The notes below the pieces were generated by a model. It was not told the DNA's origin and did not search any database. It saw only the letters and a list, made by a program, of their open reading frames with translations. A stretch of 64,000 nt of DNA from a virus. The stretch spans positions 1 through 64,000 of the IMG/VR virus record IMGVR_UViG_3300040801_003999, one strand, 5' to 3'. Below are positions 1 through 64,000 of the stretch, in pieces; positions within the stretch are counted from its first letter, which is position 1, and every line of letters starts with the position of its first letter. A program made the position numbers and the translations under genes.

Positions 1-143
1 CCATCCTCGCGATGGAGTTGACCGTTTCTGTACCAATACTTTCTTCCATCGGGATAAATGATGGCCGGGCCATCCTCGCGATGGAGTTGGTCGTTTTTGT
101 GCCACCATTCTATTCCATCATCGTCGATTATTGGCTTACTCAT
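1..143 (-). CDS. MORN-repeat protein, N-terminal part (gene runs off the left edge)
   Basis: ATG at 143 gives MSKPIIDDDGIEWWHKNDQLHREDGPAIIYPDGRKYWYRNGQLHREDG. 23-aa MORN-like units. ATGA overlap with the stop of the upstream gene. Confidence 0.7.
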   Translation of the reverse strand, partial: MSKPIIDDDGIEWWHKNDQLHREDGPAIIYPDGRKYWYRNGQLHRED

Positions 144-204
144 GACCAAACCTCGCGAGGCTCGCGATTATTCGCGAGGCATCTCAATAGAATCTCGAAT
201 TTGG
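140..204 (-). repeat. conserved 65-nt MORN-gene 3' module, copy a
   Basis: Near-identical to 6061..6125, 18162..18226 and 18632..18696. Contains palindrome CCTCGCGAGG and hairpin CTCGCGA-ttat-TCGCGAG. Confidence 0.85.
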
Positions 205-406
205 CGCAGGGCTGGGCGTTTCTGAACCAATACTCTGTTCCATCGGAACGAATGATGGCCGGACCATCCTCGCGATGGAGTTGACCGTTTCTGTACCACC
301 ATTCTGTTCCATCGGGCTCAACGACGGCCGGTCCATCCTCGCGATGGAGTTGGCCGTTTTTGTGCCAATACTTTGTTCCATTATCGTCGATTGTTGTCTT
401 GCTCAT
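140..406 (-). CDS. MORN-repeat protein (3 units) with conserved C-terminal tail
   Basis: MSKTTIDDNGTKYWHKNGQLHREDGPA..., tail CAKFEILLRCLANNREPREVWS. Start placed at ATG 406; the track ORF 140..502 begins further upstream. Confidence 0.75.
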   Translation of the reverse strand: MSKTTIDDNGTKYWHKNGQLHREDGPAVVEPDGTEWWYRNGQLHREDGPAIIRSDGTEYWFRNAQPCAKFEILLRCLANNREPREVWS

Positions 407-830
407 GACCAAACCTCTTGTACGTGGCGCGCTCCCATTGTTCAAATGTGCGGGAGTATTTGTCTTGACCATTATTCGAACATCTCTTCGGCCGACTCTC
501 AATCATGCTGGCCTGCACTGGTTCCGACAGCCTCGACCAAGTCCCCAATATTCATCGATCCATCGCCCACCAAAGAGCAGTGCATAATAAAATTAATGAG
601 TTATGCTGCATCCTCCTCGATATTCGAGATATTCGTCCATTGTCGTCCATGCCCCCGAGATATGCTCGGGCCGTTCGGCGAGAATGATCGCGAACAACTG
701 GAGTTTGCTTGTCGAGATCTCGCCCTTGTTTGGCAAAGAGTATTCCCAAGCCTTTGCAGGATTTGCTTTAGGGCTATACAACGATCTCCATCTTCTTCCA
801 AAGTCCCAAAAAATCCCGAAAAATTGGTCG

Positions 831-1496
831 TCATTCAATGAGGGCACCGTTCAAATCATTTCGCTCCCAATAAACGATATCGCCATCATCGTACGATTCA
901 ATTTCAAAATATGTGAATTTTCGGGCGCTTGGGATCCATTTGTAATTCGCTCTCTTGAATCGCATTCTATGCAGCACCATCCGGAGATCGCGATTCTGTT
1001 GGAAATTCTTGATATTTCGATTAGCGGCAAACAATCCACCGACGAATTCAACGGTCCGATACCCAGAACCGATTGTCCTAGCATCGATATCGTGTTCCCA
1101 AAAAATGTCGTCGAGAACTGGTCCAAACTTATCTCGCATATCAGGTAGTTTCTTTTTTTGAAGCCTGCTCATCTCTTTTGCATATTGTTTAGACTCGTCG
1201 ATCTGCTCAATTGTTCCATGTTCGAGAATAATGATATAATTTTCGCTGAACATGTTCATGTGGCTAAGACAGACTTTGGGGACTTCGCATTTTCTGTTCT
1301 CTTCTAAAGATTTCAGGTGATGTTTTAGATTTCCCAGTTTATCGGGGATATCTGGTGTGTTTGGGGTCTTAACTGTTTGATTTTCTACCTTCTTTTCAGG
1401 ATGAACTTCCTCATCCTGAACGAAAATAGAGACGACTGCTCCAAGTACACACATTGCCACCATCATAACTGCAATAAACTTCATCAAACTCTTCAT
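831..1496 (-). CDS. hypothetical secreted or membrane-anchored protein
   Basis: 221-aa ORF. AAGGAGAAAAA sits just 5' of ATG 1496. N-terminal hydrophobic segment FIAVMMVAMCVLGAVVSIFV. Confidence 0.7.
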   Translation of the reverse strand: MKSLMKFIAVMMVAMCVLGAVVSIFVQDEEVHPEKKVENQTVKTPNTPDIPDKLGNLKHHLKSLEENRKCEVPKVCLSHMNMFSENYIIILEHGTIEQIDESKQYAKEMSRLQKKKLPDMRDKFGPVLDDIFWEHDIDARTIGSGYRTVEFVGGLFAANRNIKNFQQNRDLRMVLHRMRFKRANYKWIPSARKFTYFEIESYDDGDIVYWERNDLNGALIE

Positions 1497-1639
1497 TTTT
1501 TCTCCTTTGTTAAAAATGAGCGACTCCCCGTCACTCTCTAGTGTTGATCAATAATATCGTATTCATGATAACATCTCGGGCATCTGGTCGAGGTCTAAAA
1601 ATCTCGAAAAATTGGTCGTCCGTATCGAGCCACCTTAGC

Positions 1640-1667
1640 ACAAAATAGGTTCGGTCTCAAACCGAAC
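1640..1667 (-). terminator. candidate intrinsic terminator
   Basis: Minus strand: GTTCGGT-TTGAG-ACCGAAC hairpin followed by CTATTTTGT. Confidence 0.4.
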
Positions 1668-1704
1668 TGGGACATAGATTCCGGCCCCGCCCAGAGGGGG
1701 GACC

Positions 1705-1733
1705 CCTATACCATTTTCAAAACAGAATGTCAA
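1705..1733 (-). promoter_or_regulatory. sigma70-like promoter
   Basis: Minus strand TTGACA-17-TATAGG with TGg just before the -10. Confidence 0.55.
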
Positions 1734-1759
1734 GAACTTCGAGAAAGTTCTTTCACATA

Positions 1760-2110
1760 TCACATGAAGTAATCGAAGTCAAGAACTTTCTCGCCGCCGC
1801 CCCACTTGTCCCACTGATACATGCAGACTCGGCAGTCATGGTCGGGCTCTTCGTCGACAAGCTCGAAGGCCAGCGTGAGCATCTCGACAAGCCGGGCGTG
1901 GTCGTCGACCGGAAGATGTCGGTTATCCCATGCCCGAAACTGAGCGACCTGCTCGTTGTGTCGCGGGCCATCAGCGGCGAACCTCACGTCGACGGTGGGC
2001 AGGAGTCGTTCCGTTTCGGCCAGTGCCGTCTCGATGTAGTCAGCGGCTCGGCGGGCTTCGTTCAGGATGGTCGTGGCGTTGTTCATATCGTCCTCTGTGC
2101 CCCCCTTCAT
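1760..2110 (-). CDS. hypothetical protein
   Basis: 116-aa co-oriented ORF. An internal ATG (MNNATTIL) with AGAGGA upstream may be the real start. Confidence 0.55.
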   Translation of the reverse strand: MKGGTEDDMNNATTILNEARRAADYIETALAETERLLPTVDVRFAADGPRHNEQVAQFRAWDNRHLPVDDHARLVEMLTLAFELVDEEPDHDCRVCMYQWDKWGGGEKVLDFDYFM

Positions 2111-2224
2111 CGTGGGAGGGGGGTAGGTGGGTGGTAGGTATCGGGTGGCTGTATGAAGCTCTCAGCGATTCTGGTTGATGCGCTCGATGCACTGGTCGAT
2201 GCTCATGTCCTTGCCATTCAGCGA

Positions 2225-2341
2225 TCAGCAGTAGTCGTAGACAAACGTGAGGCCCTCGACCTTGACAACGGGAAGGTATCCACCATAGATGCGATACTTC
2301 AGGCCCATCTCGTCGAAGCTGTTGGTCAGTTGGTTCGTCAT
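2225..2341 (-). CDS. small hypothetical protein (38 aa)
   Basis: GGAGAGCGAAC-ATG, MTNQLTNSFDEMGLKYRIYGGYLPVVKVEGLTFVYDYC. Lies downstream of promoter 2406..2433 and is below the track size cutoff. Confidence 0.4.
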   Translation of the reverse strand: MTNQLTNSFDEMGLKYRIYGGYLPVVKVEGLTFVYDYC

Positions 2342-2405
2342 GTTCGCTCTCCGGTCAGTTGTCGTCATCGTCGGACATCAAGATGATGTCGCCTGCGTCA
2401 AGAGT

Positions 2406-2433
2406 ATTATAGCAGGCTGGTCGATGCTGTCAA
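2406..2433 (-). promoter_or_regulatory. sigma70-like promoter
   Basis: Minus strand TTGACA-16-TATAAT, TGc extended -10. The spacer contains TCGACCAG. Confidence 0.65.
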
Positions 2434-2442
2434 GGGATAATC

Positions 2443-2655
2443 TTAACTATCTCGTCGAGGCAGCAGGTCGACGAACTCGGTGTACTGGTCGCTGGGCTGG
2501 TCGACCTTTGCCCGATACTCGAAGTCCTGTTCGTCCCATGACTCAGTGGTCATGATGTCCATGGCAGTGTTGCAGCAGAATGGTGTGCTCTGGTCGTCGG
2601 TGACCATCTGGCCTGCTCCACAGTGTCGGCATTCCATGCGCGAGATAACAATCAT
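2443..2655 (-). CDS. small Cys-containing protein (zinc-ribbon-like)
   Basis: 70 aa, CRHCG...FCC. GGAGCAGCT-ATG RBS. Promoter 2706..2733 lies upstream. Confidence 0.55.
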   Translation of the reverse strand: MIVISRMECRHCGAGQMVTDDQSTPFCCNTAMDIMTTESWDEQDFEYRAKVDQPSDQYTEFVDLLPRRDS

Positions 2656-2705
2656 AGCTGCTCCGGGTTCATCGAGTTCTGGGCCATTCCCTCATCGACA
2701 AGTGC

Positions 2706-2733
2706 ATAATAGCAGATACTGGTCGACAGTCAA
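2706..2733 (-). promoter_or_regulatory. sigma70-like promoter
   Basis: Minus strand TTGACT-16-TATTAT, TGc, A-tract upstream, CTTGTCGATGAGG box downstream. The spacer contains TCGACCAG. Confidence 0.6.
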
Positions 2734-2759
2734 GAGGTTTTTTCTTTTTCTTTGTTGTT

Positions 2760-3200
2760 TTGTTTATGGTTGATTATGGTTGACACTGGAACACTTCTGT
2801 GCTAAGCATAATTCCTTTCTCGTATAGGGACCAAAAACATTAAGTTGTTGTTTTTCCTTGACTTTCTTTTTTAAGTGTGTTAAGTGAAATTAGCACAGAT
2901 TATGCTTGACATGGTTCAATTATCGTGATATGCGGGATTTATGGTTGATTCTTGGTTGATAACTGGTCGATTCTTGCTTGATTCTTGGTCGATTATGCTT
3001 GACAACTGGTCGATTCTCGTGATATGTGGGATTTATGGTCGATTCTTGGTTGATTATGCTTGACAACTGGTCGATTCTGTGCTCCTCAGGATATATCCTC
3101 CAGATTCCCCTTGACGGCTGTGCCATAGTGTGCTATATTCGTACAGTATTCGTGCATTTATCGTACATCCTTGGTGTTTTTTCTTGTATTTTGGTGTTTT
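2760..3200. repeat. non-coding iteron-like repeat region
   Basis: At least 11 copies of (A/C)TTGGT(T/C)GAT or ACTGGTCGAT. Three direct copies of GATTATGCTTGACA (2898, 2991, 3052), two of them 61 nt apart. No credible ORF. Confidence 0.8.
3111..3139 (+). promoter_or_regulatory. sigma70-like promoter on the plus strand (only one in the window)
   Basis: TTGACG-17-TATATT with TGc extended -10. Points rightward, antisense to the genes at 3206-3530. Confidence 0.55.
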
Positions 3201-3329
3201 GGTAGTCAAATAGCTCTGGTTTTTATACTAAGTTCGACCAGCCACGCACCATTCTCGCACAGGCGCTGTACATTAATTGTACAGGCAATGTACCAGCATC
3301 GTACACACTGTTGAACACAGGTCACACAC

Positions 3330-3530
3330 TCATATATCCATGGCACACTGATACTGACACCCTGAACAGCAAGTACAGACTCGATTAGAGCCACCAATTT
3401 CCTGAGCATAGGGACAGACATGAGGACTCTCGCCTCGTTGGTCACAGATCGGACAGACCGGCTCAGGATAGTGCTCGTCTGTATAGAGGACACGCTCGCC
3501 AACTCTCTGAATCTTCTTTTTATCAATCAT
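3330..3530 (-). CDS. small Cys-rich protein
   Basis: 66 aa, AAGGAGGTCTGGGA-ATG. Contains CPICD...CPY...CTCCSGCQYQC. Paralog of 3901..4140. Confidence 0.55.
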   Translation of the reverse strand: MIDKKKIQRVGERVLYTDEHYPEPVCPICDQRGESPHVCPYAQEIGGSNRVCTCCSGCQYQCAMDI

Positions 3531-3689
3531 TCCCAGACCTCCTTGACGCGTTCAATCACCAGAGGGCCCAAATACCCATCATCATCATACCAGTCCCACA
3601 CCATTCTCGCACAGGCGCTGTACATTCATGGTACAGCCACTATACCAACATCGTTCGCACTGTTGAACACCCACATCACACACTCTCAC

Positions 3690-3890
3690 TCACCCAACAT
3701 ACTCGAAGAGACACCAGTTGTAACTGTAAAGCTTTTGTTTCCTTACCGGGTTACCTCTTCTATCATGCGTTATCCTGACATGTGCGATACATCCAGCAGT
3801 GGGATGAAGTGTATAATCCTCGATGATACCAGTCCAACGTGCTTTGTATAGAGACCGAACCCGACGCCCAATAACAGGTCTCTTCTTCAT
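3690..3890 (-). CDS. hypothetical protein (66 aa)
   Basis: GAGGAGAGTGCT-ATG, MKKRPVIGRRVRSLYKARW... The upstream part of track ORF 3690..4142 overlaps the Cys-rich gene. Confidence 0.6.
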   Translation of the reverse strand: MKKRPVIGRRVRSLYKARWTGIIEDYTLHPTAGCIAHVRITHDRRGNPVRKQKLYSYNWCLFEYVG

Positions 3891-3900
3891 AGCACTCTCC

Positions 3901-4140
3901 TCAGTCTTCACTCTTCGCAGCACAGGCATCGCACAGGTCTGGACTATCATCAGCAGCGCCCACACACCAAGGATTGTACTGACCACAGCCAGAGCAGCAC
4001 CACATCCGACACGGGTTACTGCTGAATGGCTTCTGACACTTGCCCTGTACATCACACGGGCATGGGACACTCTTTGGTTTGTAGCCGTGGTGGTTCGCTT
4101 CGAGAAGACCGGTCGGGATAAAAACCTCGCTGACAAGCAC
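3901..4140 (-). CDS. small Cys-rich protein, paralog of 3330..3530 (start uncertain)
   Basis: Contains CPCD...CRMWCCSGCGQYNPWC...CDAC. The track start lies inside the -10 of promoter 4141..4169, so the true start is downstream (GAGG then ATC?). Confidence 0.45.
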   Translation of the reverse strand: MLVSEVFIPTGLLEANHHGYKPKSVPCPCDVQGKCQKPFSSNPCRMWCCSGCGQYNPWCVGAADDSPDLCDACAAKSED

Positions 4141-4169
4141 ATTATGCCAGACTATCGCTCAGCTGTCAA
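4141..4169 (-). promoter_or_regulatory. sigma70-like promoter
   Basis: Minus strand TTGACA-17-CATAAT, TGg. Confidence 0.5.
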
Positions 4170-4540
4170 GCACTTTCTCGCAAAAGATGGGCCAGCTTCA
4201 GTCGATTGAAGCACTCGCGCAGATTCTGTCGCTCTTCGTCGTAGTACGGGTCATCCTTCGCATACATATCGAAGGCCACATCATATCGCCACAAGAGCGA
4301 GTCAGCGAGTGTGTCACGCTGCTCTTCGGTCAACTCGACGTCCGCATCGTCCTCAGCATCGAGGCTCTGTGCGAGCCCTGTGCGGAACTGGTCCATGAGC
4401 GTGTCGCAGGTCGACTCCAGACGGGCGAAGTCTGTCGAACCATAACGCTCAGGGTCCTGAACAGCAGCATCATACTCGGTCTCCATCAAGTCGGCCATGT
4501 ATCGAAGATTCTCGAAGGTCATGAAGTAGGTCTTGCTCAT
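4166..4540 (-). CDS. hypothetical acidic protein
   Basis: GGAGCAACAACG-ATG, MSKTYFMTFENLRYMADLMETEYD... Start moved downstream of promoter 4590..4617. Confidence 0.65.
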   Translation of the reverse strand: MSKTYFMTFENLRYMADLMETEYDAAVQDPERYGSTDFARLESTCDTLMDQFRTGLAQSLDAEDDADVELTEEQRDTLADSLLWRYDVAFDMYAKDDPYYDEERQNLRECFNRLKLAHLLRESA

Positions 4541-4589
4541 CGTTGTTGCTCCGCTTGTTCGTCGTGGGCCATTCCTCATCGACAAATAC

Positions 4590-4617
4590 ATTATAGCGCA
4601 ATCTGCTCAGGTGTCAA
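4590..4617 (-). promoter_or_regulatory. sigma70-like promoter
   Basis: Minus strand TTGACA-16-TATAAT, A-tract upstream, TTGTCGATGAGG box downstream. Confidence 0.65.
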
Positions 4618-4625
4618 GCACTTTT

Positions 4626-4886
4626 TTACTTTTCTTCTTCGGAGCGAAGAGATATCGAAACCATTTCCATTTCGCCGATAGTGTCGCCGGAGTTGGCGCT
4701 CGCGATTACTTTGCGACCGTTGTACATGCGCTGGGTGAACTTGGTGATGAGGCCCGCATCGGCATCGAAGTTCGCGTACACATCGGCATGGAGGTCGAGG
4801 AACATCACCGGTTCGTCGGCATCATCTTCATAGATGCGAAGGCTAACATATCCTTCCTCTTCTACAAACTCGTGTCGAAATGCCAT
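4626..4886 (-). CDS. hypothetical protein
   Basis: AAGGAGAGGAGC-ATG, MAFRHEFVEEEGYVSLRIYEDD... Confidence 0.65.
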   Translation of the reverse strand: MAFRHEFVEEEGYVSLRIYEDDADEPVMFLDLHADVYANFDADAGLITKFTQRMYNGRKVIASANSGDTIGEMEMVSISLRSEEEK

Positions 4887-4923
4887 GCTCCTCTCCTTTC
4901 TCTTTATCCCTGCTGACAACTAC

Positions 4924-4951
4924 ATTGTACCAGACTTTCAGCTGCTGTCAA
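4924..4951 (-). promoter_or_regulatory. sigma70-like promoter
   Basis: Minus strand TTGACA-16-TACAAT, TGg, A-tract upstream. Confidence 0.6.
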
Positions 4952-4970
4952 GCACTTTTTTTACTTTTCT

Positions 4971-5204
4971 TCAGCGGGCCTCGTGGTCCGCATTGAGAAA
5001 CATCGCGCCGTCAGAGCGCACGTGAAGCTCCCAGCCGCATCGCTCAGGGTCGTGCGGGTGCTCCATAGATTCGAAGGTCGCGATGATGTCTTTCTTGACA
5101 CCTTGGATGTAGGCCGAGTCGTGAGCGCCCATGACACACATGAGCACAGGCCCTTTCCTGCTCTTGACCTGCTGGGCGATGTCTGCTGCTTTCGTAAAGA
5201 CCAT
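4971..5204 (-). CDS. hypothetical protein
   Basis: 77-aa co-oriented ORF with AGGAGAAAGAGC-ATG. Confidence 0.65.
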   Translation of the reverse strand: MVFTKAADIAQQVKSRKGPVLMCVMGAHDSAYIQGVKKDIIATFESMEHPHDPERCGWELHVRSDGAMFLNADHEAR

Positions 5205-5242
5205 GCTCTTTCTCCTGTGCGTGTTCCCTCATCGACAAGAAC

Positions 5243-5270
5243 ATTATAGCAGCTTGTCGGTCGGTGTCAA
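5243..5270 (-). promoter_or_regulatory. sigma70-like promoter
   Basis: Minus strand TTGACA-16-TATAAT, TGc, A-tract, CTTGTCGATGAGGGAAC box. Confidence 0.7.
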
Positions 5271-5330
5271 GAGGTTTTTTTCAACTTTCTTCGTCGGCCT
5301 TTTTCAACGACCTCTCCCAGCGACAAGAGC

Positions 5331-5358
5331 ATAATAGCACACTGAGTCCTGACGTCAA
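5331..5358 (-). promoter_or_regulatory. sigma70-like promoter (tandem with 5243..5270)
   Basis: Minus strand TTGACG-16-TATTAT, TGc. Confidence 0.55.
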
Positions 5359-5525
5359 GGACTTTCTTTTATTTTTTTATGTTCTTTTTTTCTCTTGACA
5401 TATCGTCGAGAGTGTGTCACGCGCCTGCGCGCGCTCATTTAAAGGCACAGGAGTGGTCGATCTTGTCGCACTTCATTGACGACTGGTCGAGAATTGTGCT
5501 CGCGGGCGTCGGCATTGCCTTTCAG

Positions 5526-5787
5526 CTAGTGGGTGCCTTCGCAGTAAGGGCAGAAGTTCTCTGCTTCGAATTCGACCAGTTCGATCTCGAATTCGAGATT
5601 CGAGATGGCATCTTCAACCATCGAAGATGCTTCTTCGAGGCTCGAAAGCGCCGGCTGATTTCGCTGGACGCTTCCCAGTAAATGCCGGCCATTTCTTCGA
5701 GCAGGCGATGTTCATTTCGCGCTCTCCGATTCAGCCAGTGAGGAATTGGAATTCTTCGAGTCGGCTTCGTTTTTCTTCAATCGTCAT
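5526..5787 (-). pseudogene. frameshifted small gene (three consecutive frames)
   Basis: MTIEEKRSRLEEFQFLTG*, then ..NEHRLLEEMAGIYWEASSEISRR.., then ..LSSLEEASSMVEDAISNLEFEIELVEFEAENFCPYCEGTH*. Each protein-like stretch is -1 relative to the previous one. Confidence 0.35.
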
Positions 5788-5881
5788 GGTGTTTCCTCCG
5801 GTTATGCTCAGATGGTTGTGGGTTCGTCTGCGATGCAGTTGGCGATGTCGGGCATGTACTCGACGTCGAAGTGGACGTGAA

Positions 5882-5909
5882 ATTATAACAGGCTTTCTGG
5901 TGTTGTCAA
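5882..5909 (-). promoter_or_regulatory. sigma70-like promoter
   Basis: Minus strand TTGACA-16-TATAAT, TGt. Confidence 0.65.
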
Positions 5910-6060
5910 GAGGTTTTCTCTCTTTCTTTCCATGGTAAAGCGTGCGCATCGAGCGTGCGCGCACCGTGGTCGGGTACGGGGGCACTGGTGGGGTGGTAGA
6001 GCTTTATTTGGCTTGGTGCGTTATCAGGATAGTAGACAATAGTACAATCCACAGAGATAC

Positions 6061-6125
6061 TCATGGCCAAACCTCGCGAGGCTCGCGATCATTCGCGAGG
6101 CATCTCAATATAATCTCGAATTTGG
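6061..6125 (-). repeat. conserved 65-nt MORN-gene 3' module, copy b
   Basis: tcatggccaaacctcgcgaggctcgcgatcattcgcgaggcatctcaatataatctcgaatttgg. Only a few mismatches to copies a, c and d. Confidence 0.85.
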
Positions 6126-6603
6126 TGCAAGACTGGCCGTTTCTGTACCACTCCCTTGTTCCATCGGAATGAACGATGGCCGGGCCATCCTCACGATGGA
6201 GTCGACCGTTTCTGTACCAACACTTTCTTCCATTGGGAAAAATGATGGCCGGACCATCCTCGCGATGACGTCGGCCGTTTCTGTACCAATACTTTCTTCC
6301 ATCGGAATCAACGACGGCCGGACCATCCTCGCGATGGAGTCGGTCGTTTCTGTACCAATACTTTCTTCCATCGGGATAAACGACGGCCGGACCATCCTCG
6401 CGATGACGTCGGTCGTTTCTGTACCAATACTTTCTTCCATCGGGATAAACGACGGCCGGCCCATCCTCGCGATGACGTCGGCCGTTTCTGTACCATCTTT
6501 TTGTTCCATCGAGCTTAACGACGGCCGGACCATCCTCGCGATGACGTCGGTCGTTTCTGTACCACGTCTTTGTTCCATCATCGCCGATTATTGGCTTACT
6601 CAT
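6061..6603 (-). CDS. MORN-repeat protein (7 units)
   Basis: MSKPIIGDDGTKTWYRNDRRHREDGPAVV... in 23-aa units. Tail CTKFEILRCLANDREPREVWP. Confidence 0.8.
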   Translation of the reverse strand: MSKPIIGDDGTKTWYRNDRRHREDGPAVVKLDGTKRWYRNGRRHREDGPAVVYPDGRKYWYRNDRRHREDGPAVVYPDGRKYWYRNDRLHREDGPAVVDSDGRKYWYRNGRRHREDGPAIIFPNGRKCWYRNGRLHREDGPAIVHSDGTREWYRNGQSCTKFEIILRCLANDREPREVWP

Positions 6604-6886
6604 ATTGAAACGTTACGAATTCCAGCCAAATATCAGCGTCGCTCGTCGAGTGCAGACCGAAGTTGAACGCCGGCAGGTTATCGTTCAGCATGTCGATAAG
6701 TTCTTCTACGCGCTCACACCGGGTGCCAGCCTTACTGAGTAGGTCGACCTCCAAGAAGCCCACCAGACCCTTTGTGACACTCGCTTCGACGAACTTCATG
6801 CGCACAGCACCATAGCCACAAAAGTCAGCGAGACCAGAGCAGGTTGCAAGAATGCTTGACATATCGATTGAAAACAAAGTTTGCAT
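6596..6886 (-). CDS. hypothetical protein, paralog of 12320..12604
   Basis: GGGAGTGTC-ATG. MQTLFSIDMSSILATCSGLADFCGYG...FGLHSTSDADIWLEF aligns with MTEFMIDMSDILDACAGIADSCGYD...FGLHSTGDATIWLEF. Confidence 0.65.
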   Translation of the reverse strand: MQTLFSIDMSSILATCSGLADFCGYGAVRMKFVEASVTKGLVGFLEVDLLSKAGTRCERVEELIDMLNDNLPAFNFGLHSTSDADIWLEFVTFQYE

Positions 6887-6894
6887 GACACTCC

Positions 6895-7287
6895 CTAGTA
6901 TTCTATTCGTTTGGTTTGCAGTATTGCGGTGCCGTCGTTGGTGAACTCCAATCCCATGAAGGCGTCGCCGCAACTTCCCCATGTAGCAATCCACAGTGGC
7001 GTGGTTTCATCCATCTCAAAGGTGCCCCCCTTATAGCCGGTAAACACTTTGCCTATGCAGGCGCGAGCTTCTATGAGGACCTCAGAGGCCGGTCTCGGTG
7101 GTGTGCATGGCTCGAATGCGAGGTCGCGATAATATCCTCGATAGGAATGAGGCTTTCCAATCCCAATCTTGGCGCTCTCTGGCGCTGCTTCGAGAACCTG
7201 AATCAAATTGCCCAGCGTTAGATGATAGTTTGAACGAGTTCGCGCGCCTTCCTCATCGATTGCCTCAAACAATTTTCCAATGTCCAT
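6895..7287 (-). CDS. hypothetical protein
   Basis: 130-aa co-oriented ORF with AGGAGATAAA-ATG. Confidence 0.65.
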   Translation of the reverse strand: MDIGKLFEAIDEEGARTRSNYHLTLGNLIQVLEAAPESAKIGIGKPHSYRGYYRDLAFEPCTPPRPASEVLIEARACIGKVFTGYKGGTFEMDETTPLWIATWGSCGDAFMGLEFTNDGTAILQTKRIEY

Positions 7288-7320
7288 TTTATCTCCTAGA
7301 ATCTAAACGACTGTCAAGGA

Positions 7321-7707
7321 CTATTTGACGAAAAGGCAGGCTGCGCCCCAAATAATGAGCATGATGAAAATACCAGCGCCGGCTTGAACGTCGAGCATCT
7401 TCGCTGTAATCGCGCCCAGCGGGAGCACCAGCATTGCACCAATAAACTTGACGACCGGACCGACTGTGCTCTGTTGTGCTGGACTGGTCTGTGCCTCTCT
7501 GAGGGCTAGACTCCTTTCAATGAGGTCTTTGCGCTCGGCATCGGTGAGCAAGAAGGAGCGTTTCTTTCGGCCAGACTTCTGTCGATTAAGACTATCCAGC
7601 GAGCGCATAAGTTCTTGATGCTGCCGCTCCTGTGCGGCCTTTTCCAGAGATACTCCATACAAGTCGGCATAGTTTTTGTCTCTTGCTTCGTTCCAGAACG
7701 AACTCAT
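7321..7707 (-). CDS. hypothetical membrane protein
   Basis: 128 aa. C-terminal hydrophobic segments VVKFIGAMLVLPLGAI and GIFIMLIIWGAACLFV. Confidence 0.65.
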   Translation of the reverse strand: MSSFWNEARDKNYADLYGVSLEKAAQERQHQELMRSLDSLNRQKSGRKKRSFLLTDAERKDLIERSLALREAQTSPAQQSTVGPVVKFIGAMLVLPLGAITAKMLDVQAGAGIFIMLIIWGAACLFVK

Positions 7708-7868
7708 CTCTTACTCCTGCATGTGTCGTCGTCGTAGAATCCGAGAATATCAGACAAAGTGGTGACTGTCAAGAAGATTGTTGCAAAGAGCAGACCGAAA
7801 TCAAGAACAGGTCGCTGAAAAGCAATTAAAAGAACGAAGGTCAAATAGACGTAAATGGTTGTATTCAT
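7704..7868 (-). CDS. small hydrophobic protein (54 aa)
   Basis: GGCGAGAGGT-ATG, MNTTIYVYLTFVLLIAFQRPVLDFGLLFATIFL... ATGA overlap with the next gene. Below the track cutoff. Confidence 0.45.
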   Translation of the reverse strand: MNTTIYVYLTFVLLIAFQRPVLDFGLLFATIFLTVTTLSDILGFYDDDTCRSKR

Positions 7869-7916
7869 ACCTCTCGCCATCCTGCCCTCTTTATTTGTTC
7901 CCTCATCGACAAGTGC

Positions 7917-7944
7917 ATTATAGCAGCTTTCCGGTCGCTGTCAA
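7917..7944 (-). promoter_or_regulatory. sigma70-like promoter
   Basis: Minus strand TTGACA-16-TATAAT, TGc, A-tract, CTTGTCGATGAGGGAAC box. Confidence 0.7.
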
Positions 7945-8028
7945 GCGGTTTTTTATTTTTTATGTTGTTTTTTCGTGCCTTCTAAGTTCGAGCTACGTCT
8001 CCGATAGATATGCCATCGAGATATAAAT

Positions 8029-8056
8029 TGATTATAGTAACATCTCAGCAGTTGTC
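8029..8056 (-). promoter_or_regulatory. sigma70-like promoter (tandem with 7917..7944)
   Basis: Minus strand TTGACA-16-TATAAT. Confidence 0.6.
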
Positions 8057-8116
8057 AAGGACTTTCTTCTCTTTCTTTGTTCCCGTCCTGTCTCCACGGC
8101 ACCGTTTCGACCCAAA

Positions 8117-8419
8117 TTAAGTGTTGGACTGCTCGACGAGCACTGTGCCATTCTGCTCGACATCATCGCGCGTCAGATGACCAATACCCAGCCGCTCGAC
8201 GGTCTGTTCCCAACTCTCGCCAGCTTGTGACATTGTACCAGCACACCAGCGACCTGTCAAGTTGTTTGTGATGCCGACATAGCCAGAGGCATGAACAGAT
8301 ACCTTAAAGCTATTGCCAAAGCGGTTGAACACCTTGTATACTTCGTAGTGGTCATGGGAAGATCTGGGGCTGTATGGGCCAGTGTACTCGACGACTTCTG
8401 CTCTTGGGTACTTGCTCAT
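8117..8419 (-). CDS. hypothetical protein
   Basis: 100-aa co-oriented ORF downstream of promoter 8455..8482. Confidence 0.65.
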   Translation of the reverse strand: MSKYPRAEVVEYTGPYSPRSSHDHYEVYKVFNRFGNSFKVSVHASGYVGITNNLTGRWCAGTMSQAGESWEQTVERLGIGHLTRDDVEQNGTVLVEQSNT

Positions 8420-8454
8420 CGTGTTCCTTTGTTGGTTTCCTCATCGACAAGAAC

Positions 8455-8482
8455 ATTATAGCAGCTTGTCGGTCGCTGTCAA
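8455..8482 (-). promoter_or_regulatory. sigma70-like promoter
   Basis: Minus strand TTGACA-16-TATAAT, TGc, A-tract, CTTGTCGATGAGGAAAC box. Confidence 0.7.
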
Positions 8483-8868
8483 GAGGTTTTTTCGAGCTTT
8501 TTCAGTTCGTATTGGATGCCATCAATCTCGACCACTCGACCAGAATAGTCGGTGTTGTCTTTTGTACCTGCGGTGCGTCGAAGGAACTCTTCTTCGCTCA
8601 GTTGTTCGCCATGAAGATACCACTTTCTTCCATTGGGATAAATGATGGCCGGGCCATCCTCGCGATGACGTCGGTCGTTTCTGTACCAATACTTTCTTCC
8701 ATCGGGAAAAACGACGGCCGGACCATCCTCGCGATGGAGTTGGTCGTTTCTGTACCATTCCCTTGTTCCATCGGAATAAACGACGGCCGGACCATCCTCG
8801 CGATGAAGCAGGCCCTGCTGATTCTTCCAGATCTCTTTTCCATCAGTAATTTCTACAGTATAAATCAC
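8479..8868 (-). CDS. MORN-repeat protein (3 units) with a different C-terminal domain
   Basis: LHREDGPAVVYSDGTREWYRNDQLHREDGPAVVFPDGRKYWYRNDRRHREDGPAIIYPNGRKWYLHGEQLSEEEF. Confidence 0.75.
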   Translation of the reverse strand: MIYTVEITDGKEIWKNQQGLLHREDGPAVVYSDGTREWYRNDQLHREDGPAVVFPDGRKYWYRNDRRHREDGPAIIYPNGRKWYLHGEQLSEEEFLRRTAGTKDNTDYSGRVVEIDGIQYELKKLEKTS

Positions 8869-8919
8869 AGCTTCCTCGCTCGGTTATCTCTCATCGACAA
8901 GAGTATTAATTGACATCAG

Positions 8920-9213
8920 TCATTCTTCGTCATTTGTTGTGGTTTGTTTCCATGGCAGAGCTTCCACCGACGATTCACCGTGAGGCATCATCTCATCAAT
9001 AAACTCTGCGAGGCCTTCAGCCCACTCTCTCGCTTCATTCACATCTACACGATCTCCAATACTCGGCACAATCTCGTGTCGAAGGTAGGACAGGGCCGCG
9101 GCGGCGTCATCGGCCTCGCCGGGATAGGCTTCATTTTCGCACATGAACTTCATGTCGGCCTCGGCCAAATCTGCGATGGTCCTGAGCGATCGCTGTAGTT
9201 TTTCTTTGGTCAT
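8920..9213 (-). CDS. hypothetical acidic protein
   Basis: GAGAGGTTGAA-ATG, MTKEKLQRSLRTIADLAE... Downstream of promoter 9261..9288. Confidence 0.65.
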   Translation of the reverse strand: MTKEKLQRSLRTIADLAEADMKFMCENEAYPGEADDAAAALSYLRHEIVPSIGDRVDVNEAREWAEGLAEFIDEMMPHGESSVEALPWKQTTTNDEE

Positions 9214-9260
9214 TTCAACCTCTCTTTTCAAGAAACCAAGTATCCCTTGTTGACAACTAT

Positions 9261-9288
9261 ATTATAGCGGCTTTCCGGTCGGTGTCAA
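9261..9288 (-). promoter_or_regulatory. sigma70-like promoter
   Basis: Minus strand TTGACA-16-TATAAT, A-tract upstream, TTGTCAACAAGGG downstream. Confidence 0.65.
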
Positions 9289-9503
9289 GAGGTTTTTTCT
9301 TTTCTTTGCCACATAACGTGCACTGGTGGTGCATAACCCTTCTCACCTTCAACAAAAATGGCGAAGAATAGCGAGACCATAGACGATAAACCACCATCGT
9401 ACATCCAATAATGCGAACAATTTAGATCTCGCCAAGGATCGTACAAATACACGCCATTTATACTAGAATTGACCGGGTATGCTTTAGAATTGCGTCTAAT
9501 CAT
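9285..9503 (-). CDS. hypothetical protein
   Basis: 72-aa co-oriented ORF filling the gap. Its 3' end overlaps promoter 9261..9288. Confidence 0.4.
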   Translation of the reverse strand: MIRRNSKAYPVNSSINGVYLYDPWRDLNCSHYWMYDGGLSSMVSLFFAIFVEGEKGYAPPVHVMWQRKEKTS

Positions 9504-10756
9504 CAGAGCACCGTCACTCGGTTCACCTTAGTCTGCTTCTCGCCCTCGTACTGATCATGGTCTTTGATGGTCGCCTTGATGCGAGCGCTCTCGCCCACCG
9601 TGAGGTCAGCAGGGCTGCTCGTGAACCATGTCAGGATGTCGCCCTGCTCGGTGACAAACTTCATGAGCGTCGTGAGGCCATAGTATCCCTCGAAGCTCGT
9701 GCAGAATTCAAGAGTAACATCGAACTCCATGCGCTGCTTAGGCTCTCCGACCCACTCAGAGGCACGCTCAGCCATTTCTTCTGCCCGACGCTCAGCCTTG
9801 TGCTCGCGCTCGGCTCGGATGCGTGCAGCAGGGATTGCAGCGGCCACCAGACCCATTTCCTTGTGAGTGATGAACTCTCGCTCAAGCGCAGCGATGAGAT
9901 TGAACTCAAAATTGTTGCTCGGCTTGATGTCTTCAAGAAGAGTGTTGCGAAGGTCAACTGCCTCTGCACGCTTATCGACGATTGCATCCTCGGCCGAGGC
10001 GAAACTTTTAAACTCAGGGAAGCCCTGAAGTTTCCCGTCAGGCTGACGGCGGCCGGCTGCAAGGTTCACAAGCAGGTGTCCGGCAAGGTCGGCCGTAGCA
10101 TTGTCACCAGTGGCCTTAGAACGACTCAGAAAACCACCTTCGATGTCGCAAATAACCAAGCAGGTCGCAAGGAAGTCGACAATGGGCCATGCAGTGGGCA
10201 CAGATGAGCCAAGAGTCTCCCGCTCATCCCAACTTTGGACCAACTCGACGATAGCCGTGGCCTTGCTCGCGAGAGTCGCAATGTCCTTCGGGATAAAGTC
10301 TTTGAGACATGTCGAGCCAACCTGCATGCTGTGGGAGTCCTCGTCACGGATGACGTAGACGTCGTGGCGCTCTCGGTTGTGGCCGCAATGGTCGCAGGCC
10401 GTAACATCACCCTGACGCCACGAGAGAAGCTCGTCCTCGGTCACTTGGTCGTTGACCGCGTGGATGATGGGCGAGGCATGGCTGCAATCAATCTTGGCCA
10501 CCACCTGCCAGCCATCGACGAATGGGGCAACGCCCTCAAGCACGTAGTTAACAAAGGTCTTTCTGACTTTCTTTGGAATGTTGCTGGTGCCGCTCAGGAC
10601 GGTGACCTCGGCGACATATGGCTCGCCGAAACTGACCGATACACCGGGAAGGTCGAGCTTTGCAGCAGTCTTGTTCAGGTCCTTGACCATCTCGTTGAGA
10701 CGTCCGGTCATCCATGCGAGGCATCGGCCTGTGAGCTTGGTAGCTTCGTTGTTCAT
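9503..10756 (-). CDS. hypothetical protein (417 aa) with CxxC...C cluster
   Basis: MNNEATKLTGRC..., CDHCGHNRERHDVYVIRDEDSHSMQVGSTC. Start set to the first ATG after promoter 10795..10822. Confidence 0.7.
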   Translation of the reverse strand: MNNEATKLTGRCLAWMTGRLNEMVKDLNKTAAKLDLPGVSVSFGEPYVAEVTVLSGTSNIPKKVRKTFVNYVLEGVAPFVDGWQVVAKIDCSHASPIIHAVNDQVTEDELLSWRQGDVTACDHCGHNRERHDVYVIRDEDSHSMQVGSTCLKDFIPKDIATLASKATAIVELVQSWDERETLGSSVPTAWPIVDFLATCLVICDIEGGFLSRSKATGDNATADLAGHLLVNLAAGRRQPDGKLQGFPEFKSFASAEDAIVDKRAEAVDLRNTLLEDIKPSNNFEFNLIAALEREFITHKEMGLVAAAIPAARIRAEREHKAERRAEEMAERASEWVGEPKQRMEFDVTLEFCTSFEGYYGLTTLMKFVTEQGDILTWFTSSPADLTVGESARIKATIKDHDQYEGEKQTKVNRVTVL

Positions 10757-10794
10757 CGTGTATCTCGTGCGCTGTGTTCCCGTTGACAAGAACA

Positions 10795-10822
10795 ATAATA
10801 GCAGCTATTCAGAGATTGTCAA
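10795..10822 (-). promoter_or_regulatory. sigma70-like promoter
   Basis: Minus strand TTGACA-16-TATTAT, TGc, A-tract. Confidence 0.65.
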
Positions 10823-10896
10823 GAACTTTTTTCTTTTTTGTTCACGACAATAACATGGACTTGTTTCGTGCCTGACCATCGCATAAAGCTCAGCAA

Positions 10897-11163
10897 TCAG
10901 TGTCCGTAGTTACAGCCAATCCGGAAAGTGTAGCCAGCGACTCGTACCTGTGCCTCGTGAGAGCCACAACAACCATCGCGGCGAGCCTGTTCATAATCCT
11001 CTTCTTGGTCCTTCTGGCCGACCTGTGCGAGCCTGAAGTTGTCTATGTAAAACAACTCTCGCTGCATATACTTAACCTCTTTGTGCAACATTTTCCGAAT
11101 CTGTTTCTTCTTCGGATGGTCTGCGAAGTGTTCGTCAAGGTATTCATCAACAAAACACATCAT
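10897..11163 (-). CDS. hypothetical protein (88 aa)
   Basis: TAAGGAGAAAAGCA-ATGATG. The upstream part of track ORF 10897..11313 overlaps the tRNA-like element. Confidence 0.6.
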   Translation of the reverse strand: MMCFVDEYLDEHFADHPKKKQIRKMLHKEVKYMQRELFYIDNFRLAQVGQKDQEEDYEQARRDGCCGSHEAQVRVAGYTFRIGCNYGH

Positions 11164-11217
11164 TGCTTTTCTCCTTATGGCAAGGTGTCGGTCAGTGTCA
11201 AGCAGTTTCTTATTGTA

Positions 11218-11312
11218 GTGGCGATGCAGGATTCGAACCTGTCGTCTCTTTATAACGGTCTCGACTAAGACCTCCCGATGGGTTTTTCCTGTTGGGACCC
11301 ACTCCCTCACCA
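11218..11312 (-). ncRNA. tRNA-like element (not a canonical tRNA)
   Basis: Minus strand ACAGG-TTCGAAT-CCTGC T-arm. 6/7-bp acceptor-like helix TGGTGAG/ATCGCCA. Hairpin GGTCT-TAGTCG-AGACC has only a 6-nt loop. 95 nt, and G instead of U at position 8. Confidence 0.4.
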
Positions 11313-11668
11313 AACACCACCTGATTCGCCGGTGGTCCGCTAAAGCAAAGATTCATCCTGACTACGACGGTTGCTGAAGCCATTTCGTTTCGGGTTGACT
11401 TTGCTGAAATGCCCGCTTAGATTAGCGTGTCAGCGGGCGAACACGAATAATAGCAATGTAAAGTGTAGACCTCTCGATGAATCATCCATCCATCATCCAT
11501 TCTCATCGAGGCCGGTGTTACCCGGCGCGGTCATCATGATATCTCCTGAGCTTAAGTTTTAGGTTGTCTACAATACCACCCACGCGGCGAGGGTCATGGT
11601 CATACTTAACCGGGCGGTGCTCGTGGCATCCTTACCTCTTTGGTTGTGTATGGCGTATCGTGAACTAC

Positions 11669-11697
11669 ATTATAGTACCAAACCTCACACTCGTCAA
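11669..11697 (-). promoter_or_regulatory. sigma70-like promoter reading into the non-coding locus
   Basis: Minus strand TTGACG-17-TATAAT. No ORF longer than about 27 codons in the following 450 nt. Confidence 0.6.
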
Positions 11698-11718
11698 GTC
11701 ACTTTCACATTTTTTACC

Positions 11719-11985
11719 TCACATTCGAAGATAGTTGTAGAGCTTCATCTGCTGGGAAGGGTCACCTTTCGCGGCCTCTCCCACTGCACATACCATTATA
11801 GCGAGGTCCGCTTGTGTTGTCAAGAAGAAAATTTTCTTTTCTTTGCGAGCATGAGCGAAAAGGTCACTGACAATGGGCAAGCACCGATACTGGTACTGCT
11901 CACTATAGGCCATAGAATACTTCTTGACAGCCAGAGCGGTCATCTCAGCCTGTTCTTTAGTGAACGCGATAGCAACCTCAGTCAT
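11719..11985 (-). CDS. hypothetical protein
   Basis: MTEVAIAFTKEQAEMTALAVKKYS... Abuts the stop of 11987..12253. Confidence 0.6.
   Translation of the reverse strand: MTEVAIAFTKEQAEMTALAVKKYSMAYSEQYQYRCLPIVSDLFAHARKEKKIFFLTTQADLAIMVCAVGEAAKGDPSQQMKLYNYLRM
11795..11823 (-). promoter_or_regulatory. sigma70-like promoter internal to a CDS
   Basis: Minus strand TTGACA-17-TATAAT inside 11719..11985. Confidence 0.5.
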
Positions 11986-11986
11986 A

Positions 11987-12253
11987 TTATTTCTCGGTGA
12001 AGAACTTGCTGGTTGGTCCCTCGGAATCGATGTGGCCACAGTCCACAGCCCGCTCCAGATTCAAGAGAGCAGAGACGTCGCTGTCGTAAAGCCGCCACTC
12101 GCGAATATCGAACGTATCATGTGAGGTCCCGGCACCATCAGCAGTAAACCAGTACTGGAGGGGCTCGTCGAACCAGTCAGACTTGTATGTGTGATAGATG
12201 GTGGTCGTCGGTGATTTATAGGCTACTTCTGGCTCTACCCATTTATATGGCAT
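11987..12253 (-). CDS. hypothetical protein
   Basis: 88-aa co-oriented ORF downstream of promoter 12284..12311. Confidence 0.65.
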   Translation of the reverse strand: MPYKWVEPEVAYKSPTTTIYHTYKSDWFDEPLQYWFTADGAGTSHDTFDIREWRLYDSDVSALLNLERAVDCGHIDSEGPTSKFFTEK

Positions 12254-12283
12254 TTATATCCTCTACGTGTTGTTGACAAGTAC

Positions 12284-12311
12284 ATTGTAGCAGATTCTCA
12301 GGCCCTGTCAA
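12284..12311 (-). promoter_or_regulatory. sigma70-like promoter
   Basis: Minus strand TTGACA-16-TACAAT, TGc, A-tract. Confidence 0.65.
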
Positions 12312-12319
12312 GCACTTTT

Positions 12320-12604
12320 TTAATCTTTGTTTGTTGTGAACTCCAGCCAGATAGTAGCATCTCCCGTCGAGTGTAGTCCGAAGTCGAATACTCCCACTTC
12401 GTCATTAAGCATGCTGATCAACTGGTCGACTCTGAGTACCTTGCGGCCATTTGAATCGACGAGATCGACCTTCAGAAAGCCAGTCAGACCGAGAGTCTTC
12501 GATAGCTCGACATCAGCGAAGTGAACTTCGTCATACCCACACGAGTCGGCGATACCAGCGCAGGCATCAAGAATATCAGACATGTCAATCATAAACTCGG
12601 TCAT
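12320..12604 (-). CDS. hypothetical protein, paralog of 6596..6886
   Basis: 94 aa. Shares the DMS.IL..C.G.AD.CGY ... FGLHST.DA.IWLEF pattern with 6596..6886. Confidence 0.65.
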   Translation of the reverse strand: MTEFMIDMSDILDACAGIADSCGYDEVHFADVELSKTLGLTGFLKVDLVDSNGRKVLRVDQLISMLNDEVGVFDFGLHSTGDATIWLEFTTNKD

Positions 12605-12803
12605 TGTCCCTCACTGAACTTGTGTAAATAACTTCGGAATCCTTGATGCAGATACACTCGTTCTGGTAGTGCGTTGGTGTGGCATCGAGAGCGCGACAGA
12701 CTGCTTGACAATCTTCTTTTTGGCTTTCGACAATCGAGTACATAAGGAGCACTGTCGATACAAATGTGCCGCCCACGAGGGCTATTAAATGCCACTTCTC
12801 CAT
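12585..12803 (-). CDS. small membrane protein with Cys cluster
   Basis: AGGAGACATGAG-ATG. MEKWHLIALVGGTFVSTVLLMYSIV (TM), then CQAVC...CIC. Confidence 0.55.
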   Translation of the reverse strand: MEKWHLIALVGGTFVSTVLLMYSIVESQKEDCQAVCRALDATPTHYQNECICIKDSEVIYTSSVRDNDRVYD

Positions 12804-12813
12804 CTCATGTCTC

Positions 12814-13023
12814 CTAGAGTCGGTGTGAACTCGGCTTAATTTCGAACTTCTGCTCGTCAACCGGGACTTCGACGTCCTCGCGGCACAGATACTTCTCTCG
12901 CTCAGCGCGAGCATCCATCTCCCGCTTGGGAGCGAAGCGGCCATCATAGTAGCCCTGCTCTCGCGAAAGCTCACGACGTGCACTTCGCTGCATCTCACGA
13001 ATATCTTCTTTGGTGATACGCAT
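12814..13023 (-). CDS. hypothetical basic protein
   Basis: GAGGAAAAGATC-ATG, MRITKEDIREMQRSARRELSREQGYYDGR... Confidence 0.55.
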   Translation of the reverse strand: MRITKEDIREMQRSARRELSREQGYYDGRFAPKREMDARAEREKYLCREDVEVPVDEQKFEIKPSSHRL

Positions 13024-13070
13024 GATCTTTTCCTCGCTAGAATGGGCGACCATTCGCCCTTACATTCTCT

Positions 13071-13098
13071 ATTATACTCACTCTTAACTAGGTGTCAA
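13071..13098 (-). promoter_or_regulatory. sigma70-like promoter
   Basis: Minus strand TTGACA-16-TATAAT, A-tract. Confidence 0.65.
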
Positions 13099-13478
13099 GA
13101 GCTTTTTTCTTTTTTGGAGCGTTCGACTTTTCGAGCGTTGTCTGCTACCACCGCATCGACGAATCCGCCGACATCTTCAACTATCATCGCGTAATTGATT
13201 GCGGAGCATACAAGAGACTCCATCGAGCTAATGAAGTGAAGAATCATCTTGTATTCATGAGTCAAGTCGACATTAATCTTTTCCTGTTGCTCCGGGTCCG
13301 GGTGAGGAACGAAGTTCTTCTTGAACTCTTGTGAACACAACTCGCTAAGTTGGCCCACGTACACCAGAATCGAGGCGAACATGTAAGAGTTGTTCGTGCG
13401 AACAGCAGTCTCGAATGTTGAAGCAATTGCTTCGAGGTTACAATTGATGTCGACATTACAAAAGCGGTGCTTGCTCAT
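13095..13478 (-). CDS. hypothetical protein
   Basis: GGAGAATACCG-ATG, MSKHRFCNVDINCNLEAIAS... Start moved downstream of promoter 13526..13553. Confidence 0.6.
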   Translation of the reverse strand: MSKHRFCNVDINCNLEAIASTFETAVRTNNSYMFASILVYVGQLSELCSQEFKKNFVPHPDPEQQEKINVDLTHEYKMILHFISSMESLVCSAINYAMIVEDVGGFVDAVVADNARKVERSKKEKSS

Positions 13479-13525
13479 CGGTATTCTCCGTGTGTGTGAT
13501 GAGGCCACTCCCCATCGACAACAAC

Positions 13526-13553
13526 ATAATAACAGATTCTCGGCGACTGTCAA
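13526..13553 (-). promoter_or_regulatory. sigma70-like promoter
   Basis: Minus strand TTGACA-16-TATTAT, TGt, TTGTCGATGGGG box. Confidence 0.65.
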
Positions 13554-13563
13554 GAACTTTCTT

Positions 13564-14091
13564 TTATTTTTCGAGATACCCAGCATCCTTCAGGTAACCC
13601 TCGAAAAACACGTCCATGATGTCATGGTCGTAGGCGTTGGTGACGAACCGGTCATCATCACTCAGATCGCTGAAGGTTGTGTGTGCGCCAGAGCTAAGAT
13701 CGACGAAGCCTGCGTCATCTTCAATTTTAATGTAGAAGGGGCGTCCATCTTTGGTATGGTGCCTAATTAGCTCGGATGATATTTCCGCCATAATCTCGAA
13801 TGAACCATTAGGGTTCCAGCGCACAATGGTCCCTGCTGGCACCTGATCGATTGTTGGCGTGACCACTTCGATTGTATCTACAGAGTGCAATCTGCCGTCG
13901 AGCGTGGCGACGTGTTTGCCATGAGCAGTGGCCAGAACAAAACCTCGATTCTCGGCAGGCTCGCCATTAGCATTCTGCAACACGACCCTCGGGACTGTGT
14001 TGTCACCAGTGACAAGCACTGAAGTGCCAGCGGGAAAGCGAGAGATCGAAACAGCTTGAGTGTCGTTCATGCGATGCATTTGTATCACCAT
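13564..14091 (-). CDS. hypothetical protein
   Basis: 175-aa co-oriented ORF downstream of promoter 14137..14164. Confidence 0.65.
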   Translation of the reverse strand: MVIQMHRMNDTQAVSISRFPAGTSVLVTGDNTVPRVVLQNANGEPAENRGFVLATAHGKHVATLDGRLHSVDTIEVVTPTIDQVPAGTIVRWNPNGSFEIMAEISSELIRHHTKDGRPFYIKIEDDAGFVDLSSGAHTTFSDLSDDDRFVTNAYDHDIMDVFFEGYLKDAGYLEK

Positions 14092-14136
14092 TGTGTGTTT
14101 TCGTTCAGGGGAGTACCTCCCCCCATCTTCCCTAGT

Positions 14137-14164
14137 ATTGTAACAACCTTTCAGAGCCTGTCAA
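14137..14164 (-). promoter_or_regulatory. sigma70-like promoter
   Basis: Minus strand TTGACA-16-TACAAT, TGt. Leader hairpin GGGGAG-gta-CTCCCC. Confidence 0.6.
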
Positions 14165-14171
14165 GGGTTTT

Positions 14172-14426
14172 TTAGCAATAATCTTCGAGATAGATTCGTA
14201 GAGGATCAGCGATCTCTTTGAGGTCCTGCGAAGCCTCGAAGAGATCATCTGAGAGGTCGCCACAGGCCGTCTCTGCCTGAAGATCGGTCGTAGTACGGCC
14301 AAGCTCATCATAACGATTAGATTCGCTCACAAGGCGCTTGATGGCATCATCCACAATGTCGAGGAAGTCTGATGCTCTTCCGGTGGCCTCGATTGCCTCA
14401 GCCATAAAGTGTTGTTTATTGTTCAT
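14172..14426 (-). CDS. hypothetical acidic protein
   Basis: CAGGAGAGAA-ATG, MNNKQHFMAEAIEATGRASDFLD... Confidence 0.6.
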   Translation of the reverse strand: MNNKQHFMAEAIEATGRASDFLDIVDDAIKRLVSESNRYDELGRTTTDLQAETACGDLSDDLFEASQDLKEIADPLRIYLEDYC

Positions 14427-14651
14427 TTCTCTCCTGCTTATCAAAAGCTACCGTGAGGTTCGAAGCTCGCGGGTAACGGCCACCATCTTACCACATCTTC
14501 GAAGATATTCCAACCACAAAAATCATCGGGGTCATCCTCAGCGATATACAGAGCAATTTTCTGTTGGTAATCGCTCGTCTCGACGATATGATGGCCGGTT
14601 TGCTCGGGTGGGTGTTCCCTACTGACTTTCTCCTTTGCTGTGTACAAGTAT

Positions 14652-14679
14652 ATTATAGCACCGATGGGAGATAAGTCAA
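14652..14679 (-). promoter_or_regulatory. sigma70-like promoter
   Basis: Minus strand TTGACT-16-TATAAT, TGc. Confidence 0.6.
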
Positions 14680-14990
14680 GGGATTTCTTGAAAAGAAATG
14701 CTTCCAAGATCAAGACGTTTCCACATTTTTCGATACTTGAAAGAGCCTCCCGCTTTAGCTTTACTAAATCGCTCCAAGAAAAGCTCGCGGGCGATGCCAT
14801 GAAAAGAAAGAGTGCCATCATCGCGAAGAATGAAGATGGAAAGCAATTTTGGGTTTGAGTTAGAGAGGGACAGCCAGTTCGCAATAATTCGTAGAAGTTC
14901 TCCTTCTTTTTTATGATCGTCCTTGACAGGAACGTACGCCCCAATCACTTCATAGTGCTTGTCTTTGTATTGAATCTTCATATCTATCAC
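14676..14990 (-). CDS. hypothetical protein
   Basis: 104-aa ORF. More protein-like than the overlapping 14441..14944 frame. GTGA/ATG start region overlaps the stop of 14987..15697. Confidence 0.5.
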   Translation of the reverse strand: MIDMKIQYKDKHYEVIGAYVPVKDDHKKEGELLRIIANWLSLSNSNPKLLSIFILRDDGTLSFHGIARELFLERFSKAKAGGSFKYRKMWKRLDLGSISFQEIP

Positions 14991-15697
14991 TTGAGTCGGT
15001 TGTTGTGCTTCTGTCGACCGGCTCGCCGGCCAGCAGCGTAAGCATCACTGTGATGTCGCGAACGTGACTGTTTAGAGGACACAGTGCGTGGATGAAATTT
15101 CTTGACTGCACCCTCGACCTTGGTCATCTGGTCCTTGACGACCACCAGCGCGTGCTCGTCGAGATTTTGCTTCTCTTCGCGAAGTTCTCGCTGAACCCGC
15201 TCATCAACACCTGCCACAAAACCATCATACCATGAGATCTTCCATGTGCGGTCAGAGCCCCACATACTCTTATGCTCATCATATGCGGCATCGGCGAGGT
15301 CCTCAGCGACCTTCAAAAGCGTCTGGAAGCCTCGAAGGAATGCATTCTTGTCCTCTTCAGCGCCGATGATATACAGCGAGTTGGTTCGCCCGCTACAGCC
15401 CAGCACCTTGCAAAAATATGCGGGCGACAACTTCCATGCCAGATTCCTGCGCCAACTGATAGCTCGTCGTTTTTTGCGGTCGCCCCACTCGGTGGCCTCG
15501 ACATAAAAAGACTCAGGCTCAGAAGCACTCTTGGCCTCGCCAGACAGGTCGAGGTCAGCAATCTCCAGCTTATGCTCGACCATGAGAGCGCGAGCCTTGG
15601 CTGCAAAGGCCTCGGCCTCGGCCTGACTCCCGATAGACTCGGCGGATTCTGCGTGGACGAAGAGTTTTTCGATTCGATTGATAACTTTTTCGTTCAT
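14987..15697 (-). CDS. conserved phage protein (DUF2786-like N-terminus, tentative)
   Basis: N-terminus KVINRIEKLFVHAESAESIGSQAEAEAFAAKARALMVEHKLE resembles the helical K..KLLALAEST..E.EAE.A..KA..L motif. Confidence 0.6.
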   Translation of the reverse strand: MNEKVINRIEKLFVHAESAESIGSQAEAEAFAAKARALMVEHKLEIADLDLSGEAKSASEPESFYVEATEWGDRKKRRAISWRRNLAWKLSPAYFCKVLGCSGRTNSLYIIGAEEDKNAFLRGFQTLLKVAEDLADAAYDEHKSMWGSDRTWKISWYDGFVAGVDERVQRELREEKQNLDEHALVVVKDQMTKVEGAVKKFHPRTVSSKQSRSRHHSDAYAAGRRAGRQKHNNRLK

Positions 15698-15724
15698 GTT
15701 GTTTCCTCTGTTAGCGACAGATAC

Positions 15725-15752
15725 ATAATAGCAGCCGCAAAGAGATTGTCAA
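15725..15752 (-). promoter_or_regulatory. sigma70-like promoter
   Basis: Minus strand TTGACA-16-TATTAT, TGc. Confidence 0.65.
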
Positions 15753-15769
15753 GAGGTTTCTTGAGAAAT

Positions 15770-16300
15770 TTAGTCAGCGAATTGGTGATTGACAACATGC
15801 TCGAAATCTAGTACAGTATCATTCACATCCGCCCGAGAAACTCCCTGAAGCATATCGTCGAGCGCCGTAGAGATCTTCTCATCGAGAGTGAGTTCTTCGT
15901 CGACTAAATCCGTGGTCTGTATTGGTGCCTTGCCGCGCGAAACTTCAAATGGTTTTTGCAATTTGTTAAAAAAAATGTATACGAGCCACGCCCACAAAAG
16001 ACTGTACGCAGGCGGTTTGGTAGAATTATACCGGACATAGAGAATATTCGTATCGTTTTTTGTATACTTAGTAAATTCTGAATGTGATGTATATATCTTG
16101 AGACTTTCTACTTGACACGGATGAATACCCAGATGAGTGCACACATCTCTCTGGAACTCGAACAAGGTCCAGTCTACGCGCATGGTCTCGTCCTCACACC
16201 AAAATCGTTTGACTTCGTTATCTTCAGCCCAATGCCACTGCATTTCGCCAGTCGGGGCGAGTTCGTTAATATTTATTTGAGCTTTGTGTGTAATCTTCAT
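15770..16300 (-). CDS. hypothetical protein
   Basis: 176-aa co-oriented ORF with GAGTGGATAG-ATG. Confidence 0.65.
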   Translation of the reverse strand: MKITHKAQININELAPTGEMQWHWAEDNEVKRFWCEDETMRVDWTLFEFQRDVCTHLGIHPCQVESLKIYTSHSEFTKYTKNDTNILYVRYNSTKPPAYSLLWAWLVYIFFNKLQKPFEVSRGKAPIQTTDLVDEELTLDEKISTALDDMLQGVSRADVNDTVLDFEHVVNHQFAD

Positions 16301-16336
16301 CTATCCACTCGCTGTATGTGCAGGGGTACCCCTCCA

Positions 16337-16429
16337 CTACTTCCACTCAGGCCATTTAGCGACTTTTTGACTCATCTTCTCCGCGCGCCTAATCTCCGGC
16401 GCTCGCATGTTTTCGATGTCGCTGTTCAT
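16337..16429 (-). CDS. very small ORF (30 aa)
   Basis: ATGA overlap with 16426..16602. MNSDIENMRAPEIRRAEKMSQKVAKWPEWK. Confidence 0.3.
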   Translation of the reverse strand: MNSDIENMRAPEIRRAEKMSQKVAKWPEWK

Positions 16430-16602
16430 TCTTCCGCCTTATCCTCAGCCTTCTCGGTCGGGGGCTTTTCTTGTTTCTTGTGATTAAAAATCTCAGCCGC
16501 GCAGTCGAAACAAGCAGCCGTGCCGAAGACACAGATACACTCCACAACCTCGCCGCAGAAGTCGCAACGGTCAAGCGAGAAGAACCAGCGCCAGTCACTC
16601 AT
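16426..16602 (-). CDS. small zinc-ribbon-like protein (58 aa)
   Basis: GAGGGTACATGAT-ATG. MSDWRWFFSLDRCDFCGEVVECICVFGTAACFDCAAEIF... More protein-like than track ORF 16389..16598 in another frame. Confidence 0.5.
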   Translation of the reverse strand: MSDWRWFFSLDRCDFCGEVVECICVFGTAACFDCAAEIFNHKKQEKPPTEKAEDKAEE

Positions 16603-16794
16603 ATCATGTACCCTCGGGTGTGTCTGGGGGGATAATCCCGTGCCGGTCTACGATCATCCACCCGTCCTCAGTCTCTACCCTCCGGTATCCGGGGGACGTA
16701 TCGACTATTCCTATGTTTACCTTGATTCCCACATTACTTCCACTTGCATCCGGCCTTCCATTCCTTCTCGGAGGCCTACGTCTCTAGAATGCAA

Positions 16795-16866
16795 TACTCC
16801 CGTCAGGATTCGAACCTGAGTCTGTCAGTTATAAGCTGACTGCTCTAACCATTGAGCTACGAGAGC
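16795..16866 (-). tRNA. tRNA-Ile (anticodon UAU)
   Basis: Hand-folded 72-nt cloverleaf: GCTCTCG/CGGGAGT acceptor, GCTC/GAGC D-stem, GTCAG-CTTATAA-CTGAC, TCAGG-TTCGAAT-CCTGA. Confidence 0.8.
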
Positions 16867-16869
16867 ATA

Positions 16870-16942
16870 TGGGCCGTGAGGGATTCGAACCCCCATCTCA
16901 CCGGTTATGAGCCGGGTGCCTTAACCATTAGACCAACAGCCC
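16870..16942 (-). tRNA. tRNA with anticodon CAU (Met, or Ile2 if modified)
   Basis: 73-nt cloverleaf: GGGCTGT/ACGGCCC acceptor, anticodon loop CTCATAA, GGGGG-TTCGAAT-CCCTC. One C-U mismatch at the top of the anticodon stem. Confidence 0.75.
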
Positions 16943-16954
16943 TTACCACTTCCG

Positions 16955-17971
16955 TCAATTACAACAGCGCGCAGGCTGACTCACATCGTCTCGAACACAT
17001 TCGCATACAGGCTCGGTGTGGTCCCGCTCGTCGAGCATGGCATCTTCTCGACGGGCTGGTGTTCGGTCGTCTGCAACCTTGTCGATTGAAGCCTCCCCGT
17101 CCACGTATAGGTTCCACTCGTCGACCAACTCGCACATCTCACGGACGCTAATTTTAGCCGAGTCCCACTGGCCCGTCACACGCGCGACGTCCTCGACCGT
17201 CGGGTTTTCCGGCGCGTCGCCATCTGGCCAAATCTGGTCGATGGTTAGCGTCGAATCAACGTTCAGTCTGAATCGAAATTTTGTATCGTCACTCATTGTC
17301 GGACCAGTCGGGTGATCGGAGGAATGTGGCTCAAACAGAGCAGCCGCATCCGTCTTCGCGCGATGGGCACCGGCCCATACGACCGCCTTTTCGTGGATGA
17401 AATCACACCTATACATGAAGAACACCAATTCATGCGTGACCCCTCGACGAATTCTCGTGAGAATTTGGGACGCTGAATATGATTCCAGTCTATCTGCCAC
17501 CCACGAATCATATGCCATTCGGAAATCTTCCGAATTTGCATACAACTCCAGAGCAAACTCGTCCAGTCTTTTGTTAAAATCGATAGCAGCATCAATGAGA
17601 CCGGTATCCTGAATTTTCTTCATGAGATTTCCCGTCTCGAAGACGGTCATACCAACATATTCGCCGAACAACTCGGATTCAGACATACTGCCATACAATT
17701 CAGGGTTTGACCAGCGCATCGTATCGAAAGTGCCGCCGTTGGTCGAGTCCTCTTCGAGTTCGATCGTCGTGAAGTCAATGAAAATACAATCCTCTTCGAC
17801 CCACTCTAGACCGGCTGAACATTTGAACGGACCCGTTTCAAACTCGACCACAGTGTCGGCAATCATTTGGCTGAGCGACTGTTCGGCCAAGATGAAGTCG
17901 GCCAGCTTGTCCTCGTCATGCTTGAGAAGATCAAACATTGCTGCGTTAAATTGTTTTTCTTTGTTTGGCAT
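16955..17971 (-). CDS. hypothetical protein (338 aa)
   Basis: Long co-oriented ORF downstream of tandem promoters 17998..18025 and 18108..18135. Confidence 0.7.
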   Translation of the reverse strand: MPNKEKQFNAAMFDLLKHDEDKLADFILAEQSLSQMIADTVVEFETGPFKCSAGLEWVEEDCIFIDFTTIELEEDSTNGGTFDTMRWSNPELYGSMSESELFGEYVGMTVFETGNLMKKIQDTGLIDAAIDFNKRLDEFALELYANSEDFRMAYDSWVADRLESYSASQILTRIRRGVTHELVFFMYRCDFIHEKAVVWAGAHRAKTDAAALFEPHSSDHPTGPTMSDDTKFRFRLNVDSTLTIDQIWPDGDAPENPTVEDVARVTGQWDSAKISVREMCELVDEWNLYVDGEASIDKVADDRTPARREDAMLDERDHTEPVCECVRDDVSQPARCCN

Positions 17972-17997
17972 GCGTCATCTCCATTCTTGGTGGGTTA

Positions 17998-18025
17998 ATT
18001 ATAGCGCGCGGTGAGAACCTGTCAA
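17998..18025 (-). promoter_or_regulatory. sigma70-like promoter
   Basis: Minus strand TTGACA-16-TATAAT, A-tract. Confidence 0.65.
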
Positions 18026-18107
18026 GTACTTTTTTTCTTCTTTTTCTTCAGCAAGATTTTGCTCAAGTTCCATAAATGCTTTGAAGACCTCATCATCGTC
18101 GAAATCC

Positions 18108-18135
18108 ATTGTAACACCCTCCTGCGAATTGTCAA
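18108..18135 (-). promoter_or_regulatory. sigma70-like promoter (tandem)
   Basis: Minus strand TTGACA-16-TACAAT, TGt. Overlaps the stop of the MORN gene 18132..18635. Confidence 0.55.
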
Positions 18136-18635
18136 GATCTTTTTCGGAAATCTTTGACGATGCTTGACCAAACCTCGCGAGGCTCGCGATTATTCGCGAG
18201 GCATCTCAATAGAATTTCGAATTTGGTGCAAAGCCGGCCGTTTCTGCACCACCACTTTCTTCCATCGGGAAAAATGACGGCCGGACCATCCTCGCGATGG
18301 AGTCCGCCATTTCTGCACCACTTCTTTGTTCCATCGGGCTCAACGACGGCCGGTCCATCCTCGCGATGGAGTTGGCCGTTTTTGTGCCAATACTTTGTTC
18401 CATCAGGATGAACGATGGCCGGACCATCCTCGCGATGGACTCGGTCATTTCTGTACCAACTCTTTGTTCCATCGGAATAAATGATGGCCGGGCCATCCTC
18501 GCGATGGAGTTGACCGTTTCTGCGCCACTCCCTTGTTCCATCGGGATAAATGATGGCCGGACCATCCTCGCGATGGAGTTGGTCGTTTTTGTGCCAATAT
18601 TTTGTTCCATCATCGTTGATTATTAATTTACTCAT
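18132..18635 (-). CDS. MORN-repeat protein (6 units)
   Basis: MSKLIINDDGTKYWHKNDQLHREDGPAIIYPDGTREW... The usual tail stop TGA is changed to AGC, adding SIVKDFRKRS. ATGA overlap with the upstream gene. Confidence 0.8.
   Translation of the reverse strand: MSKLIINDDGTKYWHKNDQLHREDGPAIIYPDGTREWRRNGQLHREDGPAIIYSDGTKSWYRNDRVHREDGPAIVHPDGTKYWHKNGQLHREDGPAVVEPDGTKKWCRNGGLHREDGPAVIFPDGRKWWCRNGRLCTKFEILLRCLANNREPREVWSSIVKDFRKRS
18162..18226 (-). repeat. conserved 65-nt MORN-gene 3' module, copy c
   Basis: Same module as 140..204, with the terminal TCATGA replaced by GCTTGA. Confidence 0.85.
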
Positions 18636-18696
18636 GACCAAACCTCGCGAGGCTCGCGATTATTCGCGAGGCATCTCAATAGAATCTCGAATTTGG
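18632..18696 (-). repeat. conserved 65-nt MORN-gene 3' module, copy d
   Basis: Essentially identical to 140..204. Confidence 0.85.
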
Positions 18697-19312
18697 TGCA
18701 AAGCCGGCCGTTTCTGTACCAACACTCTGTTCCATCGGAATAAACGACGGCCGGACCATCCTCGCGATGGAGTCGGCCGTTTCTGTACCAACACTCTGTT
18801 CCATCGGGATGAGTGCTGGCCGGGCCATCCTCGCGATGGAATTGGCCGTTTCTGTACCACTTCTTTGTTCCATCAGGATGAACGATGGCCGGGCCATCCT
18901 CGCGATGGAATCGGCCGTTTCTGTACCAATATTTTGTTCCATCGGGATGAACGATGGCCGGGCCATCCTCGCGATGGAGTCGGCCGTTTCTGTACCAATA
19001 TTTTGTTCCATCGGGATGAACGATGGCCGGGCCATCCTCGCGATGGAGTCGGCCGTTTCTGAACCACTCCCTTGTTCCATCGGGCTTAACGATGGCCGGA
19101 CCATCCTCGCGATGGAGTTGGTCGTTTCTGTACCACCATTCTGCTCCATCGGGATCAACGACGGCCGGGCCATCCTCGCGATGGAATTGACCGTTTCTGA
19201 ACCACTTCTTTGTTCCATCGGAATAAATGATGGCCGGCCCATCCTCGCGATGGAGTTGACCGTTTCTGCGCCACTTCTTTGTTCCATCATCGCCGATTAT
19301 TGGCTTACTCAT
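18632..19312 (-). CDS. MORN-repeat protein (8-9 units)
   Basis: MSKPIIGDDGTKKWRRNGQLHREDGPAIIYSDGTKKWFRNGQFHREDGPA... in 69-nt units. Tail CTKFEILLRCLANNREPREVWS. Confidence 0.8.
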   Translation of the reverse strand: MSKPIIGDDGTKKWRRNGQLHREDGPAIIYSDGTKKWFRNGQFHREDGPAVVDPDGAEWWYRNDQLHREDGPAIVKPDGTREWFRNGRLHREDGPAIVHPDGTKYWYRNGRLHREDGPAIVHPDGTKYWYRNGRFHREDGPAIVHPDGTKKWYRNGQFHREDGPASTHPDGTECWYRNGRLHREDGPAVVYSDGTECWYRNGRLCTKFEILLRCLANNREPREVWS

Positions 19313-19467
19313 GATCAAGCCTCGCGAGGAGCAGGCATGGGAAACGTTAATGATAAAGCTCTCGATGAATCATCCACTCATCATCCATTTCTATAATTCT
19401 AAATGTATTTCAAAAACACGCGCCAGTCCAAGCATCAGACCAATTGAATAGAATATAGGAATTACAA

Positions 19468-19713
19468 TCAGCCGCCCCATCTTTCCTCCAATACTTGTCG
19501 TCGACGTTCGGCCTCAGCCCACCAACTCGACGAGTCTATATCAGGATGGGTGCGATTGTCAAATTGTTTTCCGGTTCGCACATAAAAAATGAACATCGTT
19601 AAGTCTTCACGGGCTTCGAATGGAATATTGTGACCGAAGACTGGCATTGGCCGTGTGCGCTCCAGAATCGCTGTCAGTTCCGAGACAGTGGCCGACTCAA
19701 TCCTACCAACCAT
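19468..19713 (-). CDS. hypothetical protein
   Basis: MVGRIESATVSELTAILERTRPMPVFGHNIPFEARED... The start overlaps the end of 19703..19903. Confidence 0.55.
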   Translation of the reverse strand: MVGRIESATVSELTAILERTRPMPVFGHNIPFEAREDLTMFIFYVRTGKQFDNRTHPDIDSSSWWAEAERRRQVLEERWGG

Positions 19714-19903
19714 CTTCGGGGGGAGCGACCACCCTGAAGCGTTCGGTGAGTTCTTCGACAGTCCCTGTTTCATCTTGCAGCCTCCCATCGTCGTGATGAA
19801 TCCGAATTGTGAAATTACCGCCGCCATTGTCTGTAATGGCTACAAGGCGGCCGGGCTTCGCCTGTGGCTTGTCTTTCTCTTGCACATAATTTCCTACTTT
19901 CAT
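19703..19903 (-). CDS. hypothetical protein
   Basis: GGAGTAAAG-ATG, MKVGNYVQEKDKPQAKPGRLVAITDNGGGNFTIRIHHDDG... Confidence 0.55.
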   Translation of the reverse strand: MKVGNYVQEKDKPQAKPGRLVAITDNGGGNFTIRIHHDDGRLQDETGTVEELTERFRVVAPPEDGW

Positions 19904-19905
19904 CT

Positions 19906-20124
19906 TTACTCCATTGAGAATGTGTGATAATTGGGTGAACGACAAATGCAGTCTGGGCCTTCTGTTGCGACAAAGACCATTTCGTTATTGTTGCATATCC
20001 TGATACACCTGTCAACAATCTTTTGGGAGGGAAGTGATGCATCCCATGCTAGAAAAAGCATCACGATGCCAGCGATTATCAAAAAAGCGAAAGAAATCTT
20101 GTTCGCTGTAGTCATCTCTTCCAT
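19906..20124 (-). CDS. small membrane protein with Cys cluster
   Basis: TM segment ISFAFLIIAGIVMLFLAW, then CIRIC...CIC. Confidence 0.5.
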   Translation of the reverse strand: MEEMTTANKISFAFLIIAGIVMLFLAWDASLPSQKIVDRCIRICNNNEMVFVATEGPDCICRSPNYHTFSME

Positions 20125-20272
20125 AACGTCGCCTCAATCTTTTGACTCGGTCAGGATATCTGATTCCAAACCATTTGTCAAATTCTTTTTTATCTTTCTG
20201 CGCGAGTGTCCGACGACGGTGTCGTCTATTTTTCTTGTCATCATAGAACAATTTATCGTATTTGTCAATCAT
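20012..20272 (-). CDS. hypothetical basic protein (overlaps 19906..20124 by 113 nt)
   Basis: 86-aa ORF, MIDKYDKLFYDDKKNRRHRRRTLAQKDKKEF... The 3' extent is doubtful because of the overlap. Confidence 0.4.
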   Translation of the reverse strand: MIDKYDKLFYDDKKNRRHRRRTLAQKDKKEFDKWFGIRYPDRVKRLRRRYGRDDYSEQDFFRFFDNRWHRDAFSSMGCITSLPKDC

Positions 20273-20388
20273 TATTTTTATTTCGCCATCCCTTGTGAGA
20301 GAGTGGTTTGATATCTAAACGCAGTTTGTTTTTGTTTAATCGCTGTAATTCTGTGGCAAGGCTGTGATAAAGATACGGCTGGTCGGAT

Positions 20389-20616
20389 TCAATTGTGCGC
20401 ATTTCGAGCCTCGTTAATTGCTTTCATTTCTTCTGCAAGCTCCTGTAAGCTAAGCTCGTAGAGTCTAATGAGTTCTTTGTTATAAACAGTAGTCGACCAA
20501 CCGTAATGCCTTATGGCGCTTTCTAGCCAACCTCTGACCCACTTAATAAATGGTCGAGTAATTGATCGAGTCGGAACCCGTTCATCGGGATACATAATAT
20601 CAGCGAGAATGTTCAT
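20389..20616 (-). CDS. hypothetical protein
   Basis: 75-aa co-oriented ORF just upstream of tRNA-Glu. Confidence 0.55.
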   Translation of the reverse strand: MNILADIMYPDERVPTRSITRPFIKWVRGWLESAIRHYGWSTTVYNKELIRLYELSLQELAEEMKAINEARNAHN

Positions 20617-20651
20617 TTCTTTTTTCTGAGTTCGAAATAGTGTTCATACAA

Positions 20652-20724
20652 TGCTCCCAGCGGGGCTCGAACCCGCATTTCTGACTTGAGAGGCCAGTGT
20701 CCTATCCATTTAGACGATGGGAGC
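20652..20724 (-). tRNA. tRNA-Glu (anticodon CUC)
   Basis: 73-nt cloverleaf: GCTCCCA/TGGGAGC acceptor, GTCT/GGAC, CTGGC-CTCTCAA-GTCAG, GCGGG-TTCGAGC-CCCGC. Confidence 0.8.
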
Positions 20725-20759
20725 ATATGGCCCGTGAGGTGGGCCAGACCCGGCAGATA

Positions 20760-21440
20760 TTATGCTCGAAGTTGAGCCTTGGCTGCAACGACGCGTTCGA
20801 AGATTTCGGCCTTCTTCCCGGTCGTGTCGATGCCAAGTTCCTTGGCAATCTGTCGGAGCTTGTTGTATGGCACATCATCCTGAGTGAATTCCGGCTCAGG
20901 AGTTGCCGGGGGCTGGTCCGATGCTGCCTGTCGGCCGGGCGGGCGTGTGTCGATGCCGAATTCGAGCATGCGATTGCGGACCGTGCCGGGCGAAACGTTA
21001 AGAGCTTCGGCCGTCTCGGCCAGCGTCAGGCCCTGCTCATGGTAAAGCTCAGTCAGCTGTTGCTCATCGAGTTCGACCAGCTTCGAGCCAGTAGAGCGGC
21101 CGGGCGAGCGGACATCAACGCCATGCTCCTCCATCCGTGCGCGCACAGTCGGCAGCGAAACGCCACACTTGTCGGCGACCTCTTGAAGCGTCAGACCCTG
21201 CTCGTGGTAAAGCTCAGTCAGTTTCTCTTTCGAGATAACAATCTTCTTGCGCCCACCAGCACCGCCGCGAGAACGAACGTCGATACCAAACTCGGCCATA
21301 CGCACACGAACCGTAGGGACTGAGACGCCGACTGCTTTCGCCGTTTGTGCCAGCGTCAAGCCCTGCTCGTGGTAAAGCTCAGTCAGCTTCTCAGCGGTGA
21401 TTTCGTTGACGATCGACTTGGTTTCGTTCTGCTCATTCAT
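20760..21440 (-). CDS. DNA-binding protein with three tandem HTH repeats and a SAP/Rho-N-like C-terminus
   Basis: Three copies of LTELYHEQGLTL.(Q/E)(T/V)A...(G/N)VS.(P/G)TVR.RM.E(F/H)G(I/V)D.R, then YNKLRQIAKELGIDTTGKKAEIFERVV. Confidence 0.7.
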   Translation of the reverse strand: MNEQNETKSIVNEITAEKLTELYHEQGLTLAQTAKAVGVSVPTVRVRMAEFGIDVRSRGGAGGRKKIVISKEKLTELYHEQGLTLQEVADKCGVSLPTVRARMEEHGVDVRSPGRSTGSKLVELDEQQLTELYHEQGLTLAETAEALNVSPGTVRNRMLEFGIDTRPPGRQAASDQPPATPEPEFTQDDVPYNKLRQIAKELGIDTTGKKAEIFERVVAAKAQLRA

Positions 21441-21506
21441 AATAACCTCTCGTTGGTTATCGTGGTTGTGAATATTGGGGGGATCATTCCCGCCCTGACA
21501 TCTTCT

Positions 21507-21534
21507 ATTATACTCACTGAAAACTTATCGTCAA
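21507..21534 (-). promoter_or_regulatory. sigma70-like promoter
   Basis: Minus strand TTGACG-16-TATAAT, A-tract. Confidence 0.6.
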
Positions 21535-21558
21535 GGACTTTTTTTCAGTTTTTTTGGG

Positions 21559-21945
21559 CTAGGCCATCGAAGCGACCAGCAGCACCAACAAAAGCAGTAT
21601 AGCGAAAGTAATAACAGCTGTCAACACCCGTTTTCCTTCTTTGAGGAATTTTCTTTCAGAATACTCCAGAATCTGTGAATCTTCTGACATTTCAGGAGGA
21701 TAGATGATGAATACCTCGCCGAGGCGGTATGAATTATGTTCGACCGTAAACCCCAGACCTTCCCACACGGGCTTCCAATCGGTTACCCATGCCTCAGCGA
21801 TGTCTTTTCGGATTTTCTTGAAGTACAAAACACCATAACCTTTTTTATTGATTTCCCAAGCAACAACATCATTTTCCTCACGAGCTTCCTCGTTTGGATA
21901 ATTTTCACGAATTCGCCTTGCTTGTTCGACACTAATCATTCTCAT
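21559..21945 (-). CDS. hypothetical protein with C-terminal TM segment
   Basis: 128 aa, C-terminus VLTAVITFAILLLLVLLVASMA. Confidence 0.6.
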   Translation of the reverse strand: MRMISVEQARRIRENYPNEEAREENDVVAWEINKKGYGVLYFKKIRKDIAEAWVTDWKPVWEGLGFTVEHNSYRLGEVFIIYPPEMSEDSQILEYSERKFLKEGKRVLTAVITFAILLLLVLLVASMA

Positions 21946-22426
21946 AGTATTCTACTCCTGCTCGCTTTGCGAGTTCTTGTTTGTAATAACGATAGCCGAA
22001 AACTTCCCAATCTACTGTCGGATGAAATTTCGAATGCATGAAGCTTTCTGGCAAGCCTGATGCGAATGTGCCATCGTAATGATCCAGACCAAATGAACAA
22101 TGAGCCAGTTCGTGATACACAACGGGCGTGATAAGATGCACCATATCATAAGCCGAATCTTCTCGAAAAATTTCAAAACGTTCAATCAATCCAGAATCAA
22201 TTCGAACAGTTTTGCCATCAACGCGACGCGAACACAGCCCGAGTCGCCCATCAAGATTATCAGACACCAAAACTGGGTAGTCTACGGCGTATCCATACTC
22301 TTGTTCGAATTGCGCCACCGCTGTATCCAAGCGATGATCGCTCCATCCATCCTCAGGAACACACCCAGACAATACAACAGAAATGAAAGCAATACAAGCA
22401 ATTTTTTTCATTTTCATTCTCCGCAC
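21932..22426 (-). CDS. putative lipoprotein zinc metallopeptidase
   Basis: MKKIACIAFISVVLSGC lipobox-like signal. HELAHC (HExxH) motif. Confidence 0.55.
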   Translation of the reverse strand: MRRMKMKKIACIAFISVVLSGCVPEDGWSDHRLDTAVAQFEQEYGYAVDYPVLVSDNLDGRLGLCSRRVDGKTVRIDSGLIERFEIFREDSAYDMVHLITPVVYHELAHCSFGLDHYDGTFASGLPESFMHSKFHPTVDWEVFGYRYYKQELAKRAGVEYYEND

Positions 22427-22446
22427 CGTGAATTGGTCACGGGAAC

Positions 22447-22474
22447 ATTATAGCATCCACGCAAAACAAGTCAA
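22447..22474 (-). promoter_or_regulatory. sigma70-like promoter (last of the dense series)
   Basis: Minus strand TTGACT-16-TATAAT, TGc. Confidence 0.6.
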
Positions 22475-22995
22475 GCAGAAATTGTATCTTTTTCTTGCAG
22501 GTCATGATTGATTGGTTCATACCAGTCTGGTGCCGGGCGTGCTTTGCGCCAGCGAGCGAAGCGGGACTTGTCTTGGTTGTAGAATTCTCGATAGGAATCG
22601 ACAACCGAATCTCGGCGATAGTGTTCGGGCATGGCCAATCGGTGTCTGGTCAGACCGACATCAGGAAGGTCAGGGATATTCTCGATGCCCCATCGAATAA
22701 CCTCTTCAGATTTAATGATTTTTCCGTACCTGAATGTGTACTCGGCGGACTGAGCCAGACCAAACTCGCACAGCCACAGATAGTTATCCAGAGATTCGAG
22801 CGCCCACAATGTACATGGGTGCTTTAGATGTGCTTTGTTAGCTTTATAGGGGATTAGGTCAGGCGGAAGCTGACCAAGGGAATGGTGTGCAAAACAAATG
22901 AGCTGAGCTGTCTCTGTAGGCATCTTGCAGGCATGCTGATCACAGGCATGCTGTGCAGAAGTGACAATATCTTCATCAAGTACAAAAATGTTCAT
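22471..22995 (-). CDS. hypothetical protein
   Basis: 174-aa ORF, MNIFVLDEDIVTSAQHACDQHACKMPTETAQLICFAHH... Looks like a conserved family but I cannot name it. Confidence 0.65.
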   Translation of the reverse strand: MNIFVLDEDIVTSAQHACDQHACKMPTETAQLICFAHHSLGQLPPDLIPYKANKAHLKHPCTLWALESLDNYLWLCEFGLAQSAEYTFRYGKIIKSEEVIRWGIENIPDLPDVGLTRHRLAMPEHYRRDSVVDSYREFYNQDKSRFARWRKARPAPDWYEPINHDLQEKDTISA

Positions 22996-23084
22996 ATCGA
23001 ACTCCGTGATAGTGTAGAGCGACCCCCCCTCCCTAGGTACTACCGGGGTACTTCTACTAGTCTACCACATCCGAAAACCATCGT

Positions 23085-23276
23085 CTAGTCTTTTCCGCTA
23101 ACATTCCCGGATAGAAGAACAGTGAGAAGATACCAAAATCCGATAATGTTGAAAGAAAAAATTATTAACAAATTTAAAAGATTGTCGCCAATGCCATATG
23201 AATGGAAGACCCCAAACATAATTGACACACAGAATGATCCAATCGACTTTGTTATTTTTTCAGTTGTTTTGTTCAT
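23085..23276 (-). CDS. small membrane protein (2 TM)
   Basis: 63 aa with hydrophobic segments SFCVSIMFGVF and LLIIFSFNIIGFWYLLTVLL. Confidence 0.55.
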   Translation of the reverse strand: MNKTTEKITKSIGSFCVSIMFGVFHSYGIGDNLLNLLIIFSFNIIGFWYLLTVLLSGNVSGKD

Positions 23277-23279
23277 AAT

Positions 23280-24095
23280 TTAAAAATAATGCCTAACCTT
23301 AGATTTGTCGATGATAAATTCAACCACATCTTCAGAAAATTCTGAATTCATAGCAGATATCCTCTCCTCTACCACAGAGACAGGCTTTTCGCCGAAACCT
23401 TCACAGTAGTGCCAGACTTTCAGAACATTTCCGTCTAAATCCCTCACTTTTTCATCCCCAACAAAATATTCCGCGAGGGTGTTTTTATGCATTTTAAAAG
23501 TCTTTGATTTTTTAGCTCGAACATTATAAAAAACACCGGAACCGGGCCTATCTACAATTTTCCACGAGAATAAATTATCGCGCACAATAATATTAATGCC
23601 AGCCTGTTCGCTATACGCATTCCCGTGTTTTTGATAGTATCTAGTATAGGGAAGCGACAGCCTGATAATCTCAGGAATTATATCCAAGTCGTTGAAACAG
23701 ATCACATCTGCGTTGCAGTGCTGATCAGCACTGTTTATAAACTCTCCGTTTTGAATAAGAGGATACGGATAATCTAAAGTAGCAAGCATTTGATGTTCAT
23801 CATCATCGAGGAACTCATCTAGGCGGCCGAGCGTAATTGTATCTGCTCCAAGAGAAATCAATTTATTGTACTTATTATTCCTAGAGTTATTTATTTCGTA
23901 TCCGATAGCATATTTCACAATCCCCGGCGAAAATTTGCGAAATTTTTTAAAAGAAGAGTAATCTGCGCGCGCCTCGTTTGTCACAAGAACCGTGTCGACA
24001 TCGGGATGCCAAGACCTAAATGATTCATAGGCGTTCTCACCCAGTTTCTCATAGCGAAGATCATCATAATAGATAACGCAGAGTGTCGACATCAC
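23280..24095 (-). CDS. GT-A fold glycosyltransferase-like protein (tentative)
   Basis: 271 aa. ISLGADTITLGRLDEFL resembles the (Y)LDADT.V.G.L.EL DxD region of GT8-type transferases. Confidence 0.45.
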   Translation of the reverse strand: MMSTLCVIYYDDLRYEKLGENAYESFRSWHPDVDTVLVTNEARADYSSFKKFRKFSPGIVKYAIGYEINNSRNNKYNKLISLGADTITLGRLDEFLDDDEHQMLATLDYPYPLIQNGEFINSADQHCNADVICFNDLDIIPEIIRLSLPYTRYYQKHGNAYSEQAGINIIVRDNLFSWKIVDRPGSGVFYNVRAKKSKTFKMHKNTLAEYFVGDEKVRDLDGNVLKVWHYCEGFGEKPVSVVEERISAMNSEFSEDVVEFIIDKSKVRHYF

Positions 24096-24584
24096 CTACC
24101 CTTTCAAGATTTGCTTTCCATTTCCAGAAAACTTTTCGAGAATGGCATTTCGATCTCCAACAACAATATAGGTCAGACCAGATTTTGTTGTCAAATTATA
24201 AAACCTAGCAACCTCAGAGAGGTTGTCTGGAAAGTTTTTGGATTCGTTGATGAAGCGAGTGTTCATATCCTCATTGACCTCAAGAGAGGCGAAGTCTGAT
24301 TTTGGAACATCAACCCGAATAAGTCGTTTGGTATTGCTCGGGTCAATCCTAAACAATTCTACAAATTCCATTTTTATTTCTCCTTGTCGCTCGATCATCA
24401 TTTGTTTAATGTACAAACACATGTCCAATGCTTCTTCGTAAGCATCCTGTAGTGCATCTCTGCCATTGAAGGGCAGGAGAGGCACTCCATATGATTCTAT
24501 CCCCTTCTCTCGACGCACGCGTAAATCTGCGATAACGCGCGACACCATATCATCAGAGACCGCCAAAACCACCTCCAGAGCCAC
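24096..24584 (-). CDS. hypothetical protein (MazG/dNTP-pyrophosphohydrolase-like N-terminal motif, tentative)
   Basis: 162 aa. REKGIESYGVPLLPFNGRDALQDAYEEALDMCLYIKQ pattern. Confidence 0.4.
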   Translation of the reverse strand: MALEVVLAVSDDMVSRVIADLRVRREKGIESYGVPLLPFNGRDALQDAYEEALDMCLYIKQMMIERQGEIKMEFVELFRIDPSNTKRLIRVDVPKSDFASLEVNEDMNTRFINESKNFPDNLSEVARFYNLTTKSGLTYIVVGDRNAILEKFSGNGKQILKG

Positions 24585-24915
24585 TAAAAATTTTGGTGAC
24601 CTCGTCCTTCAAATCTTTGTGAAAATCCGGATCTGCTAGCTTATCTCGAATTTCAATCCACATGGGGTTACTCATAATCTCATCGTAAAACATAACTTCT
24701 TCATATGTAAGCTTTTGAACATATGATTGTCCCACAGCTTGAACATAGGCGTCATGAAGCTTCTGGCTAATTGTCGGTGTCATAGCGAAAGTCCCGAGAA
24801 TTTCGCGTAGCTGAGCGACATAGTTATCCGCTTCCTGCTTAACAATTCGCGAAATCACTCGCAGCTTCTCACTTTCTTGTTCTTCAGTCATATTTTCTTG
24901 GCTATTTTCATCCAT
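24553..24915 (-). CDS. hypothetical protein
   Basis: 120-aa co-oriented ORF, overlaps its neighbours by a few codons. Confidence 0.6.
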   Translation of the reverse strand: MDENSQENMTEEQESEKLRVISRIVKQEADNYVAQLREILGTFAMTPTISQKLHDAYVQAVGQSYVQKLTYEEVMFYDEIMSNPMWIEIRDKLADPDFHKDLKDEVTKIFSGSGGGFGGL

Positions 24916-25519
24916 TTTCTTCTCCTTCCTCTTCAGGGAATTTAGCTACTAATTTTAATTTCTCTTTATCGATCATAACATCGCTCATGACATGACCGGC
25001 TCTTTGAGCTGTTTCGGACAACACTCTCTTGGTGATATGTTCTTCCGTTATTTCTTTCTTATCCAAGAAATACAAGGCAGACATCTTAACCGGAGTTCTG
25101 TATACTTCGCCCTTGATAGATGTCAAAGGATCGTATTTATGATCTATCTCAACAACAGTTTTGGGTTTAGACTTATCATAGAGATATTTCATGATAAAAT
25201 AGTGCGGCTTGTCTCCATTCTGGATTGCCTTGTACATATTCTTGTATGCGGCCGATGTTAACTTGAACTTCTTCTTTGTTCTTGGTTTAATATCTAAGTC
25301 CTTGCCGTACATGGCCTTGACTTGGTATCGTTCCTTGCAACAGCTGCACTCTAAATCATAAACAGCCTCATCGAACTCGGCCATTTCTAATGAGCCGCCG
25401 CACTCCACACAATCTACATTCTCCTCAACCCATTTTTCCGCTGCATACTTTCCAATAACATGTTTTCTTTTTAATACGAACGGTGGCACAGAGCCTAATG
25501 GTAAATAGAAATCAATCAC
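24908..25519 (-). CDS. DpnI-like PD-(D/E)xK nuclease (tentative)
   Basis: CVECGGSLEMAEFDEAVYDLECSCCKERYQVKA: a Cys4 cluster wrapped around a D...E.K motif, as in the DpnI catalytic domain. Confidence 0.45.
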   Translation of the reverse strand: MIDFYLPLGSVPPFVLKRKHVIGKYAAEKWVEENVDCVECGGSLEMAEFDEAVYDLECSCCKERYQVKAMYGKDLDIKPRTKKKFKLTSAAYKNMYKAIQNGDKPHYFIMKYLYDKSKPKTVVEIDHKYDPLTSIKGEVYRTPVKMSALYFLDKKEITEEHITKRVLSETAQRAGHVMSDVMIDKEKLKLVAKFPEEEGEENG

Positions 25520-25538
25520 CTTTCTCTCCTGAGTTTAA

Positions 25539-25560
25539 TTGTCTAAGATCATTTAGACAA
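25539..25560. promoter_or_regulatory. palindromic operator-like site
   Basis: TTGTCTAA-gatcat-TTAGACAA (8-6-8). Abuts the -10 of promoter 25560..25588. GATC at its centre. Confidence 0.5.
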
Positions 25561-25588
25561 CTATATCACAAGAGAAAGGTGATTTCAA
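25560..25588 (-). promoter_or_regulatory. sigma70-like promoter
   Basis: Minus strand TTGAAA-17-TATAGT, TGa. Confidence 0.5.
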
Positions 25589-25597
25589 GCTTTTTAT

Positions 25598-25804
25598 TTA
25601 ACTTTCTTGATCAGCAATCATTTCCATAGCCGCGAGCGCGAAGCTCAATTCCTCGGCGCTCATCTCTTGAGTGTCCGCAGCAGAGACCAGCACGTCCCTG
25701 ACCATATCTGAAATCTCTTCCAGACTGTAGTCAATAGGCTCAGTGTCAGCCTCTAGAGATGCCGCCTTAAACGGGAGATTATCTTTGTTGTATGAGTACA
25801 TCAT
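25598..25804 (-). CDS. small highly acidic protein
   Basis: 68 aa rich in D/E: EADTEPIDYSLEEISDMVRDVLVSAADTQEMSAEELSF. Confidence 0.55.
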   Translation of the reverse strand: MMYSYNKDNLPFKAASLEADTEPIDYSLEEISDMVRDVLVSAADTQEMSAEELSFALAAMEMIADQES

Positions 25805-26235
25805 CGCGCCTCCAAGTTATACATGCCGTTAATAAGCTTAGCCACACTCTTCTTCTTGCCGGACCTACGCAAGTCTGCAACAACCCTTGAAACAGTATTG
25901 TCAACATAGTATTTGAAACTATCATACAAATCAAGGCAGGACAGTTCAGACATGCATCGCCGACAATCAACTGAAATGAATCTATTGAGGTCTGTGGCTG
26001 TTGAGTCAGTGTATGCCAGTGCAATAATGTGGTCAAAAAGCTCTTTTTCCTCATCTTTATTCGAAGAAAAAATGATGAAATCGTCAATGACCATCGGAAC
26101 ATCAGCCTCGACTGATTCGTGGAGAGAAAAGAGACGATACCCCTTCTTTTTTAATTGCTCTCGAATGAACACAGTATTATCAAACATATTAGTCTCCAAT
26201 TGAAACGACGTAATCACCACTCTGCGAAAAACCAA
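25801..26235 (-). CDS. hypothetical protein
   Basis: 144-aa co-oriented ORF. Confidence 0.6.
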   Translation of the reverse strand: MVFRRVVITSFQLETNMFDNTVFIREQLKKKGYRLFSLHESVEADVPMVIDDFIIFSSNKDEEKELFDHIIALAYTDSTATDLNRFISVDCRRCMSELSCLDLYDSFKYYVDNTVSRVVADLRRSGKKKSVAKLINGMYNLEAR

Positions 26236-27451
26236 AGCGGTCCATATCAGTCAAGCCACGTTTGTCGGTACACCACATCAGCTGCACTCGCGATGAGTCT
26301 GGGCGAGGTGCCATCATATCAGTCAAAATAATGTGACCATCGAAGCGTTGACGATCAACAAATTCCACGGGCGCTTCAAAATTAGTGCCGCCACAAGATA
26401 CTCGCTCAGGCTCAATTCTTTGACCCTTTTTCCAGACAAAAACTTTGTCTTCGCGAACTTTACTGTCAAACGGAATAACCGTGAACTCTACATGCTTTGC
26501 AAGCCCAGACAATTCTGCAAAAAATTTGGCCAAAAGCTCATCGTCGACTGACCCAGACTGGTCGATGCTTACCGCAATCTTGGCGACATGGTCTGCTGTA
26601 ATGCCTGCGTACTTGTATGGTGCGCGTCGAGAAATCTTCTTGATAGAGCTTCGACGTTCGCCTCGAACAGAGCGCTGAATAAATCTTCGGAGCGTGGTCC
26701 GCCAATTAATTTTTGGCGTAAAGATCTCCTTGATTTTCCTCTTCGTTTCCGAGGAGATGGAGCCCCATTCAGTAGAGCGCGCGCACTTGTTGTAGGATTC
26801 CCTCAACATCTTCTTGAGCAACTGATCAGCGTAGGATGCATCGCGCGGATCATTGGCCCAATCATGGAAATCAACAAGTCTGCCAGTCGCGCCTGCCTGA
26901 ATCTTTTTGACAAGATCTTTATCCTTCATGATCAAGTGCCAATAGTGCTCCGAAGCCTCTCCGATAGGATAGTCCTTAAACGGACCGGGCGTGCCGGGAA
27001 TCAAAAACTTTGCAGCCTCTTTATCTTCATCTTCGACGCTTTCATCGTAAAGTGAATGAAACACAATGTTCTGTGGAATTTCACTTGCCAGTTTCGAATT
27101 GATGGCGAGGTCGGTAGCGTAATTTGCCACTGCTTGCAAGGAAGCATCGGAACCGGCCAGATTTCGATTTGTCAAATGGCCAAGAATCAAGTGATAGAAT
27201 TCATGCTTGAGCACACCAACAACGTATTTCGGGTCATTTTCATCCAATTCGGCGAAGAAGTATGGATTCCAAATCAACTCAAAACAGGAAGACGTCGGAG
27301 TATATCGGACACAAGCGGTCTTGATATACTCCATCTCTTTCTCACTCGTCGGCCGCTTAGCCACAAAGCTCGAAAACTCCGTGAAAAACGGCTCATCCTT
27401 GAGCGTGCGCTGCAAAAGGTCCTCGAACCTGCGGCGTGACATCTTATTCAT
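26189..27451 (-). CDS. VWA-domain protein with N-terminal HExxH metallopeptidase-like domain
   Basis: LKHEFYHLILGH (HExxH). MIDAS-like VSIDQSGSVDDE. Start uncertain (several ATGs between 27442 and 27463). Confidence 0.7.
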   Translation of the reverse strand: MNKMSRRRFEDLLQRTLKDEPFFTEFSSFVAKRPTSEKEMEYIKTACVRYTPTSSCFELIWNPYFFAELDENDPKYVVGVLKHEFYHLILGHLTNRNLAGSDASLQAVANYATDLAINSKLASEIPQNIVFHSLYDESVEDEDKEAAKFLIPGTPGPFKDYPIGEASEHYWHLIMKDKDLVKKIQAGATGRLVDFHDWANDPRDASYADQLLKKMLRESYNKCARSTEWGSISSETKRKIKEIFTPKINWRTTLRRFIQRSVRGERRSSIKKISRRAPYKYAGITADHVAKIAVSIDQSGSVDDELLAKFFAELSGLAKHVEFTVIPFDSKVREDKVFVWKKGQRIEPERVSCGGTNFEAPVEFVDRQRFDGHIILTDMMAPRPDSSRVQLMWCTDKRGLTDMDRFGFSQSGDYVVSIGD

Positions 27452-28676
27452 CGTCATTGTCATCTTTTTCCTCCTCCTTGAGAGGATCTTCGATTCCAGA
27501 ATCAATAATTCGTTTAGCCATCATGACCATGTAATCTTCGTCAGCTTCCTTCGGGAGAAGTTCGTTGAGGGCCTCTCGAAGCTTGACGAAGTTGTCGTAC
27601 GAGCCATGCAGTCCACTTTCGTCATCCACGTCGATGTGACGCGCCCAGAAATGAGCTTGAATCTCCATGTCGAGAGCATCAACGAATGTCGCAAGATTTT
27701 TAAAGCACTCCTTGGAGTGATTGCTATCCTTCAGAGCGCCCGACTTGTAGAGCCTCATAACCAAACTTCGCTGATGGGGGACAGTCAAGTTGCTGATGTC
27801 TTCAGCCTTGAAGTTGCCCTCAAGAATATCAGAGGCTCCAAGCTGCTGTTCGAGATTAATCATGTATTCTCGAAATTGCAGCGCCACATCATTCCCGACA
27901 AATCCAGTCAAGAGATTAAACGCTTGATTGGCATTGCTCTTATCGCGAAGATTTAGGCCGGACCCCCGAACAACATCCGAGAAACGCTTCCAAGACCGTC
28001 GAGATGGATACACTTGGTCAGGCTGAAATTGTCCTTCGTGCTCCAGCGCACCCAACGACTTTTGAATGAAGTCGACGATAATTGGTTCAACATTGGGCTG
28101 TTCACCTTCAATGAAGCCTTTCTTTTTGTCGTATGACAAGAAGACTTTCCGCTTGGCCCATCGAATCCAATCGTCGAGCGTCGGCTCAACATCCCAGACA
28201 ACCCATCGATCAAGCTCAGCAGGGTCCATGTCAGCAACATTATAGTCGACACCAGTATTGACTGCGCCGATAATACGAGTGCTTTCATGAAGAGACTTGC
28301 CGGCGAGACCATGAGAATCAGTAAGTTGCATCAGGGCCTGTTTGACCTGCGTCGAAGCTCGATTTAGCTCGTCGAGGACCAAAAGACATGGCGATTCCTG
28401 ACACTTCCTAAACCAACTCGGCGGCTTAAACACAGTCACGTCATCTTCGAGAAAGGGCAGGCCCAACAAATCGCCCTCGTTCATCTGAGATGCCCGAAGC
28501 TCAACGACTTTGAGGTCGGGAACATCAAGGCCCATGAATGCGCCCAGACCCTGAGCGATTTCATAAGCACTCTCGGACTTACCGATACCGTGCCGTCCGC
28601 GAATAAGGACGGGATACCCTTCCACCAGAACCGGCTTGGCAATAGAAACAAAAGTTTGAAGATCGATAGATGCCAT
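27444..28676 (-). CDS. MoxR-like AAA+ ATPase
   Basis: Walker A GRHGIGKSE, Walker B LLVLDELNRA. Immediately upstream of the VWA partner. Confidence 0.75.
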   Translation of the reverse strand: MASIDLQTFVSIAKPVLVEGYPVLIRGRHGIGKSESAYEIAQGLGAFMGLDVPDLKVVELRASQMNEGDLLGLPFLEDDVTVFKPPSWFRKCQESPCLLVLDELNRASTQVKQALMQLTDSHGLAGKSLHESTRIIGAVNTGVDYNVADMDPAELDRWVVWDVEPTLDDWIRWAKRKVFLSYDKKKGFIEGEQPNVEPIIVDFIQKSLGALEHEGQFQPDQVYPSRRSWKRFSDVVRGSGLNLRDKSNANQAFNLLTGFVGNDVALQFREYMINLEQQLGASDILEGNFKAEDISNLTVPHQRSLVMRLYKSGALKDSNHSKECFKNLATFVDALDMEIQAHFWARHIDVDDESGLHGSYDNFVKLREALNELLPKEADEDYMVMMAKRIIDSGIEDPLKEEEKDDNDDE

Positions 28677-28697
28677 AATGCCACTCTCCTTGTTGTC

Positions 28698-28928
28698 TTA
28701 GCGACGTGCTTTCAGAAAAAGATTCAAATCACTCGATTTGTATTCAACTTCCTCACCAGTATTATACATGTAACAGGTGACGATGTCAAGCTTCCTGTTG
28801 ATTTTTGTGACATACCCGATGTCACCTTCGTGGTTCATGCCATTTCGCGAAATTGCGATGACTCGGTCGAAATTATTAATCCAGCTCAGTTTAGCCAATT
28901 TCCCTCTCCTATGAAAGATATTGATCAA
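28698..28928 (-). CDS. hypothetical protein
   Basis: 76-aa co-oriented ORF. Confidence 0.55.
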   Translation of the reverse strand: MINIFHRRGKLAKLSWINNFDRVIAISRNGMNHEGDIGYVTKINRKLDIVTCYMYNTGEEVEYKSSDLNLFLKARR

Positions 28929-29334
28929 TTATCCATTCCAAATAACCTTCATACTGGCTCGCAGGAATGATGTACGAGTCCATGCCTTGGTCGAAACTAA
29001 TATACGGACATTTACCCTGCTCGTCAACCACTTTTTCGGCAAAAGTTTTGGTCGGGAAAGTGATGACAAAAGAACCGGCTTCGCCCGGTGTGCCGACAAC
29101 AAGCTGGCCGGCCTTTGAGAGCCTGTTCATGTACCTCTCCTTATTTTCTTTGTAATCATGAAGGTTAACATAAAGAGACCATTCGCTCCAGTTTGGTCGG
29201 ACAATTTCTCTGCATCTCCAATTCTCTTCCATAATGAGAATAGAACTGCCATCAATTCGAACAGTTCCGATTTTCTTATCTTTCCAGCGAATAATAGTAT
29301 CTCCGCCCTTGAAATTATGACTTTCTTTATCCAT
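28909..29334 (-). CDS. hypothetical protein
   Basis: MDKESHNFKGGDTIIRWKDKKIGTV... The start overlaps the stop of 29327..29635. Confidence 0.6.
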   Translation of the reverse strand: MDKESHNFKGGDTIIRWKDKKIGTVRIDGSSILIMEENWRCREIVRPNWSEWSLYVNLHDYKENKERYMNRLSKAGQLVVGTPGEAGSFVITFPTKTFAEKVVDEQGKCPYISFDQGMDSYIIPASQYEGYLEWIIDQYLS

Positions 29335-29635
29335 CCTCCAACCCTCCCTCTGACTGTGGAAGTTCGTCGTATCCGCCGTACTCTTGGCTGAGGCGAGCCA
29401 ACTCGTCCAGTGCCTCACAACAGATTTTTCGGCGGTGCTCGACCTTGTCCTTCAACCGATTCAACGTTTCCTCCAACTCCGCCACGCGGGCCTCAAGCTC
29501 CGCGATCTTCTTCTCCCGCCAGAAAAGCTGCTTCTCCTTTCTGCGGGCCTCGCGCTCCCAGCCGTGCGCCCCGGGCGGTCCCCAGCCCTCCCACCGGCCC
29601 GGCATGTCGTACTCACTTTCGAATTTGTCACTCAT
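29327..29635 (-). CDS. hypothetical coiled-coil protein (GC-rich island)
   Basis: MSDKFESEYDMPGRWEGWGPPGAHGWE...KIAELEARVAELEETLNRLKDK. ATGA-type overlap with the upstream gene. Confidence 0.55.
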   Translation of the reverse strand: MSDKFESEYDMPGRWEGWGPPGAHGWEREARRKEKQLFWREKKIAELEARVAELEETLNRLKDKVEHRRKICCEALDELARLSQEYGGYDELPQSEGGLEDG

Positions 29636-29924
29636 CGTCGGCCTCCAGCGCCTTGCGGCAGGCGTGGTGAAAATGAAGCTGGTTGTAGTCGACAGCTCGC
29701 CTGTCCCTCGCAGCCCATTCGACCACCTCCCTAGGCAGGATGACGGAGACGTGGCCCTCGGGCGGGGTCAGCTCCGCGACGACCCGCTCCAGCCGCTGGC
29801 GCTCCGCCTTTTCGTCGTCCCAGTGTTTGCGGTTGGTGGCGAGCCACTTCTCGGCCTCTTCGGCGCGCTCTCGCTGTTTCATCGCCTCGGCGTGCCAGTT
29901 TTGAATTTTCGTTTCGTCGCTCAT
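29628..29924 (-). CDS. hypothetical protein (GC-rich island)
   Basis: MSDETKIQNWHAEAMKQRERAEEAEKWLATNRKHWDDEKAERQRLE... The start abuts the RNA ligase stop. Confidence 0.55.
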   Translation of the reverse strand: MSDETKIQNWHAEAMKQRERAEEAEKWLATNRKHWDDEKAERQRLERVVAELTPPEGHVSVILPREVVEWAARDRRAVDYNQLHFHHACRKALEADDE

Positions 29925-32299
29925 TATGAAATGTCCTCCAAATCGACATATTCATCGCTGTTCTTGGCGATACCTTCCAGTTCACAAAACCAGAAGCCCT
30001 TGTATTTGTGTGTGCCGCCCATCAAATGATGGTCGACCGTGATACAAACACCCTCGCGAATATGTGTGCTGTCCAGTTTCGACGATCCCTGCGAATACTG
30101 CTCAACAAGTTCGAGGAGCGAGTCTTCATCCCCGTCATAGACCAGTGTATCATAGTGAGGGACATGGCGCAAGCCTAATTCGTTACATCGAGCCATAACC
30201 TTTGGCCAACTAAGATCGACAGAATCGCCATCTTCATTTGTTTGTGTAATTCTGTACACATAAATATCGTATGGCACAGCTTGGCCGCGATCTGTTCCAT
30301 ATTTATAGACCATTTCATCGCCATATTTTTTCTTTAACTGTTTGTCCGTCACTTTGTGTGGGGCCATGATTGGTGTCTTCTTGTCAGTGAAACCAACAAT
30401 CTCGTAATAGAGCGTCTCTCCTTTCTTCAAACGTAGGCGATCATGGATTTCAAATCGAAATCCCATACCAGAATAGTAACCTTGATCGACCGACTGATCA
30501 GGATCATAGGTTACTCGTCGAGAACCAGAGACTTTTCGCCATTCTCTCTTCGGCTTAAAAACTTCTTTACGGAAGAAGTTGTTGATTGCTCGTTTGATTG
30601 CTGGGAGGTCGTCTTCTACTTGGACGTATCCCGTCCTACCGGAATTGTGTACTAGAATTCCATCAGCGAAAAAATTACTCGTTTCTGTTGTTAGATCATA
30701 TTTTGTCGGTCCTACGTAGGCCTCCGATGCCCTTTTTCGATGAACCGATAGAACCTCTTGAGTCATGGTAATAGGTCTCATAGAATGGACTTCAGAAACA
30801 TTCCAAGTCGAGGCCGCTCGATATCTTTCAGGTAACTTATACTTCATATGGTCACACACATATGGAGCAATAAGAACGAAAAAACGATCTGCGTCATCTG
30901 CGTTCAATCTAATACGAGAATACCCGTTGTTGTCTTCGTAATAAACAGACTCAATCCCGAATTTTCGAAAGCCCTCCTGAAGAACTTTACAATCCTCCTC
31001 AGAAAAATTACACAAAGCGAAATTTGCTCGGTCTTCCTGACTCTCGTGTGTCGCAAGTGAACCATCATCCATGTACAAAAATGCCATAGAAATCGGACCC
31101 AACTCTTTGGCAACCCACGGCGGGATAATCTTTTTAGAATCTTCCGGATAAAAATCCGAAAATCTGTTAAAAATATGATAAGACGAAAGCGTACTCCGAG
31201 CAATCATTGTAGTGCCATAGCCGCTAGTTCTTTCATTTCGCGTTGATGATGAAAGGTCCCCTAGGCATTTTGCAGTATAGTCAACATATTTTTCATCCTT
31301 TTTTCTGTGAGCATATTGAATCGAGGCGGAATCATAATCATAGCGATGCAGATACCCATCACCCAGCAATTTTCCAAGCATCACCTGCTCTTGGTAATAA
31401 GTCGGTCCTCGATCAAATTTTTCGACAAGAACTTTAGTGCCGGGTTTGAGATTCTGCGCTTCAGAATATTCATTTATCTCAGGACACCAGACTAAATGTT
31501 CTGGTGTTGTGTAGATAGACCCAAAATGGCTTCCGGACAAGCCCTTTCGAGAAAATTTGATCTTAACCCAATCCCCTTCATTTTGACCATGATTCCATGT
31601 CTTGGTCACTTGTGAAGGTTGAAGAGTGAAACTTTCTATATCATAACCAAGAACATAATCTCCCTCCTTAACTTGTGTAATTCTTTTCTTAGATCCGTCC
31701 ATCATCGTGATCATGGAGTTCGATGATAAACACGTTCCATGTAATTTCTCCGTAATATGCAACACAGCCCCTTTAGGGATTGCTGATGCAGTATAGCGGA
31801 GCTTCGGGGTGTCGAAGTGCTTCTTAAACATTGGAATTTCTTTTTTCTTTTTCTTTTGTCCCTGCTTTTGGGCTCGCTCCATTGCTCGCTTGGTTGCCTC
31901 GGAGACATACTTGCGACACACTTCTTTGCCGTTCAGGGCATCGAACTCATCGCCCGCCTCCAGTGTCGACAGATCGACACCAGTCCATCTCAGATACGTC
32001 AGAGGAACCCAAAAGCCTTCTGACTTCTGTCCTCGGAATGGTTGCGCCCGAACTCGACGATTCTCTTCGAAGTATCCGCCCATAGACTCGCCAGTCTTCG
32101 GGTCTTTGCGATATAGGTTATTGGCCATGCACATTTCATGCGACAGCTGGCCGTCGCACGGAAAATACACTCCAAGCTGGCCTGATTCAGTCTCTAAGCC
32201 AACAACGACCTGATAGCCTGATGCAACACCAAGCTGAACCCGGTCCGCATTTGGGTGAGGTCGTGTAGAAATGTGACATACTTTTGCTTTATAGCTCAT
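29924..32299 (-). CDS. ATP-dependent RNA ligase (N-terminal OB/tRNA-binding-like domain plus nucleotidyltransferase), interrupted by an intein
   Basis: Motif I ITEKLHGT followed by C...HN|S. The extein is about 428 aa. The N-terminus (HPNADRVQLGVASGYQVVVG...) resembles the OB domain of DRB0094/Rnl5-type ligases. Confidence 0.65.
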   Translation of the reverse strand: MSYKAKVCHISTRPHPNADRVQLGVASGYQVVVGLETESGQLGVYFPCDGQLSHEMCMANNLYRKDPKTGESMGGYFEENRRVRAQPFRGQKSEGFWVPLTYLRWTGVDLSTLEAGDEFDALNGKEVCRKYVSEATKRAMERAQKQGQKKKKKEIPMFKKHFDTPKLRYTASAIPKGAVLHITEKLHGTCLSSNSMITMMDGSKKRITQVKEGDYVLGYDIESFTLQPSQVTKTWNHGQNEGDWVKIKFSRKGLSGSHFGSIYTTPEHLVWCPEINEYSEAQNLKPGTKVLVEKFDRGPTYYQEQVMLGKLLGDGYLHRYDYDSASIQYAHRKKDEKYVDYTAKCLGDLSSSTRNERTSGYGTTMIARSTLSSYHIFNRFSDFYPEDSKKIIPPWVAKELGPISMAFLYMDDGSLATHESQEDRANFALCNFSEEDCKVLQEGFRKFGIESVYYEDNNGYSRIRLNADDADRFFVLIAPYVCDHMKYKLPERYRAASTWNVSEVHSMRPITMTQEVLSVHRKRASEAYVGPTKYDLTTETSNFFADGILVHNSGRTGYVQVEDDLPAIKRAINNFFRKEVFKPKREWRKVSGSRRVTYDPDQSVDQGYYSGMGFRFEIHDRLRLKKGETLYYEIVGFTDKKTPIMAPHKVTDKQLKKKYGDEMVYKYGTDRGQAVPYDIYVYRITQTNEDGDSVDLSWPKVMARCNELGLRHVPHYDTLVYDGDEDSLLELVEQYSQGSSKLDSTHIREGVCITVDHHLMGGTHKYKGFWFCELEGIAKNSDEYVDLEDIS
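30644..31732 (-). mobile_element. intein with LAGLIDADG homing endonuclease (aa 190-552 of the ligase ORF)
   Basis: Starts CLSSNSMITMMDG and ends GILVHN, with +1 Ser. Motifs LGKLLGDGYL and AFLYMDDGSL. Inserted directly after the KxHG lysine motif. Confidence 0.75.
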
Positions 32300-32308
32300 T
32301 TTATCCTC

Positions 32309-32337
32309 CAGCTCATCCCCGCGTATGCGGGGAACAA
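32309..32337 (-). repeat. solitary CRISPR type I-E-like repeat unit
   Basis: Minus strand TTGTTCCCCGCATACGCGGGGATGAGCTG, compared with the E. coli I-E repeat GAGTTCCCCGCGCCAGCGGGGATAAACCG. Single copy, 9 nt upstream of the ligase ATG. Confidence 0.5.
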
Positions 32338-32453
32338 GGTCGTTGTGCTCGCCTTTTCAGACACGTCTTAGAGATTGGTCGAAAACAAACTAAAGACAAC
32401 AAAAAAACAAATCTTAATAAATTTTTTCATTTTTCTCCAATGTTATAACTCAC

Positions 32454-32714
32454 TTATTTCTTTCCTTTCGCTTCGACAGAGAACTCTTCGAGAGGTGGTT
32501 TGGCTGCATCAACATCAGCACTGACCTGCTCCGCATCAGATTCGTCCTGATAGGTGTCGTGTGTACCGGCGGCACCAACGACGCCGACGACGCCGGCGGC
32601 ACCTGTGGCTGCTCCACACATAACACACATTCCCGTTGGCAAAATAATACCAACAAGAAATAGTGCTGCCAAAATTCCGATAGTAACCTTAAAACCTTTA
32701 GCTGTGTCTGACAC
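32454..32714 (-). CDS. small membrane protein
   Basis: 86 aa. TM segments ILAALFLVGIILP and GAATGAAGVVGVVGAAG. GTG start after AAAGGA. Confidence 0.55.
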   Translation of the reverse strand: MSDTAKGFKVTIGILAALFLVGIILPTGMCVMCGAATGAAGVVGVVGAAGTHDTYQDESDAEQVSADVDAAKPPLEEFSVEAKGKK

Positions 32715-32815
32715 TTTTGATCCTTTTTCTAAGCGTTAAAATTATTTGTGACATGCTTTTGCTTTCGTTGTTTAAGTACCCTCGGTGGGATTCGAACCCA
32801 CACTGAACGGATTTT

Positions 32816-33505
32816 CGTCACACTACAGTTTTCACTGCCAACTTTCGCTGTTTGTGCGCTGGACTTTCTCTTCACCTTACCTGTTGGCTTAGGTGCGATC
32901 CGTAAAGTCTCTACACTTGCCCGATAACTATTCGTTATCTGCTAGCTCGGGATTGCCATCACCATTACGCGTTAAGGTTTCCCCGACTTGGGATCGTCCA
33001 CTTATAGGGTTTCCCTTATAAGGCTCATCTTTAATAGTCATATACGATTTTTTAATTTTACTTACAGAAAGGCGCTTCATTCGTTCATTTTGGACTTCTG
33101 CGCCGTATTTACCAGCGCATGTCCTAGAACAAAAAGGGCCAGCCTTTCCTTGTTTGCGATTCCCGGCCGCTTTATACAACTTCGAACCTTTAAGTTCAAA
33201 GCTGTCTGAACACAGCGGACACTCAAATCTTTGGGTTTTTAATCTTTTAACGTCCAAGGAGACGTGCTCTTTTCTAGAAAGAACTTGAAGATTCGCAAAA
33301 TCATTATTTGTAAAATCGCCGTCAATATGATCAACTGTTTCATCATCTTCAAGATACCTGCCAAGTTCGCACTCAACAAGGTATTTCGGGTAAGAAACGG
33401 TTTTTCTACTCTTGTCAGGATAGACGATTATCACATGCTTTCGCCCGTCCTGTCTTTCGTAGGGACCATATATCTTGCACTTATCGTAAATTTCTACCTC
33501 TGTTA
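32816..33505 (-). mobile_element. group I-like intron in the anticodon loop
   Basis: 690 nt. Follows U34 and ends in G before A35. Several GAAA-capped hairpins (CTACGAAAGAC, GGGCGAAAGC, CAGCGAAAGTTG). Carries an HNH ORF. Confidence 0.55.
32928..33434 (-). CDS. HNH homing endonuclease (intron-encoded)
   Basis: VDHIDGDFTNNDFANLQVLSRKEH HNH motif. C-terminal CPLC...CSRTC zinc cluster. GTG start. Confidence 0.8.
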   Translation of the reverse strand: MIIVYPDKSRKTVSYPKYLVECELGRYLEDDETVDHIDGDFTNNDFANLQVLSRKEHVSLDVKRLKTQRFECPLCSDSFELKGSKLYKAAGNRKQGKAGPFCSRTCAGKYGAEVQNERMKRLSVSKIKKSYMTIKDEPYKGNPISGRSQVGETLTRNGDGNPELADNE

Positions 33506-33628
33506 AAGTCCGCTGCCTCTGCCAGTTGGGCTACGAGGGCATACCTTTTTACTTACAGTGATGCGGGATTATTTACCATATCGACCGCCTCGTCCAGATG
33601 AACAACCCCATCAGATTTAATAGATTTC

Positions 33629-33826
33629 TTAAGAACTGCAATCATTTAAATACTCCGCATAAGTTTTGCCGAGAGCCGCCTTTTCGATGTGTGCTCGTCG
33701 TCTAGTTCTGTACTCTTCTTGAGTATAACGCCAAGTCGGGTCTTTGTCAACAGGAAAAACTCGAATTAGTTTGGCGATGGGCTTCGTGAATTCCTCGCAA
33801 TCTTTTTTGAACTGTTCGTTATTCAT
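33629..33826 (-). CDS. hypothetical protein
   Basis: 65-aa co-oriented ORF. Its ATG overlaps the stop of 33826..33924. Confidence 0.55.
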   Translation of the reverse strand: MNNEQFKKDCEEFTKPIAKLIRVFPVDKDPTWRYTQEEYRTRRRAHIEKAALGKTYAEYLNDCSS

Positions 33827-33924
33827 CAGCCGCCCATAAGCGCTGCGAGGCTCGTGATTACGATAGCAATCATTGACATAAGAATAACAATAACCATCAA
33901 TATACCAAAAATACGCTCATTCAT
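33826..33924 (-). CDS. tiny hydrophobic peptide (32 aa)
   Basis: AAGGAGTCAAGC-ATG, MNERIFGILMVIVILMSMIAIVITSLAALMGG. Below the track cutoff. Confidence 0.4.
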   Translation of the reverse strand: MNERIFGILMVIVILMSMIAIVITSLAALMGG

Positions 33925-33951
33925 GCTTGACTCCTTGTTTCCTCAGTGAAC

Positions 33952-34809
33952 TCAACAAGCTCTTGTCTCATGCATCCATCCGACTACTTTAACTTCATGC
34001 CAATAGAAATTCCTCTCGGGATTATGTCTGTCTCTTAAGCGAGCAAGAAATGTCCCTTTTTCGGGATCCATCCTGTACTTGCAGGCATAACAGTATTCCC
34101 CCTCTTTAATGTCGCCATTATCTCGAAGAGCTTTCACAATCAACTTTCGATTGTTTCGTCTGTAAAAATTCTTCGAGCGGCGAAGATGCACCTGTTCACG
34201 AATACGGCCTGATCTAGTCGAACAAGGCTCTCCCGGCTTTGCGTTGCAGTGTGTACACAAAATGGTCGTGGGTGAGTAATCACGAACTTTCTTTAACTCT
34301 TCGACGGCCTTGACTATTCCATGTGTCCCGACGCCTTCGCGAACATGATCGAGTTCTTCGATCATCACAGTGGCGTCACCACACTCATCAATCTTTATCA
34401 CCTCACCGACATATTCAGAACCACGAGACGAGACCACAACGAGATCTCCTATACTCACGCGGTTCTTAAAAGAGTCCGGCCGGAACGACCACCATTGCTT
34501 TGTAGCTTTCCCGACAACCCTTCGCGGAATCCAAGAGATCGCATCCAAATTATCCACATCATAAGATGAGAGGTCATACCAACCCATTTCTTGCTCAAGA
34601 CTCTTCGCAATCTCATAACCCCTTTCGCCCCAAAGGACAAGGTCTGTGACGAAATCAGATTCCTCCCTCGAAATATCCGGGTAGCGATTTTGAAGATAAT
34701 TGAAAACCTCGTCGGAGATCTCCGACTGTAAATCATTTTTAGTTGGTCGAGGACAAGATTCCCCAGACCATCTCTCCGTACCCTCTATTTCCAACTGCGT
34801 GCTGTTCAT
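33952..34809 (-). CDS. hypothetical protein with C-terminal zinc-finger-like motif
   Basis: 285 aa. CTHCNAKPGEPCSTRSGRIREQVHLRR (C..C.A.PG.PC...H..R pattern). Confidence 0.65.
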   Translation of the reverse strand: MNSTQLEIEGTERWSGESCPRPTKNDLQSEISDEVFNYLQNRYPDISREESDFVTDLVLWGERGYEIAKSLEQEMGWYDLSSYDVDNLDAISWIPRRVVGKATKQWWSFRPDSFKNRVSIGDLVVVSSRGSEYVGEVIKIDECGDATVMIEELDHVREGVGTHGIVKAVEELKKVRDYSPTTILCTHCNAKPGEPCSTRSGRIREQVHLRRSKNFYRRNNRKLIVKALRDNGDIKEGEYCYACKYRMDPEKGTFLARLRDRHNPERNFYWHEVKVVGWMHETRAC

Positions 34810-35108
34810 TTGAATTCCTTTTGGCCATTATCAGAATAAATCGTGTCTTTAAACCAGTCTTTCCAGTAGAGAATACTGTCTTCAGTCAAACCATATTCTC
34901 GCAAATGCTTTTCAAGCTCGACCTTAAGATCTGCGTCGCGCTTCTCAAGCATATGGATGATTCCGACTACGACGCCCTCTTCGAAAGCATTGAGAATTCT
35001 ATCATTACAGTAAGTCATTTTTCTTCCTCCAAAAAGCGGATGGCATATCTTCGACATCGTGATAGAAAATTTTGTAGCGTCACATTTATTAGCCTCCACC
35101 GGGTCCAT
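34806..35108 (-). CDS. hypothetical protein
   Basis: 100-aa co-oriented ORF with 4-nt overlaps to its neighbours. Confidence 0.6.
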   Translation of the reverse strand: MDPVEANKCDATKFSITMSKICHPLFGGRKMTYCNDRILNAFEEGVVVGIIHMLEKRDADLKVELEKHLREYGLTEDSILYWKDWFKDTIYSDNGQKEFK

Positions 35109-35382
35109 AAAGCAAAATTTCCTTTAAATCAACTGCTTTAATCTTTCCTTTGGGAAATGCTGCGTAAATCTCTTTCAAAAGAGAAATAATTGTCTCAATA
35201 TCCTCCCCAATAGTAAGCCAGTCTCTCAGCTCTGATTCGTACCCCTCCATGTCAGGAAGTCTGAATAATTTCGAATATTCTTGTCGAAAGATCTGTTCGG
35301 CGCGTTCGGCGATTTCCCATGCCTCTATTTCAGGGTTTTCCGCGAAAGTTTTTCTAATTGCGTCATCGAGTTCTTTAGTCAC
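35089..35382 (-). CDS. hypothetical protein
   Basis: 97-aa co-oriented ORF. Confidence 0.6.
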   Translation of the reverse strand: MTKELDDAIRKTFAENPEIEAWEIAERAEQIFRQEYSKLFRLPDMEGYESELRDWLTIGEDIETIISLLKEIYAAFPKGKIKAVDLKEILLYGPGGG

Positions 35383-36086
35383 TTGCAGACCTCCAAAATC
35401 TCATCTGCTGATTTACTGCCCATACCCTTAATTTTCAGAAGCTTCGACTTCTTCTTGGGTACTTCTGATTGTAACACATATCCTTCTCTTGTCAAGGCAT
35501 TTTTCGCTCGATTCGACAAAGGAAGGTCGATAATTCTCATATCAGAAGTAGTCGGGTCACAACTGGGGGAGTTTAAGAATTCAATAATAGACTCTGCTGA
35601 TTTCTTGCCCATGCCCTCCAGCTTCAGGAGTTTAGCCATGCTGCTCGGAATGTCGGCCACAAACTCGATACCATTTCGGAGCAGGGCATTGCGAGCGCGA
35701 TTGCTGATAGAATCAATAGTGGAAACCGGCTGCGTCAAGACAGTGTTTTCGGTCTTGCCCACAGTCTTCTTGCTGATAAAGACGGCATCCTCATCGCCAA
35801 GCTTTATTTTTTCCCCTTGTTTGACGATTCTATCGTGCATCTGCGCCAAGAAGTCATTGTCCTTGATGTAAGCATAATAGTCTTGCAAAGCAAAGAAAAT
35901 CGTCTCTTGAACAGTATCGGTCTTGGAGGTATACTTGCGCGGGGTGTTGCCTGCTTGGAGCTTTACTTTGACACTATCATCATATTCGCGATAGACTTCA
36001 ATAAAGTCTTTGCCATTCCCGCAGTAATACTTATGACCGCTTTCATAAAATTCAATCATTATATCCTCTTGCTTAATCTCCATCAC
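35379..36086 (-). CDS. protein with two RNA polymerase alpha-subunit CTD-like (HhH) domains
   Basis: STIDSISNRARNALLRNGIEFVADIPSSMAKLLKLEGMGKKSAESIIEFL and IIDLPLSNRAKNALTREGYVLQSEVPKKKSKLLKIKGMGSKSADEILEV, compared with RpoA [22 protein letters not shown]...LLKTPNLGKKSLTEIKDVL. Confidence 0.65.
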   Translation of the reverse strand: MMEIKQEDIMIEFYESGHKYYCGNGKDFIEVYREYDDSVKVKLQAGNTPRKYTSKTDTVQETIFFALQDYYAYIKDNDFLAQMHDRIVKQGEKIKLGDEDAVFISKKTVGKTENTVLTQPVSTIDSISNRARNALLRNGIEFVADIPSSMAKLLKLEGMGKKSAESIIEFLNSPSCDPTTSDMRIIDLPLSNRAKNALTREGYVLQSEVPKKKSKLLKIKGMGSKSADEILEVCK

Positions 36087-36829
36087 CTTTCGGAATATTT
36101 CGGTGTATCGACCTGCACCACTTCCTTTTCAGGCCACCGCAAAGCAGTTAGCCTATCGCCAAAAACAGCACCACTGTCCACGCAACATGTGTTACTGGTC
36201 ATGTACGGCAGTGGTCCACAGGCGATATGTCCGTAAACAACATAAGGGCTTTGGAGAGTGTAATCAACCGCCCAATCAAGGCGTTCGGGGTAGCCCTCCT
36301 GAGTCTTTCGACCAGTTGTTTTGCCATACAAACATCGAGACTTTCTCGCCTTGGTCGAAAGCCACCGCTTCTCTCCAGCATAATCTGCTTCGAATGGCGG
36401 GGCGGCATGGCATATTAGAAGCCGGTCCGAATCCAGAAACTTCCAGAAGGGAAGTTCGAAGATAAAATCTCTCAAACTATGAGCGAACTTGGTTGGAACA
36501 GGTTGAAACTCTTCGACAGTTGCTTTGAGACCATGACCAACCTTGACAGGATTGCCATTTATCCACCTTGCCAATTTGTTATCATGGTTGCCCTGAACCG
36601 CATGTGCCAAATTCTCTTTGACGTGCTTCGCAACAAACACAAGACAATTGAGATTCTTCGGACCGCGATCGGTAAAATCGCCGACAAAAGCCATCTTGCG
36701 ACCTTCAGGATGCCTCCACAGACCATCATCACCGGGCGAATAGTCAAGCTTTCTCAACAAGTCTAGTAATTCGTCATAGCAACCATGGAGATCTCCGATA
36801 ACATCGTATTTTCTATGAGGATTCGACAT
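36083..36829 (-). CDS. PPP-family metallophosphatase (lambda phosphatase / PrpA / ApaH-like)
   Basis: DVIGDLHGCYDEL, FVGDFTDRGP and GNHD motifs. Start moved to MSNPHRKY after GAGAGAGAA. Confidence 0.75.
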   Translation of the reverse strand: MSNPHRKYDVIGDLHGCYDELLDLLRKLDYSPGDDGLWRHPEGRKMAFVGDFTDRGPKNLNCLVFVAKHVKENLAHAVQGNHDNKLARWINGNPVKVGHGLKATVEEFQPVPTKFAHSLRDFIFELPFWKFLDSDRLLICHAAPPFEADYAGEKRWLSTKARKSRCLYGKTTGRKTQEGYPERLDWAVDYTLQSPYVVYGHIACGPLPYMTSNTCCVDSGAVFGDRLTALRWPEKEVVQVDTPKYSER

Positions 36830-37235
36830 TTCTCTCTCTAATTTTAGATTCGACTTCGATTGAGGTATATCGACCACCTTGCTCGACGTCATTACAAATA
36901 TCACACTCTGTCCAGAAATTCAAGAGCATAATGTAACCCTTGCCTGCGCACTGTCGGCAGGTTTCTCGGCCGAGCAAGACCGCAGTCAAAGCGTTATATC
37001 TGGACTTGTCCATGTAGAGCCAGTCTTTCAAGGCGACGTCGAGGATGTCAGAATAAAATCTATGGTCGACTCTCTTGAGTAATGGCACAGATATGTTATA
37101 ATATTTTGCCAACTCAGTATAAACAGTCCAGCGGACAACAGCAGATTCGTCTACTTTCTGCACAAGAAGGTATACCCTTCTATTCTCATCTGCTTCGAGA
37201 CGACATCGATACTCCAAACCGGGCGCATTTTTCAT
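36813..37235 (-). CDS. hypothetical protein with CxxCxGxG...CxxC zinc motif
   Basis: 140 aa. CRQCAGKGYIMLLNFWTECDIC. Confidence 0.6.
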   Translation of the reverse strand: MKNAPGLEYRCRLEADENRRVYLLVQKVDESAVVRWTVYTELAKYYNISVPLLKRVDHRFYSDILDVALKDWLYMDKSRYNALTAVLLGRETCRQCAGKGYIMLLNFWTECDICNDVEQGGRYTSIEVESKIRERNVESS

Positions 37236-37244
37236 CTATGGGCC

Positions 37245-37832
37245 TCACGTGAAAATTTCTCTAATTAAATTCTTAACCTTGGGCCAAAACACGTGGACAT
37301 AATAATACTCGGCTCGGAGCTTGATGTCAAGCGCTTCGCCAAAATATTTTACACGGCGGTAATATGAATAAGCTCTCTTTTTTTGTTTATACCATCGATA
37401 ACCAAGATGGTATGACATGATTGCTTTCTTCCAATTCTTAACTCGCTTATAATGATAATTTAGAATTACGGCAGCAGAGTAAAGATTAACATAAGGATTC
37501 ATCAAATCATGACAGCCTGCCAAGTAAACACCGTTCTCTCTTAAAAATGGCAACCAAGAAAACCTTCTGCCATCAGTAGAGCACCTAATCTGCATCAAAC
37601 TGAAGGCATAGCCCGCATCCCCGACAACATCATGACGTCCGTTGCTTTCATTATATGCGATGCCTGCCAAAATCCAAAGAGGAATCCGATGTTCTTCGGC
37701 GATTTCTTTGATTGAATCAACATGCCTCGCCATCCTTTTTATACCAATATCATCCAATCTCGTTCGGTATGCCTGAACTTGAACGGGCAAGTTAATAAGC
37801 AAAACAACAACAAACAAAAAAGAATATTTCAC
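37245..37832 (-). CDS. lytic transglycosylase (SLT domain) with signal peptide
   Basis: MKYSFLFVVVLLINLPVQVQA signal. GIAYNESNG ... FSLMQI catalytic region. Confidence 0.7.
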   Translation of the reverse strand: MKYSFLFVVVLLINLPVQVQAYRTRLDDIGIKRMARHVDSIKEIAEEHRIPLWILAGIAYNESNGRHDVVGDAGYAFSLMQIRCSTDGRRFSWLPFLRENGVYLAGCHDLMNPYVNLYSAAVILNYHYKRVKNWKKAIMSYHLGYRWYKQKKRAYSYYRRVKYFGEALDIKLRAEYYYVHVFWPKVKNLIREIFT

Positions 37833-38437
37833 TTAAAAGCCTCCACTAAGGAAGAAAACCTTACCAGATCGGCAAGTTTTGAGTGCGCACTCTCAACAAA
37901 TTTTTCAGATGCGAGACCAGAATCAATGGCCCGTTTAAGAGTCACAGCTGCGCGCTCGACATCTATCATAAACTCAAAGATCTTCTTCACGGTCGATATT
38001 GTAGCAGAAATCAGAGATCTGTTCAAAGACTTAAAGACAATAAGTTCTTTTCGATTATTATAAATCCCGACTTCAACCAAGACTGTGGCGTCTGAATTGG
38101 AAGTGTGCGCACGAGTCGACTCAATGAGCGCTTCAGCTTTAAAATAGGCTACTTCAATGTCAGCAAGTGTCTGATAGTCCTCGGACATGTTTTTCTTCAT
38201 TGACATAAACAATGCATCAAACAAGCCGTCTCCTGCTGCGTCAACAGAAAAATCCTTATCTAGAGATTGAATTTTGCAGTTATAGTGAATCGAGGTGGGG
38301 AACTCAACCTGTGCCGTCAACCTTTCTTTAATCTCTATATCGCTGAAAATAATATAAGTTGCTTTATCTCGAAGGGTCTCGCGGCATATCGACTCGATTT
38401 TTTTCTGTTCAAGCTCTTCAGGGGTAATATATCTCAT
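37829..38437 (-). CDS. hypothetical protein
   Basis: 202-aa co-oriented ORF. Confidence 0.6.
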   Translation of the reverse strand: MRYITPEELEQKKIESICRETLRDKATYIIFSDIEIKERLTAQVEFPTSIHYNCKIQSLDKDFSVDAAGDGLFDALFMSMKKNMSEDYQTLADIEVAYFKAEALIESTRAHTSNSDATVLVEVGIYNNRKELIVFKSLNRSLISATISTVKKIFEFMIDVERAAVTLKRAIDSGLASEKFVESAHSKLADLVRFSSLVEAFK

Positions 38438-38445
38438 CTCTTCAC

Positions 38446-38790
38446 CTAATTCAACATTTTAGAAATCACACGACCTGAAGGCATGAAGCTCAAAGCAGGT
38501 CGGTATTCATCTGATTTAATGAAGCGAGAAAGAATAAGGTAGGTACTTGAAAGCTTGTAAACCTCTTCTAAATCAAAGTCTGGGCTGTAGTCGGCGACGG
38601 CTTTGCGGCAGAGGAGCAAATTCGCGATACAGAGAGAATCGCGCTGAAATTGCTCAAATGAAATAGGTCCAACTTTGTCTTTCACGTGCTCTAGATAATA
38701 TTCTACGTCATCTGGTATTTTTTTCGGGTCACCAGCAATTGTACTCATAAATTCTAATCCTTTTGATTTTTTAATATCTTTATCTATCAT
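38446..38790 (-). CDS. hypothetical protein
   Basis: 114-aa co-oriented ORF. Confidence 0.6.
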   Translation of the reverse strand: MIDKDIKKSKGLEFMSTIAGDPKKIPDDVEYYLEHVKDKVGPISFEQFQRDSLCIANLLLCRKAVADYSPDFDLEEVYKLSSTYLILSRFIKSDEYRPALSFMPSGRVISKMLN

Positions 38791-39251
38791 GAAATCACCA
38801 TTTGTTCAGCCAAAATGTTAGAGTTCTCCAACGAATCTCGAAAACCGGGATGAAGATCTTGTCGGACAAGAAGTTCGTCCTTTGTCATCCATCTCGACCA
38901 TTCCACTTCATGAGCAAACTCTTTAAAAGGACTAGCGCTGAATTCTTTATCTACTTTCGCAAAATAAAGATAGAAATCAACTCTGCCAGAGGTCTTGTCA
39001 ATTAACGAAAGTTCTGTGGTTGGTCCTCTATAGCCAGATTCTTCTCTGAATTCGCGCCACGCCCCCTCCGAGGGTAGTTCCCCAGTAGTGAGGTGCCCCC
39101 CCGGTACTGATATAGTGTGCGGGAAAGAGCCCACTTTACCAGATCGCATTTGCACTAGAAATCGATCTGTTGCTGGGCAATACATCAGAATTCCTGCTGC
39201 GGTATCAATATCATCACTGTGTTCACTCAATATCATCATGATCCTCTGCAT
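38787..39251 (-). CDS. Nudix hydrolase
   Basis: Nudix box GGHLTTGELPSEGAWREFREESGY. Confidence 0.75.
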   Translation of the reverse strand: MQRIMMILSEHSDDIDTAAGILMYCPATDRFLVQMRSGKVGSFPHTISVPGGHLTTGELPSEGAWREFREESGYRGPTTELSLIDKTSGRVDFYLYFAKVDKEFSASPFKEFAHEVEWSRWMTKDELLVRQDLHPGFRDSLENSNILAEQMVIS

Positions 39252-39522
39252 TCAAATGTTCCGAAAATTTTCTGATATCATCAGCAGACTCCAAAATTTT
39301 TCGACAATGACGATCAATATCAGATGCGACCCAAGAAACCGATTTGTAATCTCTCTTCTCACCACCTTGATACATCAATACGTCGATTAGGGTTTCCACA
39401 GACTTTAGTTCATAAACAATCTTTCTTATCCGCTCGCGTATCTCAATCTCTAGATCGCTTTCCTTCAAGTTTTTGATTATCTTCACCGTTTTCATATCTT
39501 CTCCACTCTTTAAATAAGTCAT
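39223..39522 (-). CDS. hypothetical protein
   Basis: 99-aa co-oriented ORF. Confidence 0.55.
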   Translation of the reverse strand: MTYLKSGEDMKTVKIIKNLKESDLEIEIRERIRKIVYELKSVETLIDVLMYQGGEKRDYKSVSWVASDIDRHCRKILESADDIRKFSEHLNAEDHDDIE

Positions 39523-39564
39523 AAATCGATTTAATAAATCTTATAGGGATTAGTAGATAATTTT

Positions 39565-40332
39565 TCATAGTAGTTTTTTGAAAAGACGTGATTGACTTAC
39601 ATACCTGCGGACATGCGCCTTATCTTTCATATTTTTATGACGCCAATTTCGGCTATTTATTGTTTTTAAAGCACTTTGTCGGATTAATACGGTTGAATTG
39701 ATTTGAGGCACCCAAGCCCGATAATGTATATATTCTCTAGAATTTCCCCCAAAAAAGAGGGGGATGACATCCATGACCATAACAGGAGATCTCAGCGAGG
39801 ATAAGGCCTTAAAATCACGCGCGTAAAAATTCGCACACGGAAGATTAAAAGAATTTAAGATTTTCAATTCCAAATCGCTTGTGACGACTGGACATCGTCG
39901 ATAAGAACCCTGAAAGGGTGAAGCGCTCATGTCGAAATACATTTCGTAATCTTTATATTCTCGAACACAAAGCATTTGACCGGGCTTAAATGTAGCCTCT
40001 TGACACAGTTCTCTTAGTCTTTTTGTCATTTCTTGGAAAGAGACTCTGTAATTATGAAAATGAACGCGCTGATTTGGATTTCTATGGCTGAGATATATTA
40101 CAAAAATATCTTTTGTTTTTGCCCACTTTGTCGGAGCACTGGCCTGCGATAATCGTGCACTAAATGACCAGTTGATCATTTTGTATGACCAGAGTAGCTC
40201 TGGATCTGATACAATTTCTTCCAGAAACTCTTCTCGTAATTTTAGGTATTCTTCATTATTCTCGTTAGCAGTGTGAAAATCACATTGTTGACGAACAGAA
40301 AAATCACCTGCAAAAAAATTTTCGTATTGCAT
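39565..40332 (-). CDS. hypothetical protein
   Basis: 255-aa ORF downstream of promoter 40364..40392. Confidence 0.65.
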   Translation of the reverse strand: MQYENFFAGDFSVRQQCDFHTANENNEEYLKLREEFLEEIVSDPELLWSYKMINWSFSARLSQASAPTKWAKTKDIFVIYLSHRNPNQRVHFHNYRVSFQEMTKRLRELCQEATFKPGQMLCVREYKDYEMYFDMSASPFQGSYRRCPVVTSDLELKILNSFNLPCANFYARDFKALSSLRSPVMVMDVIPLFFGGNSREYIHYRAWVPQINSTVLIRQSALKTINSRNWRHKNMKDKAHVRRYVSQSRLFKKLL

Positions 40333-40363
40333 TTAACCCTCGAACAAAAAACCCACCTGAGTT

Positions 40364-40392
40364 ATTGTACTCAAACGGGCCAGCGTTGTCAA
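40364..40392 (-). promoter_or_regulatory. sigma70-like promoter (isolated one in the AT-rich part)
   Basis: Minus strand TTGACA-17-TACAAT, A-tract upstream. Confidence 0.55.
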
Positions 40393-40411
40393 GAGATTTT
40401 TTGTGTGACCA

Positions 40412-40804
40412 TCAGGGCTTAAAGAAATCAATAATCGTGGCATCAACGAGGCCTGTGAGCACTCCGATAAGAACAGCCGCACCGAGAACCATCCAACGCC
40501 ACTTTGTCAGTGACTCGACTTGTGCCTCTAGCTTCGTGACTCTATCGGGAATAGGTTCAGAGCGAATCTTGTGTTCCGTTAGACGGTAGATATCTTCAGA
40601 ATTCTTCTTCACTTGTTCAAGCAAATCATCAATTTTATAAGAAATTTTACTAAAATTTTGAATTTGTGAAGCATTTTCTTTTATCATATTCACCATTTCA
40701 GACCATTGATTGTCTAATTTGTGCTGGCTTCGTGCATGCTCCTCATCTCTCGTCTTTAAATAGGTAACTGCTTGTAAAATTTCACTTAATTTGTCTTCTT
40801 CCAA
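40412..40804 (-). CDS. coiled-coil protein with C-terminal TM anchor
   Basis: 130 aa. C-terminus WRWMVLGAAVLIGVLTGLV. Confidence 0.6.
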   Translation of the reverse strand: MEEDKLSEILQAVTYLKTRDEEHARSQHKLDNQWSEMVNMIKENASQIQNFSKISYKIDDLLEQVKKNSEDIYRLTEHKIRSEPIPDRVTKLEAQVESLTKWRWMVLGAAVLIGVLTGLVDATIIDFFKP

Positions 40805-40875
40805 TTTTTTATCTCCAAATGCTTAAGGAACCTTACGCAATAATTAGAAGAAACAAGTTATTGAGTCATTATATT

Positions 40876-42456
40876 CTAAGCATCAACTTCAACAATCGCC
40901 GACACGGTCGTCATTAGAGTTGATGCGGCCGATGCTGCGTTAATAAGTGCATTTTTAGTCACTTTAAATGGGTCAATAATTCCATTTTCATACAGTTCTA
41001 CAACATCTGAATCTTCAGTACTAAAATCTATACCAAGACTTACATCGTGCTTAACTTTTTCAAATAAAATCTCAGCATTTTTACCAGCATTGTTTGCCAT
41101 TTGGAAAAAAGGAGCTTGAAGGGATTCCATAAAAATCTTCCAACCCTCCCGCTCACCAGAATTAAGACAACTTTCGTCTGGCTCTATCAAATTTTTGCTG
41201 ATTTCCATCAAGAGGCGACCCCCTCCCGGTATAATACCCTCTTCACGAGCAGAATTTACAGCTTCCAGAGCATCTTCGATGCGATGCTTTCTCTCTTCCA
41301 TTTCAATTTCTGTCGCACCACCAACAGAAATTTCGGCGACCCCTGAAGACATCCTTGTAATTCGTTCTTGAAGCCTGTCGATATCCTCAATAGATTTCAT
41401 TTGCTTCATTTCTGCTTGAAGAGATTCGACGCGCTCTTGAATCTTGTCGACATCTCCGACGCCGCCAACGAAAACAGATTTTAGTGGACCAGCCTCAATT
41501 TTTTTGACAAATCCCAAATCTTCCAATTTTACATCGGTCAGGCGATCATTTTTCTCAACATCAATAAAGCGCGCCCCAATAGAAATCGCGAGATCTTCTA
41601 AAATTTCACTTCGCCGTGAACCATAGGATGGAGGATTGATGATTGCGATGCGCTGGCCTTTGATAGCATTCATAATGCAAAACTCCAAAGGCTTTTCCTT
41701 GACTTCATCAGCGATAATAATAAGAGGCCGTTGTTCCTTATCTACCTTTGCAATAAGCTGACGCAATTCTGAAAAGTTATCCAGAACTAAGTTTGTGACC
41801 AACACTAAAGCATCTTCGTGAAAAACAAGATTTCTGCTATTTTTATTCACAAATGCTTTAGAGTGATAGCCCTCATCAATCTGAAAACCTTCAATAATGT
41901 CAAGCGTCGTGCGAGTTGTTTTAGAATTTGTTATTGATATAGCGCCGCCTCGACCAATAGATGATACAGCATCCGTGATAATGTTAGAAACCAATGTATC
42001 ACCATTAGAAGAAATGTTAGCGATATGTCGAATATCGTCCTCCGATTCAATCTGGCGGATGTGGTTTGAAATTTGCTCAAGCGCAGCGGCGAGCGCTTTT
42101 TCAATCCCCCGACGGAGGTCGATCGGAGCATATCCCCCAATCAGGCGTTTATATGTATTTTGGATAATAGCATCGGCGACAACAGTCGCGGTCGTGGTGC
42201 CATCTCCGGCTTTTTGCACTGTTTCAATCGATGCCTGTTTGATAACTTGTGCGGCTGCATTTTCGAATTCATCTTCAAAAGAAATGAATTTTGCAACAGT
42301 AACGCCGTCCTTGGTGATTACTGGCTTTTGACCTTTTGGATGAATCAGCACGTTTCGGCCTTTCGGACCAAGCGTGCAGCCTACATTTTTTGCTAATTTT
42401 CTCGAAGCTTTGGAAACTTTTTCAAGAAAGTCTAAATCAAAACTAAATTTCTTCAC
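40876..42456 (-). CDS. groEL: chaperonin GroEL (Cpn60)
   Basis: 526 aa. LGPKGRNVL, AGDGTTTATVVADAI, GGVAEISVGGATEIEMEE, IIPGGG. Confidence 0.9.
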   Translation of the reverse strand: MKKFSFDLDFLEKVSKASRKLAKNVGCTLGPKGRNVLIHPKGQKPVITKDGVTVAKFISFEDEFENAAAQVIKQASIETVQKAGDGTTTATVVADAIIQNTYKRLIGGYAPIDLRRGIEKALAAALEQISNHIRQIESEDDIRHIANISSNGDTLVSNIITDAVSSIGRGGAISITNSKTTRTTLDIIEGFQIDEGYHSKAFVNKNSRNLVFHEDALVLVTNLVLDNFSELRQLIAKVDKEQRPLIIIADEVKEKPLEFCIMNAIKGQRIAIINPPSYGSRRSEILEDLAISIGARFIDVEKNDRLTDVKLEDLGFVKKIEAGPLKSVFVGGVGDVDKIQERVESLQAEMKQMKSIEDIDRLQERITRMSSGVAEISVGGATEIEMEERKHRIEDALEAVNSAREEGIIPGGGRLLMEISKNLIEPDESCLNSGEREGWKIFMESLQAPFFQMANNAGKNAEILFEKVKHDVSLGIDFSTEDSDVVELYENGIIDPFKVTKNALINAASAASTLMTTVSAIVEVDA

Positions 42457-43136
42457 GCTCCCTCCGTTGGAACCAATTCTTTTATTTTATCTAGATAACC
42501 ATCCAGAAGCATATTCTCTTCTCTGATGATCTCATAATATTTCTTAATAATGCCGCCAATTCGGCCGGCATACTCATTCAAAATTGCGTGCTGAGATTCG
42601 TCAACCCTCTTCTGAACGCCTAAAGATGATAAAACATCACTGATGGTTTTGTTAGCCTCCAGCGCTTCATCGACGATGCGCTTCATCGAATTGTTGACTC
42701 GCTCATACAAATAATCGAATGCAGCCTTGTATTTATAATTCGCTCTGCGGTACCCTTGACGCTTGACTGTCACGATATAATCTCTAGTTTTCAAAGCCTT
42801 TTCGCTTGCTTCGGACAATTCTTCAATTAGTGGTCGTAACTCTGTCTCAATTTCGCGATATTCTCTCTGATAGCGATCCAGTTCTTCTTTGACTCGGTCG
42901 ATTTCATTAGCCAACTCGCCCATTCGATTAATTTTACGCGCTAGACGAGGATCTTTGATTTCGGCTTCCTGCATTCTACCATAAATTGACTCACAAATCA
43001 AGTCCATCAAGACATCATTCTGCGAAGACTTTTTCGGCTTCGAAACAAACTTCTGAACGCTCTCTTCGACGATGCGGTTGTTTTTTTCAACTTTTGTTTT
43101 TAAAAGCTTTGCAAACTTATCTCTATCTATTTTCAT
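42453..43136 (-). CDS. hypothetical coiled-coil protein
   Basis: 227-aa co-oriented ORF with a 4-nt overlap to groEL. Confidence 0.6.
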   Translation of the reverse strand: MKIDRDKFAKLLKTKVEKNNRIVEESVQKFVSKPKKSSQNDVLMDLICESIYGRMQEAEIKDPRLARKINRMGELANEIDRVKEELDRYQREYREIETELRPLIEELSEASEKALKTRDYIVTVKRQGYRRANYKYKAAFDYLYERVNNSMKRIVDEALEANKTISDVLSSLGVQKRVDESQHAILNEYAGRIGGIIKKYYEIIREENMLLDGYLDKIKELVPTEGA

Positions 43137-44011
43137 TCGGTGCGCCCTTTTTCTTCGTAAAGTTCGTGAACTACCTCTTTAATTATCTCTGCGAGATCAA
43201 TTCCGGCAGTATCAATCTTATTTTCCGTTAAATGGTAATGATGAAACCAGCCGCCGTGCTCGCGCGCAGCCTCCATGTCCCAAACGCCTTTATGCATGGT
43301 CGCGTCGTCATTATAAGCCGTCAGGAGGCTGGTGACTATATCGTTCTTGACAAGAGTTTTCATTAAAATCTTGAAAGATCTTATCTGTTCGGGATAATAG
43401 CCCAAATGCTCGCCTAAATCACGGCCATGCACTTCAGATCTGATAATAGGTCGCTCAGGAAGTCCCATTTTAACATACTTATCAGCATATTTCAAGTAAA
43501 AGGCGTTAGAAATATCGATTCCGATTGAATCAGAATTGAACCCTTTCGCGTGATAACCCACATCTTTCATATCTAAATATTGAAAAATAGTCCCATCATT
43601 ATCGATACAAAAATGAGTCGAAACCCCTCTTCTCTGAAGGATGTTGAAGCAATGATCTGCTGAAAATGTAGCATCCCAATGAATAATGCAGAATTTTACC
43701 TCTTCTCTATCTGCTTTCTTATAATTCTCGGCGTTAAACTTGCCGAAGTGTTTTAATGATACTTCTACATCATAATCGATGTCTATTTTTTTACCATTCA
43801 AAACCAAAAGAGGCTTTACTTTGCCCATACTACGAAAATGTTCATACAGGGTAGCGAAAGTATTGGGCCCAACAAGACCATCGGCCTGCAAACCCTTCCT
43901 TTCCTGAAATTCTCGCACTTTATTTTCCAGCACTTTATCAAAATCCGTTGTGCCGAACCACATCGGCGACCATCCTAGATCTTGTGCAGATTTTTCATTG
44001 TAATTCACCAT
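43133..44011 (-). CDS. N-acetylmuramoyl-L-alanine amidase with N-terminal peptidoglycan-binding domain (endolysin candidate)
   Basis: VREFQERKGLQADGLVGPNTFATL (PG_binding_1-like). IIHWDATFSADHCFNILQRRGVSTHFCIDNDGTIFQYLD...GYHAKGFNSDSIGIDI (amidase_2-like). Confidence 0.75.
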   Translation of the reverse strand: MVNYNEKSAQDLGWSPMWFGTTDFDKVLENKVREFQERKGLQADGLVGPNTFATLYEHFRSMGKVKPLLVLNGKKIDIDYDVEVSLKHFGKFNAENYKKADREEVKFCIIHWDATFSADHCFNILQRRGVSTHFCIDNDGTIFQYLDMKDVGYHAKGFNSDSIGIDISNAFYLKYADKYVKMGLPERPIIRSEVHGRDLGEHLGYYPEQIRSFKILMKTLVKNDIVTSLLTAYNDDATMHKGVWDMEAAREHGGWFHHYHLTENKIDTAGIDLAEIIKEVVHELYEEKGRTE

Positions 44012-44271
44012 TCATCCTCCTTTATATGCGGCACACCATCTATAAATTTAATATCTAGCTTACCCTGCATAGCTTTTATCCCCCTACTAAATAATTCAAT
44101 ATATTGCTTGGGAGTAATTCTTTTATTTTCATAAGCTTCGTGAATAAATTTGTTATATTGGTTGACAGTGAATATATTTGACTTGAATGAAATCAAATTA
44201 CAATCACGGTCGACCAATTCTCTATCAAAATAATCTTCGATAATTTTTTTTCTTTGTTTTTCTCTCTTCAC
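44005..44271 (-). CDS. hypothetical protein
   Basis: GGAGGCATT-GTG start preferred over the track TTG at 44286, which lies in the terminator T-run. Confidence 0.5.
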   Translation of the reverse strand: MKREKQRKKIIEDYFDRELVDRDCNLISFKSNIFTVNQYNKFIHEAYENKRITPKQYIELFSRGIKAMQGKLDIKFIDGVPHIKEDEW

Positions 44272-44283
44272 AATGCCTCCATA

Positions 44284-44310
44284 CAAAAATAGCCAGCTAT
44301 AAAGCTGACT
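44284..44310 (-). terminator. intrinsic terminator after the acidic repeat gene
   Basis: Minus strand AGTCAGCT-TTAT-AGCTGGCT (8 bp) followed by ATTTTTGTAT. Confidence 0.55.
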
Positions 44311-44340
44311 ATTTTGAGTGTGTATTACATTATTTTATTA

Positions 44341-45096
44341 TTACTTCTTTTTCAGACGCTTTGCAACTTTCTCAGCCAATCTCTTTTCGTGGCGATTGAG
44401 CATCTCTTCAATCTTCTCAGCCAGTGCCTCTTCTTCTTCGTCATCCATAGGCGGCATATCATCACCGCCCATGTCGTCCATTTCGGGGGCGTCATCCATT
44501 TCAGGAACGTCATCCATCTCGGGTTCGCCGTCATCTACAACGGTAGTTTCGATATCCTCGCCAGCAGCTAGTTCACTCTTAAGGGCAGCGACGAGATCTT
44601 GGAGAGCTTGTTCGACAGATGGAGCACCGCCCATGTCATCCATTTCGGGGGCGTCATCCATAGGTGGCATATCATCACCGCCCATGTCGTCCATTTCGGG
44701 GGCGTCATCCATAGGCGGCATATCATCACCGCCCATATCTTCGAGATCGTCATCGTCTTCTTCCATCATAGGCTCTTCGTCACGCTTGTAGCCCATTTCG
44801 TCGAGTTCTTTCATGTCCTCTCCTTCTTTGACCGTCTTAAGCTTGTGGTCAGGATGAGCATGGTCGACTTTGCCGGGCTTCTTCTTGCCCTTCTTACCCT
44901 CTTCGATTTCTTCCTCTTCTTCAAGATACTTTTGTTTCATATCCTGCGGAGGAGTTTCTTTCATTTTTTCTTTCTTGTAGTCACCTTCATTCAGCCAGAA
45001 ATCTGGATCGTAAGCGTCCTTTTGACCCGTCAATTCCTTCCAGCGAAGCATTTCGCCTTCTGTCAGAAGAGATTTTTTCTTCTTGTTTTTACTCAT
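44341..45096 (-). CDS. highly acidic tandem-repeat protein
   Basis: 251 aa. Basic N- and C-termini flank repeats of DDMPPMDDAPEMDDMGG. Confidence 0.7.
   Translation of the reverse strand: MSKNKKKKSLLTEGEMLRWKELTGQKDAYDPDFWLNEGDYKKEKMKETPPQDMKQKYLEEEEEIEEGKKGKKKPGKVDHAHPDHKLKTVKEGEDMKELDEMGYKRDEEPMMEEDDDDLEDMGGDDMPPMDDAPEMDDMGGDDMPPMDDAPEMDDMGGAPSVEQALQDLVAALKSELAAGEDIETTVVDDGEPEMDDVPEMDDAPEMDDMGGDDMPPMDDEEEEALAEKIEEMLNRHEKRLAEKVAKRLKKK
44443..44740 (-). repeat. 48-nt coding tandem/dispersed repeat
   Basis: The unit catccataggcggcatatcatcaccgcccatgtcgtccatttcgggggcgt occurs at about 44443-44500 and about 2.5 times in 44625-44740. Confidence 0.75.
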
Positions 45097-45132
45097 GAGC
45101 TAAATTCTCCTTCAAAATTAGAGTTTTAAACC

Positions 45133-45183
45133 ATTGAAATTTCAATTCAATATAATTATAACCTTGTCTGATCTAAGTTAGAA
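45133..45183 (-). promoter_or_regulatory. candidate promoter with palindromic operator
   Basis: Minus strand TTCTAA-17-TATAAT (45155..45160). Perfect 14-nt palindrome ATTGAAATTTCAAT at 45133..45146, around the expected start site. Confidence 0.4.
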
Positions 45184-45190
45184 TTATTTT

Positions 45191-45451
45191 CTAAGAAAGA
45201 AATAAATTCTCCAGTTCTTCTTGGTTTTCGTATAATTTTTTAAGTTTCGCAATAGCCTTATCTTCTATTTGCTTTATCCTAACATGCGTAACTCCAAAAC
45301 GCTCGCCGATTTCTCTAAGATTTAACGAGCCTGAATTCTCAACAGCAACTAAAACACAATTGTGGTCTTGTTCATAATCTATATAGTTTCTGCAACAAGT
45401 CTGGTCTCTTCCTTCTCTTTTGCATGCGCAAACAAATTCCGATTTATCCAT
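45191..45451 (-). CDS. sigma-70 region 4-like HTH protein with Cys-rich N-terminus
   Basis: LREIGERFGVTHVRIKQIEDKAIAKLKKL compared with sigma70 region 4.2 [28 protein letters not shown]. Only 86 aa, N-terminal CAC...CC...C. Confidence 0.65.
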   Translation of the reverse strand: MDKSEFVCACKREGRDQTCCRNYIDYEQDHNCVLVAVENSGSLNLREIGERFGVTHVRIKQIEDKAIAKLKKLYENQEELENLFLS

Positions 45452-45768
45452 TAAATATCACCTATCTCTTCTTCGATTGAATCGTAAATTAAATTTATTT
45501 CATCTTCGGAGAGGCCAAATTTATCTATCATTTCGTCTCTCTTGTCTATTCTTTTTCTAAGAATTTTTTTGTTTCGCTTGACGAACTCGCCACGTTCTTT
45601 TTGATACTGTTCAAGTATAGCCAGCATGTTCTCGTCGTCACGTAAAACCATCGTAATCATATATCTAAAAAAATCAGACATATTCATTCCATACCGACTG
45701 CGGATCTTTATCATAAAATCCGTCTGTCTTTTGGGGTAATCACTAAAATATATATCCTTTTTATCCAT
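45451..45768 (-). CDS. hypothetical protein
   Basis: 105-aa co-oriented ORF. Confidence 0.6.
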   Translation of the reverse strand: MDKKDIYFSDYPKRQTDFMIKIRSRYGMNMSDFFRYMITMVLRDDENMLAILEQYQKERGEFVKRNKKILRKRIDKRDEMIDKFGLSEDEINLIYDSIEEEIGDI

Positions 45769-46852
45769 TGATATGTGGCATACCCTCCTTGATTGAAGCT
45801 GAAGATTGTTTCATAACAAAACATTTGCTCCTGAACTCCTTTAAGTTTCTAGCGCCGGAGTAGGAAAGGCCTGACTTAATCCCCATAATAAAATCAAACA
45901 AAACATCGGCGGTTTCGCCTTTATATTTGATTTTTGTCGAGACGCCTTCGGCCACAGAAGTCCAGCCACGCCAATCATCCTGCGCCTCTTTCGAAGCCAT
46001 TCCTCTGAAGGATTTGTACCCATCCTCTACAATGCCGGGCGACTTCGAAGTGCCGGCCAAGACAGAGCCGAGCATTACAGCATCGGCTCCAAAAGCGAGA
46101 GCTTTTACAGCATCTCCGCTCGTTCGAATGCCGCCATCCGCAATGATCGCCGCTGGCTTGCTTACGCCAGACTCCTCTTCTTCGAGCGCGCGGATCTTGC
46201 ACAGGGCAATCGAGGTGAGCGTCGGTACTCCATGACCAGTTCGAATCCTAGTGGTACAACAACTTCCACCACCCACACCTACACGGATTAAATCAGCGCC
46301 GGCCTTTCGAAGAAAGGAATAGCCATCTGGTGTTGCGATATTGCCAGCCATAACAGTAGTGCCGTCGAGATCCTTAATTCTCATAATAGCTTGTGCACAA
46401 TCACGATGATGGCCATGCGCAACATCGATACAAAAATTTCTAATGCCATTCTTATATAAAAACTCTACTCTCTCATCATCATTGCTTCCCACTGCCGCGA
46501 AGGTTCGAAGTCGAGCATATTGGTCGTTCGGAATTTCTTTAAGTTGTTCTTCAGGAGTATTATATCTATGAACAACACTCGCGGCTCCCATTTCTGCCAT
46601 AGTAACGGCCATATCTAGACCCGTAACCGTATCCATGGGCGCTGCGAAAACCGGCCGAACAAAGCCTGACAACAGCATTTCATCACCGATGCGAGGCGTC
46701 AAGTCAACATTTCGTCTTGTTTTAATAGTGGAATATCTTGGTGTCAACAAAACATCGTCGAAACACACTGCTCCATACTCATCTAAAAATTTTCTAATTG
46801 TCTGTGCTTCCAAAGCCACCCTCTCCTCTTTCTGATTCTTGTTCAAATGCAT
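45761..46852 (-). CDS. IMP dehydrogenase / GMP reductase family enzyme (no CBS insert)
   Basis: FDDVLLTPRYS, GVGGGSCCTTRIRTGHGVPTLTSI, IIADGGIRTSGDAVKALAFGADAVMLGS. The start may be a TTG near 46815, given the 59-nt overlap with dut. Confidence 0.8.
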   Translation of the reverse strand: MHLNKNQKEERVALEAQTIRKFLDEYGAVCFDDVLLTPRYSTIKTRRNVDLTPRIGDEMLLSGFVRPVFAAPMDTVTGLDMAVTMAEMGAASVVHRYNTPEEQLKEIPNDQYARLRTFAAVGSNDDERVEFLYKNGIRNFCIDVAHGHHRDCAQAIMRIKDLDGTTVMAGNIATPDGYSFLRKAGADLIRVGVGGGSCCTTRIRTGHGVPTLTSIALCKIRALEEEESGVSKPAAIIADGGIRTSGDAVKALAFGADAVMLGSVLAGTSKSPGIVEDGYKSFRGMASKEAQDDWRGWTSVAEGVSTKIKYKGETADVLFDFIMGIKSGLSYSGARNLKEFRSKCFVMKQSSASIKEGMPHING

Positions 46853-47240
46853 TTTCTACGACGACCGGTTGTGGTGTCGCAATAGGATAACATACTAGCT
46901 GCGCAATCTTTTCACCGTGTGTTATCATTTCAATATCCGACCCGATGTTATGTAAATCAATGAATATTTCACCTTGATAACCGCTATCAATAATGTGTGC
47001 TCCAACTACTAAGCATCTTTTGGACGCAATAGAAGATCTGTTCTTAACCTCAACGACATAGCCTTCAGGAATATTCATCTTGATGCCTGTCGGAATGAGT
47101 TTATTCTCAGATGGAGCAATCACTTTATAGTTGGGAGCGTATTCCAATGATGCGAAAACATCCATCCCTGCGTCAGTCGGGTGTGCGCGCTCGGGAGGTT
47201 TTGCGCCCTCGCGCAACAATTCTACCTTGATCTCTTTCAT
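46794..47240 (-). CDS. dut: dUTPase (trimeric type)
   Basis: 148 aa. AGMDVFA, IIDSGYQGEI and C-terminal RGEGGFGSTD motifs. Confidence 0.85.
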   Translation of the reverse strand: MKEIKVELLREGAKPPERAHPTDAGMDVFASLEYAPNYKVIAPSENKLIPTGIKMNIPEGYVVEVKNRSSIASKRCLVVGAHIIDSGYQGEIFIDLHNIGSDIEMITHGEKIAQLVCYPIATPQPVVVENAFEQESERGEGGFGSTDN

Positions 47241-47248
47241 TATTCCTC

Positions 47249-50200
47249 CTATTTAATCATAATAAAATCTTTCCACATTCGACGTGTCGAAAATCCCCAC
47301 TTTGGATCATAATCCAGTTCGGCGATATGTGGTTTATTTAAGCTTACAAAATCTTTTTCGGGGTTGATACCCCAGCACTTAATCTTTGTCACCTTGTATG
47401 TGCTATCAGTAACCTCTAGCTCGTAATACGGTTTCTTTGATGCTCTAGTGTACCTCACATTCTTATTTTTAGGGATAAACCAACAATAGTTCAAATCGGG
47501 ATCGTATTCTCCAATCGGAGGAATACATTTCTTTTCAAGCCTTTTGAGCAATTCGTCATCTATAACATATCTCAGAGGATATATTTGTGTCAAAGTCTCT
47601 AAGAAGGCTATCTTCTCTATTTTTGTAAAATCCTCAGTGCCAGAGAAATTAGAAATGTTTTCGCGCAATTCTTTTTCACTCGAAGGTCTCTCCACAATAC
47701 ACGATAAAAACATGTGTTTAGTATTTTCAAATGGACCATTTTCTACGAACTCTTGCAAGGCCCCGGATTGTATCAAACTAGAAACTACAGTTTTGTTTAC
47801 AGAGCGTCGGTCCACTTCCTCTCTAAAAAGAAAATCTGACATAGAAACAAAAGGCCTGTGTTCGATAATTTGTTCATATGCTGAATCACCCACGCCCTTA
47901 ATATCCGTCAAAGGTTGATAGAAAGCCAACCCATCTTTTGAAATTTGCCAAACATCTGAAGAGAAATTAAGTGAGGGCGTTTTGACATCATAACCAAAAG
48001 AGCGAACAATGCTGATAGCTTTGCCGCGCTTTTCATCGTCATTCTCTTCTGTTAAGAAGGCAGCAAGCCAACAAGACGGATAGTAATTCAAAAGCCAAGC
48101 GCACTGGAAGGATATAAGCGAATATGCAATGGCATGGGATTTGTTGAATCCATACCCAGAGAAATATTCGAATAGATTCCACAATTCAGCCGCCTGTCTG
48201 TTCGACATGCCCTTTTCGACACAGCCTTCGATAAATTTATCATGAATTTTATTTTTAACTTTCGCTGTTTTGCCCGTACCTTTCTTAGTCAAAACCTTCC
48301 TGAGCATGTTTCCTTCGTCTAGGGAGACATTCTTGCCCAACCTATGAGCTAATTTAGCAATTTGCTCTTGGAAAATACAAAAGCCGTAACTTTCTTCCGT
48401 TTCTTCTCGGAAGATGTCGTTCACATATTCGATTGTATCAGGATTGTTTTTCTTCTCTATATACTTGGCATCCACATTGGCGCTCAAAGGACCGGGGCGA
48501 TAAATAGAAGTAATTGTCGCGATATCTACCAAAGATCTCGGCTTAGCATCCTTGCAGAAGTTTTGAGCCCCTTTCTCTGTAAATTGAAAAATGCCGGCCC
48601 ATTTGCCTTGGTGGAAAATGTTTTCATAGACTTGCTGGTCATTTGTGTTAATCACATCGCCATGCAGGTTTTCATCATAAAATTTGCGAATGTCGGCAAA
48701 TGTCGGATTCTCAATACCCTGCTCTCGACGAAGAATGTGTGAAATACAGATCTCCATGACCCTGAGCGTCTTAAGACCAAGCAAGTCGAATTTGATGAAC
48801 CCCATCGGCTCAAGGTGCCTTACATTCTGCCCTTCAGACCAAGGAACTTGTGTCACACCTCCAGAGGAAATGAGCGGCAACTGCTTATTCAAATCGTCTG
48901 CGATAACAACGCCGCCTGCGTGTCGGGAACATGAACGAATCTGACCATAGAGATCATCCACATGCTGCTCAACTTCAGGATGGTCTTTCAGAAACTTCTG
49001 TAGGGACGTGCTGAATTCCTTAACTTCCTCAAACGTCGGCGTATACACACCAGCTTTAATCCCGTGGCGTGCTTTAGCCGGGCCGGTGGCCTCATGAATC
49101 ATGACATTAGTTACCTTGTTAACTTCATCAAATGGAATATCATAATATCTGGAGATGTCCTTGATTAAGGATCTAAGCTGCAAAGTATTCCAATTACTAA
49201 TCGGAACAACTGTATCCTTGCCCCACTTTTCAACAAGAACTTCCTTGATTCTCGTATTGTCCGAAACATCATAGTCAATATCGGGATAATCAGTCGCGTC
49301 GCTTCTCAAGAATCTCTCAAACAGGAGTCCGTTCTTGATTGGATCAACCTCGGTGATTTCCAGCAAATATGCAACCAGAGAACCGCCTGCCGAACCTCGA
49401 CCGGGACCAACAAGCATTTCTTTTTTAGCCTCTTCGTTAATGGCGCTCATAGTAAGAAAGTATTTGCTGAAACCACGGTCAGCGATTACTTTAAGTTCTC
49501 GCTCAACTCTTGCGAGATATTCAGGATATTCTGACTTTTCAAGAAACTTCTTTTCTAATCTAGTATGAACAATTTCTGACAATTCAGCATCTGCTGATGA
49601 ATTTTCCGGCACAACAAAGGCTGGAAGTCTGACGTTCGTATCGGGCAAAACGTCTTCGATATGTTCGAAAGCAATTTCGTGAGTGCGCTCGATAGATTCA
49701 AGAACAAGCGAATCATCATAATCTACACCAGCCATTTGCGAGTATTTTTTATACTCTTCCCACATCTGGTCGCCGTTCTTCGGCCACAGCTGATAGTCCA
49801 TGTCCTCAAGAGATGGAGGGATAGGCCCTTCTTTCTTTTCAATCCAACTATTTCCGATTCTTTTATAAACCTCGCGAGACTTCCAAGCTTCTGGGCTTGG
49901 GTAGTGAACATCGGCCGTTGAAATCAACGGGAAACCGTATTCTTTTGAAAGTTTAATGACGCATTGGTTGAGAAAATGTTGTTCAGGAATTTTATTCCAC
50001 TGCAACTCTCCGTAGAAATCATCCCCGAAAATATCAAGCATTTGCTCGGTAACTTCTCTCATTTTTTCGTAGACGTAGGTAGCGCCTTCCTCGCTATACT
50101 TCCAGTACTCGGTAGCCAAAATGCCGCCCAAACAACTAGTTGTGCCAATCAGACCCTCTGAATGCTCCTTGAGCATCTTAAAGTCCATTCTTGGGTAGTA

Positions 50201-50671
50201 ATAGTAGTTCGGCTTTTCAAAAGAATCCGAGACCATTTCAAAAAGATTATAAAGGCCGGTCTTGTTCTTGGCAACGAGCGTCATGTGACGTCGTTCTTTT
50301 AACTCGCTCTTGAGAGATTCTCTATCCTCATCTTCGATGACAGTTGCATTCGTCTCCGAGCCTTTGCTCTTCTTTTTGTTCTTGGAATTCTTATAAATTT
50401 CAAGCCAATTTTGCATTGAAGGTATAATATAACCCTCAACGCCGAAAATCGGCTTGAATTCTTTGCCTTCAGATTTTAATTTTTTGAGGTGTTCGACAAT
50501 GAAAGGTACTGCGTTCATATTGCCATGGTCAGTAAAAGCATGAGCTTCAAGACCATTGGATAAAGCGAAATCAATATGTTCAGAAGGATAACCGAGCCCG
50601 TCAAAAACCGAAAAAGTCGTGTGGGCGTGCAGGTTTACATATTTGATCTTAGACTTATTGTTATCACACAT
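47249..50671 (-). CDS. dnaE: DNA polymerase III alpha subunit-type replicative polymerase
   Basis: 1140 aa. N-terminal PHP motif YVNLHAHTTFSVFDG...HAFTDHGNM. GPGRGSAGGSLVAYLLEITEVDP. FDLLGLKTL. Confidence 0.9.
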   Translation of the reverse strand: MCDNNKSKIKYVNLHAHTTFSVFDGLGYPSEHIDFALSNGLEAHAFTDHGNMNAVPFIVEHLKKLKSEGKEFKPIFGVEGYIIPSMQNWLEIYKNSKNKKKSKGSETNATVIEDEDRESLKSELKERRHMTLVAKNKTGLYNLFEMVSDSFEKPNYYYYPRMDFKMLKEHSEGLIGTTSCLGGILATEYWKYSEEGATYVYEKMREVTEQMLDIFGDDFYGELQWNKIPEQHFLNQCVIKLSKEYGFPLISTADVHYPSPEAWKSREVYKRIGNSWIEKKEGPIPPSLEDMDYQLWPKNGDQMWEEYKKYSQMAGVDYDDSLVLESIERTHEIAFEHIEDVLPDTNVRLPAFVVPENSSADAELSEIVHTRLEKKFLEKSEYPEYLARVERELKVIADRGFSKYFLTMSAINEEAKKEMLVGPGRGSAGGSLVAYLLEITEVDPIKNGLLFERFLRSDATDYPDIDYDVSDNTRIKEVLVEKWGKDTVVPISNWNTLQLRSLIKDISRYYDIPFDEVNKVTNVMIHEATGPAKARHGIKAGVYTPTFEEVKEFSTSLQKFLKDHPEVEQHVDDLYGQIRSCSRHAGGVVIADDLNKQLPLISSGGVTQVPWSEGQNVRHLEPMGFIKFDLLGLKTLRVMEICISHILRREQGIENPTFADIRKFYDENLHGDVINTNDQQVYENIFHQGKWAGIFQFTEKGAQNFCKDAKPRSLVDIATITSIYRPGPLSANVDAKYIEKKNNPDTIEYVNDIFREETEESYGFCIFQEQIAKLAHRLGKNVSLDEGNMLRKVLTKKGTGKTAKVKNKIHDKFIEGCVEKGMSNRQAAELWNLFEYFSGYGFNKSHAIAYSLISFQCAWLLNYYPSCWLAAFLTEENDDEKRGKAISIVRSFGYDVKTPSLNFSSDVWQISKDGLAFYQPLTDIKGVGDSAYEQIIEHRPFVSMSDFLFREEVDRRSVNKTVVSSLIQSGALQEFVENGPFENTKHMFLSCIVERPSSEKELRENISNFSGTEDFTKIEKIAFLETLTQIYPLRYVIDDELLKRLEKKCIPPIGEYDPDLNYCWFIPKNKNVRYTRASKKPYYELEVTDSTYKVTKIKCWGINPEKDFVSLNKPHIAELDYDPKWGFSTRRMWKDFIMIK

Positions 50672-50682
50672 ATATCCTCATC

Positions 50683-51429
50683 TTATAAACTTAAAATTTT
50701 CCTTGCGATTTCTTTATCAGCATTGTTGCCGCTGCGTAGCTTTGAAGCTGCGGCTTTGGCTGCGTCGATATTGTTTTGTTCGAGCGCGTCGCCGATAGTG
50801 TTGTAAATCTTGACCATTCCTCTCTGAGATGGATTTCGAGCATACTTAGCAGACATTTTATCAACATCGCCCAAAAGGCCTTTCAATTTAGGATCTGTTT
50901 CATAATCTGTTTTAAGACCCTTTCGGTCTGCGCCGGGTTCGAGAGGCTCTAAACCAGTATCTCCCGAGGGAGGACTGAATTGTTTAACAAGATCGACTAA
51001 GTTCTTTACTTGAGCTTTAAGTTGAGGGTCTTGTTCGTATTTATCAATTACTTTTGATAAATCATTCATCATGTCCTGATAAGATTCTTTTAAAAACTTT
51101 TCGTCCGGCACTCCCGCGATTTTATCATCTAAATCGCGGAAATAGGCGATAATTGGATAAACAATATTGATAAAATCGGGACTAATCTTGGCCAACATCA
51201 CGAGTTTGCGGCGTGCGGACGAGTAGTCTGTATTCTGAAAATCCTGTTCGATTTTGTCAAGAAACGGAACATATTCGGCCAATTCTTTTCTAGACTTCAT
51301 GTACGGCTTAACCTTCTTCTCGAAATAAGTCATAATATCATCCATATCACGAAGACCATACTCTTCTTCGAGAAGTTCTCGGTGAGATTCGAGAATAATT
51401 TTATAAAGTTCTTCTTTTGTGACTTTCAT
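50683..51429 (-). CDS. hypothetical protein
   Basis: 248-aa co-oriented ORF. Confidence 0.65.
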   Translation of the reverse strand: MKVTKEELYKIILESHRELLEEEYGLRDMDDIMTYFEKKVKPYMKSRKELAEYVPFLDKIEQDFQNTDYSSARRKLVMLAKISPDFINIVYPIIAYFRDLDDKIAGVPDEKFLKESYQDMMNDLSKVIDKYEQDPQLKAQVKNLVDLVKQFSPPSGDTGLEPLEPGADRKGLKTDYETDPKLKGLLGDVDKMSAKYARNPSQRGMVKIYNTIGDALEQNNIDAAKAAASKLRSGNNADKEIARKILSL

Positions 51430-52374
51430 TTAGTATTCCTCTTCAAAAGACATGGGGTTCCACTCTTTGTATTTAAGTTTAATATCATCAGGTCTTCTTA
51501 AATAGTTATCTGATGACATAAAATCCACATATCCTCTGAAGGAAGTTACGTCATAATACCATTTAAGATCAACAAAGTCAATATTTTTTTTATCTATCTC
51601 AGCAAAAACTTCGCCGGGTCCAAACCACCTAGCGGTGTATTGCTCCGAGGCAGGCAGTCTCGGAGGCATGTCGGGCATATTGTCAGGTGTTTGGATCCAT
51701 TTCTCTTTAGGAGCAGAAGTATCTCTTAACCCAGTCTGTTTGAGCCACACATCTTCTCTACAAAGACTTATATCTTTAGGGTCCATTACAAATGGCATAT
51801 ATTCACCGTCAAACACCGACCTGCCTTTATATCGAAACACCGGCTTTTTTCTATACGAGGATATATTTGTCCGCTGGGGCCTTATATCTCTCATAGGATC
51901 CAAAAGACCATAGGGAAAGGTTATGTAGTACCTATCCGGAGCTACATAGCTGGAGAGTGCATTGCAAATGGTTGCTGCAACATCGGCGACATGAAATACG
52001 CCGTATGATAAACTATCGCGCCGGTCCTCGTCAAATTCTTTCGTTGGGACATAATAGATAGGGATCCATTTCTCTTTAGTGTGTGGTCGATCAGTGTTTT
52101 TTGTTGTCACAGGATCAATGATATATTCTCCTATCCTGTGACGTATGAGTGGTGTAACATCTTCGTCGACAGCAAGCCAAATGGTCTCGCATCCTGCCAT
52201 CGCGGCCTCGTATATCGCGGCCTCTATTAAAGTATAATTCGCCTCAATCGGCATGAGCGACGAATGCCAATCCATACCAAAGTCTGTAGGATCTTGACCA
52301 CTGAGTGGTATAATGCCTGCTAAGTGAAACGAATTAAGGTTCTCGATGGGTGGGTGCGGCGGAATATCTGTCAT
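51430..52374 (-). CDS. hypothetical protein
   Basis: 314-aa co-oriented ORF. N-terminal HLAGIIPLSGQ weakly recalls nucleotidyltransferase G-loops, but not enough to call. Confidence 0.65.
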   Translation of the reverse strand: MTDIPPHPPIENLNSFHLAGIIPLSGQDPTDFGMDWHSSLMPIEANYTLIEAAIYEAAMAGCETIWLAVDEDVTPLIRHRIGEYIIDPVTTKNTDRPHTKEKWIPIYYVPTKEFDEDRRDSLSYGVFHVADVAATICNALSSYVAPDRYYITFPYGLLDPMRDIRPQRTNISSYRKKPVFRYKGRSVFDGEYMPFVMDPKDISLCREDVWLKQTGLRDTSAPKEKWIQTPDNMPDMPPRLPASEQYTARWFGPGEVFAEIDKKNIDFVDLKWYYDVTSFRGYVDFMSSDNYLRRPDDIKLKYKEWNPMSFEEEY

Positions 52375-53228
52375 AGGGATTCTATTATTTTCTTATTATA
52401 TCCAGATAGGTTTTCGATGTTTTCGAGATAGATATCGTAATAATCTTCTCTATAAAATTTTTCACTATTTGAGAGTATTGGGGTGCCCGATATCCTCTTA
52501 ATCAACTGTCGCTCTTTCGGCTCTACAATTATCGGCTGAATATACGTATCGGAATAAACGTACCCTTGTATACCCATGACTGACGACATGTGCTCCTCGA
52601 TATCGAGCTTGTGAGTAAATGTCATATTGTGTTCAAGAACCTCTTCCCCAGATTTGACAACTTTTTGTAACAAGACATCCTTAAATCGTGGGTCCCGAGT
52701 GCCGTCATGAGTATGAAAATAAAGATTCGAATCGCCAATCGTTCCGAAGCGGTAGTCGTGGCTTTTTCCAGATTTGACACTAAACCAATCCAATATAATT
52801 GTATTATTCTCTTGGTCATTTATTGGCACTCCTAAAACATTTTCTAACTGAAATAAATGTAGTTCATCATAATGATATGTTAGCACACCATTTTCAGTAT
52901 AAACTTCACACTTTTTATCATCCGAAAAAATCTCTAAAAATTGAATCGCCCCGTTTTGGGAAATCACCAATCCAGAAAGGCTGTGTATATATACGATATG
53001 ATCAAACAATTTTGAGGATTCATTGCCGACAACCGAGAAAGAGTTATCTTCAAGCAACCACTCTTCCGTGTGATTTGGAAATTTCAAAGCATCAAAATTT
53101 TCTTGCGGGCGAAGCGTTTCATATGGTAGCGGCTCGCGGCCCTCAAGCAAAATAAGATGATAACCATTAAGAAAAGCAAACATCGCTGCGCTCAATGAAG
53201 AGCCTATTACCAAATTTTCGAATATCAA
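52371..53228 (-). CDS. hypothetical protein
   Basis: 285-aa co-oriented ORF. Confidence 0.65.
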   Translation of the reverse strand: MIFENLVIGSSLSAAMFAFLNGYHLILLEGREPLPYETLRPQENFDALKFPNHTEEWLLEDNSFSVVGNESSKLFDHIVYIHSLSGLVISQNGAIQFLEIFSDDKKCEVYTENGVLTYHYDELHLFQLENVLGVPINDQENNTIILDWFSVKSGKSHDYRFGTIGDSNLYFHTHDGTRDPRFKDVLLQKVVKSGEEVLEHNMTFTHKLDIEEHMSSVMGIQGYVYSDTYIQPIIVEPKERQLIKRISGTPILSNSEKFYREDYYDIYLENIENLSGYNKKIIESL

Positions 53229-53242
53229 AAAAACTCCAAACC

Positions 53243-54466
53243 CTAGAAATCAAAGTCGATAACAAATTTTATTCCGTTAAATTCAGAATAGTAATTTCCT
53301 AGCTGCTGAATTTCAGGGCCGTACAAAATTGTGTCGGATTGATGCAGAACCTCGCCTTTTTTGTGGTCAATCCAATTCCAAACCATCCTGTCTTCTTGCC
53401 GAACGCCCAGAATGACTGAGTCTTGTTTGTATCTATACAGATATTCTGTTATCTTTTCAGGCGAAATATTCCAAATAATAACAGAGTTTTCAGGATTGTC
53501 TCCATAATGCCCTTTAATTTTCAAAAAAGACAACCCTTCCTCGTCCAATTGGCGATAAAAATCGCTCATAATTTGTTCGTTTTCTTCAGCAGAAAGGCCG
53601 ACAGCCATTGGGTTTTCTGCTGACATAATACCAACAGTGCGGATCGAAGAATCGGCCCCTTCAAGTTTATTGAAAACTCTTTGATTAAGAGGAGACATAT
53701 TGCCAAATTTCAAGTCGTCTTGTTCGTTTAGAGATTCTCCTTTCCATCGACGGTAAATCTCGACGCCTTTTTCGCCAAGCTTAGAAAGCATATCTTCTTC
53801 GCTACTAAAGTTTTGTTCATATGTTCCAGAACCAACAGTGAGACTCTTAGCATTACTTTGGAAGGATATGATCCCTAGATTTTTCATATCGACGCCGCGT
53901 ATAAAAGCAGATTTTTGCGGATCGGGGAATGCTCCGGTGATAACCTCAAAACTTATCTGACAGATAACCTCTGTGAACAAAGCGGGTAAGGCGTCGGTCG
54001 GGGCTAATTTCGCATGAGTATTATACGTCTGGAATTCTCCTTTGAGGTTGAAATTATAGGATTGTTTAAACTTCTTGCCTCTCAAATTGTGAGTATAGTA
54101 GTCATGCACAGCACGAAAAATCCAGTTCTCTTCTTCCGTAAAGTACGGATTGTTATCCGAATATCTTGTGTCTACATGCAAAACACCGCTGTCTTTGATG
54201 CGGGCGACCATATCATTGGCATCGCCGTAACCAATATCATCATATCTATCAGTAAAATTAACATCAATTTTCGACATCATCCTCTTAAATAGAATTTCGT
54301 TACTCTTCTTAAGAGCATTGTAGCTCGCACTCATATCCTCTTCGGGCGCGGACACATATGCCGTATAGATAAGGTACGCATATTCTTTTATTTTTTCATT
54401 CGATCCGAAAACTAACTTTTCATTAAGATGATCGCGAAAATTTTCGACGATGGCGTCGATATTCAT
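53243..54466 (-). CDS. hypothetical protein
   Basis: 407-aa co-oriented ORF. Confidence 0.65.
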   Translation of the reverse strand: MNIDAIVENFRDHLNEKLVFGSNEKIKEYAYLIYTAYVSAPEEDMSASYNALKKSNEILFKRMMSKIDVNFTDRYDDIGYGDANDMVARIKDSGVLHVDTRYSDNNPYFTEEENWIFRAVHDYYTHNLRGKKFKQSYNFNLKGEFQTYNTHAKLAPTDALPALFTEVICQISFEVITGAFPDPQKSAFIRGVDMKNLGIISFQSNAKSLTVGSGTYEQNFSSEEDMLSKLGEKGVEIYRRWKGESLNEQDDLKFGNMSPLNQRVFNKLEGADSSIRTVGIMSAENPMAVGLSAEENEQIMSDFYRQLDEEGLSFLKIKGHYGDNPENSVIIWNISPEKITEYLYRYKQDSVILGVRQEDRMVWNWIDHKKGEVLHQSDTILYGPEIQQLGNYYSEFNGIKFVIDFDF

Positions 54467-54468
54467 GT

Positions 54469-54792
54469 CTAATCCTCAGTTTGATACAATTCAAGCACTA
54501 ATTGGTTCTCAGTAATTACCATGACTTCACGATTATCAGGCAAAGTAATTTTCTTTGTAAGGTGGGTATCTCCAACAACAACCAAATCGCCTGATTTTAA
54601 AGAGACGTGCTCTACTTTCGGACCAATCTTAATGATGCGGACGACCTCGTGATGGTTGTAATCAATCTCATCCAATTCTTCAAATCCAGAAAAATCAAAA
54701 CCTTCACTAGACTCTTCTTTTGGATCATCGTCCTGTAACTCTTCAACTATTATGTATCGATGCAAAGGCATCGGGCAAAATTTAATATCCAT
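54469..54792 (-). CDS. GroES-like co-chaperonin (tentative)
   Basis: MDIKFCPMPLHRYIIVEEL...VVRIIKIGPKVEHVSLKSGDLVVVGD...VMVITENQLVLELY follows the Cpn10 pattern (P..DR.lV ... G.V.avG ... GD.V.f ... e.dil). An acidic insert sits where the mobile loop is. Confidence 0.45.
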   Translation of the reverse strand: MDIKFCPMPLHRYIIVEELQDDDPKEESSEGFDFSGFEELDEIDYNHHEVVRIIKIGPKVEHVSLKSGDLVVVGDTHLTKKITLPDNREVMVITENQLVLELYQTED

Positions 54793-54879
54793 CTTGCTTC
54801 TCTCTTTTGTGTAAAAACCAAAACAGCAAATAGCACGACACCATCCAAGCATACCATGACTCGAATGGTGTCGCATCAA

Positions 54880-55125
54880 TCATTTAGGGCCGAAAGTCTC
54901 CTCGACAATATCTTCCAGAACCGTCATGAGGTCAAAATCCGCCTCTTTTTCATAAAGACGCAAGGCTTTCACTGCCATTTGCATCTCCTGCGTTGTAAGC
55001 CACCCATTATCTTTGAAGCTTTTGCGAAGATCCTTCCTCTGTTCTTTAAAGGGCTCCATTTGTTGTTCAAGCGCTGCGAATCCTTTCAGAAAATTCTTAA
55101 AATGTTCCTTTTTTTCATCATTCAT
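54880..55125 (-). CDS. hypothetical protein
   Basis: 81-aa co-oriented ORF. Confidence 0.55.
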   Translation of the reverse strand: MNDEKKEHFKNFLKGFAALEQQMEPFKEQRKDLRKSFKDNGWLTTQEMQMAVKALRLYEKEADFDLMTVLEDIVEETFGPK

Positions 55126-55375
55126 CTATTCCTCCTACTGTGTTGTGAATTAACGGATACTCAGTCTCTAGTCTCAATAATTCTTTTTGCCAAAGTTCGG
55201 CTTCATTAAACATATGAATGCTTTCATAATATTGTATGTTCCGCCGAGCATTTTCTGATTTATACGATGAAGAATCAGGAAGTTCTTCATGGAATTCCCA
55301 CCTGAATTCCTTATTATCCCCTTCGCGACAATCAGAAACATTCCAGTACTCTTTAATCTCTTTTAAAAGCGACAT
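55118..55375 (-). CDS. hypothetical protein
   Basis: 85-aa co-oriented ORF. Confidence 0.55.
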   Translation of the reverse strand: MSLLKEIKEYWNVSDCREGDNKEFRWEFHEELPDSSSYKSENARRNIQYYESIHMFNEAELWQKELLRLETEYPLIHNTVGGIDE

Positions 55376-55378
55376 ATC

Positions 55379-57772
55379 TCATCCACATTTAGCCCATCCA
55401 CATTGAACACACGTCGCACAACCTTCTTGGTAGACGAAATTGCAATTTTCTTGCGTTTCGCAGTTTCGATTTACAATCGAAGCTTTTTGACCATCTTCGA
55501 TATAAGTTTTCAAAACTCTTGCAACCACTTTTGAAAAACTTGCAAATGATTCGTTCTTATCCTTTTGAATTTGTTCGACAATATAATTAGGGCGCGTGCC
55601 ATGCCGAAGCGCAAGAGAAAGCATTCTGGTCATTGTACCATTATCAGGATTATCGAATGCTTTAATGATGTCGTTGATTTTAACAACGCCAGCATCTAAC
55701 GAATATCGGTTTGGCACTGTCGTGAATTTCTTCTTGGTCAGTATACCAGAATCTATAGATTTGTCAAGCTCTATTTTCTCGGCGCGACCACCAAATACTT
55801 CATACGGCTTACCATCAACGAGACCGACAATAATAACCCACTTCTCTCCTTTTACATGAACATGATGAATATCGCAAGGAATTTCTTCTGGGCGCTTTGC
55901 AGCATCTCTATGAGTAAAGCCAGAATCGCTTGCGTCATCGGACACGAGAACTCCATCGCGCGAACCTTCTCGATATACGGTCAAGCCTTTCAGGCCTTGT
56001 CTCCAACCTTCAAAATAGATTCTCCCTACTTCATCAGCCTGAACATCCCTCGGTAAGTTTATAGTGCTGGAGATGGAATGGTCAATATGAGCCTGCATTG
56101 CAGATTGAATCGCAACTCTTTTAATCCAATCAATGTCATCGGACTCTATAAACCATTCAGGAATCTCTTCGGTCTCAAGTACAGACATCGCGTCTTTCAC
56201 TGATTTGTGATAGACTCGGTATTCCTTCCATTTATCGCCCAGCTTGTCAATGAAATCTGGTTCTACATTTTCATTGTGATTAATCTTTTTTCTTCTTGTG
56301 TAAAAGAGTCTGAAGATCGGCTCGACGCCTGAACTTACCTGTGATTCAATCGACACTGAACCTGTCGGCGCGCACGTGAGCAGGGAAATATTTCTGCGGC
56401 CATATACCTTCATCTCTTCGATGAGCCACTCAGGGAATGAATCGAAGAATTCACAATCTTTCTCTAATTCCCAATTGAAATCAGGAAATGCTCCGCGCTC
56501 TTTCGCGAGGTTAACGCTTTCAGAATAGGCCGCAATCTTGAATTCTTCATAGATTCTACTTACCATTTCAACAGCCTCATCGGAATCATATCGCAAGCGA
56601 AGGGCTGCAAGACAATCGCCGAGGCCGTGCGTGCCTAAGCCAGTTCGTCGACCTCGTTCAGCGGCTTCGAGAAGCTTTCCGAAAAGATCTCGCTCGGCAT
56701 CAGTATCACATTCTTCCATGATTTGAGTGAGTTTTTCAATTTCCAAATCAACAAGATCGTCAGCCATACGCTGAGCAAGACGAACAGTCTCTCTGAACTC
56801 TTCAAAATCGAAATAACACTCTTCTTTAAATTTATCTTTGACATGTTCATATAAATTAACCGAGATAAGGCGGCAAGAATCTCCGGCGCTGAGCGGGATT
56901 TCTCCGCATGGATTGGTCGTAATTGTCTTAAAAAACGGATAACAGTGTGCTGGTAGGGCTTTAGTGATATTGTCCCACATCATCAGTCCCGGCTCGGCAG
57001 AATCTCGGGCTGTTTTTACAACAAGGTCCCACAATTCTTTTGCGTTAACTTCCTTTGTGTATGTTGGTTCTTCAGAATCAACCGGGAATCGAAGTTGGAA
57101 TGTCTCACCCTTGTTGACAGCTTCCATAAATTCATCTGTAATCTTTATCGAAACATTCGCGCCCGTCACCTTTGTCTTGTCCATCTTCATCGTCGCGAAC
57201 TTTTCGATGTCCGGATGTCTTACATCCATGGTAATCATGAGCGCGCCGCGACGACCAGACTGACCGACCATTCGTGTGACGTATGAAAAGAAGTCGGCGA
57301 ATGTCCAAGCGCCCGACGAAGTTCGAGCAGCGTTATTGACCGGCGCACCTTCTGGTCGGAGTGTTGAGATATCAATGCCCACACCGCAGCGACGCTTCAT
57401 GAGATTGGCGAGACTCTTACCCTGCTCCAGAATCGAGGTCATTGTGTCGTTCGGCGCGTCCACCACAACACAATTCGATAAACTAACCAACTTATAATCA
57501 TTTCCGATACCATACATCGGCGAGCCTTGCGGCACAATTTTACTAAAATTCTTTATCTTGTTATATATTTTTCCCGAATCGACGGGGTTGGGATATTTTG
57601 CTTCAATTCGAGCGAACTCGGGCGCAAGCCGAAGGCGATGCATGTCGTCGGGTGTGGCTTCCAAATATTCACCCTCACTATTTCGGAGGGCGTATTTGAA
57701 AAAAACATCAGCGGCCAATTCGTCGCCGCCGAAATATTCTAATGTCATCTCTCTCACTTCTGATTCTTTCAT
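55379..57772 (-). CDS. nrdJ: ribonucleotide reductase, class II (B12-dependent) type
   Basis: 797 aa. TNPCGEIPL active-site loop. C-terminal Cys cluster CATCVQCGWAKCG. No separate beta-subunit gene nearby. Confidence 0.8.
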   Translation of the reverse strand: MKESEVREMTLEYFGGDELAADVFFKYALRNSEGEYLEATPDDMHRLRLAPEFARIEAKYPNPVDSGKIYNKIKNFSKIVPQGSPMYGIGNDYKLVSLSNCVVVDAPNDTMTSILEQGKSLANLMKRRCGVGIDISTLRPEGAPVNNAARTSSGAWTFADFFSYVTRMVGQSGRRGALMITMDVRHPDIEKFATMKMDKTKVTGANVSIKITDEFMEAVNKGETFQLRFPVDSEEPTYTKEVNAKELWDLVVKTARDSAEPGLMMWDNITKALPAHCYPFFKTITTNPCGEIPLSAGDSCRLISVNLYEHVKDKFKEECYFDFEEFRETVRLAQRMADDLVDLEIEKLTQIMEECDTDAERDLFGKLLEAAERGRRTGLGTHGLGDCLAALRLRYDSDEAVEMVSRIYEEFKIAAYSESVNLAKERGAFPDFNWELEKDCEFFDSFPEWLIEEMKVYGRRNISLLTCAPTGSVSIESQVSSGVEPIFRLFYTRRKKINHNENVEPDFIDKLGDKWKEYRVYHKSVKDAMSVLETEEIPEWFIESDDIDWIKRVAIQSAMQAHIDHSISSTINLPRDVQADEVGRIYFEGWRQGLKGLTVYREGSRDGVLVSDDASDSGFTHRDAAKRPEEIPCDIHHVHVKGEKWVIIVGLVDGKPYEVFGGRAEKIELDKSIDSGILTKKKFTTVPNRYSLDAGVVKINDIIKAFDNPDNGTMTRMLSLALRHGTRPNYIVEQIQKDKNESFASFSKVVARVLKTYIEDGQKASIVNRNCETQENCNFVYQEGCATCVQCGWAKCG

Positions 57773-57776
57773 CTAA

Positions 57777-59138
57777 TTAATTCTCCTTGATATTTTGAAA
57801 TATTTTTGCCAATTTGGCCTTAGCATTCTTTTCAGCGTTGGCAGTAATTTCTGCTGGGGATTCTGTGCTTTCTTCGAGGACGTCGATGTGAACATTGGCA
57901 GTATTCATATGCACAGGATAAACGATACCATCGATACCGTTACGATTCTTCGCGATGAAAATCCTTCCCTTGTTCGTTGTTCGATCATCAACAGTTCTCG
58001 AAAGAGAGAAGATAAAATCGGCGACAAAACATTTAGAAAAAGCTTCGCTGATTGATTCCATCGTAATCACTTCCTCGTTCAATCCTTTTCTGTTAGTCTG
58101 CGAAGCAGTCCAGATAGGACATTTGTATTCTTTAGCGAGGCCTCGAAGACCTTCGTAAATATCGGAAAGCTCCATTCTTTTTTGTTCGCGAGAGCGAACA
58201 GGCTTCAGCAAATCACCATAATCAACGATAATAAGATCTACTTTGTGACCTTTTTTGACCAACTTATCCAAGTGCCTCTTCAGTGTTACAAGAGACGCTG
58301 ATTTGGTCGGGTATTCTTTAATTATTAGCTCACCCTCAACCTTGTCTTGAATATTTTCGAGAACTGTCTGTTTTTGACTTTCTAGGTAATTTAAAGGGAT
58401 TCCGGTTATACAAGAATCATAGCGATGACCCACCACCTTTTCGGATAGCTCAAGTGTATAATGCACGACAGAGCGACCCTGTTGAACGGCCGAAGCTCCT
58501 AAATGACACAGAACGTGAGATTTGCCAGCTCCAGTTGGCGCGATGACAACACCTAGCTCACCTTCGCCCAAGCCTCCTTGTGTAATCTTATTAATATTGG
58601 GCCATCCAGTCGGAACAGGCCGCCGAGGCTCTAGTTGATATCTTGCCTCAAAATCCTTGAGAAAATCGTGCCCATAGTCGTTGTCCAGCCCCAACTTCAT
58701 TGTCTCTTTGATAAGATCTTCAATTGCATCAAATTCGCCCTTGTTCATAAGACCGACGCATTTCAGCAACGTTTCTTTCATTTTTTGATTTTTACAAAAC
58801 CGAAGCGATTTATCTTTTACAAAATCAGCGTCCTCGACATATCTTTTTGTACAGACTCTTTCAAAGAAATCAGATACCTGTGCCCTATCCAAATCACTTT
58901 CTTTTTCTAACTCTGTTCGAATAAGAGCAGACATAATTTCGACAGACGGATGAATGCTATATTCTTTCCTGTAGTCGAAAATAAGTCTAGCAAAAATTCT
59001 TAAATATTCTTTCTCAAAAAAATTGAATTGAATCAATTCTTCCATTTGATCTGCAAAAGAACTATCCTCCAGTAAAATATGAGCTAATTTCTCCTGAAAC
59101 GAATTTCCAAAATCGGAAAAAGTTGGCTTGTCACTCAT
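57777..59138 (-). CDS. dnaB: DnaB-family replicative helicase
   Basis: 453 aa. Walker A VIAPTGAGKSHVL, Walker B DLIIVDYGDLL. RecA-like C-terminal domain after a helical N-domain. Confidence 0.8.
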   Translation of the reverse strand: MSDKPTFSDFGNSFQEKLAHILLEDSSFADQMEELIQFNFFEKEYLRIFARLIFDYRKEYSIHPSVEIMSALIRTELEKESDLDRAQVSDFFERVCTKRYVEDADFVKDKSLRFCKNQKMKETLLKCVGLMNKGEFDAIEDLIKETMKLGLDNDYGHDFLKDFEARYQLEPRRPVPTGWPNINKITQGGLGEGELGVVIAPTGAGKSHVLCHLGASAVQQGRSVVHYTLELSEKVVGHRYDSCITGIPLNYLESQKQTVLENIQDKVEGELIIKEYPTKSASLVTLKRHLDKLVKKGHKVDLIIVDYGDLLKPVRSREQKRMELSDIYEGLRGLAKEYKCPIWTASQTNRKGLNEEVITMESISEAFSKCFVADFIFSLSRTVDDRTTNKGRIFIAKNRNGIDGIVYPVHMNTANVHIDVLEESTESPAEITANAEKNAKAKLAKIFQNIKEN

Positions 59139-60120
59139 GTTTGTTCCTTACTGTGTTTACTATATTCTTAAATGTAAATTCAATGGTCGACCAATCATAA
59201 TCCATAGGAAAGCCATCAGTAATTTGCTTGACTCTCCAATCATTTTTGGCGAAATAAACCTGATCTTCCAAAAGAATCTCGTCGATTTCTTGCGCAGCGT
59301 TAAAGCGAATCGAGGGTTCGTACAACTGCATGATCTTATAATTCTCTTGTATCTTAGACCTTTTCTTATATATATCTGAATAGGCTTTCAGTTCGCGAGG
59401 GGGGTTCTTAGCTTTGTCGAAAATATCGCTTAGATAAATCTTAGAGGAGCCAGAAAGCTCGGGGAAGCATTTCACCACTGTTTTCTCACCGACACCAGAA
59501 ACCCCCTCAAGGTTATCGCTCTTGTCGCCAATAATAGCGCGAGCAATAGTCATATTCTCGGGGTGTATTTCATACTCGCTTAAAACAGTATCTCTAGTCA
59601 CAACAGCATCAGTGACAGGCCTGTAGAGTACAGTGTCTTCGTTTAAAAGCTGCATGAAATCTCGATCATTAGATACGATCACCTTCTGCCATTCTTGGTA
59701 TACATCTGACTTGACCACGTATGCAATTAAGTCATCAGCTTCAATATTGTTGAATAGAAGCTGTTTGACTGGGGTTGTGTTGAGTAGTTCTATGGTTTGG
59801 GCGATTTGCCAGCCTTTATTTTGCTCCTCTTCTTTGGGCGAGATTGTGTGTTCATATGTTCGGTTGTATCTTTTTACGGGTTTACGGCCTTCTTTATAAT
59901 TCTTGTTTATCGAACGTCGCTTCTTAGAGCCACCGGGTCCATCCCAAGCCACAATGATATCATCAGGCTCAGTATAACGAGCAATCTTTTGAAGAGTTTT
60001 GAAAAAACCAACATAGCCGCCGATATGATCACCATTAGCATTCATAGTCGGGTTGACTGCATATGATCGATAAAAAGCATTCATGCCATCAATTACAATT
60101 AATCTTTTTTTATTACTCAT
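59131..60120 (-). CDS. 5'-3' exonuclease / flap endonuclease (PIN-like plus H3TH)
   Basis: LIVIDGMNAFYRSY, EADDLIAY, GDKSDNLEGVSGVGEKT. Confidence 0.8.
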   Translation of the reverse strand: MSNKKRLIVIDGMNAFYRSYAVNPTMNANGDHIGGYVGFFKTLQKIARYTEPDDIIVAWDGPGGSKKRRSINKNYKEGRKPVKRYNRTYEHTISPKEEEQNKGWQIAQTIELLNTTPVKQLLFNNIEADDLIAYVVKSDVYQEWQKVIVSNDRDFMQLLNEDTVLYRPVTDAVVTRDTVLSEYEIHPENMTIARAIIGDKSDNLEGVSGVGEKTVVKCFPELSGSSKIYLSDIFDKAKNPPRELKAYSDIYKKRSKIQENYKIMQLYEPSIRFNAAQEIDEILLEDQVYFAKNDWRVKQITDGFPMDYDWSTIEFTFKNIVNTVRNKHE

Positions 60121-60256
60121 TAAACATCTCCGAAAAAGCGGCGATTCCCTCTATAATTTCTAGTAATTTTGTCGACAACGTATCATCCTCTAATCGCTTG
60201 ATTTTTGCGCGAGGTTGGCGAAGATCTTCACAACATTTTTCTTCTTCATTATTCAT
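60113..60256 (-). CDS. small hypothetical protein (47 aa)
   Basis: The ATG overlaps the recombinase stop (GATGAATAATG). MNNEEEKCCEDLRQPRAKIKRLEDD... Confidence 0.45.
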   Translation of the reverse strand: MNNEEEKCCEDLRQPRAKIKRLEDDTLSTKLLEIIEGIAAFSEMFNE

Positions 60257-61391
60257 CAGCATCCTCATCGACCGTATAAAAATCTTTAGCATTTCCTTCT
60301 TTGTTGTCGAATTTGATAACAAGCTCTTCGGTCAAAAGATCAAGCATTGCTTCTCGAAGATCTTCATTTTGTTGCAACGCCTCGACGAAATTACTGACAC
60401 CATTTATTTTCTTGCCTCCGATGAACTCATCGCTACCCTCTTCCTTCAAAATGCCATACCAACCACTGGCAGATTTGAAGCGTGGGCTTGACTTCGCCGC
60501 ATTAATCCATGACTCTTCTTCAGCAACGCCCATACGTTCGTCACCCCATAGAATGTCATATGCCGCAACGCGACCCTCTGTGCCAAAACGGGATTTTTTG
60601 ATTGTCGCTTTCACTTCGCTGCCGATTTTATAGCCGTTTTCGTTGAAAACAGCGCCTGCTTTAGACTTTCGATTATTCAACCAAATTTCAAGAGAGTAAG
60701 CATACTTGGGAGCCTTGCCTCCCGGTGTAAACCATTGCGGAGCACCCCATTCGCCGGGCTTGGGAATATATGTACGAAGCTGATTAAGAATCAAAAGAGT
60801 TGATTCTGTTTTCGCAATCGGTTTGCTCAATCGCGTATGAAGTTGAGACAAAAGTCTGGGTTTTTCGGACATTGCGCCATTATTCAATTCGAACTCGGCT
60901 TCGCTTTCACTATCCATAGGTGTTGCGGCCAAAGAATCCCAAACAAACAACATTCGATTGTCATTATTTTTACAGAATAGATCAATAGAATCAAGAACCA
61001 TATTCACAGTGGGCTCTTGGATATAAATGAGTGAATCTACATCAACGCCCATACTTTCAAGAAAATCTCGGTCGAGAGCTGACTCTGCATCAAAATAAAT
61101 ACAGTCGATTCCCATTTTCTGCGCCGAGGCGACGGCGAGAACGGCCATGTAGGATTTGCCGGCACCTTCTTCGCCTGCATAAGAACAAATTTTGCCTCCC
61201 GGCAGGCCGCCGACGCGACCTTTTACAACCGAGCGGTCGAGGACGCTGGAGCCTGTGGAAATCCAGTAGGGAACAGATGTTGGATCTTCGTCATTTAAAT
61301 TAAACGCAAATTTCTCTCCATACTTATTATTGATTAAATCGCGCAGTTTGTCCTTGCCAATCTTATTTTTTGTATTTTTTCTTTTAGACAT
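60249..61391 (-). CDS. RecA-family recombinase (UvsX/RecA-like)
   Basis: AATGAGGTCAAA-ATG. Walker A GEEGAGKS, Walker B-like MLFVWDSLAA. About 380 aa. Confidence 0.65.
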   Translation of the reverse strand: MSKRKNTKNKIGKDKLRDLINNKYGEKFAFNLNDEDPTSVPYWISTGSSVLDRSVVKGRVGGLPGGKICSYAGEEGAGKSYMAVLAVASAQKMGIDCIYFDAESALDRDFLESMGVDVDSLIYIQEPTVNMVLDSIDLFCKNNDNRMLFVWDSLAATPMDSESEAEFELNNGAMSEKPRLLSQLHTRLSKPIAKTESTLLILNQLRTYIPKPGEWGAPQWFTPGGKAPKYAYSLEIWLNNRKSKAGAVFNENGYKIGSEVKATIKKSRFGTEGRVAAYDILWGDERMGVAEEESWINAAKSSPRFKSASGWYGILKEEGSDEFIGGKKINGVSNFVEALQQNEDLREAMLDLLTEELVIKFDNKEGNAKDFYTVDEDADE

Positions 61392-61415
61392 TTTGACCTC
61401 ATTTTGATTGCAGAA

Positions 61416-61464
61416 AAGCAGATGGGGGAATCGAACCCCCTTAGAAATTCCCAAAATATCTGCT
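61416..61464 (-). other. tRNA-like acceptor/T-arm minihelix or intergenic hairpin
   Basis: Minus strand AGCAGAT-17nt-GGGGG-TTCGATT-CCCCC-ATCTGCT-T. 7-bp outer stem, 5-bp stem with a T-loop-like 7-mer, then TTTCT. Confidence 0.35.
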
Positions 61465-61471
61465 GGTTTAA

Positions 61472-62251
61472 TTAAGAATTAAGCTTTTCAAAAGCTGCGT
61501 CGAGGTCGACGGGTGTACCCTCCGAATCACCCTGCTTGGTGTACTTCTCAGTACCCTCGGTATCAGCATCCTCAGAGAAACTGATTTTAGCAAGATCCTT
61601 CTCGATCTCTTCGGGTGTCGAACGAGTGTAGATATCAAACGGGTCGAGACGCTGGTCGAGAATCTCTGCAACTTCCTTCTTGGTTCCTGCGAGATCCGAC
61701 TTGGAACGAGCAGCGTCGACCGTCGTTTTTGCATAATAGTCACTATCGTTTTTCGACTTTTCAACCTTGATATCGTATGAATTCTTTACATCGGTGAAAT
61801 CACCAATTTCAGGATCCAAAACAAACCCCAAAAGGCGCTTGTAAACAGTCATGGGGTAGCCAAAAAGCTTGACCGGCTTCTCCAGCTTTTCATTGTCGCG
61901 GATGTAGACGTTGCTGAAATACCGCTGCTTGACGAAGAGAGTCTTCGCAAAATTTTCAAGCGTCTTATCGCCATTTGCGCCTTGCCAGACCTCTGTAGCA
62001 AAATCACAAATGGGGCAAGACTTAGCAAAACCGTTATTTTTCTCACAAAGATGAGTCCCACCGCCAAGATCTCTCAAATAGTGGAAATGCAATTCTTTGA
62101 AGGGGTCTCCGTCGTCGTCAGGCAAAAAGCGGACATAGTTAATGCCCGAATCTTCTTCCGGTGACCACAAATCACTCTCTTCATTTTTGTCCGAAAAGCC
62201 GTTCTCTGCATTTTGCAGTTTCTGCTTCATTTTTTCTAAATCAATAGCCAT
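61472..62251 (-). CDS. gp32-like single-stranded DNA-binding protein
   Basis: 259 aa. A His/Cys3 zinc pattern in HFHYLRDLGGGTHLCEKNNGFAKSCPICD as in T4 gp32. Acidic C-terminus. Confidence 0.55.
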   Translation of the reverse strand: MAIDLEKMKQKLQNAENGFSDKNEESDLWSPEEDSGINYVRFLPDDDGDPFKELHFHYLRDLGGGTHLCEKNNGFAKSCPICDFATEVWQGANGDKTLENFAKTLFVKQRYFSNVYIRDNEKLEKPVKLFGYPMTVYKRLLGFVLDPEIGDFTDVKNSYDIKVEKSKNDSDYYAKTTVDAARSKSDLAGTKKEVAEILDQRLDPFDIYTRSTPEEIEKDLAKISFSEDADTEGTEKYTKQGDSEGTPVDLDAAFEKLNS

Positions 62252-62260
62252 TTTTTCTCC

Positions 62261-63178
62261 TCAAACTTGTGGCAAGCCACTTGTCAACTTTATTAATGTC
62301 TGGTCTTCTTCTAGATCACTATCATATAACATGTACCCTATACTTGTCAAGAACATTTCTTTATTTTCAACTTGCCTCTTGACATTATTCATAATCTCTG
62401 GATCTGTATCCAGTTTATTGTTCGAAATTAGATAGTGATAATTTTTCACAGTGGGGAACTGTAGTTCATCGTATCCACCTTCGGGCGCTTTTGGTCGAAT
62501 TGGATTATAATTGTACGACAGAGCTTCATCCCCACCTTGATTCATGACACCAAGCACAACTATCTTGTAAAACTCTTCCTCTATTGCTTCGGCCGAAAAC
62601 ACCGGCGTGTGAGCTTCGCAGAACAATAAAGTATAGACCATATAAGAAATGGTGTCGTTGATTCTTTTGTAATATTGTTTGACTGGAACGTCTCCTATTA
62701 TAGCAGAAATATTTTGATTGTCAAATAGAAAAATTCTCTCAAACCTGTTCGATCTTGCATTTTCTTGCAACACACCGCGAGTTACCCTTTCCTGAAGGGC
62801 AACATGGTTCTGGAGATGTTGTTCTTCTGGTTTAATATAAATGATGTGTATCTGCTTGTCAGACAGAAACTCCATAAATGAAAGCACTGCACCCGAAATG
62901 TCACTACCTCCAGAAACAACGACATACACAGTATCAGATTTGATTACTTTTCTTAGTTTTTTAGCTTGACTGTCATAATTTTGCGCATCATATTTTTCAT
63001 GAGGGAAAACACCAACAGATTTCTTTTGCAAAGGTACTTGAATCATATTGATGTCGAACAAAATTGAATCTGCGAAAGGCTCAGTGTCAACAACGACCTT
63101 TTCATCAAATATTTTATAAGTGTCGAACGATAAAGCCATTTGTCTTCCGACATTTCCAAAACCAAGATACGCCGCCAT
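62261..63178 (-). CDS. divergent tubulin/FtsZ-family protein (PhuZ/TubZ-like, tentative)
   Basis: 305 aa. LGFGNVGRQMA (T1-like), VVVSGGSDISGAVL (T4 GGGTGSG-like), then IIYIKPEEQ and IFLFDNQNI in FtsZ order. Confidence 0.4.
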   Translation of the reverse strand: MAAYLGFGNVGRQMALSFDTYKIFDEKVVVDTEPFADSILFDINMIQVPLQKKSVGVFPHEKYDAQNYDSQAKKLRKVIKSDTVYVVVSGGSDISGAVLSFMEFLSDKQIHIIYIKPEEQHLQNHVALQERVTRGVLQENARSNRFERIFLFDNQNISAIIGDVPVKQYYKRINDTISYMVYTLLFCEAHTPVFSAEAIEEEFYKIVVLGVMNQGGDEALSYNYNPIRPKAPEGGYDELQFPTVKNYHYLISNNKLDTDPEIMNNVKRQVENKEMFLTSIGYMLYDSDLEEDQTLIKLTSGLPQV

Positions 63179-63180
63179 AA

Positions 63181-63408
63181 TTATTTCTCAGTCCAGTCCA
63201 AAATGAAATTGTTGGTTTCCCTGTGAAGCGAAACAACAAAGAACCCAAAGTCTTCATTGCAACCAATAGCTGCACGGCGTTTGTCTCGCAAGGCTTCGTT
63301 CGCCATTTCGCGGACATTTGAGGGTACTGAGTGATGCCATTCGCTTGGAGCAATAAGACTTGCTGCAATTTGTTCTCTGGTCAAGATTTTTTGTTTTCTT
63401 TCTGTCAT
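63181..63408 (-). CDS. hypothetical protein
   Basis: 75-aa co-oriented ORF. Confidence 0.55.
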   Translation of the reverse strand: MTERKQKILTREQIAASLIAPSEWHHSVPSNVREMANEALRDKRRAAIGCNEDFGFFVVSLHRETNNFILDWTEK

Positions 63409-64000
63409 ATTTTAATCTTCTCCATTTCTCCAAAGTTATGCCCAACTGACGCAGAGCATTTGAGTTTTCCGATACGCGTGTCTTCAAGTTTGTCAGCTAT
63501 TTGTCTGACAAGATACTTTTCCGACAAGTCTAAATCTAATAGCACACTATCGTGAATAGCGGCCATCAACTTTGTTTCTTTCCCCTCTAAGATTTTTACA
63601 ATTTCATACAAAGACTCCATAAAAAGGTCATTAGCAGTAGTCTGTACGATATAATTGAAAGCGTGAAAATGATCGGCAGGTATTTCACGACCATGTATTG
63701 TTCGAACGAATTCTCCGTCCCAATATTTTTCCACAACCGCATCTCTATCAAAATACCGGTCAAGCCCTTTGTTTTCTTCCGAGCCGTAAAACCAAGCAAA
63801 AAAGCGCTTTTTGGTCGCCGCGCGAGTTTCGGTATTTAGTTCAGGTTGAATGTGGTTGTAAAAATCCCCCGGAGGGAGTGGCTTATCCATCAACGCAAGA
63901 GCCGTTCTGATTTGATGTGCATTGATATCAATCTCTACAATCGCATCATTCTTAGGAAGAATAATTTTACGATTTTCTTTGCTTATATTCATAATAGGGA
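63405..64000 (-). CDS. family A DNA polymerase, C-terminal (palm) part; the gene probably continues past the right edge
   Basis: Motif A-like VEIDINAHQIR, motif B-like TRAATKKRFFAWFYG, NYIVQTTANDL, motif C-like AAIHDSVLLD. No stop upstream of ATG 63992 within the window. Confidence 0.6.
   Translation of the reverse strand, partial: PIMNISKENRKIILPKNDAIVEIDINAHQIRTALALMDKPLPPGDFYNHIQPELNTETRAATKKRFFAWFYGSEENKGLDRYFDRDAVVEKYWDGEFVRTIHGREIPADHFHAFNYIVQTTANDLFMESLYEIVKILEGKETKLMAAIHDSVLLDLDLSEKYLVRQIADKLEDTRIGKLKCSASVGHNFGEMEKIKI

Follow-up and report, generated by a model that had tools for sequence, protein, structure and literature searches.

The solved eukaryotic MORN proteins (TbMORN1/TgMORN1/PfMORN1, 6t68, 6t69 and 6t4d; junctophilin-1/2, 7rw4 and 7rxe; MORN4, 6jle) repeat with a period of 23 residues and stack their beta-hairpins into a single-layer sheet, two traits that recur, the second as predicted by modelling, in the phage family described here. 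TbMORN1 is made of repeats only, and MORN repeats act as protein-protein interaction and dimerisation modules that form tail-to-tail dimers (PMC7725318). Membrane binding by these repeats is disputed, MORN1 having bound no membranes in vivo or in vitro (PMC7725318). Giant viruses, including Pandoravirus, Marseillevirus and mimiviruses, carry expanded families of MORN-type paralogs (PMC5753266). By sequence, the nearest families to the phage proteins are the YwqK-type MORN_2/COG2849 group and DUF6745.

The window, a stretch of 64,000 nt analysed here from the ~192-kb genome of a novel, large, lytic-type phage, holds six genes of this family (Table 1). All are on the minus strand where a first-pass annotation had placed them, and its unit counts for the complete genes (3, 7, 3, 6 and 8-9) match our recount. 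Tandem Repeats Finder reported a period of 69 nt at 217-381, 6135-6579, 8622-8808, 18235-18611 and 18705-19288, with matches of 81-88%. Cores of HREDGPA are spaced by exactly 23 residues in every gene, and a six-frame motif scan of the 64-kb window found none outside g1 to g6. To call the units near-identical, as had been done, overstates their likeness, because their DNA identity is 74-99% with a mean of 83%. The core itself was rightly described as invariant, being unchanged in 24/24 in-register units. Every unit has the residues W..N(G/D)..HREDGPA, consistent with a structural role.

Table 1. Repeat genes, shared cassettes and promoters in the window
Feature	Position	Strand	Description
g1	1-143	-	Partial, cut by the window edge; 5' part only; complete gene 180 aa
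g2	140-406	-	88 aa; MSK head + 2 full units + truncated unit + tail
g3	6061-6603	-	180 aa; 6 full units + truncated unit + tail
g4	8479-8868	-	129 aa; GTG start; 3 units
g5	18132-18635	-	167 aa; 5 full units + truncated unit + tail + 10-aa extension
g6	18632-19312	-	226 aa; 8 full units + truncated unit + tail
Tail + junction cassette	18632-18700	-	Tail codons, GAGG Shine-Dalgarno motif, ATGA
Cassette copies	140-208, 6061-6129, 18165-18230, 18632-18700	-	Tail/head alignment
Non-repeat gene	5906-6064	-	52 aa; ATGA-coupled to the end of g3
Promoter TTGACA-N16-TATAAT, perfect	9261-9288	-	Heads two-gene unit 8920-9231 + g4
Promoter, perfect consensus	7917-7944	-	Heads operon containing g3

Two further features of the first-pass annotation were borne out: five of the six genes open with an MSK head, MSK(P/T/L)(I/T)I.D(D/N)G, and two pairs overlap by ATGA, at 140-143 (g2 stop, g1 start) and 18632-18635 (g6 stop, g5 start). 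In g5, the last gene of the g6-g5 pair, the ATGA is lost at the 10-aa extension. Its head, MIYTVEI, sets g4 apart (canonical end WYLHGEQLSEEEF...GRVVEIDGIQYELKK), and its three units are followed by a degenerate end. Five members share a 22-aa C-terminal tail, C(T/A)KFEI(L/I)LRCLAN(N/D)REPREVW(S/P), the 28-nt DNA core of which occurs four times in the window versus zero expected. An independent contig (L011), 100% identical to window positions 1-1403, supplies the complete g1 with 6+1 units and the same tail, followed by ATGA and ATGAGTAAGCCAATAA (MSKPI...), the start of a further member beyond the window; the family thus has at least seven members. The exact g2 protein is recorded on two contigs. 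The tail was not found in the C-termini of 41 homologues checked, nor in the best 150 library-search matches, and neither the MSK head nor the CTKFEILLRCLANNREPREVWS tail of five to six members was found elsewhere among the homologues and library matches checked; these are weak negatives.

For the assignment to the MORN class we used both Pfam PF02493 and the structure-based definition of Sajko et al. 2020. The canonical profile, whose failure had been named beforehand as grounds for refutation, gave no match in the six proteins even at E<=1. MORN_2 (PF07661) matched four of the six weakly, at 14.1-19.5 bits versus a gathering cut-off of 29.6 bits and over positions 6-17 of its 22-position model. 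DUF6745 (PF20530) scored 32-64 bits in four proteins against a cut-off of 27, but only within its repeat-like part (profile positions ~56-104), a matched stretch of ~20-40 of 206 positions. Scores for Tcp10_C/CPAP G-box (PF07202), at 17-28 bits, stayed below the gathering score of 36, and a unit profile searched against the PDB did not reach MORN chains. The AF2 model of g6 (pLDDT 95.4, pTM 0.86) shows a regular strand pattern per unit, and all 26 of its PDB matches (Foldseek, E<=1e-3) are MORN proteins, namely TbMORN1, TgMORN1, PfMORN1, junctophilin-1/2, MORN4 and radial-spoke/axonemal MORN-type chains; the top matches reach E values of 1e-9 to 1e-4 at probability 1.0, with TM-scores of only 0.45-0.5. 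BFVD yielded uncharacterised proteins of Caudovirales (TM 0.86) alongside MORN proteins of giant viruses, mimivirus R871 and Marseillevirus proteins among them. Because PF02493 misses these proteins while the model matches only MORN proteins, we consider the family MORN-like by predicted fold, outside Pfam MORN by sequence; of the MORN identity first proposed, the fold and the 23-residue period stand and the profile membership falls. The model shows what each protein is predicted to be: a stack of 23-residue MORN-like beta-hairpin units only, forming an elongated single-layer beta-sheet that, in five members, a family-specific C-terminal helix (207-216 in the g6 tail) would close.

Like TbMORN1, the phage proteins consist of repeats only. 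They nevertheless differ from eukaryotic MORN proteins in being much smaller, in having their own C-terminal helix and in showing no detectable sequence relation, the phage signature W(Y)RNGxLHREDGPA with its NG turn standing against YxGxWxxGKxHGxG in MORN. The giant-virus MORN families resemble the phage family as expanded paralogs in a viral genome; however, they belong to eukaryotic viruses, and their proteins tend to be longer, in some cases with a fused F-box, kinase or other domain, whereas sigma-70 promoters, Shine-Dalgarno sites and operons mark the host of the phage family as bacterial. The top database match, P0001 with 61% identity, comes from a locus with three such genes on a 551-kb contig, and the gene content of that contig looked giant-virus-like.

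Homologues are numerous: over 7,300 proteins reach E<=1e-5, many with precomputed PF20530 matches, and a library search at E<=1e-3 gave 28,430 cluster representatives (50% identity clusters), which puts the repeat among the most common of the uncharacterised protein building blocks found in viral and bacterial metagenomes. All PHROGs matched are of function unknown. Small sets of tandem paralogs from this superfamily are found again in other phages and in giant viruses. Small stand-alone phage proteins (Celeribacter phage P12053L gp09, Agrobacterium phage Atu_ph07, the uncultured Caudovirales protein A0A6J5RWU4 and loci L004-L007) have the same repeat at 32-56% identity, and as here their genes are small, lie among small unannotated genes and occur as several paralogs per genome (nine matching places in Atu_ph07, four in P12053L, several copies in L004 and L001). 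The IMG/VR locus L006 shows a like layout: of its four paralogs, three stand in tandem, joined by 4-nt overlaps of the ATGA type and having their own, lineage-specific shared termini. Over head, units and C-end, g4 is 47-51% identical to gp09, and a head like its own also occurs in L005; g4 is part of a subfamily common to other phages. The family adds new members to a repeat superfamily that is very common in viruses and bacteria and uncharacterised, and its at least seven members with up to eight full units exceed what the phage loci examined contain.

One homologue (P0094) was named 'antitoxin component YwqK' by JGI, and rapidly diversifying binder sets with several paralogs are a typical feature of immunity genes. 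Together with the MORN_2 matches, these points raise an unlikely alternative, a narrower form of the counter-defence idea, in which the phage proteins would be YwqK-like immunity proteins or antitoxins that bind and neutralise host toxin effectors, such as those of abortive-infection or polymorphic-toxin type. The MORN_2 scores, however, fall below threshold, PADLOC gave no match, and no toxin adjoins the repeat genes: the neighbours are orphan genes with neither family assignment nor functional hint, the ten larger ones having yielded no toxin family, only DUF2786/DUF7168 and two PHROGs of unknown function.

The repeats had also been predicted to be prone to expansion, contraction and gene conversion. 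In support, the best-matching unit often lies in another gene (g2.1/g5.4 and g4.3/g3.3, both 95.7%), and g3 contains a 52-nt exact direct repeat. It is at this repeat that a sister-sample contig (L015) departs from the window: its g3 lacks exactly unit 3 (157 aa, -69 nt) between 100% identical flanks. On another sister contig (L013), g4 differs by 14 substitutions, all in an 82-nt patch (8694-8775) and causing eight amino-acid changes at variable positions, within 1,886 nt otherwise identical to the window. Both differences could also be produced by low-k de Bruijn short-read assembly. The prediction has some support, the differences confined to the arrays being suggestive of instability. If they are real, they would make this locus a case of rapid diversification through repeats in a lytic phage. 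The family expanded as 69-nt units and entire head-units-tail genes were duplicated and units were exchanged between copies.

The dN/dS-type check proposed for the repeats gave a pN/pS of 1.5 in variable codons and a pN of 0 in the core, a comparison among intragenomic repeats that cannot tell positive selection from relaxed constraint. Substitutions fall at ~14 unit positions, which vary in the superfamily at large as well. Codon-position diversity is 0.145 at third positions, below the 0.174 of second and 0.180 of first positions, as under weak constraint at many sites; with the pN/pS values and the spread in charge it also speaks for the diversification in our preferred reading. The low third-position diversity, unit numbers that vary freely between paralogs and other duplicated orphan genes in the same genomic block would suit a neutral or selfish expansion of easily amplified 69-nt units whose proteins have no specific role. 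Such an origin is improbable given that at least seven copies have all kept frame, start, tail and Shine-Dalgarno junction intact, that 9 of 23 residues per unit, HREDGPA core included, are invariant over 24 units (pN = 0), and that conservation of the repeat extends to tens of thousands of proteins.

Open frames run through the arrays in all frames on both strands, and the JGI gene caller picked the wrong frame for g1, g3 and g5. Core codons hardly vary at their synonymous sites, and palindromes such as GATGGNCCGGCCATC occur in the unit. One might thus imagine the reading frames to be incidental, the DNA acting through protein-binding sites, hairpins or recombination signals or being an assembly artefact. 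We regard this as most improbable: only one frame gives both the motif common to thousands of proteins and a fold at pLDDT 95, tail/junction RNA folds are no more stable than those of shuffles (z -0.6 to -1.5), Rfam found no families other than tRNA, and independent contigs reproduce g1, g2 and g4 base-for-base, one g4 patch apart. Because the arrays lead automatic gene callers to a wrong frame and cause assemblies of short reads to break or perhaps to collapse, protein databases systematically under-represent such families.

The window has 31 near-consensus promoters; every one lies on the gene strand, and 23 fall within 1-20 kb. The repeat genes sit in operons within this promoter-dense (consensus sigma-70) block, in the company of small genes rather than virion genes; g3, a strongly basic protein (pI 9.9, net charge +13), is the fifth gene of the operon behind promoter 7944-7917. 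From promoter consensus and gene context, expression is probably early in infection. The N-termini are MSKPIIGDDG-like, GRAVY values are -1.1 to -1.5, and the family proteins contain no signal peptide, lipobox, transmembrane or hydrophobic segment, which favours soluble, cytoplasmic proteins.

These properties bear on the first-pass suggestion of a surface- or membrane-binding set, of which a contingency-type version can be conceived, with unit number shifting frequently by slippage or recombination to make populations heterogeneous. The 52-nt repeat, the contig lacking exactly one unit, the g4 patch and the mosaic units all fit it, as does the under-recovery of MORN-repeat genes in short-read assemblies of marine viruses (PMC9238414). 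We nevertheless hold it to be improbable: the proteins are very hydrophilic and have no export or membrane signals, their genes lie among small promoter-proximal rather than structural genes, and MORN1 itself showed no membrane binding (PMC7725318). In addition, a third contig (L012) breaks inside the same repeat of g3, as an assembly origin of the array differences might predict, and g1, g2 and g5 are unchanged in independent contigs (g5 by the gene layout of a second contig only). Because signal peptides and membrane segments are lacking and the operons lie in a promoter-dense block, early cytoplasmic protein-binding modules are favoured over a surface role.

Our preferred reading, held tentatively and a little short of an even chance, is that of a lineage-specific family of at least seven small, soluble, cytoplasmic MORN-like paralogs that would work early in infection. 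Host RNA polymerase would transcribe the genes from consensus sigma-70 promoters as translationally coupled operons, and the proteins, like MORN proteins of solved structure, may serve as modules for protein-protein interaction, binding or sequestering host or phage partners in host takeover or counter-defence. Diversification in length and surface might then confer different or broader target specificity. A bolder and quite unlikely extension would see a binder repertoire with constant head and tail and a recombining cassette array, in which units are gained and lost and exposed positions undergo gene conversion in patches, so that variants arise within a phage population on ecological time scales and are selected as decoys or inhibitors of host defence proteins; if so, the array differences in L015 and L013 would offer a first glimpse of the process. 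In either case the phage provides a compact natural series on one scaffold: the full units number 2, 5, 6, 6 and 8, the pI runs from 5.4 to 9.9, five members share identical ends, and the promoters are of host type. This series is a handy starting point for identifying the binding partners of such proteins.

Diversity-generating retroelement targets were considered and rejected, as the window proteins scanned include no reverse transcriptase and the variable positions involve all bases rather than template adenines alone; within the g4 patch an A takes part in 11 of 14 differences, only weakly above chance. Finally, the start of g3 overlaps the stop of the gene upstream (ATGAGTAA), and the 52-aa non-repeat gene joined to the end of g3 by ATGA opens with ATGAGTA, as family heads do, and is also called on contig L015.

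The six repeat genes g1 to g6 are genuine. They represent a lineage-specific expansion of a MORN-like repeat scaffold that, although very common, is functionally uncharacterised. All six were borne out where the first-pass annotation had placed them, on the minus strand (see the table), and the ATGA overlaps it had noted were confirmed at 140-143 and 18632-18635. Each complete gene is a period-69 array with 81-88% matches according to Tandem Repeats Finder, and in a six-frame scan of the window the HREDGPA cores were confined to g1-g6, at an exact spacing of 23 residues. Five genes begin with the N-terminus MSK(P/T/L)(I/T)I.D(D/N)G. While the repeats themselves stood up, their description as "near-identical" was an overstatement, as pairwise unit identity ranges from 74 to 99%, with a mean of 83%. 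Six members are also a lower bound, because a JGI contig of the same phage (L011; 1,815 nt, 100% identical to window positions 1-1403) extends 412 nt beyond the left edge and shows the start of a seventh: here, the complete g1 ends in the shared tail (see below), followed by another ATGA and then ATGAGTAAGCCAATAA.

Coordinates of the repeat genes and of the promoter features in the window
Feature	Position (nt)	Strand	Description
g1	1-143 (partial)	-	180 aa when complete; 6+1 units (full + truncated)
g2	140-406	-	88 aa; 2+1 units
g3	6061-6603	-	180 aa; 6+1 units
g4	8479-8868	-	129 aa; 3 units, then degenerate end
g5	18132-18635	-	167 aa; 5+1 units
g6	18632-19312	-	226 aa; 8+1 units
Sigma-70 promoters, examples	18025-17998, 13098-13071, 9288-9261, 8482-8455, 7944-7917, 5270-5243, 2433-2406	-	within 1-22500
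Promoter cassette, ~76 nt (x7)	2676-2751, 4560-4635, 5213-5288, 7887-7962, 8425-8500, 9231-9306, 13496-13571		

The expected membership in Pfam MORN (PF02493) did not materialize, there being no match even at E<=1. MORN_2 scored 14-19.5 bits against a cut-off of 29.6 bits, and Tcp10_C likewise stayed below threshold. DUF6745, for which a literature search found no paper naming it, exceeded its cut-off in four proteins, limited to its repeat-like segment; PHROGs matches were all of unknown function, and neither NCBIfam nor PADLOC gave a match above threshold. An AlphaFold2 model of g6, computed from an alignment of the paralogs plus 41 homologues (pLDDT 95.4, pTM 0.86), showed a regular strand pattern per unit and a helix at residues 207-216, within the tail. 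Searching the PDB with this model by Foldseek returned 26 matches at E<=1e-3, all 26 of them MORN proteins, including TbMORN1, TgMORN1, PfMORN1, junctophilin-1/2, MORN4, and radial-spoke or axonemal MORN-type chains. In BFVD, the matches were uncharacterised Caudovirales proteins (TM 0.86), mimivirus R871, Marseillevirus, and giant-virus proteins named 'MORN repeat'. The family is MORN-like in predicted fold and in period, but its sequences do not qualify it for Pfam MORN. A sequence search of the PDB retrieved designed propellers (Cake, Scone) as well as WD40 and curlin repeats; with scores summed from 10-residue PDGTxxW matches and a different period, these were rejected as compositional.

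Five members close with the same 22-residue tail, C(T/A)KFEI(L/I)LRCLAN(N/D)REPREVW(S/P), whose last codons include a GAGG Shine-Dalgarno motif and the ATGA at which the following gene starts. Four copies of the 28-nt junction core are present, with none expected. A junction of the same kind couples g3 to a non-repeat gene of 52 aa, and at its other end the start of g3 overlaps the stop codon of the gene upstream. The latter, at 6596-6994, forms a second paralog pair with 12320-12604 (both minus strand; 58% identity over 90 residues), for which no family could be assigned. Neither the exact DNA core of the tail nor a fully degenerate back-translation of FEILLRCLANNREPREVW had any match in viral, metagenome, and genome contigs, and a 42-aa tail query yielded no candidates; these negatives are weak because the collections also failed to return L011 or the source contig. 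The tail sequence is palindromic (CTCGCGA-ATAA-TCGCGAG, CCTCGCGAGG) and could mask the GAGG motif, which would give it a role as RNA. However, its folding was no better than that of shuffled sequences and an Rfam search found no family except tRNA, so we set aside an element acting at the nucleic-acid level.

The atypical member is g4, which starts with GTG, has the head MIYTVEI, and ends in WYLHGEQLSEEEF...GRVVEIDGIQYELKK. Ends of this type, W.LNG...EE.F, were also present among the 41 homologue C-termini that were checked, and both head and end are shared with gp09 of Celeribacter phage P12053L and with one IMG/VR contig.

Across 24 in-register units, nine residues are invariant (pN = 0), seven of which make up HREDGPA, while the 14 variable codons per unit have a pN/pS of 1.5. 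Nucleotide diversity is lowest at third codon positions (0.145, versus 0.174 at second and 0.180 at first), the reverse of ordinary purifying selection. In the core codons, synonymous sites are nearly frozen with the exception of the Gly18 wobble (codon 18 of the 69-nt unit; for example, 19232-19234 and 18956-18958), which reads C in 9, T in 11, A in 2, and G in 2 units and falls in the imperfect palindrome GATGGNCCGGCCATC. The nearest relative of a unit often lies in a different gene, as for unit 1 of g2 and unit 4 of g5 (95.7%), g4.3 and g3.3 (95.7%), or g1.1 and g5.1 (92.8%), and identity within genes is barely higher than between them (83.8% versus 80.8%). These patterns fit recent duplication of units and genes with exchange between copies, together with selection that is either diversifying or relaxed at those positions which are variable superfamily-wide too. 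A diversity-generating retroelement was rejected as the source: no reverse transcriptase was found in the proteins scanned, and the variation is not adenine-specific.

Exact-protein look-ups brought up short contigs of this phage in three sister JGI samples. Together they cover 5,655 bases of the window, which allowed the arrays to be compared between samples. Outside the repeat genes there was one mismatch in 4,316 bases; inside, there were two events in 1,339 bases. Specifically, contig L015 carries g3 minus exactly unit 3 (69 nt), between identical flanks of 1,120 and 715 nt, and L013 has 14 substitutions in g4, all within 8694-8775, amounting to eight residue changes at variable positions plus three synonymous sites. 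No donor for this patch was found among the known copies. Genes g1 and g2 were unchanged in the sister contigs, as was g5, judging by gene layout. The array variation anticipated in the first-pass annotation is thus seen as differences in g3 and g4, yet it falls short of proof, since short-read assembly at low k is a plausible source of both: a collapsed loop in g3, where a 52-nt exact direct repeat flanks the 69-nt difference, and, in g4, an assembly path that crosses chimerically into a paralogous unit. Contig L012 ends within the 52-nt repeat, which suggests a low effective k. In terms of events, the contrast (2 in 1.3 kb versus 1 in 4.3 kb) seems short of statistical significance. That the whole family is an assembly artefact can be set aside, since it is seen again in independent contigs.

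The JGI gene caller took off-frame ORFs in g1 (L011, 1331-1759), g3 (L015, 1143-1550), and g5 (a second contig, 89-496), and called no gene for g4 on L013. Most members are therefore missing from the protein collections: cluster look-ups with in-frame and off-frame products matched g2 only. No exact-protein record was found for g6, the 338-aa neighbour, GroEL, or an 81-aa upstream gene.

As to homologues, g6 matched >7,300 proteins at E<=1e-5, and g2 matched 28,430 cluster representatives (50% identity) at E<=1e-3. Their sources include bacteria, phages, and one large virus-like contig. Nearly all are named 'hypothetical' and a single one 'YwqK antitoxin'; the YwqK/MORN papers reportedly concern Fusobacterium and Pseudomonas T6SS. 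The multi-copy habit recurs as well. An IMG/VR locus (L006) holds four paralogs of 3-5 units with a common head and tail of their own, three of the four in tandem with 4-nt overlaps; loci L004 and L001 each carry several copies, and Atu_ph07 has nine matching places. MORN multigene families are known from giant viruses (PMC5753266), and for marine viral samples a 37-fold enrichment of MORN-repeat proteins is described in long reads compared with assemblies (PMC9238414). On L004, a 253-kb viral contig, the MORN-like repeat protein at 8414-9100 starts with a twin-arginine-like signal (NRREMLKATIAGGAVA...), suggesting that some superfamily members may be exported, unlike those in the window.

The repeat genes reside among small genes, most of them orphans, in a block spanning 1-20 kb. 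Consensus sigma-70 promoters are exceptionally dense here: the window has 31 sites of the form TTGAC[AGT]-N16/17-TA[TC][AT]AT, every one on the minus (gene) strand. Of these, 23 fall in the first 20 kb, 11 of the 23 as perfect (12/12) matches. An A-tract lies upstream of most sites, and many also show a TGn extended -10. A perfect promoter, 9288-9261, precedes g4, and g3 is the fifth gene downstream of that at 7944-7917. The ~76-nt cassettes carry an inverted repeat, CGACAAG...CTTGTCG, around the -10 box, followed by GATGAGG, which looks like a putative operator for a common regulator. They also occur in the related Logan contig L009, including at both of its ends.

At the boundary of this block, just downstream of a promoter at 21534, a gene at 20760-21440 (minus strand) encodes a 226-aa protein made up of several helix-turn-helix or sigma-70 region-4-like segments, which is a candidate for regulating the promoter array. 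Composition is sharply split here: GC is 0.47-0.52 over 1-21000 (GC3 0.58, 11 genes) and 0.39-0.45 in the replication block at 22000-64000 (GC3 0.41, 7 genes), and the repeat genes fit the former. The small-gene block also harbors tRNA genes for Ile (TAT), Met (CAT), and Glu (CTC) at 16794-16942 and 20651-20725 (minus strand), non-coding-looking tandem repeats of 11, 22, and 32 nt with a GATTC(T/A)TGGTT motif (2936-3078), and an 82-nt direct repeat pair (3237-3318 and 3589-3670; 87% identical, 352 nt apart).

Neither a signal peptide nor a hydrophobic stretch was found in the repeat proteins (GRAVY -1.1 to -1.5). Their pI ranges from 5.4 to 9.9; g2 is acidic, and g3 is basic with a net charge of +13. 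Such hydrophilic, signal-less products of a promoter-dense block point to host-polymerase-driven, probably early, cytoplasmic expression, and argue against the surface- or membrane-binding role that had been suggested for them. Whether MORN repeats bind membranes at all is disputed: TbMORN1 showed no binding to membranes or vesicles, and it behaves as a protein-protein interaction/dimerisation module (PMC7725318). Most likely, the repeat proteins would serve as cytoplasmic protein-binding modules diversified in length and surface.

The window belongs to a novel large phage (source contig, 192,483 nt) and encodes a DnaE-type polymerase, DnaB, UvsX, RNR, GroEL, an amidase, an RNA ligase with a LAGLIDADG insert, and three tRNAs. 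All genes accepted as genuine lie on the minus strand, as does every listed ORF of >=250 aa. INPHARED yielded no close relative: megablast of 1-20 kb came back empty and the proteins tested had <40% identity. The flanking protein at 9503-10795 had no relative in IMG/VR or JGI contigs; its protein-database relatives were only short Logan contigs (61-90% identity), which end in promoter cassettes, and no repeat genes were found in L009 (DNA scanned) or L010 (gene calls).

The 791-aa RNA ligase (29924-32299, minus strand) has its LAGLIDADG homing-endonuclease segment at residues ~302-491, which is an intein or an inserted endonuclease. Three phage-encoded accessory genes (40876-42456, 43133-44011, and 45761-46852, minus strand) comprise a GroEL-type chaperonin with 37-39% identity to Flavobacterium and Vibrio phage versions, an amidase_2 endolysin with a PG_binding_1 domain, and an enzyme of the IMPDH/GMP-reductase family. 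Finally, the ORF at 44341-45096 contains tandem repeats with units of 18 and 51 nt at 44473-44736, the 51-mer showing 96% matches.

Follow-up and report, generated by a model that had tools for sequence, protein, structure and literature searches.

A 555-nt gap on the minus strand of a large phage's early region (11164-11718), lying between two real small genes, holds a promoter that we have good evidence to think is active and a tRNA-type T-arm that is clearly non-random. The reading we prefer, and hold with about even confidence, is that the gap is a transcribed early leader put together from decayed copies of an early module that the phage repeats, along with a fragment of a tRNA gene. Because its tRNA-like end amounts to little more than one leftover arm, the locus looks like a decayed module leader and not like a tRNA mimic. 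An earlier note, made from the DNA sequence, had seen a non-coding RNA with a tRNA-like end here; part of what it observed is confirmed and part of its interpretation is supported.

Setting and transcription of the gap

The window, the whole 64,000-nucleotide stretch that we analyzed, covers positions 1-64000 of an IMG/VR virus record that is 192,483 bp long and carries direct terminal repeats. The phage genome contains at least 25 tRNA genes, and the 23 called by ARAGORN are on the minus strand without exception. By a crude gene call the genome is ~93% coding, and the gap ranks among its five largest. Upstream, a minus-strand 88-aa gene ends at 11719. Downstream lies another 88-aa gene (10897..11163, minus strand), whose ATG at 11163 stands behind AAGGAG. 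We judge this downstream gene to be genuine on the strength of a match to phrog_33577, homologues in phages of Pseudomonas, Edwardsiella and Enterobacter, and 91%-identical variants (P0001 and P0004) in Logan assemblies.

The phage appears to have no close cultured relative, as its ribonucleotide reductase reaches at best ~42% identity to that of a cultured phage and a neighbouring 430-aa protein is ~31% identical to those of KVP40-like Vibrio phages. The locus had no blastn match among 50,697 GenBank phages, and the flanking 430-aa and 88-aa proteins found no relatives in IMG/VR, JGI metagenomes or GTDB genomes. Public DNA runs of a microbial mat sample and of a marine plankton sample did contain the locus, as did two metatranscriptome runs of the mat sample, which is probably the source of the phage. 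The plankton run (X2) yielded a contig from a 97%-identical relative that carries no indels within the locus. Among the substitutions listed for this relative, 40 fall at 9793-10085 within the 430-aa gene (phrog_2319), which appears to be a hypervariable patch, and the other 2.9 kb differ by ~2%; two compensating pairs of 1-nt indels occur at 10595/10597 and 10660/10664. Elsewhere in the early region, a crude coding-potential caller found no gene in the large stretches 2369-4168, 5205-5908 and 7708-8119, which may hold small genes of atypical codon usage or more non-coding units.

Both consensus promoters that the earlier note placed at the head of the unit are present on the minus strand, and both are of the sigma-70 type. 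The upstream one (11795..11823, TTGACA-17-TATAAT, 12/12) lies within the 3' end of the upstream 88-aa gene and aligns with other early promoter cassettes of the phage; the second (11669..11697, TTGACG-17-TATAAT, 11/12) predicts a start near 11662. The surrounding 2-kb region has 6 promoter-like sites, compared with 1.9 in shuffled sequence.

RNA evidence came from the two metatranscriptome runs, which are small libraries from one sample. Across 9500-13000 each run contributed exactly one contig, both contigs were 100% identical to the phage, and both fell within the gap (11394-11581 in run X4, 11465-11665 in run X5). Thus, the 5' 270 nt, spanned at 11394..11665, are made as RNA. Neither the strand nor the true ends can be read from contigs, and the minus strand is taken from the promoter. 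The X5 contig ends at 11665, 4 nt past the -10 box (which ends at 11669) and ~3 nt from the predicted start, as expected if the 11669 promoter fires. Carry-over of DNA is argued against by the DNA run of the same mat sample, which covers 27 of the 30 bins of 9500-13000. We take this as good evidence for activity of the 11669 promoter and for a relatively high abundance of the first 270 nt of its transcript; that contigs from such small libraries fall only in this part suggests an unusually abundant or stable RNA. The contigs stop short of the tRNA-like part and of the flanks, which says nothing about absence of RNA there. Of the ~450-nt transcription unit described in the earlier note, which had named RNA-seq as a check, promoter-driven transcription is thus borne out by contigs from two runs with an end that fits the promoter, and the tRNA-like domain at its end is not.

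A terminator scan called no intrinsic terminator on the minus strand between 10500 and 12500. It did not call the GC-rich hairpin at 11411..11438 (minus strand; 7 bp, a 14-nt loop, then AUUU), which is a possible weak 3' end; the left end of the X4 contig, at 11394, lies 17 nt beyond it. On the basis of the RNA contigs, we propose that the host's sigma-70 RNA polymerase uses the 11669 promoter and begins its transcript near 11662, and we infer that it reads ~500 nt, meeting no intrinsic terminator, into the downstream 88-aa gene.

Probable relics of early modules, and reading frames

The early promoter cassettes of this phage are nearly identical: an A-tract, TTGACA, 17 nt, TATAAT, 7 nt and then a box, TCGATGAGG. 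Five such cassettes occur on the minus strand, with boxes at window positions 2698, 4582, 5235, 7909 and 8447, each box lying at the predicted transcript start. A sixth box, at 8897 on the same strand, has no cassette promoter in the 45 nt upstream. Four of the six box-bearing modules have a gene start 28-43 nt downstream of the box, and the remaining two have a long ORF that begins at the ATG of the box itself. The repeated early module consists of promoter cassette, leader box and small gene, and the gap could have been built from its decayed copies.

One candidate remnant is a cassette at 11174..11201 (minus strand, TTGACA-16-CATAAG), which aligns base for base with the five canonical cassettes and fails the criteria of the promoter scan because its -10 has mutated to CATAAG. 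The old -10 is now part of the AAGGAG ribosome site of the downstream 88-aa gene. Judged by this alignment, the cassette is a clear case of promoter-to-ribosome-site re-use, in which the gene's promoter copy has died and its CATAAG been recruited. With its own promoter dead, the 88-aa gene probably relies on transcription coming through the gap, and it is probably the gap transcript that serves it.

A second candidate remnant is a box core at 11509 with no promoter upstream and no gene downstream. This core, TCGATGAG(G)AATGG, forms the 5' arm of the first hairpin in the gap, CTCGATGA ... TCATCGAG (11473..11510, minus strand), which is completed by an inverted partner. The 8-mer TCGATGAG has 18 copies in the genome, against ~6 expected. 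All four hairpins listed in the earlier note exist, but their folding energies carry no statistical weight (z from -0.1 to -1.0). Compared with dinucleotide shuffles, z was -0.26 for the 505-nt locus and -0.12 for the 272 nt seen as RNA; the tRNA-like part gave -0.98 and -1.00, so that every fold (505 nt, 272 nt and three versions of the tRNA-like part) lay within one standard deviation of the shuffles. Pairing of the gap RNA as an antisense to the early leaders was also no better than in shuffles (p = 0.24).

Overlapping the first hairpin is a 31-nt element (11471..11501, minus strand) that recurs at 19359-19389 with 29 of 31 positions identical. By our reading of the sequences, the likeness of the two copies runs on across a 7-nt indel that breaks the frame, which points to a repeat conserved as nucleic acid and not as peptide. 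We considered whether its 18-nt core is a widespread motif and rejected this, since the core had only 2 matches in IMG/VR, judged to be at chance level and unlike in their flanks. The second copy falls within a stretch (19349-19476, minus strand) just upstream of the largest MORN-repeat gene and opens a 13-codon ORF; this ORF starts 2 nt past the stop of an ORF for a 29-codon hydrophobic peptide, MGRLIVIPIFYSIGLMLGLARVFEIHLEL, which has a GGAGG site.

The earlier note had found no ORF above about 27 codons in the gap. This does not hold: a 57-codon ATG ORF (11210-11383) lies on the minus strand, and two ORFs, of 63 and 56 codons, lie on the plus strand. Together with a 29-codon ORF, the 57-codon ORF makes up a 98-codon frame (11210..11506, minus strand) interrupted by a single TAA at 11417-11419, and this frame is possibly the relic of a gene. 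Two shorter candidates lie upstream on the same strand, a putative micro-ORF of 7 codons (11606..11629) behind a GAGGT ribosome site and one of 14 codons (11493..11537). The latter has the best ribosome site, AGGAG with a 5-nt spacer; it lies upstream of the 98-codon frame and one base out of frame with it, and its stop overlaps the start of the next ORF. Such micro-ORFs with good ribosome sites may encode leader peptides or be the remains of lost genes.

Coding scores place the ORF pieces at about the 94th-95th percentile of spurious ORFs, under most real early genes. Searches gave them no relatives. The 57-codon ORF had no homologue in 5.8 billion clusters, none of the gap ORFs fell in a Pfam or PHROG family, and none of the full-length gap ORFs that we looked up was in a protein collection that does include the flanking genes of both the phage record and its 97%-identical relative. 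The 98-codon frame had a single match among 1.84 billion representatives, P0008, which we rejected as a tandem-repeat artefact. A six-frame tblastn against the phage's own genome returned only echoes of the promoter cassettes and the known 31-nt repeat.

The tRNA-like segment

The T-arm, ACAGG-TTCGAAT-CCTGC, lies at 11226..11242 on the minus strand, and it shares 16 identical nucleotides with the T-arm of tRNA-Leu(UAG) from the same phage. Its stem has five positions on each side, and its 7-nt loop is of the TTCRANY type. The earlier note called this T-arm perfect, which is right for the loop, a canonical T-loop, but not for the stem, where an A.C mismatch leaves 4 Watson-Crick pairs. The arm is clearly not a random occurrence. 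An 11-mer within it, GGTTCGAATCC, has 11 copies in the genome, where 0.09 would be expected by chance; all are on the minus strand, ten are within tRNA genes, and the eleventh is the T-arm in the gap. This excess in tRNA genes indicates that the element derives from, or works like, a tRNA T-arm.

The remaining sequence does not resemble a tRNA. The tRNA-like segment (11218..11330, minus strand) has alternative 5' ends at 11330, 11321, 11320 and 11313, and its 5' side is G/T-rich, which accounts for at least four alternative acceptor registers. An acceptor-like helix of the kind that the earlier note described can thus be drawn, but shuffling the upstream sequence also yields at least 6 of 7 pairs in 67% of cases. 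The best register pairs 7 of 7 with two G.U pairs (GGUGGUG/CAUCGCC), is reached in 7% of shuffles, and places U at positions 8-9 and A at the discriminator, with the T-stem then at 4 bp. The 8-nt complement that was suggested to close the whole RNA is likewise present (TATTGTAG at 11575-11568 and CTACAATA at 11218-11211, minus strand) and exceeds chance only marginally (p ~0.05). Each of the two helices is therefore marginal, at p ~0.07 and p ~0.05, and neither is clearly due to chance. Folds of 11330-11219 keep the closing stem and the T-arm in both the minimum-energy and the centroid structure. Among the candidate arms in the tRNA-like part, one loop is 13 nt long and another 6 or 8 nt; neither a D-stem or D-arm nor a 7-nt anticodon loop was found there, nor was an encoded CCA. 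No phage tRNA matches the segment past the shared T-arm and so could be named as donor of a relic, the 103 nt that precede the T-arm give poorer alignments with the tRNAs of the phage than shuffled sequence does, and the anticodon-like arm plus T-arm, used as a DNA pattern, had no match in IMG/VR.

ARAGORN with default settings called neither a tRNA nor a tmRNA at the locus, and with a relaxed threshold it reached a tRNA call only by inventing a 16-nt intron. A scan with all 4227 Rfam families at E<=10 gave no tRNA, tmRNA, Y-RNA, RNase P, 6S or group I intron; the best match, in a 156-nt search, was to tRNA-Sec and reached 12.7 bits (E=5), where the gathering score is 47. The Intron_gpI model had no match at E<=10 in 10900-12100, and the phage's intron-split tRNA-Leu, a positive control, scored 42.2 bits (E=3e-9) with the same model. 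Two other non-canonical tRNAs of the phage that ARAGORN misses scored 34.1 and 38.8 bits with Rfam. The 34.1-bit one (L003:5015-5091, genome 170514-170590) is tRNA-Arg(UCU)-like, with a perfect acceptor stem and no normal D-arm. The other (L003:1181-1275, genome 166680-166774) is of Ser UGA type, with a long variable arm and the anticodon loop CTTGAAA, and its 38.8 bits for tRNA-Sec are below threshold. We found no CCA-adding enzyme gene in the phage genome and no Rsr/TROVE gene (PF05731) in the complete 192 kb, in a search that was positive for control genomes; the host itself may carry an rsr gene.

Two further orphan T-arm elements occur in the genome. At 61416-61464 on the minus strand, a tRNA-like minihelix has an acceptor-type stem of 7 perfect base pairs (AGCAGAT/ATCTGCT) that stacks in exact tRNA register on a T-arm of 5 bp (GGGGG-TTCGATT-CCCCC), with a 17-nt linker in place of the D and anticodon arms and TTTT directly after it; by a rough estimate the register would arise by chance at ~0.004, and it appears too exact for chance. 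The third element of the kind (L003:8451-8504, genome 173950-174003, minus strand) directly follows tRNA-Met in the tRNA cluster and has a 5-bp acceptor-like stem (GCCGA/TCGGC), a tRNA-Gln-like T-arm and no anticodon arm.

Alternative readings and significance

Under the leader reading, the T-arm would be a leftover of one of the many scattered minus-strand tRNA genes and not part of a working tRNA mimic, and the hairpins, acceptor helix and closing helix would be incidental. This reading fits the single RNA contig per run inside the gap, the lack of a minus-strand terminator across 10500-12500, the dead cassette at 11201-11174, the box at 11509 that has neither promoter nor gene, and the 98-codon frame with its one stop and borderline coding scores; it also fits the lack of a folding signal or an Rfam family and the unlikeness of the sequence upstream of the T-arm to phage tRNAs. 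Other observations pull against it. Uniform decay of a tRNA should have cost the T-loop too, whereas the loop is canonical and the rest unrecognisable, so decay by point mutation is insufficient and either rearrangement or selective retention is needed. The two further T-arm and acceptor minihelices (61416-61464 and L003:8451-8504) hint at selection, the 7/7 register and the closing 8-mer are marginal and not clearly chance, RNA confined to the 5' 270 nt fits a functional small RNA better than a plain leader, and read-through into the 88-aa gene is itself deduced.

The intact T-loop, the two further minihelices and the locus-restricted RNA lead us to keep a second explanation, which we consider unlikely: a functional non-coding early RNA of ~270-450 nt with the T-arm and acceptor-like helix at its 3' end. 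This module would be recognised by RNase P, RNase Z, TrmA/TruB or the CCA-adding enzyme of the host, and would act as a processing or stability signal at which leader and 88-aa mRNA are separated, or would be a decoy that lures tRNA-binding factors away. That an intact T-loop stands within otherwise non-tRNA sequence speaks for it, as do the 7/7 register with U at 8-9 and a discriminator A, the two folds that keep the closing stem and T-arm, and the perfect 7-bp acceptor stem on the T-arm at 61416-61464. It is opposed by contigs that miss the tRNA-like part, by the absence of a thermodynamic signal (z ~ -1), by a tRNA-clan score of 12.7 bits in Rfam, by the lack of an encoded CCA, a phage CCA-adding enzyme and an Rsr gene, and by the antisense result. 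In a more elaborate form that we regard as a long shot, the transcript is an abundant early RNA whose T-arm/acceptor module belongs to a small class of phage minihelices, used by host tRNA enzymes as punctuation or stability signals, or serving as decoys for tRNA-targeting defence factors. Its 5' part, with a copy and an inverted copy of the box common to at least six early transcripts, could then titrate a box-binding factor.

Alternatively, the transcript might be mRNA for micro-proteins, with the 14-codon ORF coupled to a 27-codon ORF (MDDGWMIHRE...), the 57-codon ORF perhaps translated and the T-arm being incidental coding sequence. We think this unlikely. The AGGAG 5 nt ahead of the ATG at 11537 and the overlap of that ORF's stop with the next start speak for it, in-frame scores of 0.010-0.062 per nt lie above the spurious mean of -0.031 and in the region of the ~0.015-0.05 of real early genes, and the peptide start MDD(G/E)WMIHRE(V/L)Y appears again at 19389. 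But the likeness around the 31-nt element crosses a frame-breaking indel, the 57-codon ORF has no ribosome site, and the database searches yielded no homologue, family or genuine match. A known tRNA-related family, whether YrlA/Y RNA, tmRNA, an intron-split tRNA or a true non-canonical tRNA, is very improbable. The locus does have a T-arm and a possible acceptor helix, in a phage that carries an intron-split tRNA-Leu and other non-canonical tRNAs, but the ARAGORN and Rfam results (with a control at 42 bits), the missing D-arm and 7-nt anticodon loop, and the absence of Rsr/TROVE largely refute these candidates. Thus, the Y-RNA/YrlA mimic and the tmRNA-related RNA that the earlier note offered as options both lack support, and its proposed Rfam check for tmRNA, Y RNA/YrlA, tRNA, RNase P and 6S turned up none of them.

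Among known systems, the locus under the leader reading resembles the long 5' leaders of phage early operons, with which it would share a strong sigma-70 promoter, a transcript that continues into a downstream gene and tiny ORFs with good ribosome sites; it differs from them in being unusually long (~500 nt) and made of relic promoter and leader-box modules. It also resembles the tRNA pseudogenes and fragments of tRNA-rich phages, in that it lies on the strand of every phage tRNA gene, has a canonical T-loop, shares 16 nt with the tRNA-Leu(UAG) T-arm and is missed by tRNA finders, although here the T-arm alone is recognisable and the 103 nt upstream show no tRNA similarity. YrlA and the bacterial Y RNAs, partners of Rsr/Ro60, likewise have a T-arm module enclosed by distant 5'/3' pairing. 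YrlA is roughly 110-130 nt in size, whereas the closing helix at our locus would enclose ~365 nt and is marginally above chance, the locus has no Y-RNA family match in Rfam, and the phage has no Rsr gene. Phage T4 makes two small stable RNAs of unknown function, species 1 and 2 (rnaC and rnaD), which are associated with tRNA genes, have tRNA-like termini and are processed by host tRNA enzymes. They are 120-140 nt long, lie inside the tRNA cluster and are proven to be stable; in the gap, by contrast, RNA was detected for the 5' 270 nt but not for the tRNA-like end. A literature search on phage tRNA-like minihelices and the T4 stable RNAs found nothing pertinent.

If the ordinary reading, that of a decayed leader, holds, the locus shows how the early region of a large phage evolves: cassettes of promoter, leader and gene duplicate and decay, a -10 box turns into a ribosome site, and a tRNA fragment is left stranded. 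This would be helpful for annotation and no surprise. What is unexpected is that a gene-poor stretch of a low-abundance phage was the only part of 3.5 kb to be assembled from two small metatranscriptomes. Should the transcript instead be stable and carry a tRNA-like handle, a phage would be added to the examples of tRNA-mimic RNAs that serve as punctuation or as decoys, and the other two minihelices in the genome would be worth testing.

Follow-up and report, generated by a model that had tools for sequence, protein, structure and literature searches.

A solitary repeat, very probably of type I-E CRISPR origin, abuts the ribosome-binding site of an RNA ligase gene in an undescribed phage

Introduction

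Cas6e, the nuclease of type I-E CRISPR systems, cleaves at the 3' base of the repeat stem, an 8-nt 5' handle being the result. The cut leaves a 2',3'-cyclic phosphate and a 5'-OH, that is, ends of the type on which RNA repair acts. Solitary repeats in viruses have already been described as a class, and some of them have been characterised. The catalogue of Camara-Wilpert et al. (Nature 2023, PMC10651486) holds 2,103 viral solitary repeat units (SRUs), and viral SRUs had been catalogued earlier as well (reference 4 of PMC10651486). Of the viruses and prophages that carry an SRU, about 90% have hosts that possess CRISPR-Cas, and 83% of the SRUs in this group agree with the subtype of the host (PMC10651486). 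Some act as RNA anti-CRISPRs, or Racrs: RacrIE1 and RacrIE2 restored plaquing by about 10^4-fold in a type I-E strain, while RacrIF1, a small RNA made from its own promoter, was bound and cut by Cas6f and was found in an aberrant Cas6f-Cas7f complex devoid of Cas5f and Cas8f (PMC10651486). The candidates in that study had to have a promoter no more than 250 bp away, and PBAD drove their expression in the tests (PMC10651486).

Here we analyse a repeat of this kind in a 64-kb stretch of viral DNA, hereafter the window. Like RacrIE1 and RacrIE2, it consists of a lone type I-E repeat carried by a mobile element, with an intact stem-loop, in an intergenic position and unaccompanied by cas genes. 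Unlike them, it has no recognisable promoter and lies in an mRNA leader, ending in the ribosome-binding site, and any activity of it is putative. The RacrIE1 primer begins with GTGTTCCCCGCGTGTGC, which places it in the same repeat family as the window copy (PMC10651486). Those parts of the SRU catalogue that were compared list viral type I-E SRUs with a GATGAGCC handle and do not include the exact repeat of the window (PMC10651486). With the catalogued viral SRUs our element shares a known repeat family, an intergenic site in a virus and flanks free of any full or partial repeat; it differs from them in belonging to a phage lineage that has no relatives in our IMG/VR search. What is new here is the undescribed phage lineage, the placement in an mRNA leader directly abutting the ribosome-binding site, and the presence or absence of the repeat among near-identical strains.

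Three other kinds of element invite comparison. The crRNA-like regulators of the CreTA/CreR type consist of a degenerate repeat, a pseudo-spacer and a repeat, i.e., two units around a guide, and lie beside the cas genes of the host. They and the window element are alike in being repeat-derived and situated outside arrays, but the window has neither a second unit nor cas genes. Possible examples resembling CreTA/CreR were seen among Desulfuromonadaceae and Oryzibacter genomes (L004, L092, L086). Virus-borne mini-CRISPR arrays with the same repeat occur in two viral contigs, L249 (4 repeats) and L250 (2 repeats); these contain spacers and at least two repeats, whereas the window has one repeat and no spacer. 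Lastly, the PeSL cassettes of T4-type phages combine an early promoter with a stem-loop, are repeated in the genome, and sometimes include a tiny ORF. The window insert is likewise a short non-coding stem-loop cassette in a variable region of a large phage, with a possible tiny ORF, but it is unique in the window and shows no promoter match.

Results

Position, sequence and predicted fold of the repeat

The minus strand of the window reads TTGTTCCCCGCATACGCGGGGATGAGCTG at 32309..32337, in agreement with the first-pass annotation of this DNA on both sequence and position. The 29-mer is followed by GAGGATAAA (32308..32300, minus strand) and then by the ATG of an RNA ligase gene at 32299, the gap between repeat and start codon being 9 nt. 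The Shine-Dalgarno sequence of this gene, GGAGG, lies at 32305..32309 on the same strand, 5 nt ahead of the ATG, and its first G is also the final base of the 29-mer. The repeat's 3' handle does, then, run into the ribosome-binding site, as had been suggested.

A mismatch-tolerant search confirmed that the repeat is present in one copy in 64 kb. Even when three mismatches are tolerated, the 29-mer has a single occurrence in the window; the core CCCCGC-N4-GCGGGG has one when a single mismatch is tolerated, against 0.03 expected. Perfect G+C-rich hairpins with a stem of at least 6 bp are found at 8 places in the 64 kb. Four copies of a 95-nt cassette, each with a G+C-rich hairpin and located directly before a start codon, were also noted in the phage.

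RNA folding gives a stem-loop at 32316..32333 (minus strand) with a 7-bp stem, UCCCCGC/GCGGGGA, made up of one U-A pair and six G-C pairs, and a 4-nt loop, AUAC, at -14.3 kcal/mol for the 29-mer. Real type I-E repeats, when folded likewise, adopt the same shape at -14.4 to -15.1 kcal/mol. From the established mechanism of Cas6e, the cut is predicted to fall between 32317 and 32316, i.e., after G 32317. The handle that follows the stem is 8 nt long and begins with AU, as in the type I-E repeat family. On the 3' side of the hairpin there is no T-run, which can be read directly from the sequence and had been pointed out before; TGAGCTGGAGG stands there instead, and the terminator scan does not list the hairpin. 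Thus, the hairpin is not an intrinsic terminator or attenuator.

The first-pass annotation had described the element as differing from the E. coli repeat only in the loop and in part of the handle. Those differences are real, but the first two bases differ too; counted by eye, 20 of 29 positions are identical to the E. coli repeat quoted there.

Relation to type I-E CRISPR arrays

We scanned metagenomes with the 24-mer TGTTCCCCGCATACGCGGGGATGA, which corresponds to window positions 32336..32313 and includes the ATAC loop, and obtained matches in at least 120 stretches. Among the 120 matches listed, the 24-mer occurs two or more times, as an array, in 87. The spacing in these arrays is 61 nt, with more than 80 arrays of this kind among the matches listed, and their repeats share the core GTGTTCCCCGC-ATAC-GCGGGGATGA. 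The commonest full repeats, again among the matches listed, are GTGTTCCCCGCATACGCGGGGATGATCCC and GTGTTCCCCGCATACGCGGGGATGAACCG, which are identical to the window copy at 25/29 and 26/29 positions, respectively. Overall, the whole 29-mer is identical to real repeats at 26-27 of its 29 positions.

Two of the arrays (L129 and L148) match the window repeat at 24/24 contiguous positions and at 26/29 overall, and are located directly downstream of genes for Cse1, Cas7e, Cas5e, Cas6e, Cas1e and Cas3. These Cas proteins all score above the NCBIfam cut-offs for type I-E equivalogs. On the cas strand the repeat of both arrays reads GTGTTCC..., and the window copy has the same orientation on its own coding strand. 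Comparison with these cas-adjacent arrays therefore supports the earlier view that the window copy is in the sense orientation, i.e., that in which crRNA is transcribed.

Species-representative genomes were scanned with the pattern GTTCCCCGC-N4-GCGGGGATGAGC. In many taxa this pattern forms the core of genuine arrays, with a spacing of 61 nt. An array in Falsiroseomonas has 84 copies of GTGTTCCCCGCATGCGCGGGGATGAGCCG and another in Latescibacterota has 51 copies of its repeat, both being identical to the window copy at 26 of 29 positions; further true arrays were found in Paracoccus, Rothia, Corynebacterium and Anaeromyxobacter. In Alphaproteobacteria the same loose pattern also matches inverted pairs of hairpins that are not CRISPR, so that a match to the pattern alone is no proof of CRISPR origin. 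The origin is decided instead by the 24-mer, with its unpaired TGTT and ATGA flanks, and by the link to cas operons.

The differences from real repeats are confined to particular positions. The array repeat closest to the window copy among the matches listed, which ends in GATGAACCG, has three differences, all of them either at position 1 or on the 3' side of the predicted cut. Positions 2-21, that is, 20 nt including the hairpin that Cas6e would keep, are unchanged. The handle of the window copy, AUGAGCUG, is one mismatch away from AUGAGCCG, which is present in real arrays; and because the ATGAGC handle is itself found in real arrays, it is a natural variant.

By simple arithmetic, chance would yield a specified 24-mer about 5e-10 times in 128 kb. 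In view of the 24-nt match, the arrays and the link to cas genes, we dismiss chance resemblance. No Rfam family matches the repeat. We conclude with high confidence that the element is a solitary repeat derived from CRISPR. Its earlier assignment to type I-E stands, since 24 contiguous bases match arrays that adjoin type I-E cas operons, and type I-E repeat families of high identity do exist.

Solitary state

Within 200 nt on each side, on both strands, there is no second or degenerate repeat: the best local alignment reaches a score of 7, where shuffled sequences average 7.1, and a degenerate second repeat was rejected on this basis. A CRISPR array has at least two repeats and a spacer of about 32 nt, and the window has one repeat and no spacer. 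We also compared the window with 5,787 ORFs of at least 100 aa from the flanks of the array stretches, among them the type I-E cas operons of L129 and L148, and found that none of them, cas genes included, has a homologue in the window at E 1e-4 or better; the positive control worked. With no second repeat, no spacer and no cas homologue, the element is a solitary repeat unit in a virus. The absence of a second repeat or spacer had been claimed before, and both the flank alignment and the search of the window bear it out.

The repeat is intergenic, located between two ORFs in 32453..32300, a region in which there is no partial repeat. SRUFinder, with a database of 17,823 repeats, calls an SRU at 90% or more identity, 90% or more coverage and 41.1 bits or more, for an intergenic sequence with no repeat within 100 bp and no link to cas genes (PMC10651486). 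The best local match of the window copy to a known repeat covers 26 nt at 100% identity and 52 bits; this is 89.7% of a 29-nt repeat, which makes the window copy borderline against the 90% coverage rule. Over the full length, the window copy agrees at 27/29 positions (93%) with a single variant copy within array L164 and with another solitary copy, that in L043.

The ligase gene and the spacer ahead of it

The gene downstream of the repeat occupies 29924..32299 on the minus strand and has 791 codons. Its identification as an RNA ligase gene is upheld by a Pfam match (PF09414), along with the OB fold of PHA02142. It includes a 363-aa LAGLIDADG intein (31732..30644, minus strand), inserted after the nucleotidyl-transferase motif KLHGT, as judged from the extein boundaries and from alignment with relatives. 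A 154-nt spacer (32300..32453, minus strand), which holds the repeat, separates the ligase gene from an 86-aa gene upstream (32454..32714, minus strand). The product of the latter begins with a hydrophobic segment and ends in an acidic tail; it has a homologue in L001, a close relative described below, and matches no Pfam or PHROG family.

As read from the sequence, the inserted spacer also contains a possible mini-ORF of 20 codons at 32368..32430 (minus strand), encoding MKKFIKICFFVVFSLFSTNL up to a stop codon and lying behind GGAGAAAAATG. The putative peptide is hydrophobic and Phe-rich, the mini-ORF has a GGAG of its own, and it is unique in the window. Over this stretch Rfam returns only the leu/phe leader, at 26 bits against a gathering score of 70, and we treat that match as chance. 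We also rejected a role of the Phe-rich mini-ORF in attenuation, there being no terminator.

When the neighbouring ORFs were compared with the Pfam and PHROG families annotated as anti-CRISPR, no match was found, nor is an acr or aca gene recognisable near the repeat with Pfam and PHROG. The spacer shares no motif with any other part of the window, intergenic regions included. In IMG/VR, a unique 23-mer from the spacer has no match, and the upstream gene, the exact repeat and the spacer have no relative.

Close relatives and the insertion site

Using the spliced ligase sequence we found two close relatives, L001 and L002, whose exteins are 96% and 92% identical to those of the window and which come from samples ERR15116648 and SRR24908268. 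In L001 the homologue of the 86-aa gene ends in ATGA, overlapping the start of the ligase gene, so that the spacer there is zero; in the alignment, about 150 nt of the 154-nt spacer of the window are missing. L002 has a different gene of 205 aa upstream, followed by a 95-nt spacer without a G+C-rich hairpin. More distant relatives (54-58% identity) have either a leader of 11-18 nt or a tRNA gene ahead of the ligase gene. Nowhere in the DNA fetched from the relatives is there a hairpin of the CCCCGC type. The repeat is therefore strain-specific rather than a conserved feature of ligase leaders. Drift of a generic hairpin among related phages had been named as an outcome that would count against the earlier reading; the relatives keep no drifting hairpin of this kind, and indeed no hairpin at all. 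The refuting outcomes named earlier that could be checked thus turned out favourable to that identification or neutral. At the same time, a repeat that is present in only one of three close strains provides no conservation argument for selection.

Other insertions lie close by. In the window, the tRNA-Leu(UAA) gene is interrupted by a group I intron that contains an HNH endonuclease ORF; the 3' part of tRNA-Leu is uninterrupted in L002. The ligase intein is full-length in the window, reduced to a 171-aa mini-intein in L002 and absent from L001. Thus two other strain-specific mobile elements, the intron and the intein, and the repeat all fall within 3.6 kb. No two of the three strains have the same content in the slot that tRNA-Leu and the ligase gene enclose. 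On the strength of these differences and the nearby insertions we regard the region as one of high turnover, a setting that fits an accessory counter-defence element and a neutral capture alike.

The repeat's handle and the ligase gene both open with the 7-mer ATGAGCT, the two copies being 17 nt apart. The junction may thus have contributed to the handle's final bases; yet ATGAGCCG handles are present in real arrays. The similarity between the left and right junctions of the insert was reached in 415 of 1000 shuffles, and junctions resembling a target-site duplication were rejected because this similarity is not above chance.

Transcription and folding of the leader

The promoter scan shows no sigma-70-type promoter in the spacer. 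The nearest promoter-like site, with 10/12 matches, ends 307 nt upstream of the repeat, inside a coding region. Consensus sigma-70 promoters number 17 in the window, against 0.37 expected, and all are on the minus strand; 16 of the 17 lie between 2.4 and 28.8 kb, and there are none within 30 kb upstream of the repeat, the next in that direction being 30 kb off. Transcription of the repeat by read-through is likely. The element sits in a block of replication and nucleotide-metabolism genes and not in the promoter-dense, presumed early region, and is probably not expressed early.

In a fold of 70 nt of context, a CCUU just 5' of the repeat is able to pair with GGAGG. The predicted accessibility of the Shine-Dalgarno sequence changes according to how much RNA enters the fold, and modelling the cut does not clearly raise it. 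We rejected a structure in which the Shine-Dalgarno sequence stays masked until Cas6e cleaves, as it is not robust to the folded length.

The phage and its host

Nearly all genes of the window are on the minus strand. They encode a DnaE-type polymerase, DnaB, a UvsX-like recombinase, ribonucleotide reductase, GroEL, a GMP-reductase-like enzyme, an amidase endolysin and several HNH endonucleases, and there are three tRNAs. Against GenBank phages there is no DNA match, and the proteins are only 27-40% identical; the assembly index lists none of the proteins of the window itself. The phage is a large one of an undescribed, unclassified lineage.

When the spacers of about 200 array stretches were compared with the window, no match was found, only chance 15-21-mers. 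Relatives of the ligase and of the GMP reductase indicate no host either. Some of the arrays with this repeat are in DNA of 46-53% G+C, close to the 40-50% of the phage. One of these systems is that of array L148, and relatives of its Cas1e bear the names Smithella, Syntrophus and Nitrospirota MAGs; these names belong to one carrier of the repeat and not to the host of the phage. The consensus sigma-70 promoters and GGAGG sites would fit hosts from phyla in which type I-E is common, and a compatible type I-E host is plausible.

Discussion

From the published work on Racrs and the established mechanism of Cas6e, we infer how the repeat might act. It would be carried in a longer minus-strand mRNA, in the sense orientation, within the leader of the ligase gene. 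Where the host has a type I-E system that matches, Cas6e would bind the UCCCCGC-AUAC-GCGGGGA hairpin, cut after G 32317 and remain on the upstream fragment. Since this fragment has no 5' handle, any assembly of Cas6e and Cas7e on it would be non-functional, and Cas proteins would thereby be diverted from real crRNAs. As a side effect, the ligase mRNA would be freed with a 17-nt leader, 5'-OH-AUGAGCUGGAGGAUAAA, which retains the Shine-Dalgarno sequence. That the repeat works as such a decoy for Cas6e, i.e., as an RNA anti-CRISPR, is the reading we tentatively prefer, while giving it somewhat less than an even chance.

The identity of positions 2-21 with real repeats is consistent with a decoy. 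The sense orientation, the intergenic site and the preserved Cas6e-binding part together form the pattern expected of a working decoy, each point being weak alone. Several observations count against it. There is no dedicated promoter, the nearest promoter-like site being 307 nt upstream and in a coding region, and no neighbour is recognised as acr or aca by Pfam or PHROG. The repeat is present in one strain only, and an intact sequence is equally expected from a recent neutral capture. Ribosome traffic on a polycistronic mRNA could, moreover, hinder the assembly of Cas7 on the upstream fragment.

Nearly as likely as the decoy is an inert element, that is, a recent capture that is either the neutral scar of a piece of array or what is left of a viral mini-array after its decay to a single unit. 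Illegitimate recombination would have brought a piece of host or viral CRISPR into a variable slot of the genome. The occurrence of the repeat in one of three close strains, within an indel, is in line with this, as are the varying gene content of the tRNA-Leu-ligase slot among the strains and the two other strain-specific selfish insertions within 3.6 kb. So are the lack of a promoter and of acr neighbours, and the existence of viral mini-arrays with this very repeat (L249, L250), which could decay to single units. The ATGAGCT shared by the 3' end of the repeat and the start of the ligase gene hints at a microhomology junction, although the similarity between the left and right junctions is at the level of chance (415/1000 shuffles). 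Against an inert capture speak the sense orientation, the intergenic site and the perfect preservation of the part that binds Cas6e. In addition, most of the viral SRUs surveyed match the subtype of the host, and all type I-E candidates that were tested were active (PMC10651486).

In a different role, the repeat might serve the ligase gene itself. A Cas6e cut 17 nt before the ATG would alter the stability or translation of the ligase message, separating it from the upstream transcript with a 5'-OH end, and ligase output would then track the type I-E activity of the host. The arrangement is unusually tight, with the repeat ending in the Shine-Dalgarno sequence 9 nt from the ATG; the CCUU 5' of the repeat can pair with GGAGG in the 70-nt context; and the Shine-Dalgarno sequence supplied by the insert is stronger than that of L001. 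However, its accessibility depends on the folded length and shows no clear rise after the modelled cut, the ligase leaders of the relatives (0-18 nt, or behind a tRNA) are free of hairpins, and other solitary copies of the repeat in metagenomes do not stand before start codons. We know of no precedent for Cas6e-dependent processing of a phage ligase mRNA, and consider this role improbable.

A version of this idea, in which the phage senses the defence of its host, be it in place of a decoy or alongside one, has a chance that is slimmer still. In a host with active type I-E, the Cas6e cut would uncouple the mRNA of an RNA-repair ligase from its operon and so change its output. The pairing of repeat and RNA ligase is suggestive because the ends left by Cas6e are of the RNA-repair type.

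That the element is a generic leader hairpin with a mere resemblance to a CRISPR repeat, acting as an mRNA stabiliser, an RNase site or an attenuator for the mini-ORF, is very improbable. The phage does have other G+C-rich hairpins before start codons, in the four-copy 95-nt cassette, and there is the faint leu/phe leader match in Rfam over the mini-ORF. But this match, at 26 bits, is far from the gathering score of 70, the missing T-run precludes a terminator or attenuator, and the 24 contiguous matching bases take in the loop and three unpaired bases on each side of the stem, for which the number expected by chance is far below 1e-5 even given thousands of known repeats.

Finally, a module for recombination or integration, with the repeat as a stretch of homology or a Cas1-Cas2 substrate directed at host CRISPR arrays, is an idea raised in literature cited by PMC10651486, and contigs L183 and L189, which share the left flank and the repeat and differ in their right flanks, indicate that solitary repeats can mark breaks in synteny; yet 29 nt is very short for homologous recombination, the insert has no similarity to the leaders of the array stretches compared, and the surveyed part of the window has no recognised integrase, so we give this explanation hardly any weight.

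Whichever of the two leading readings applies, the decoy or the inert capture, the element points to a type I-E host for this phage. The three near-identical strains, one with the repeat, one with no spacer and one with another gene in the slot, constitute a natural comparison of what a solitary repeat is worth. If inert, the repeat documents the entry of CRISPR repeats into phage genomes, at a slot that has also collected an intron and an intein. Were the sensing of host defence to prove true, a phage gene would be regulated by the host's own CRISPR nuclease. And if the repeat is active as a decoy, the range of RNA anti-CRISPRs would grow to include a large phage lineage, unclassified and presumably lytic, and a new layout, in which the decoy lies inside an mRNA leader and is not a small RNA with a promoter of its own.

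The ligase leader and the ligase intein

The solitary type I-E repeat in the leader of the RNA ligase gene shares a short sequence with the gene itself. The heptamer ATGAGCT occurs in two copies 17 nt apart on the minus strand, at window positions 32316..32310 and 32299..32293. One copy opens the 3' handle of the repeat, i.e., the part downstream of the predicted Cas6e cut, and with the other the ligase gene begins. From the ATG within the handle runs a six-codon frame (MSWRIK), and its TGA overlaps the ATG of the ligase gene. Separately, we note that in the more distant relative L246 (ligase 55% identical) the ligase gene is preceded by a 111-nt spacer, with a tRNA gene (CAT anticodon; L246 9890-9975) in place of the hairpin.

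At one site in the RNA ligase, after the nucleotidyl-transferase motif KLHGT, an intein is found at three stages across the window and two close relatives, with exteins that are 92-96% identical. The window carries a full intein of 363 aa with a LAGLIDADG endonuclease (31732..30644, minus strand); L002 has a 171-aa mini-intein from which the endonuclease domain is cleanly missing (L002 786-2585); and the ligase of L001 is intein-free (L001 243-1529).

A group I intron in tRNA-Leu(UAA)

A ~690-nt group I intron (33505..32816, minus strand) interrupts the anticodon loop of the window's tRNA-Leu(UAA) gene (33540..32776, minus strand) and harbours an HNH endonuclease ORF (33434..32928, minus strand). 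The intron scores 42 bits (E 3e-9) against Rfam Intron_gpI, slightly below the gathering score. Scanning of the unspliced window sequence did not find this split gene; when the exons are joined, ARAGORN recognizes a 75-nt tRNA-Leu. The 3' part of the tRNA is uninterrupted in L002.

Repeated hairpins and promoters in the window

A repeat of ~95 nt is present in four copies (in the window regions 137-436, 6058-6620, 8527-8882 and 18159-19329). It terminates in two neighbouring G+C hairpins, CTCGCGAATAATCGCGAG and CCTCGCGAGG, which directly precede start codons reading ATGAGTA..., and the downstream ORFs consist of 69-nt (23-aa) tandem repeats.

Consensus sigma-70 promoters (TTGAC-N17-19-TAWAAT) number 17 in the window, versus 0.37 expected. 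All are on the minus strand, within 2406..28789 and 62697..62724, with 16 grouped at 2.4-28.8 kb and 11 residing in an intergenic cassette, 61-76 nt long, that recurs in the window. This promoter-dense part of the window appears to be the phage's early region.

Solitary repeats and look-alikes elsewhere

Truly solitary copies of the same ATAC-loop repeat as in the window also occur on metagenome contigs, namely L156, L179, L184, L199 and L225, which represent one element; L183/L189; L174/L201/L231; L163; L207; L214; and L133. L183 and L189 share the repeat together with a TATAAT box that precedes it by 8 nt, and differ in their downstream sequences. One solitary-copy family, with the repeat TTGTTCCCCGCATACGCGGGGATGAACCA in DNA of 43-46% G+C, is flanked by genes for an AlpA-type-domain protein and an ArsR-type HTH protein, and an RNase E/G gene lies a few kb away.

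L007, L019, L023, L036 and ~30 further alphaproteobacterial loci hold single-copy matches to TGGTTCCCCGC-N4-GCGGGGATGAGCGG, each with an inverted partner, CCGCTCATCCCCGC...GCGGGGATCCA, 50-80 nt upstream. In Caulobacterales and Hyphomicrobiales, these paired hairpins seem to form a REP- or MITE-like element with arms similar to type I-E repeats. At L004 and L092 (Desulfuromonadaceae MAGs) and L086 (Oryzibacter), a degenerate repeat, e.g. GTTCCCTTTCAAAGGGATGAACCG, is followed after 26-32 nt by a single good type I-E repeat, and no longer array is present. These three loci could represent either crRNA-like regulatory modules or the remains of arrays.
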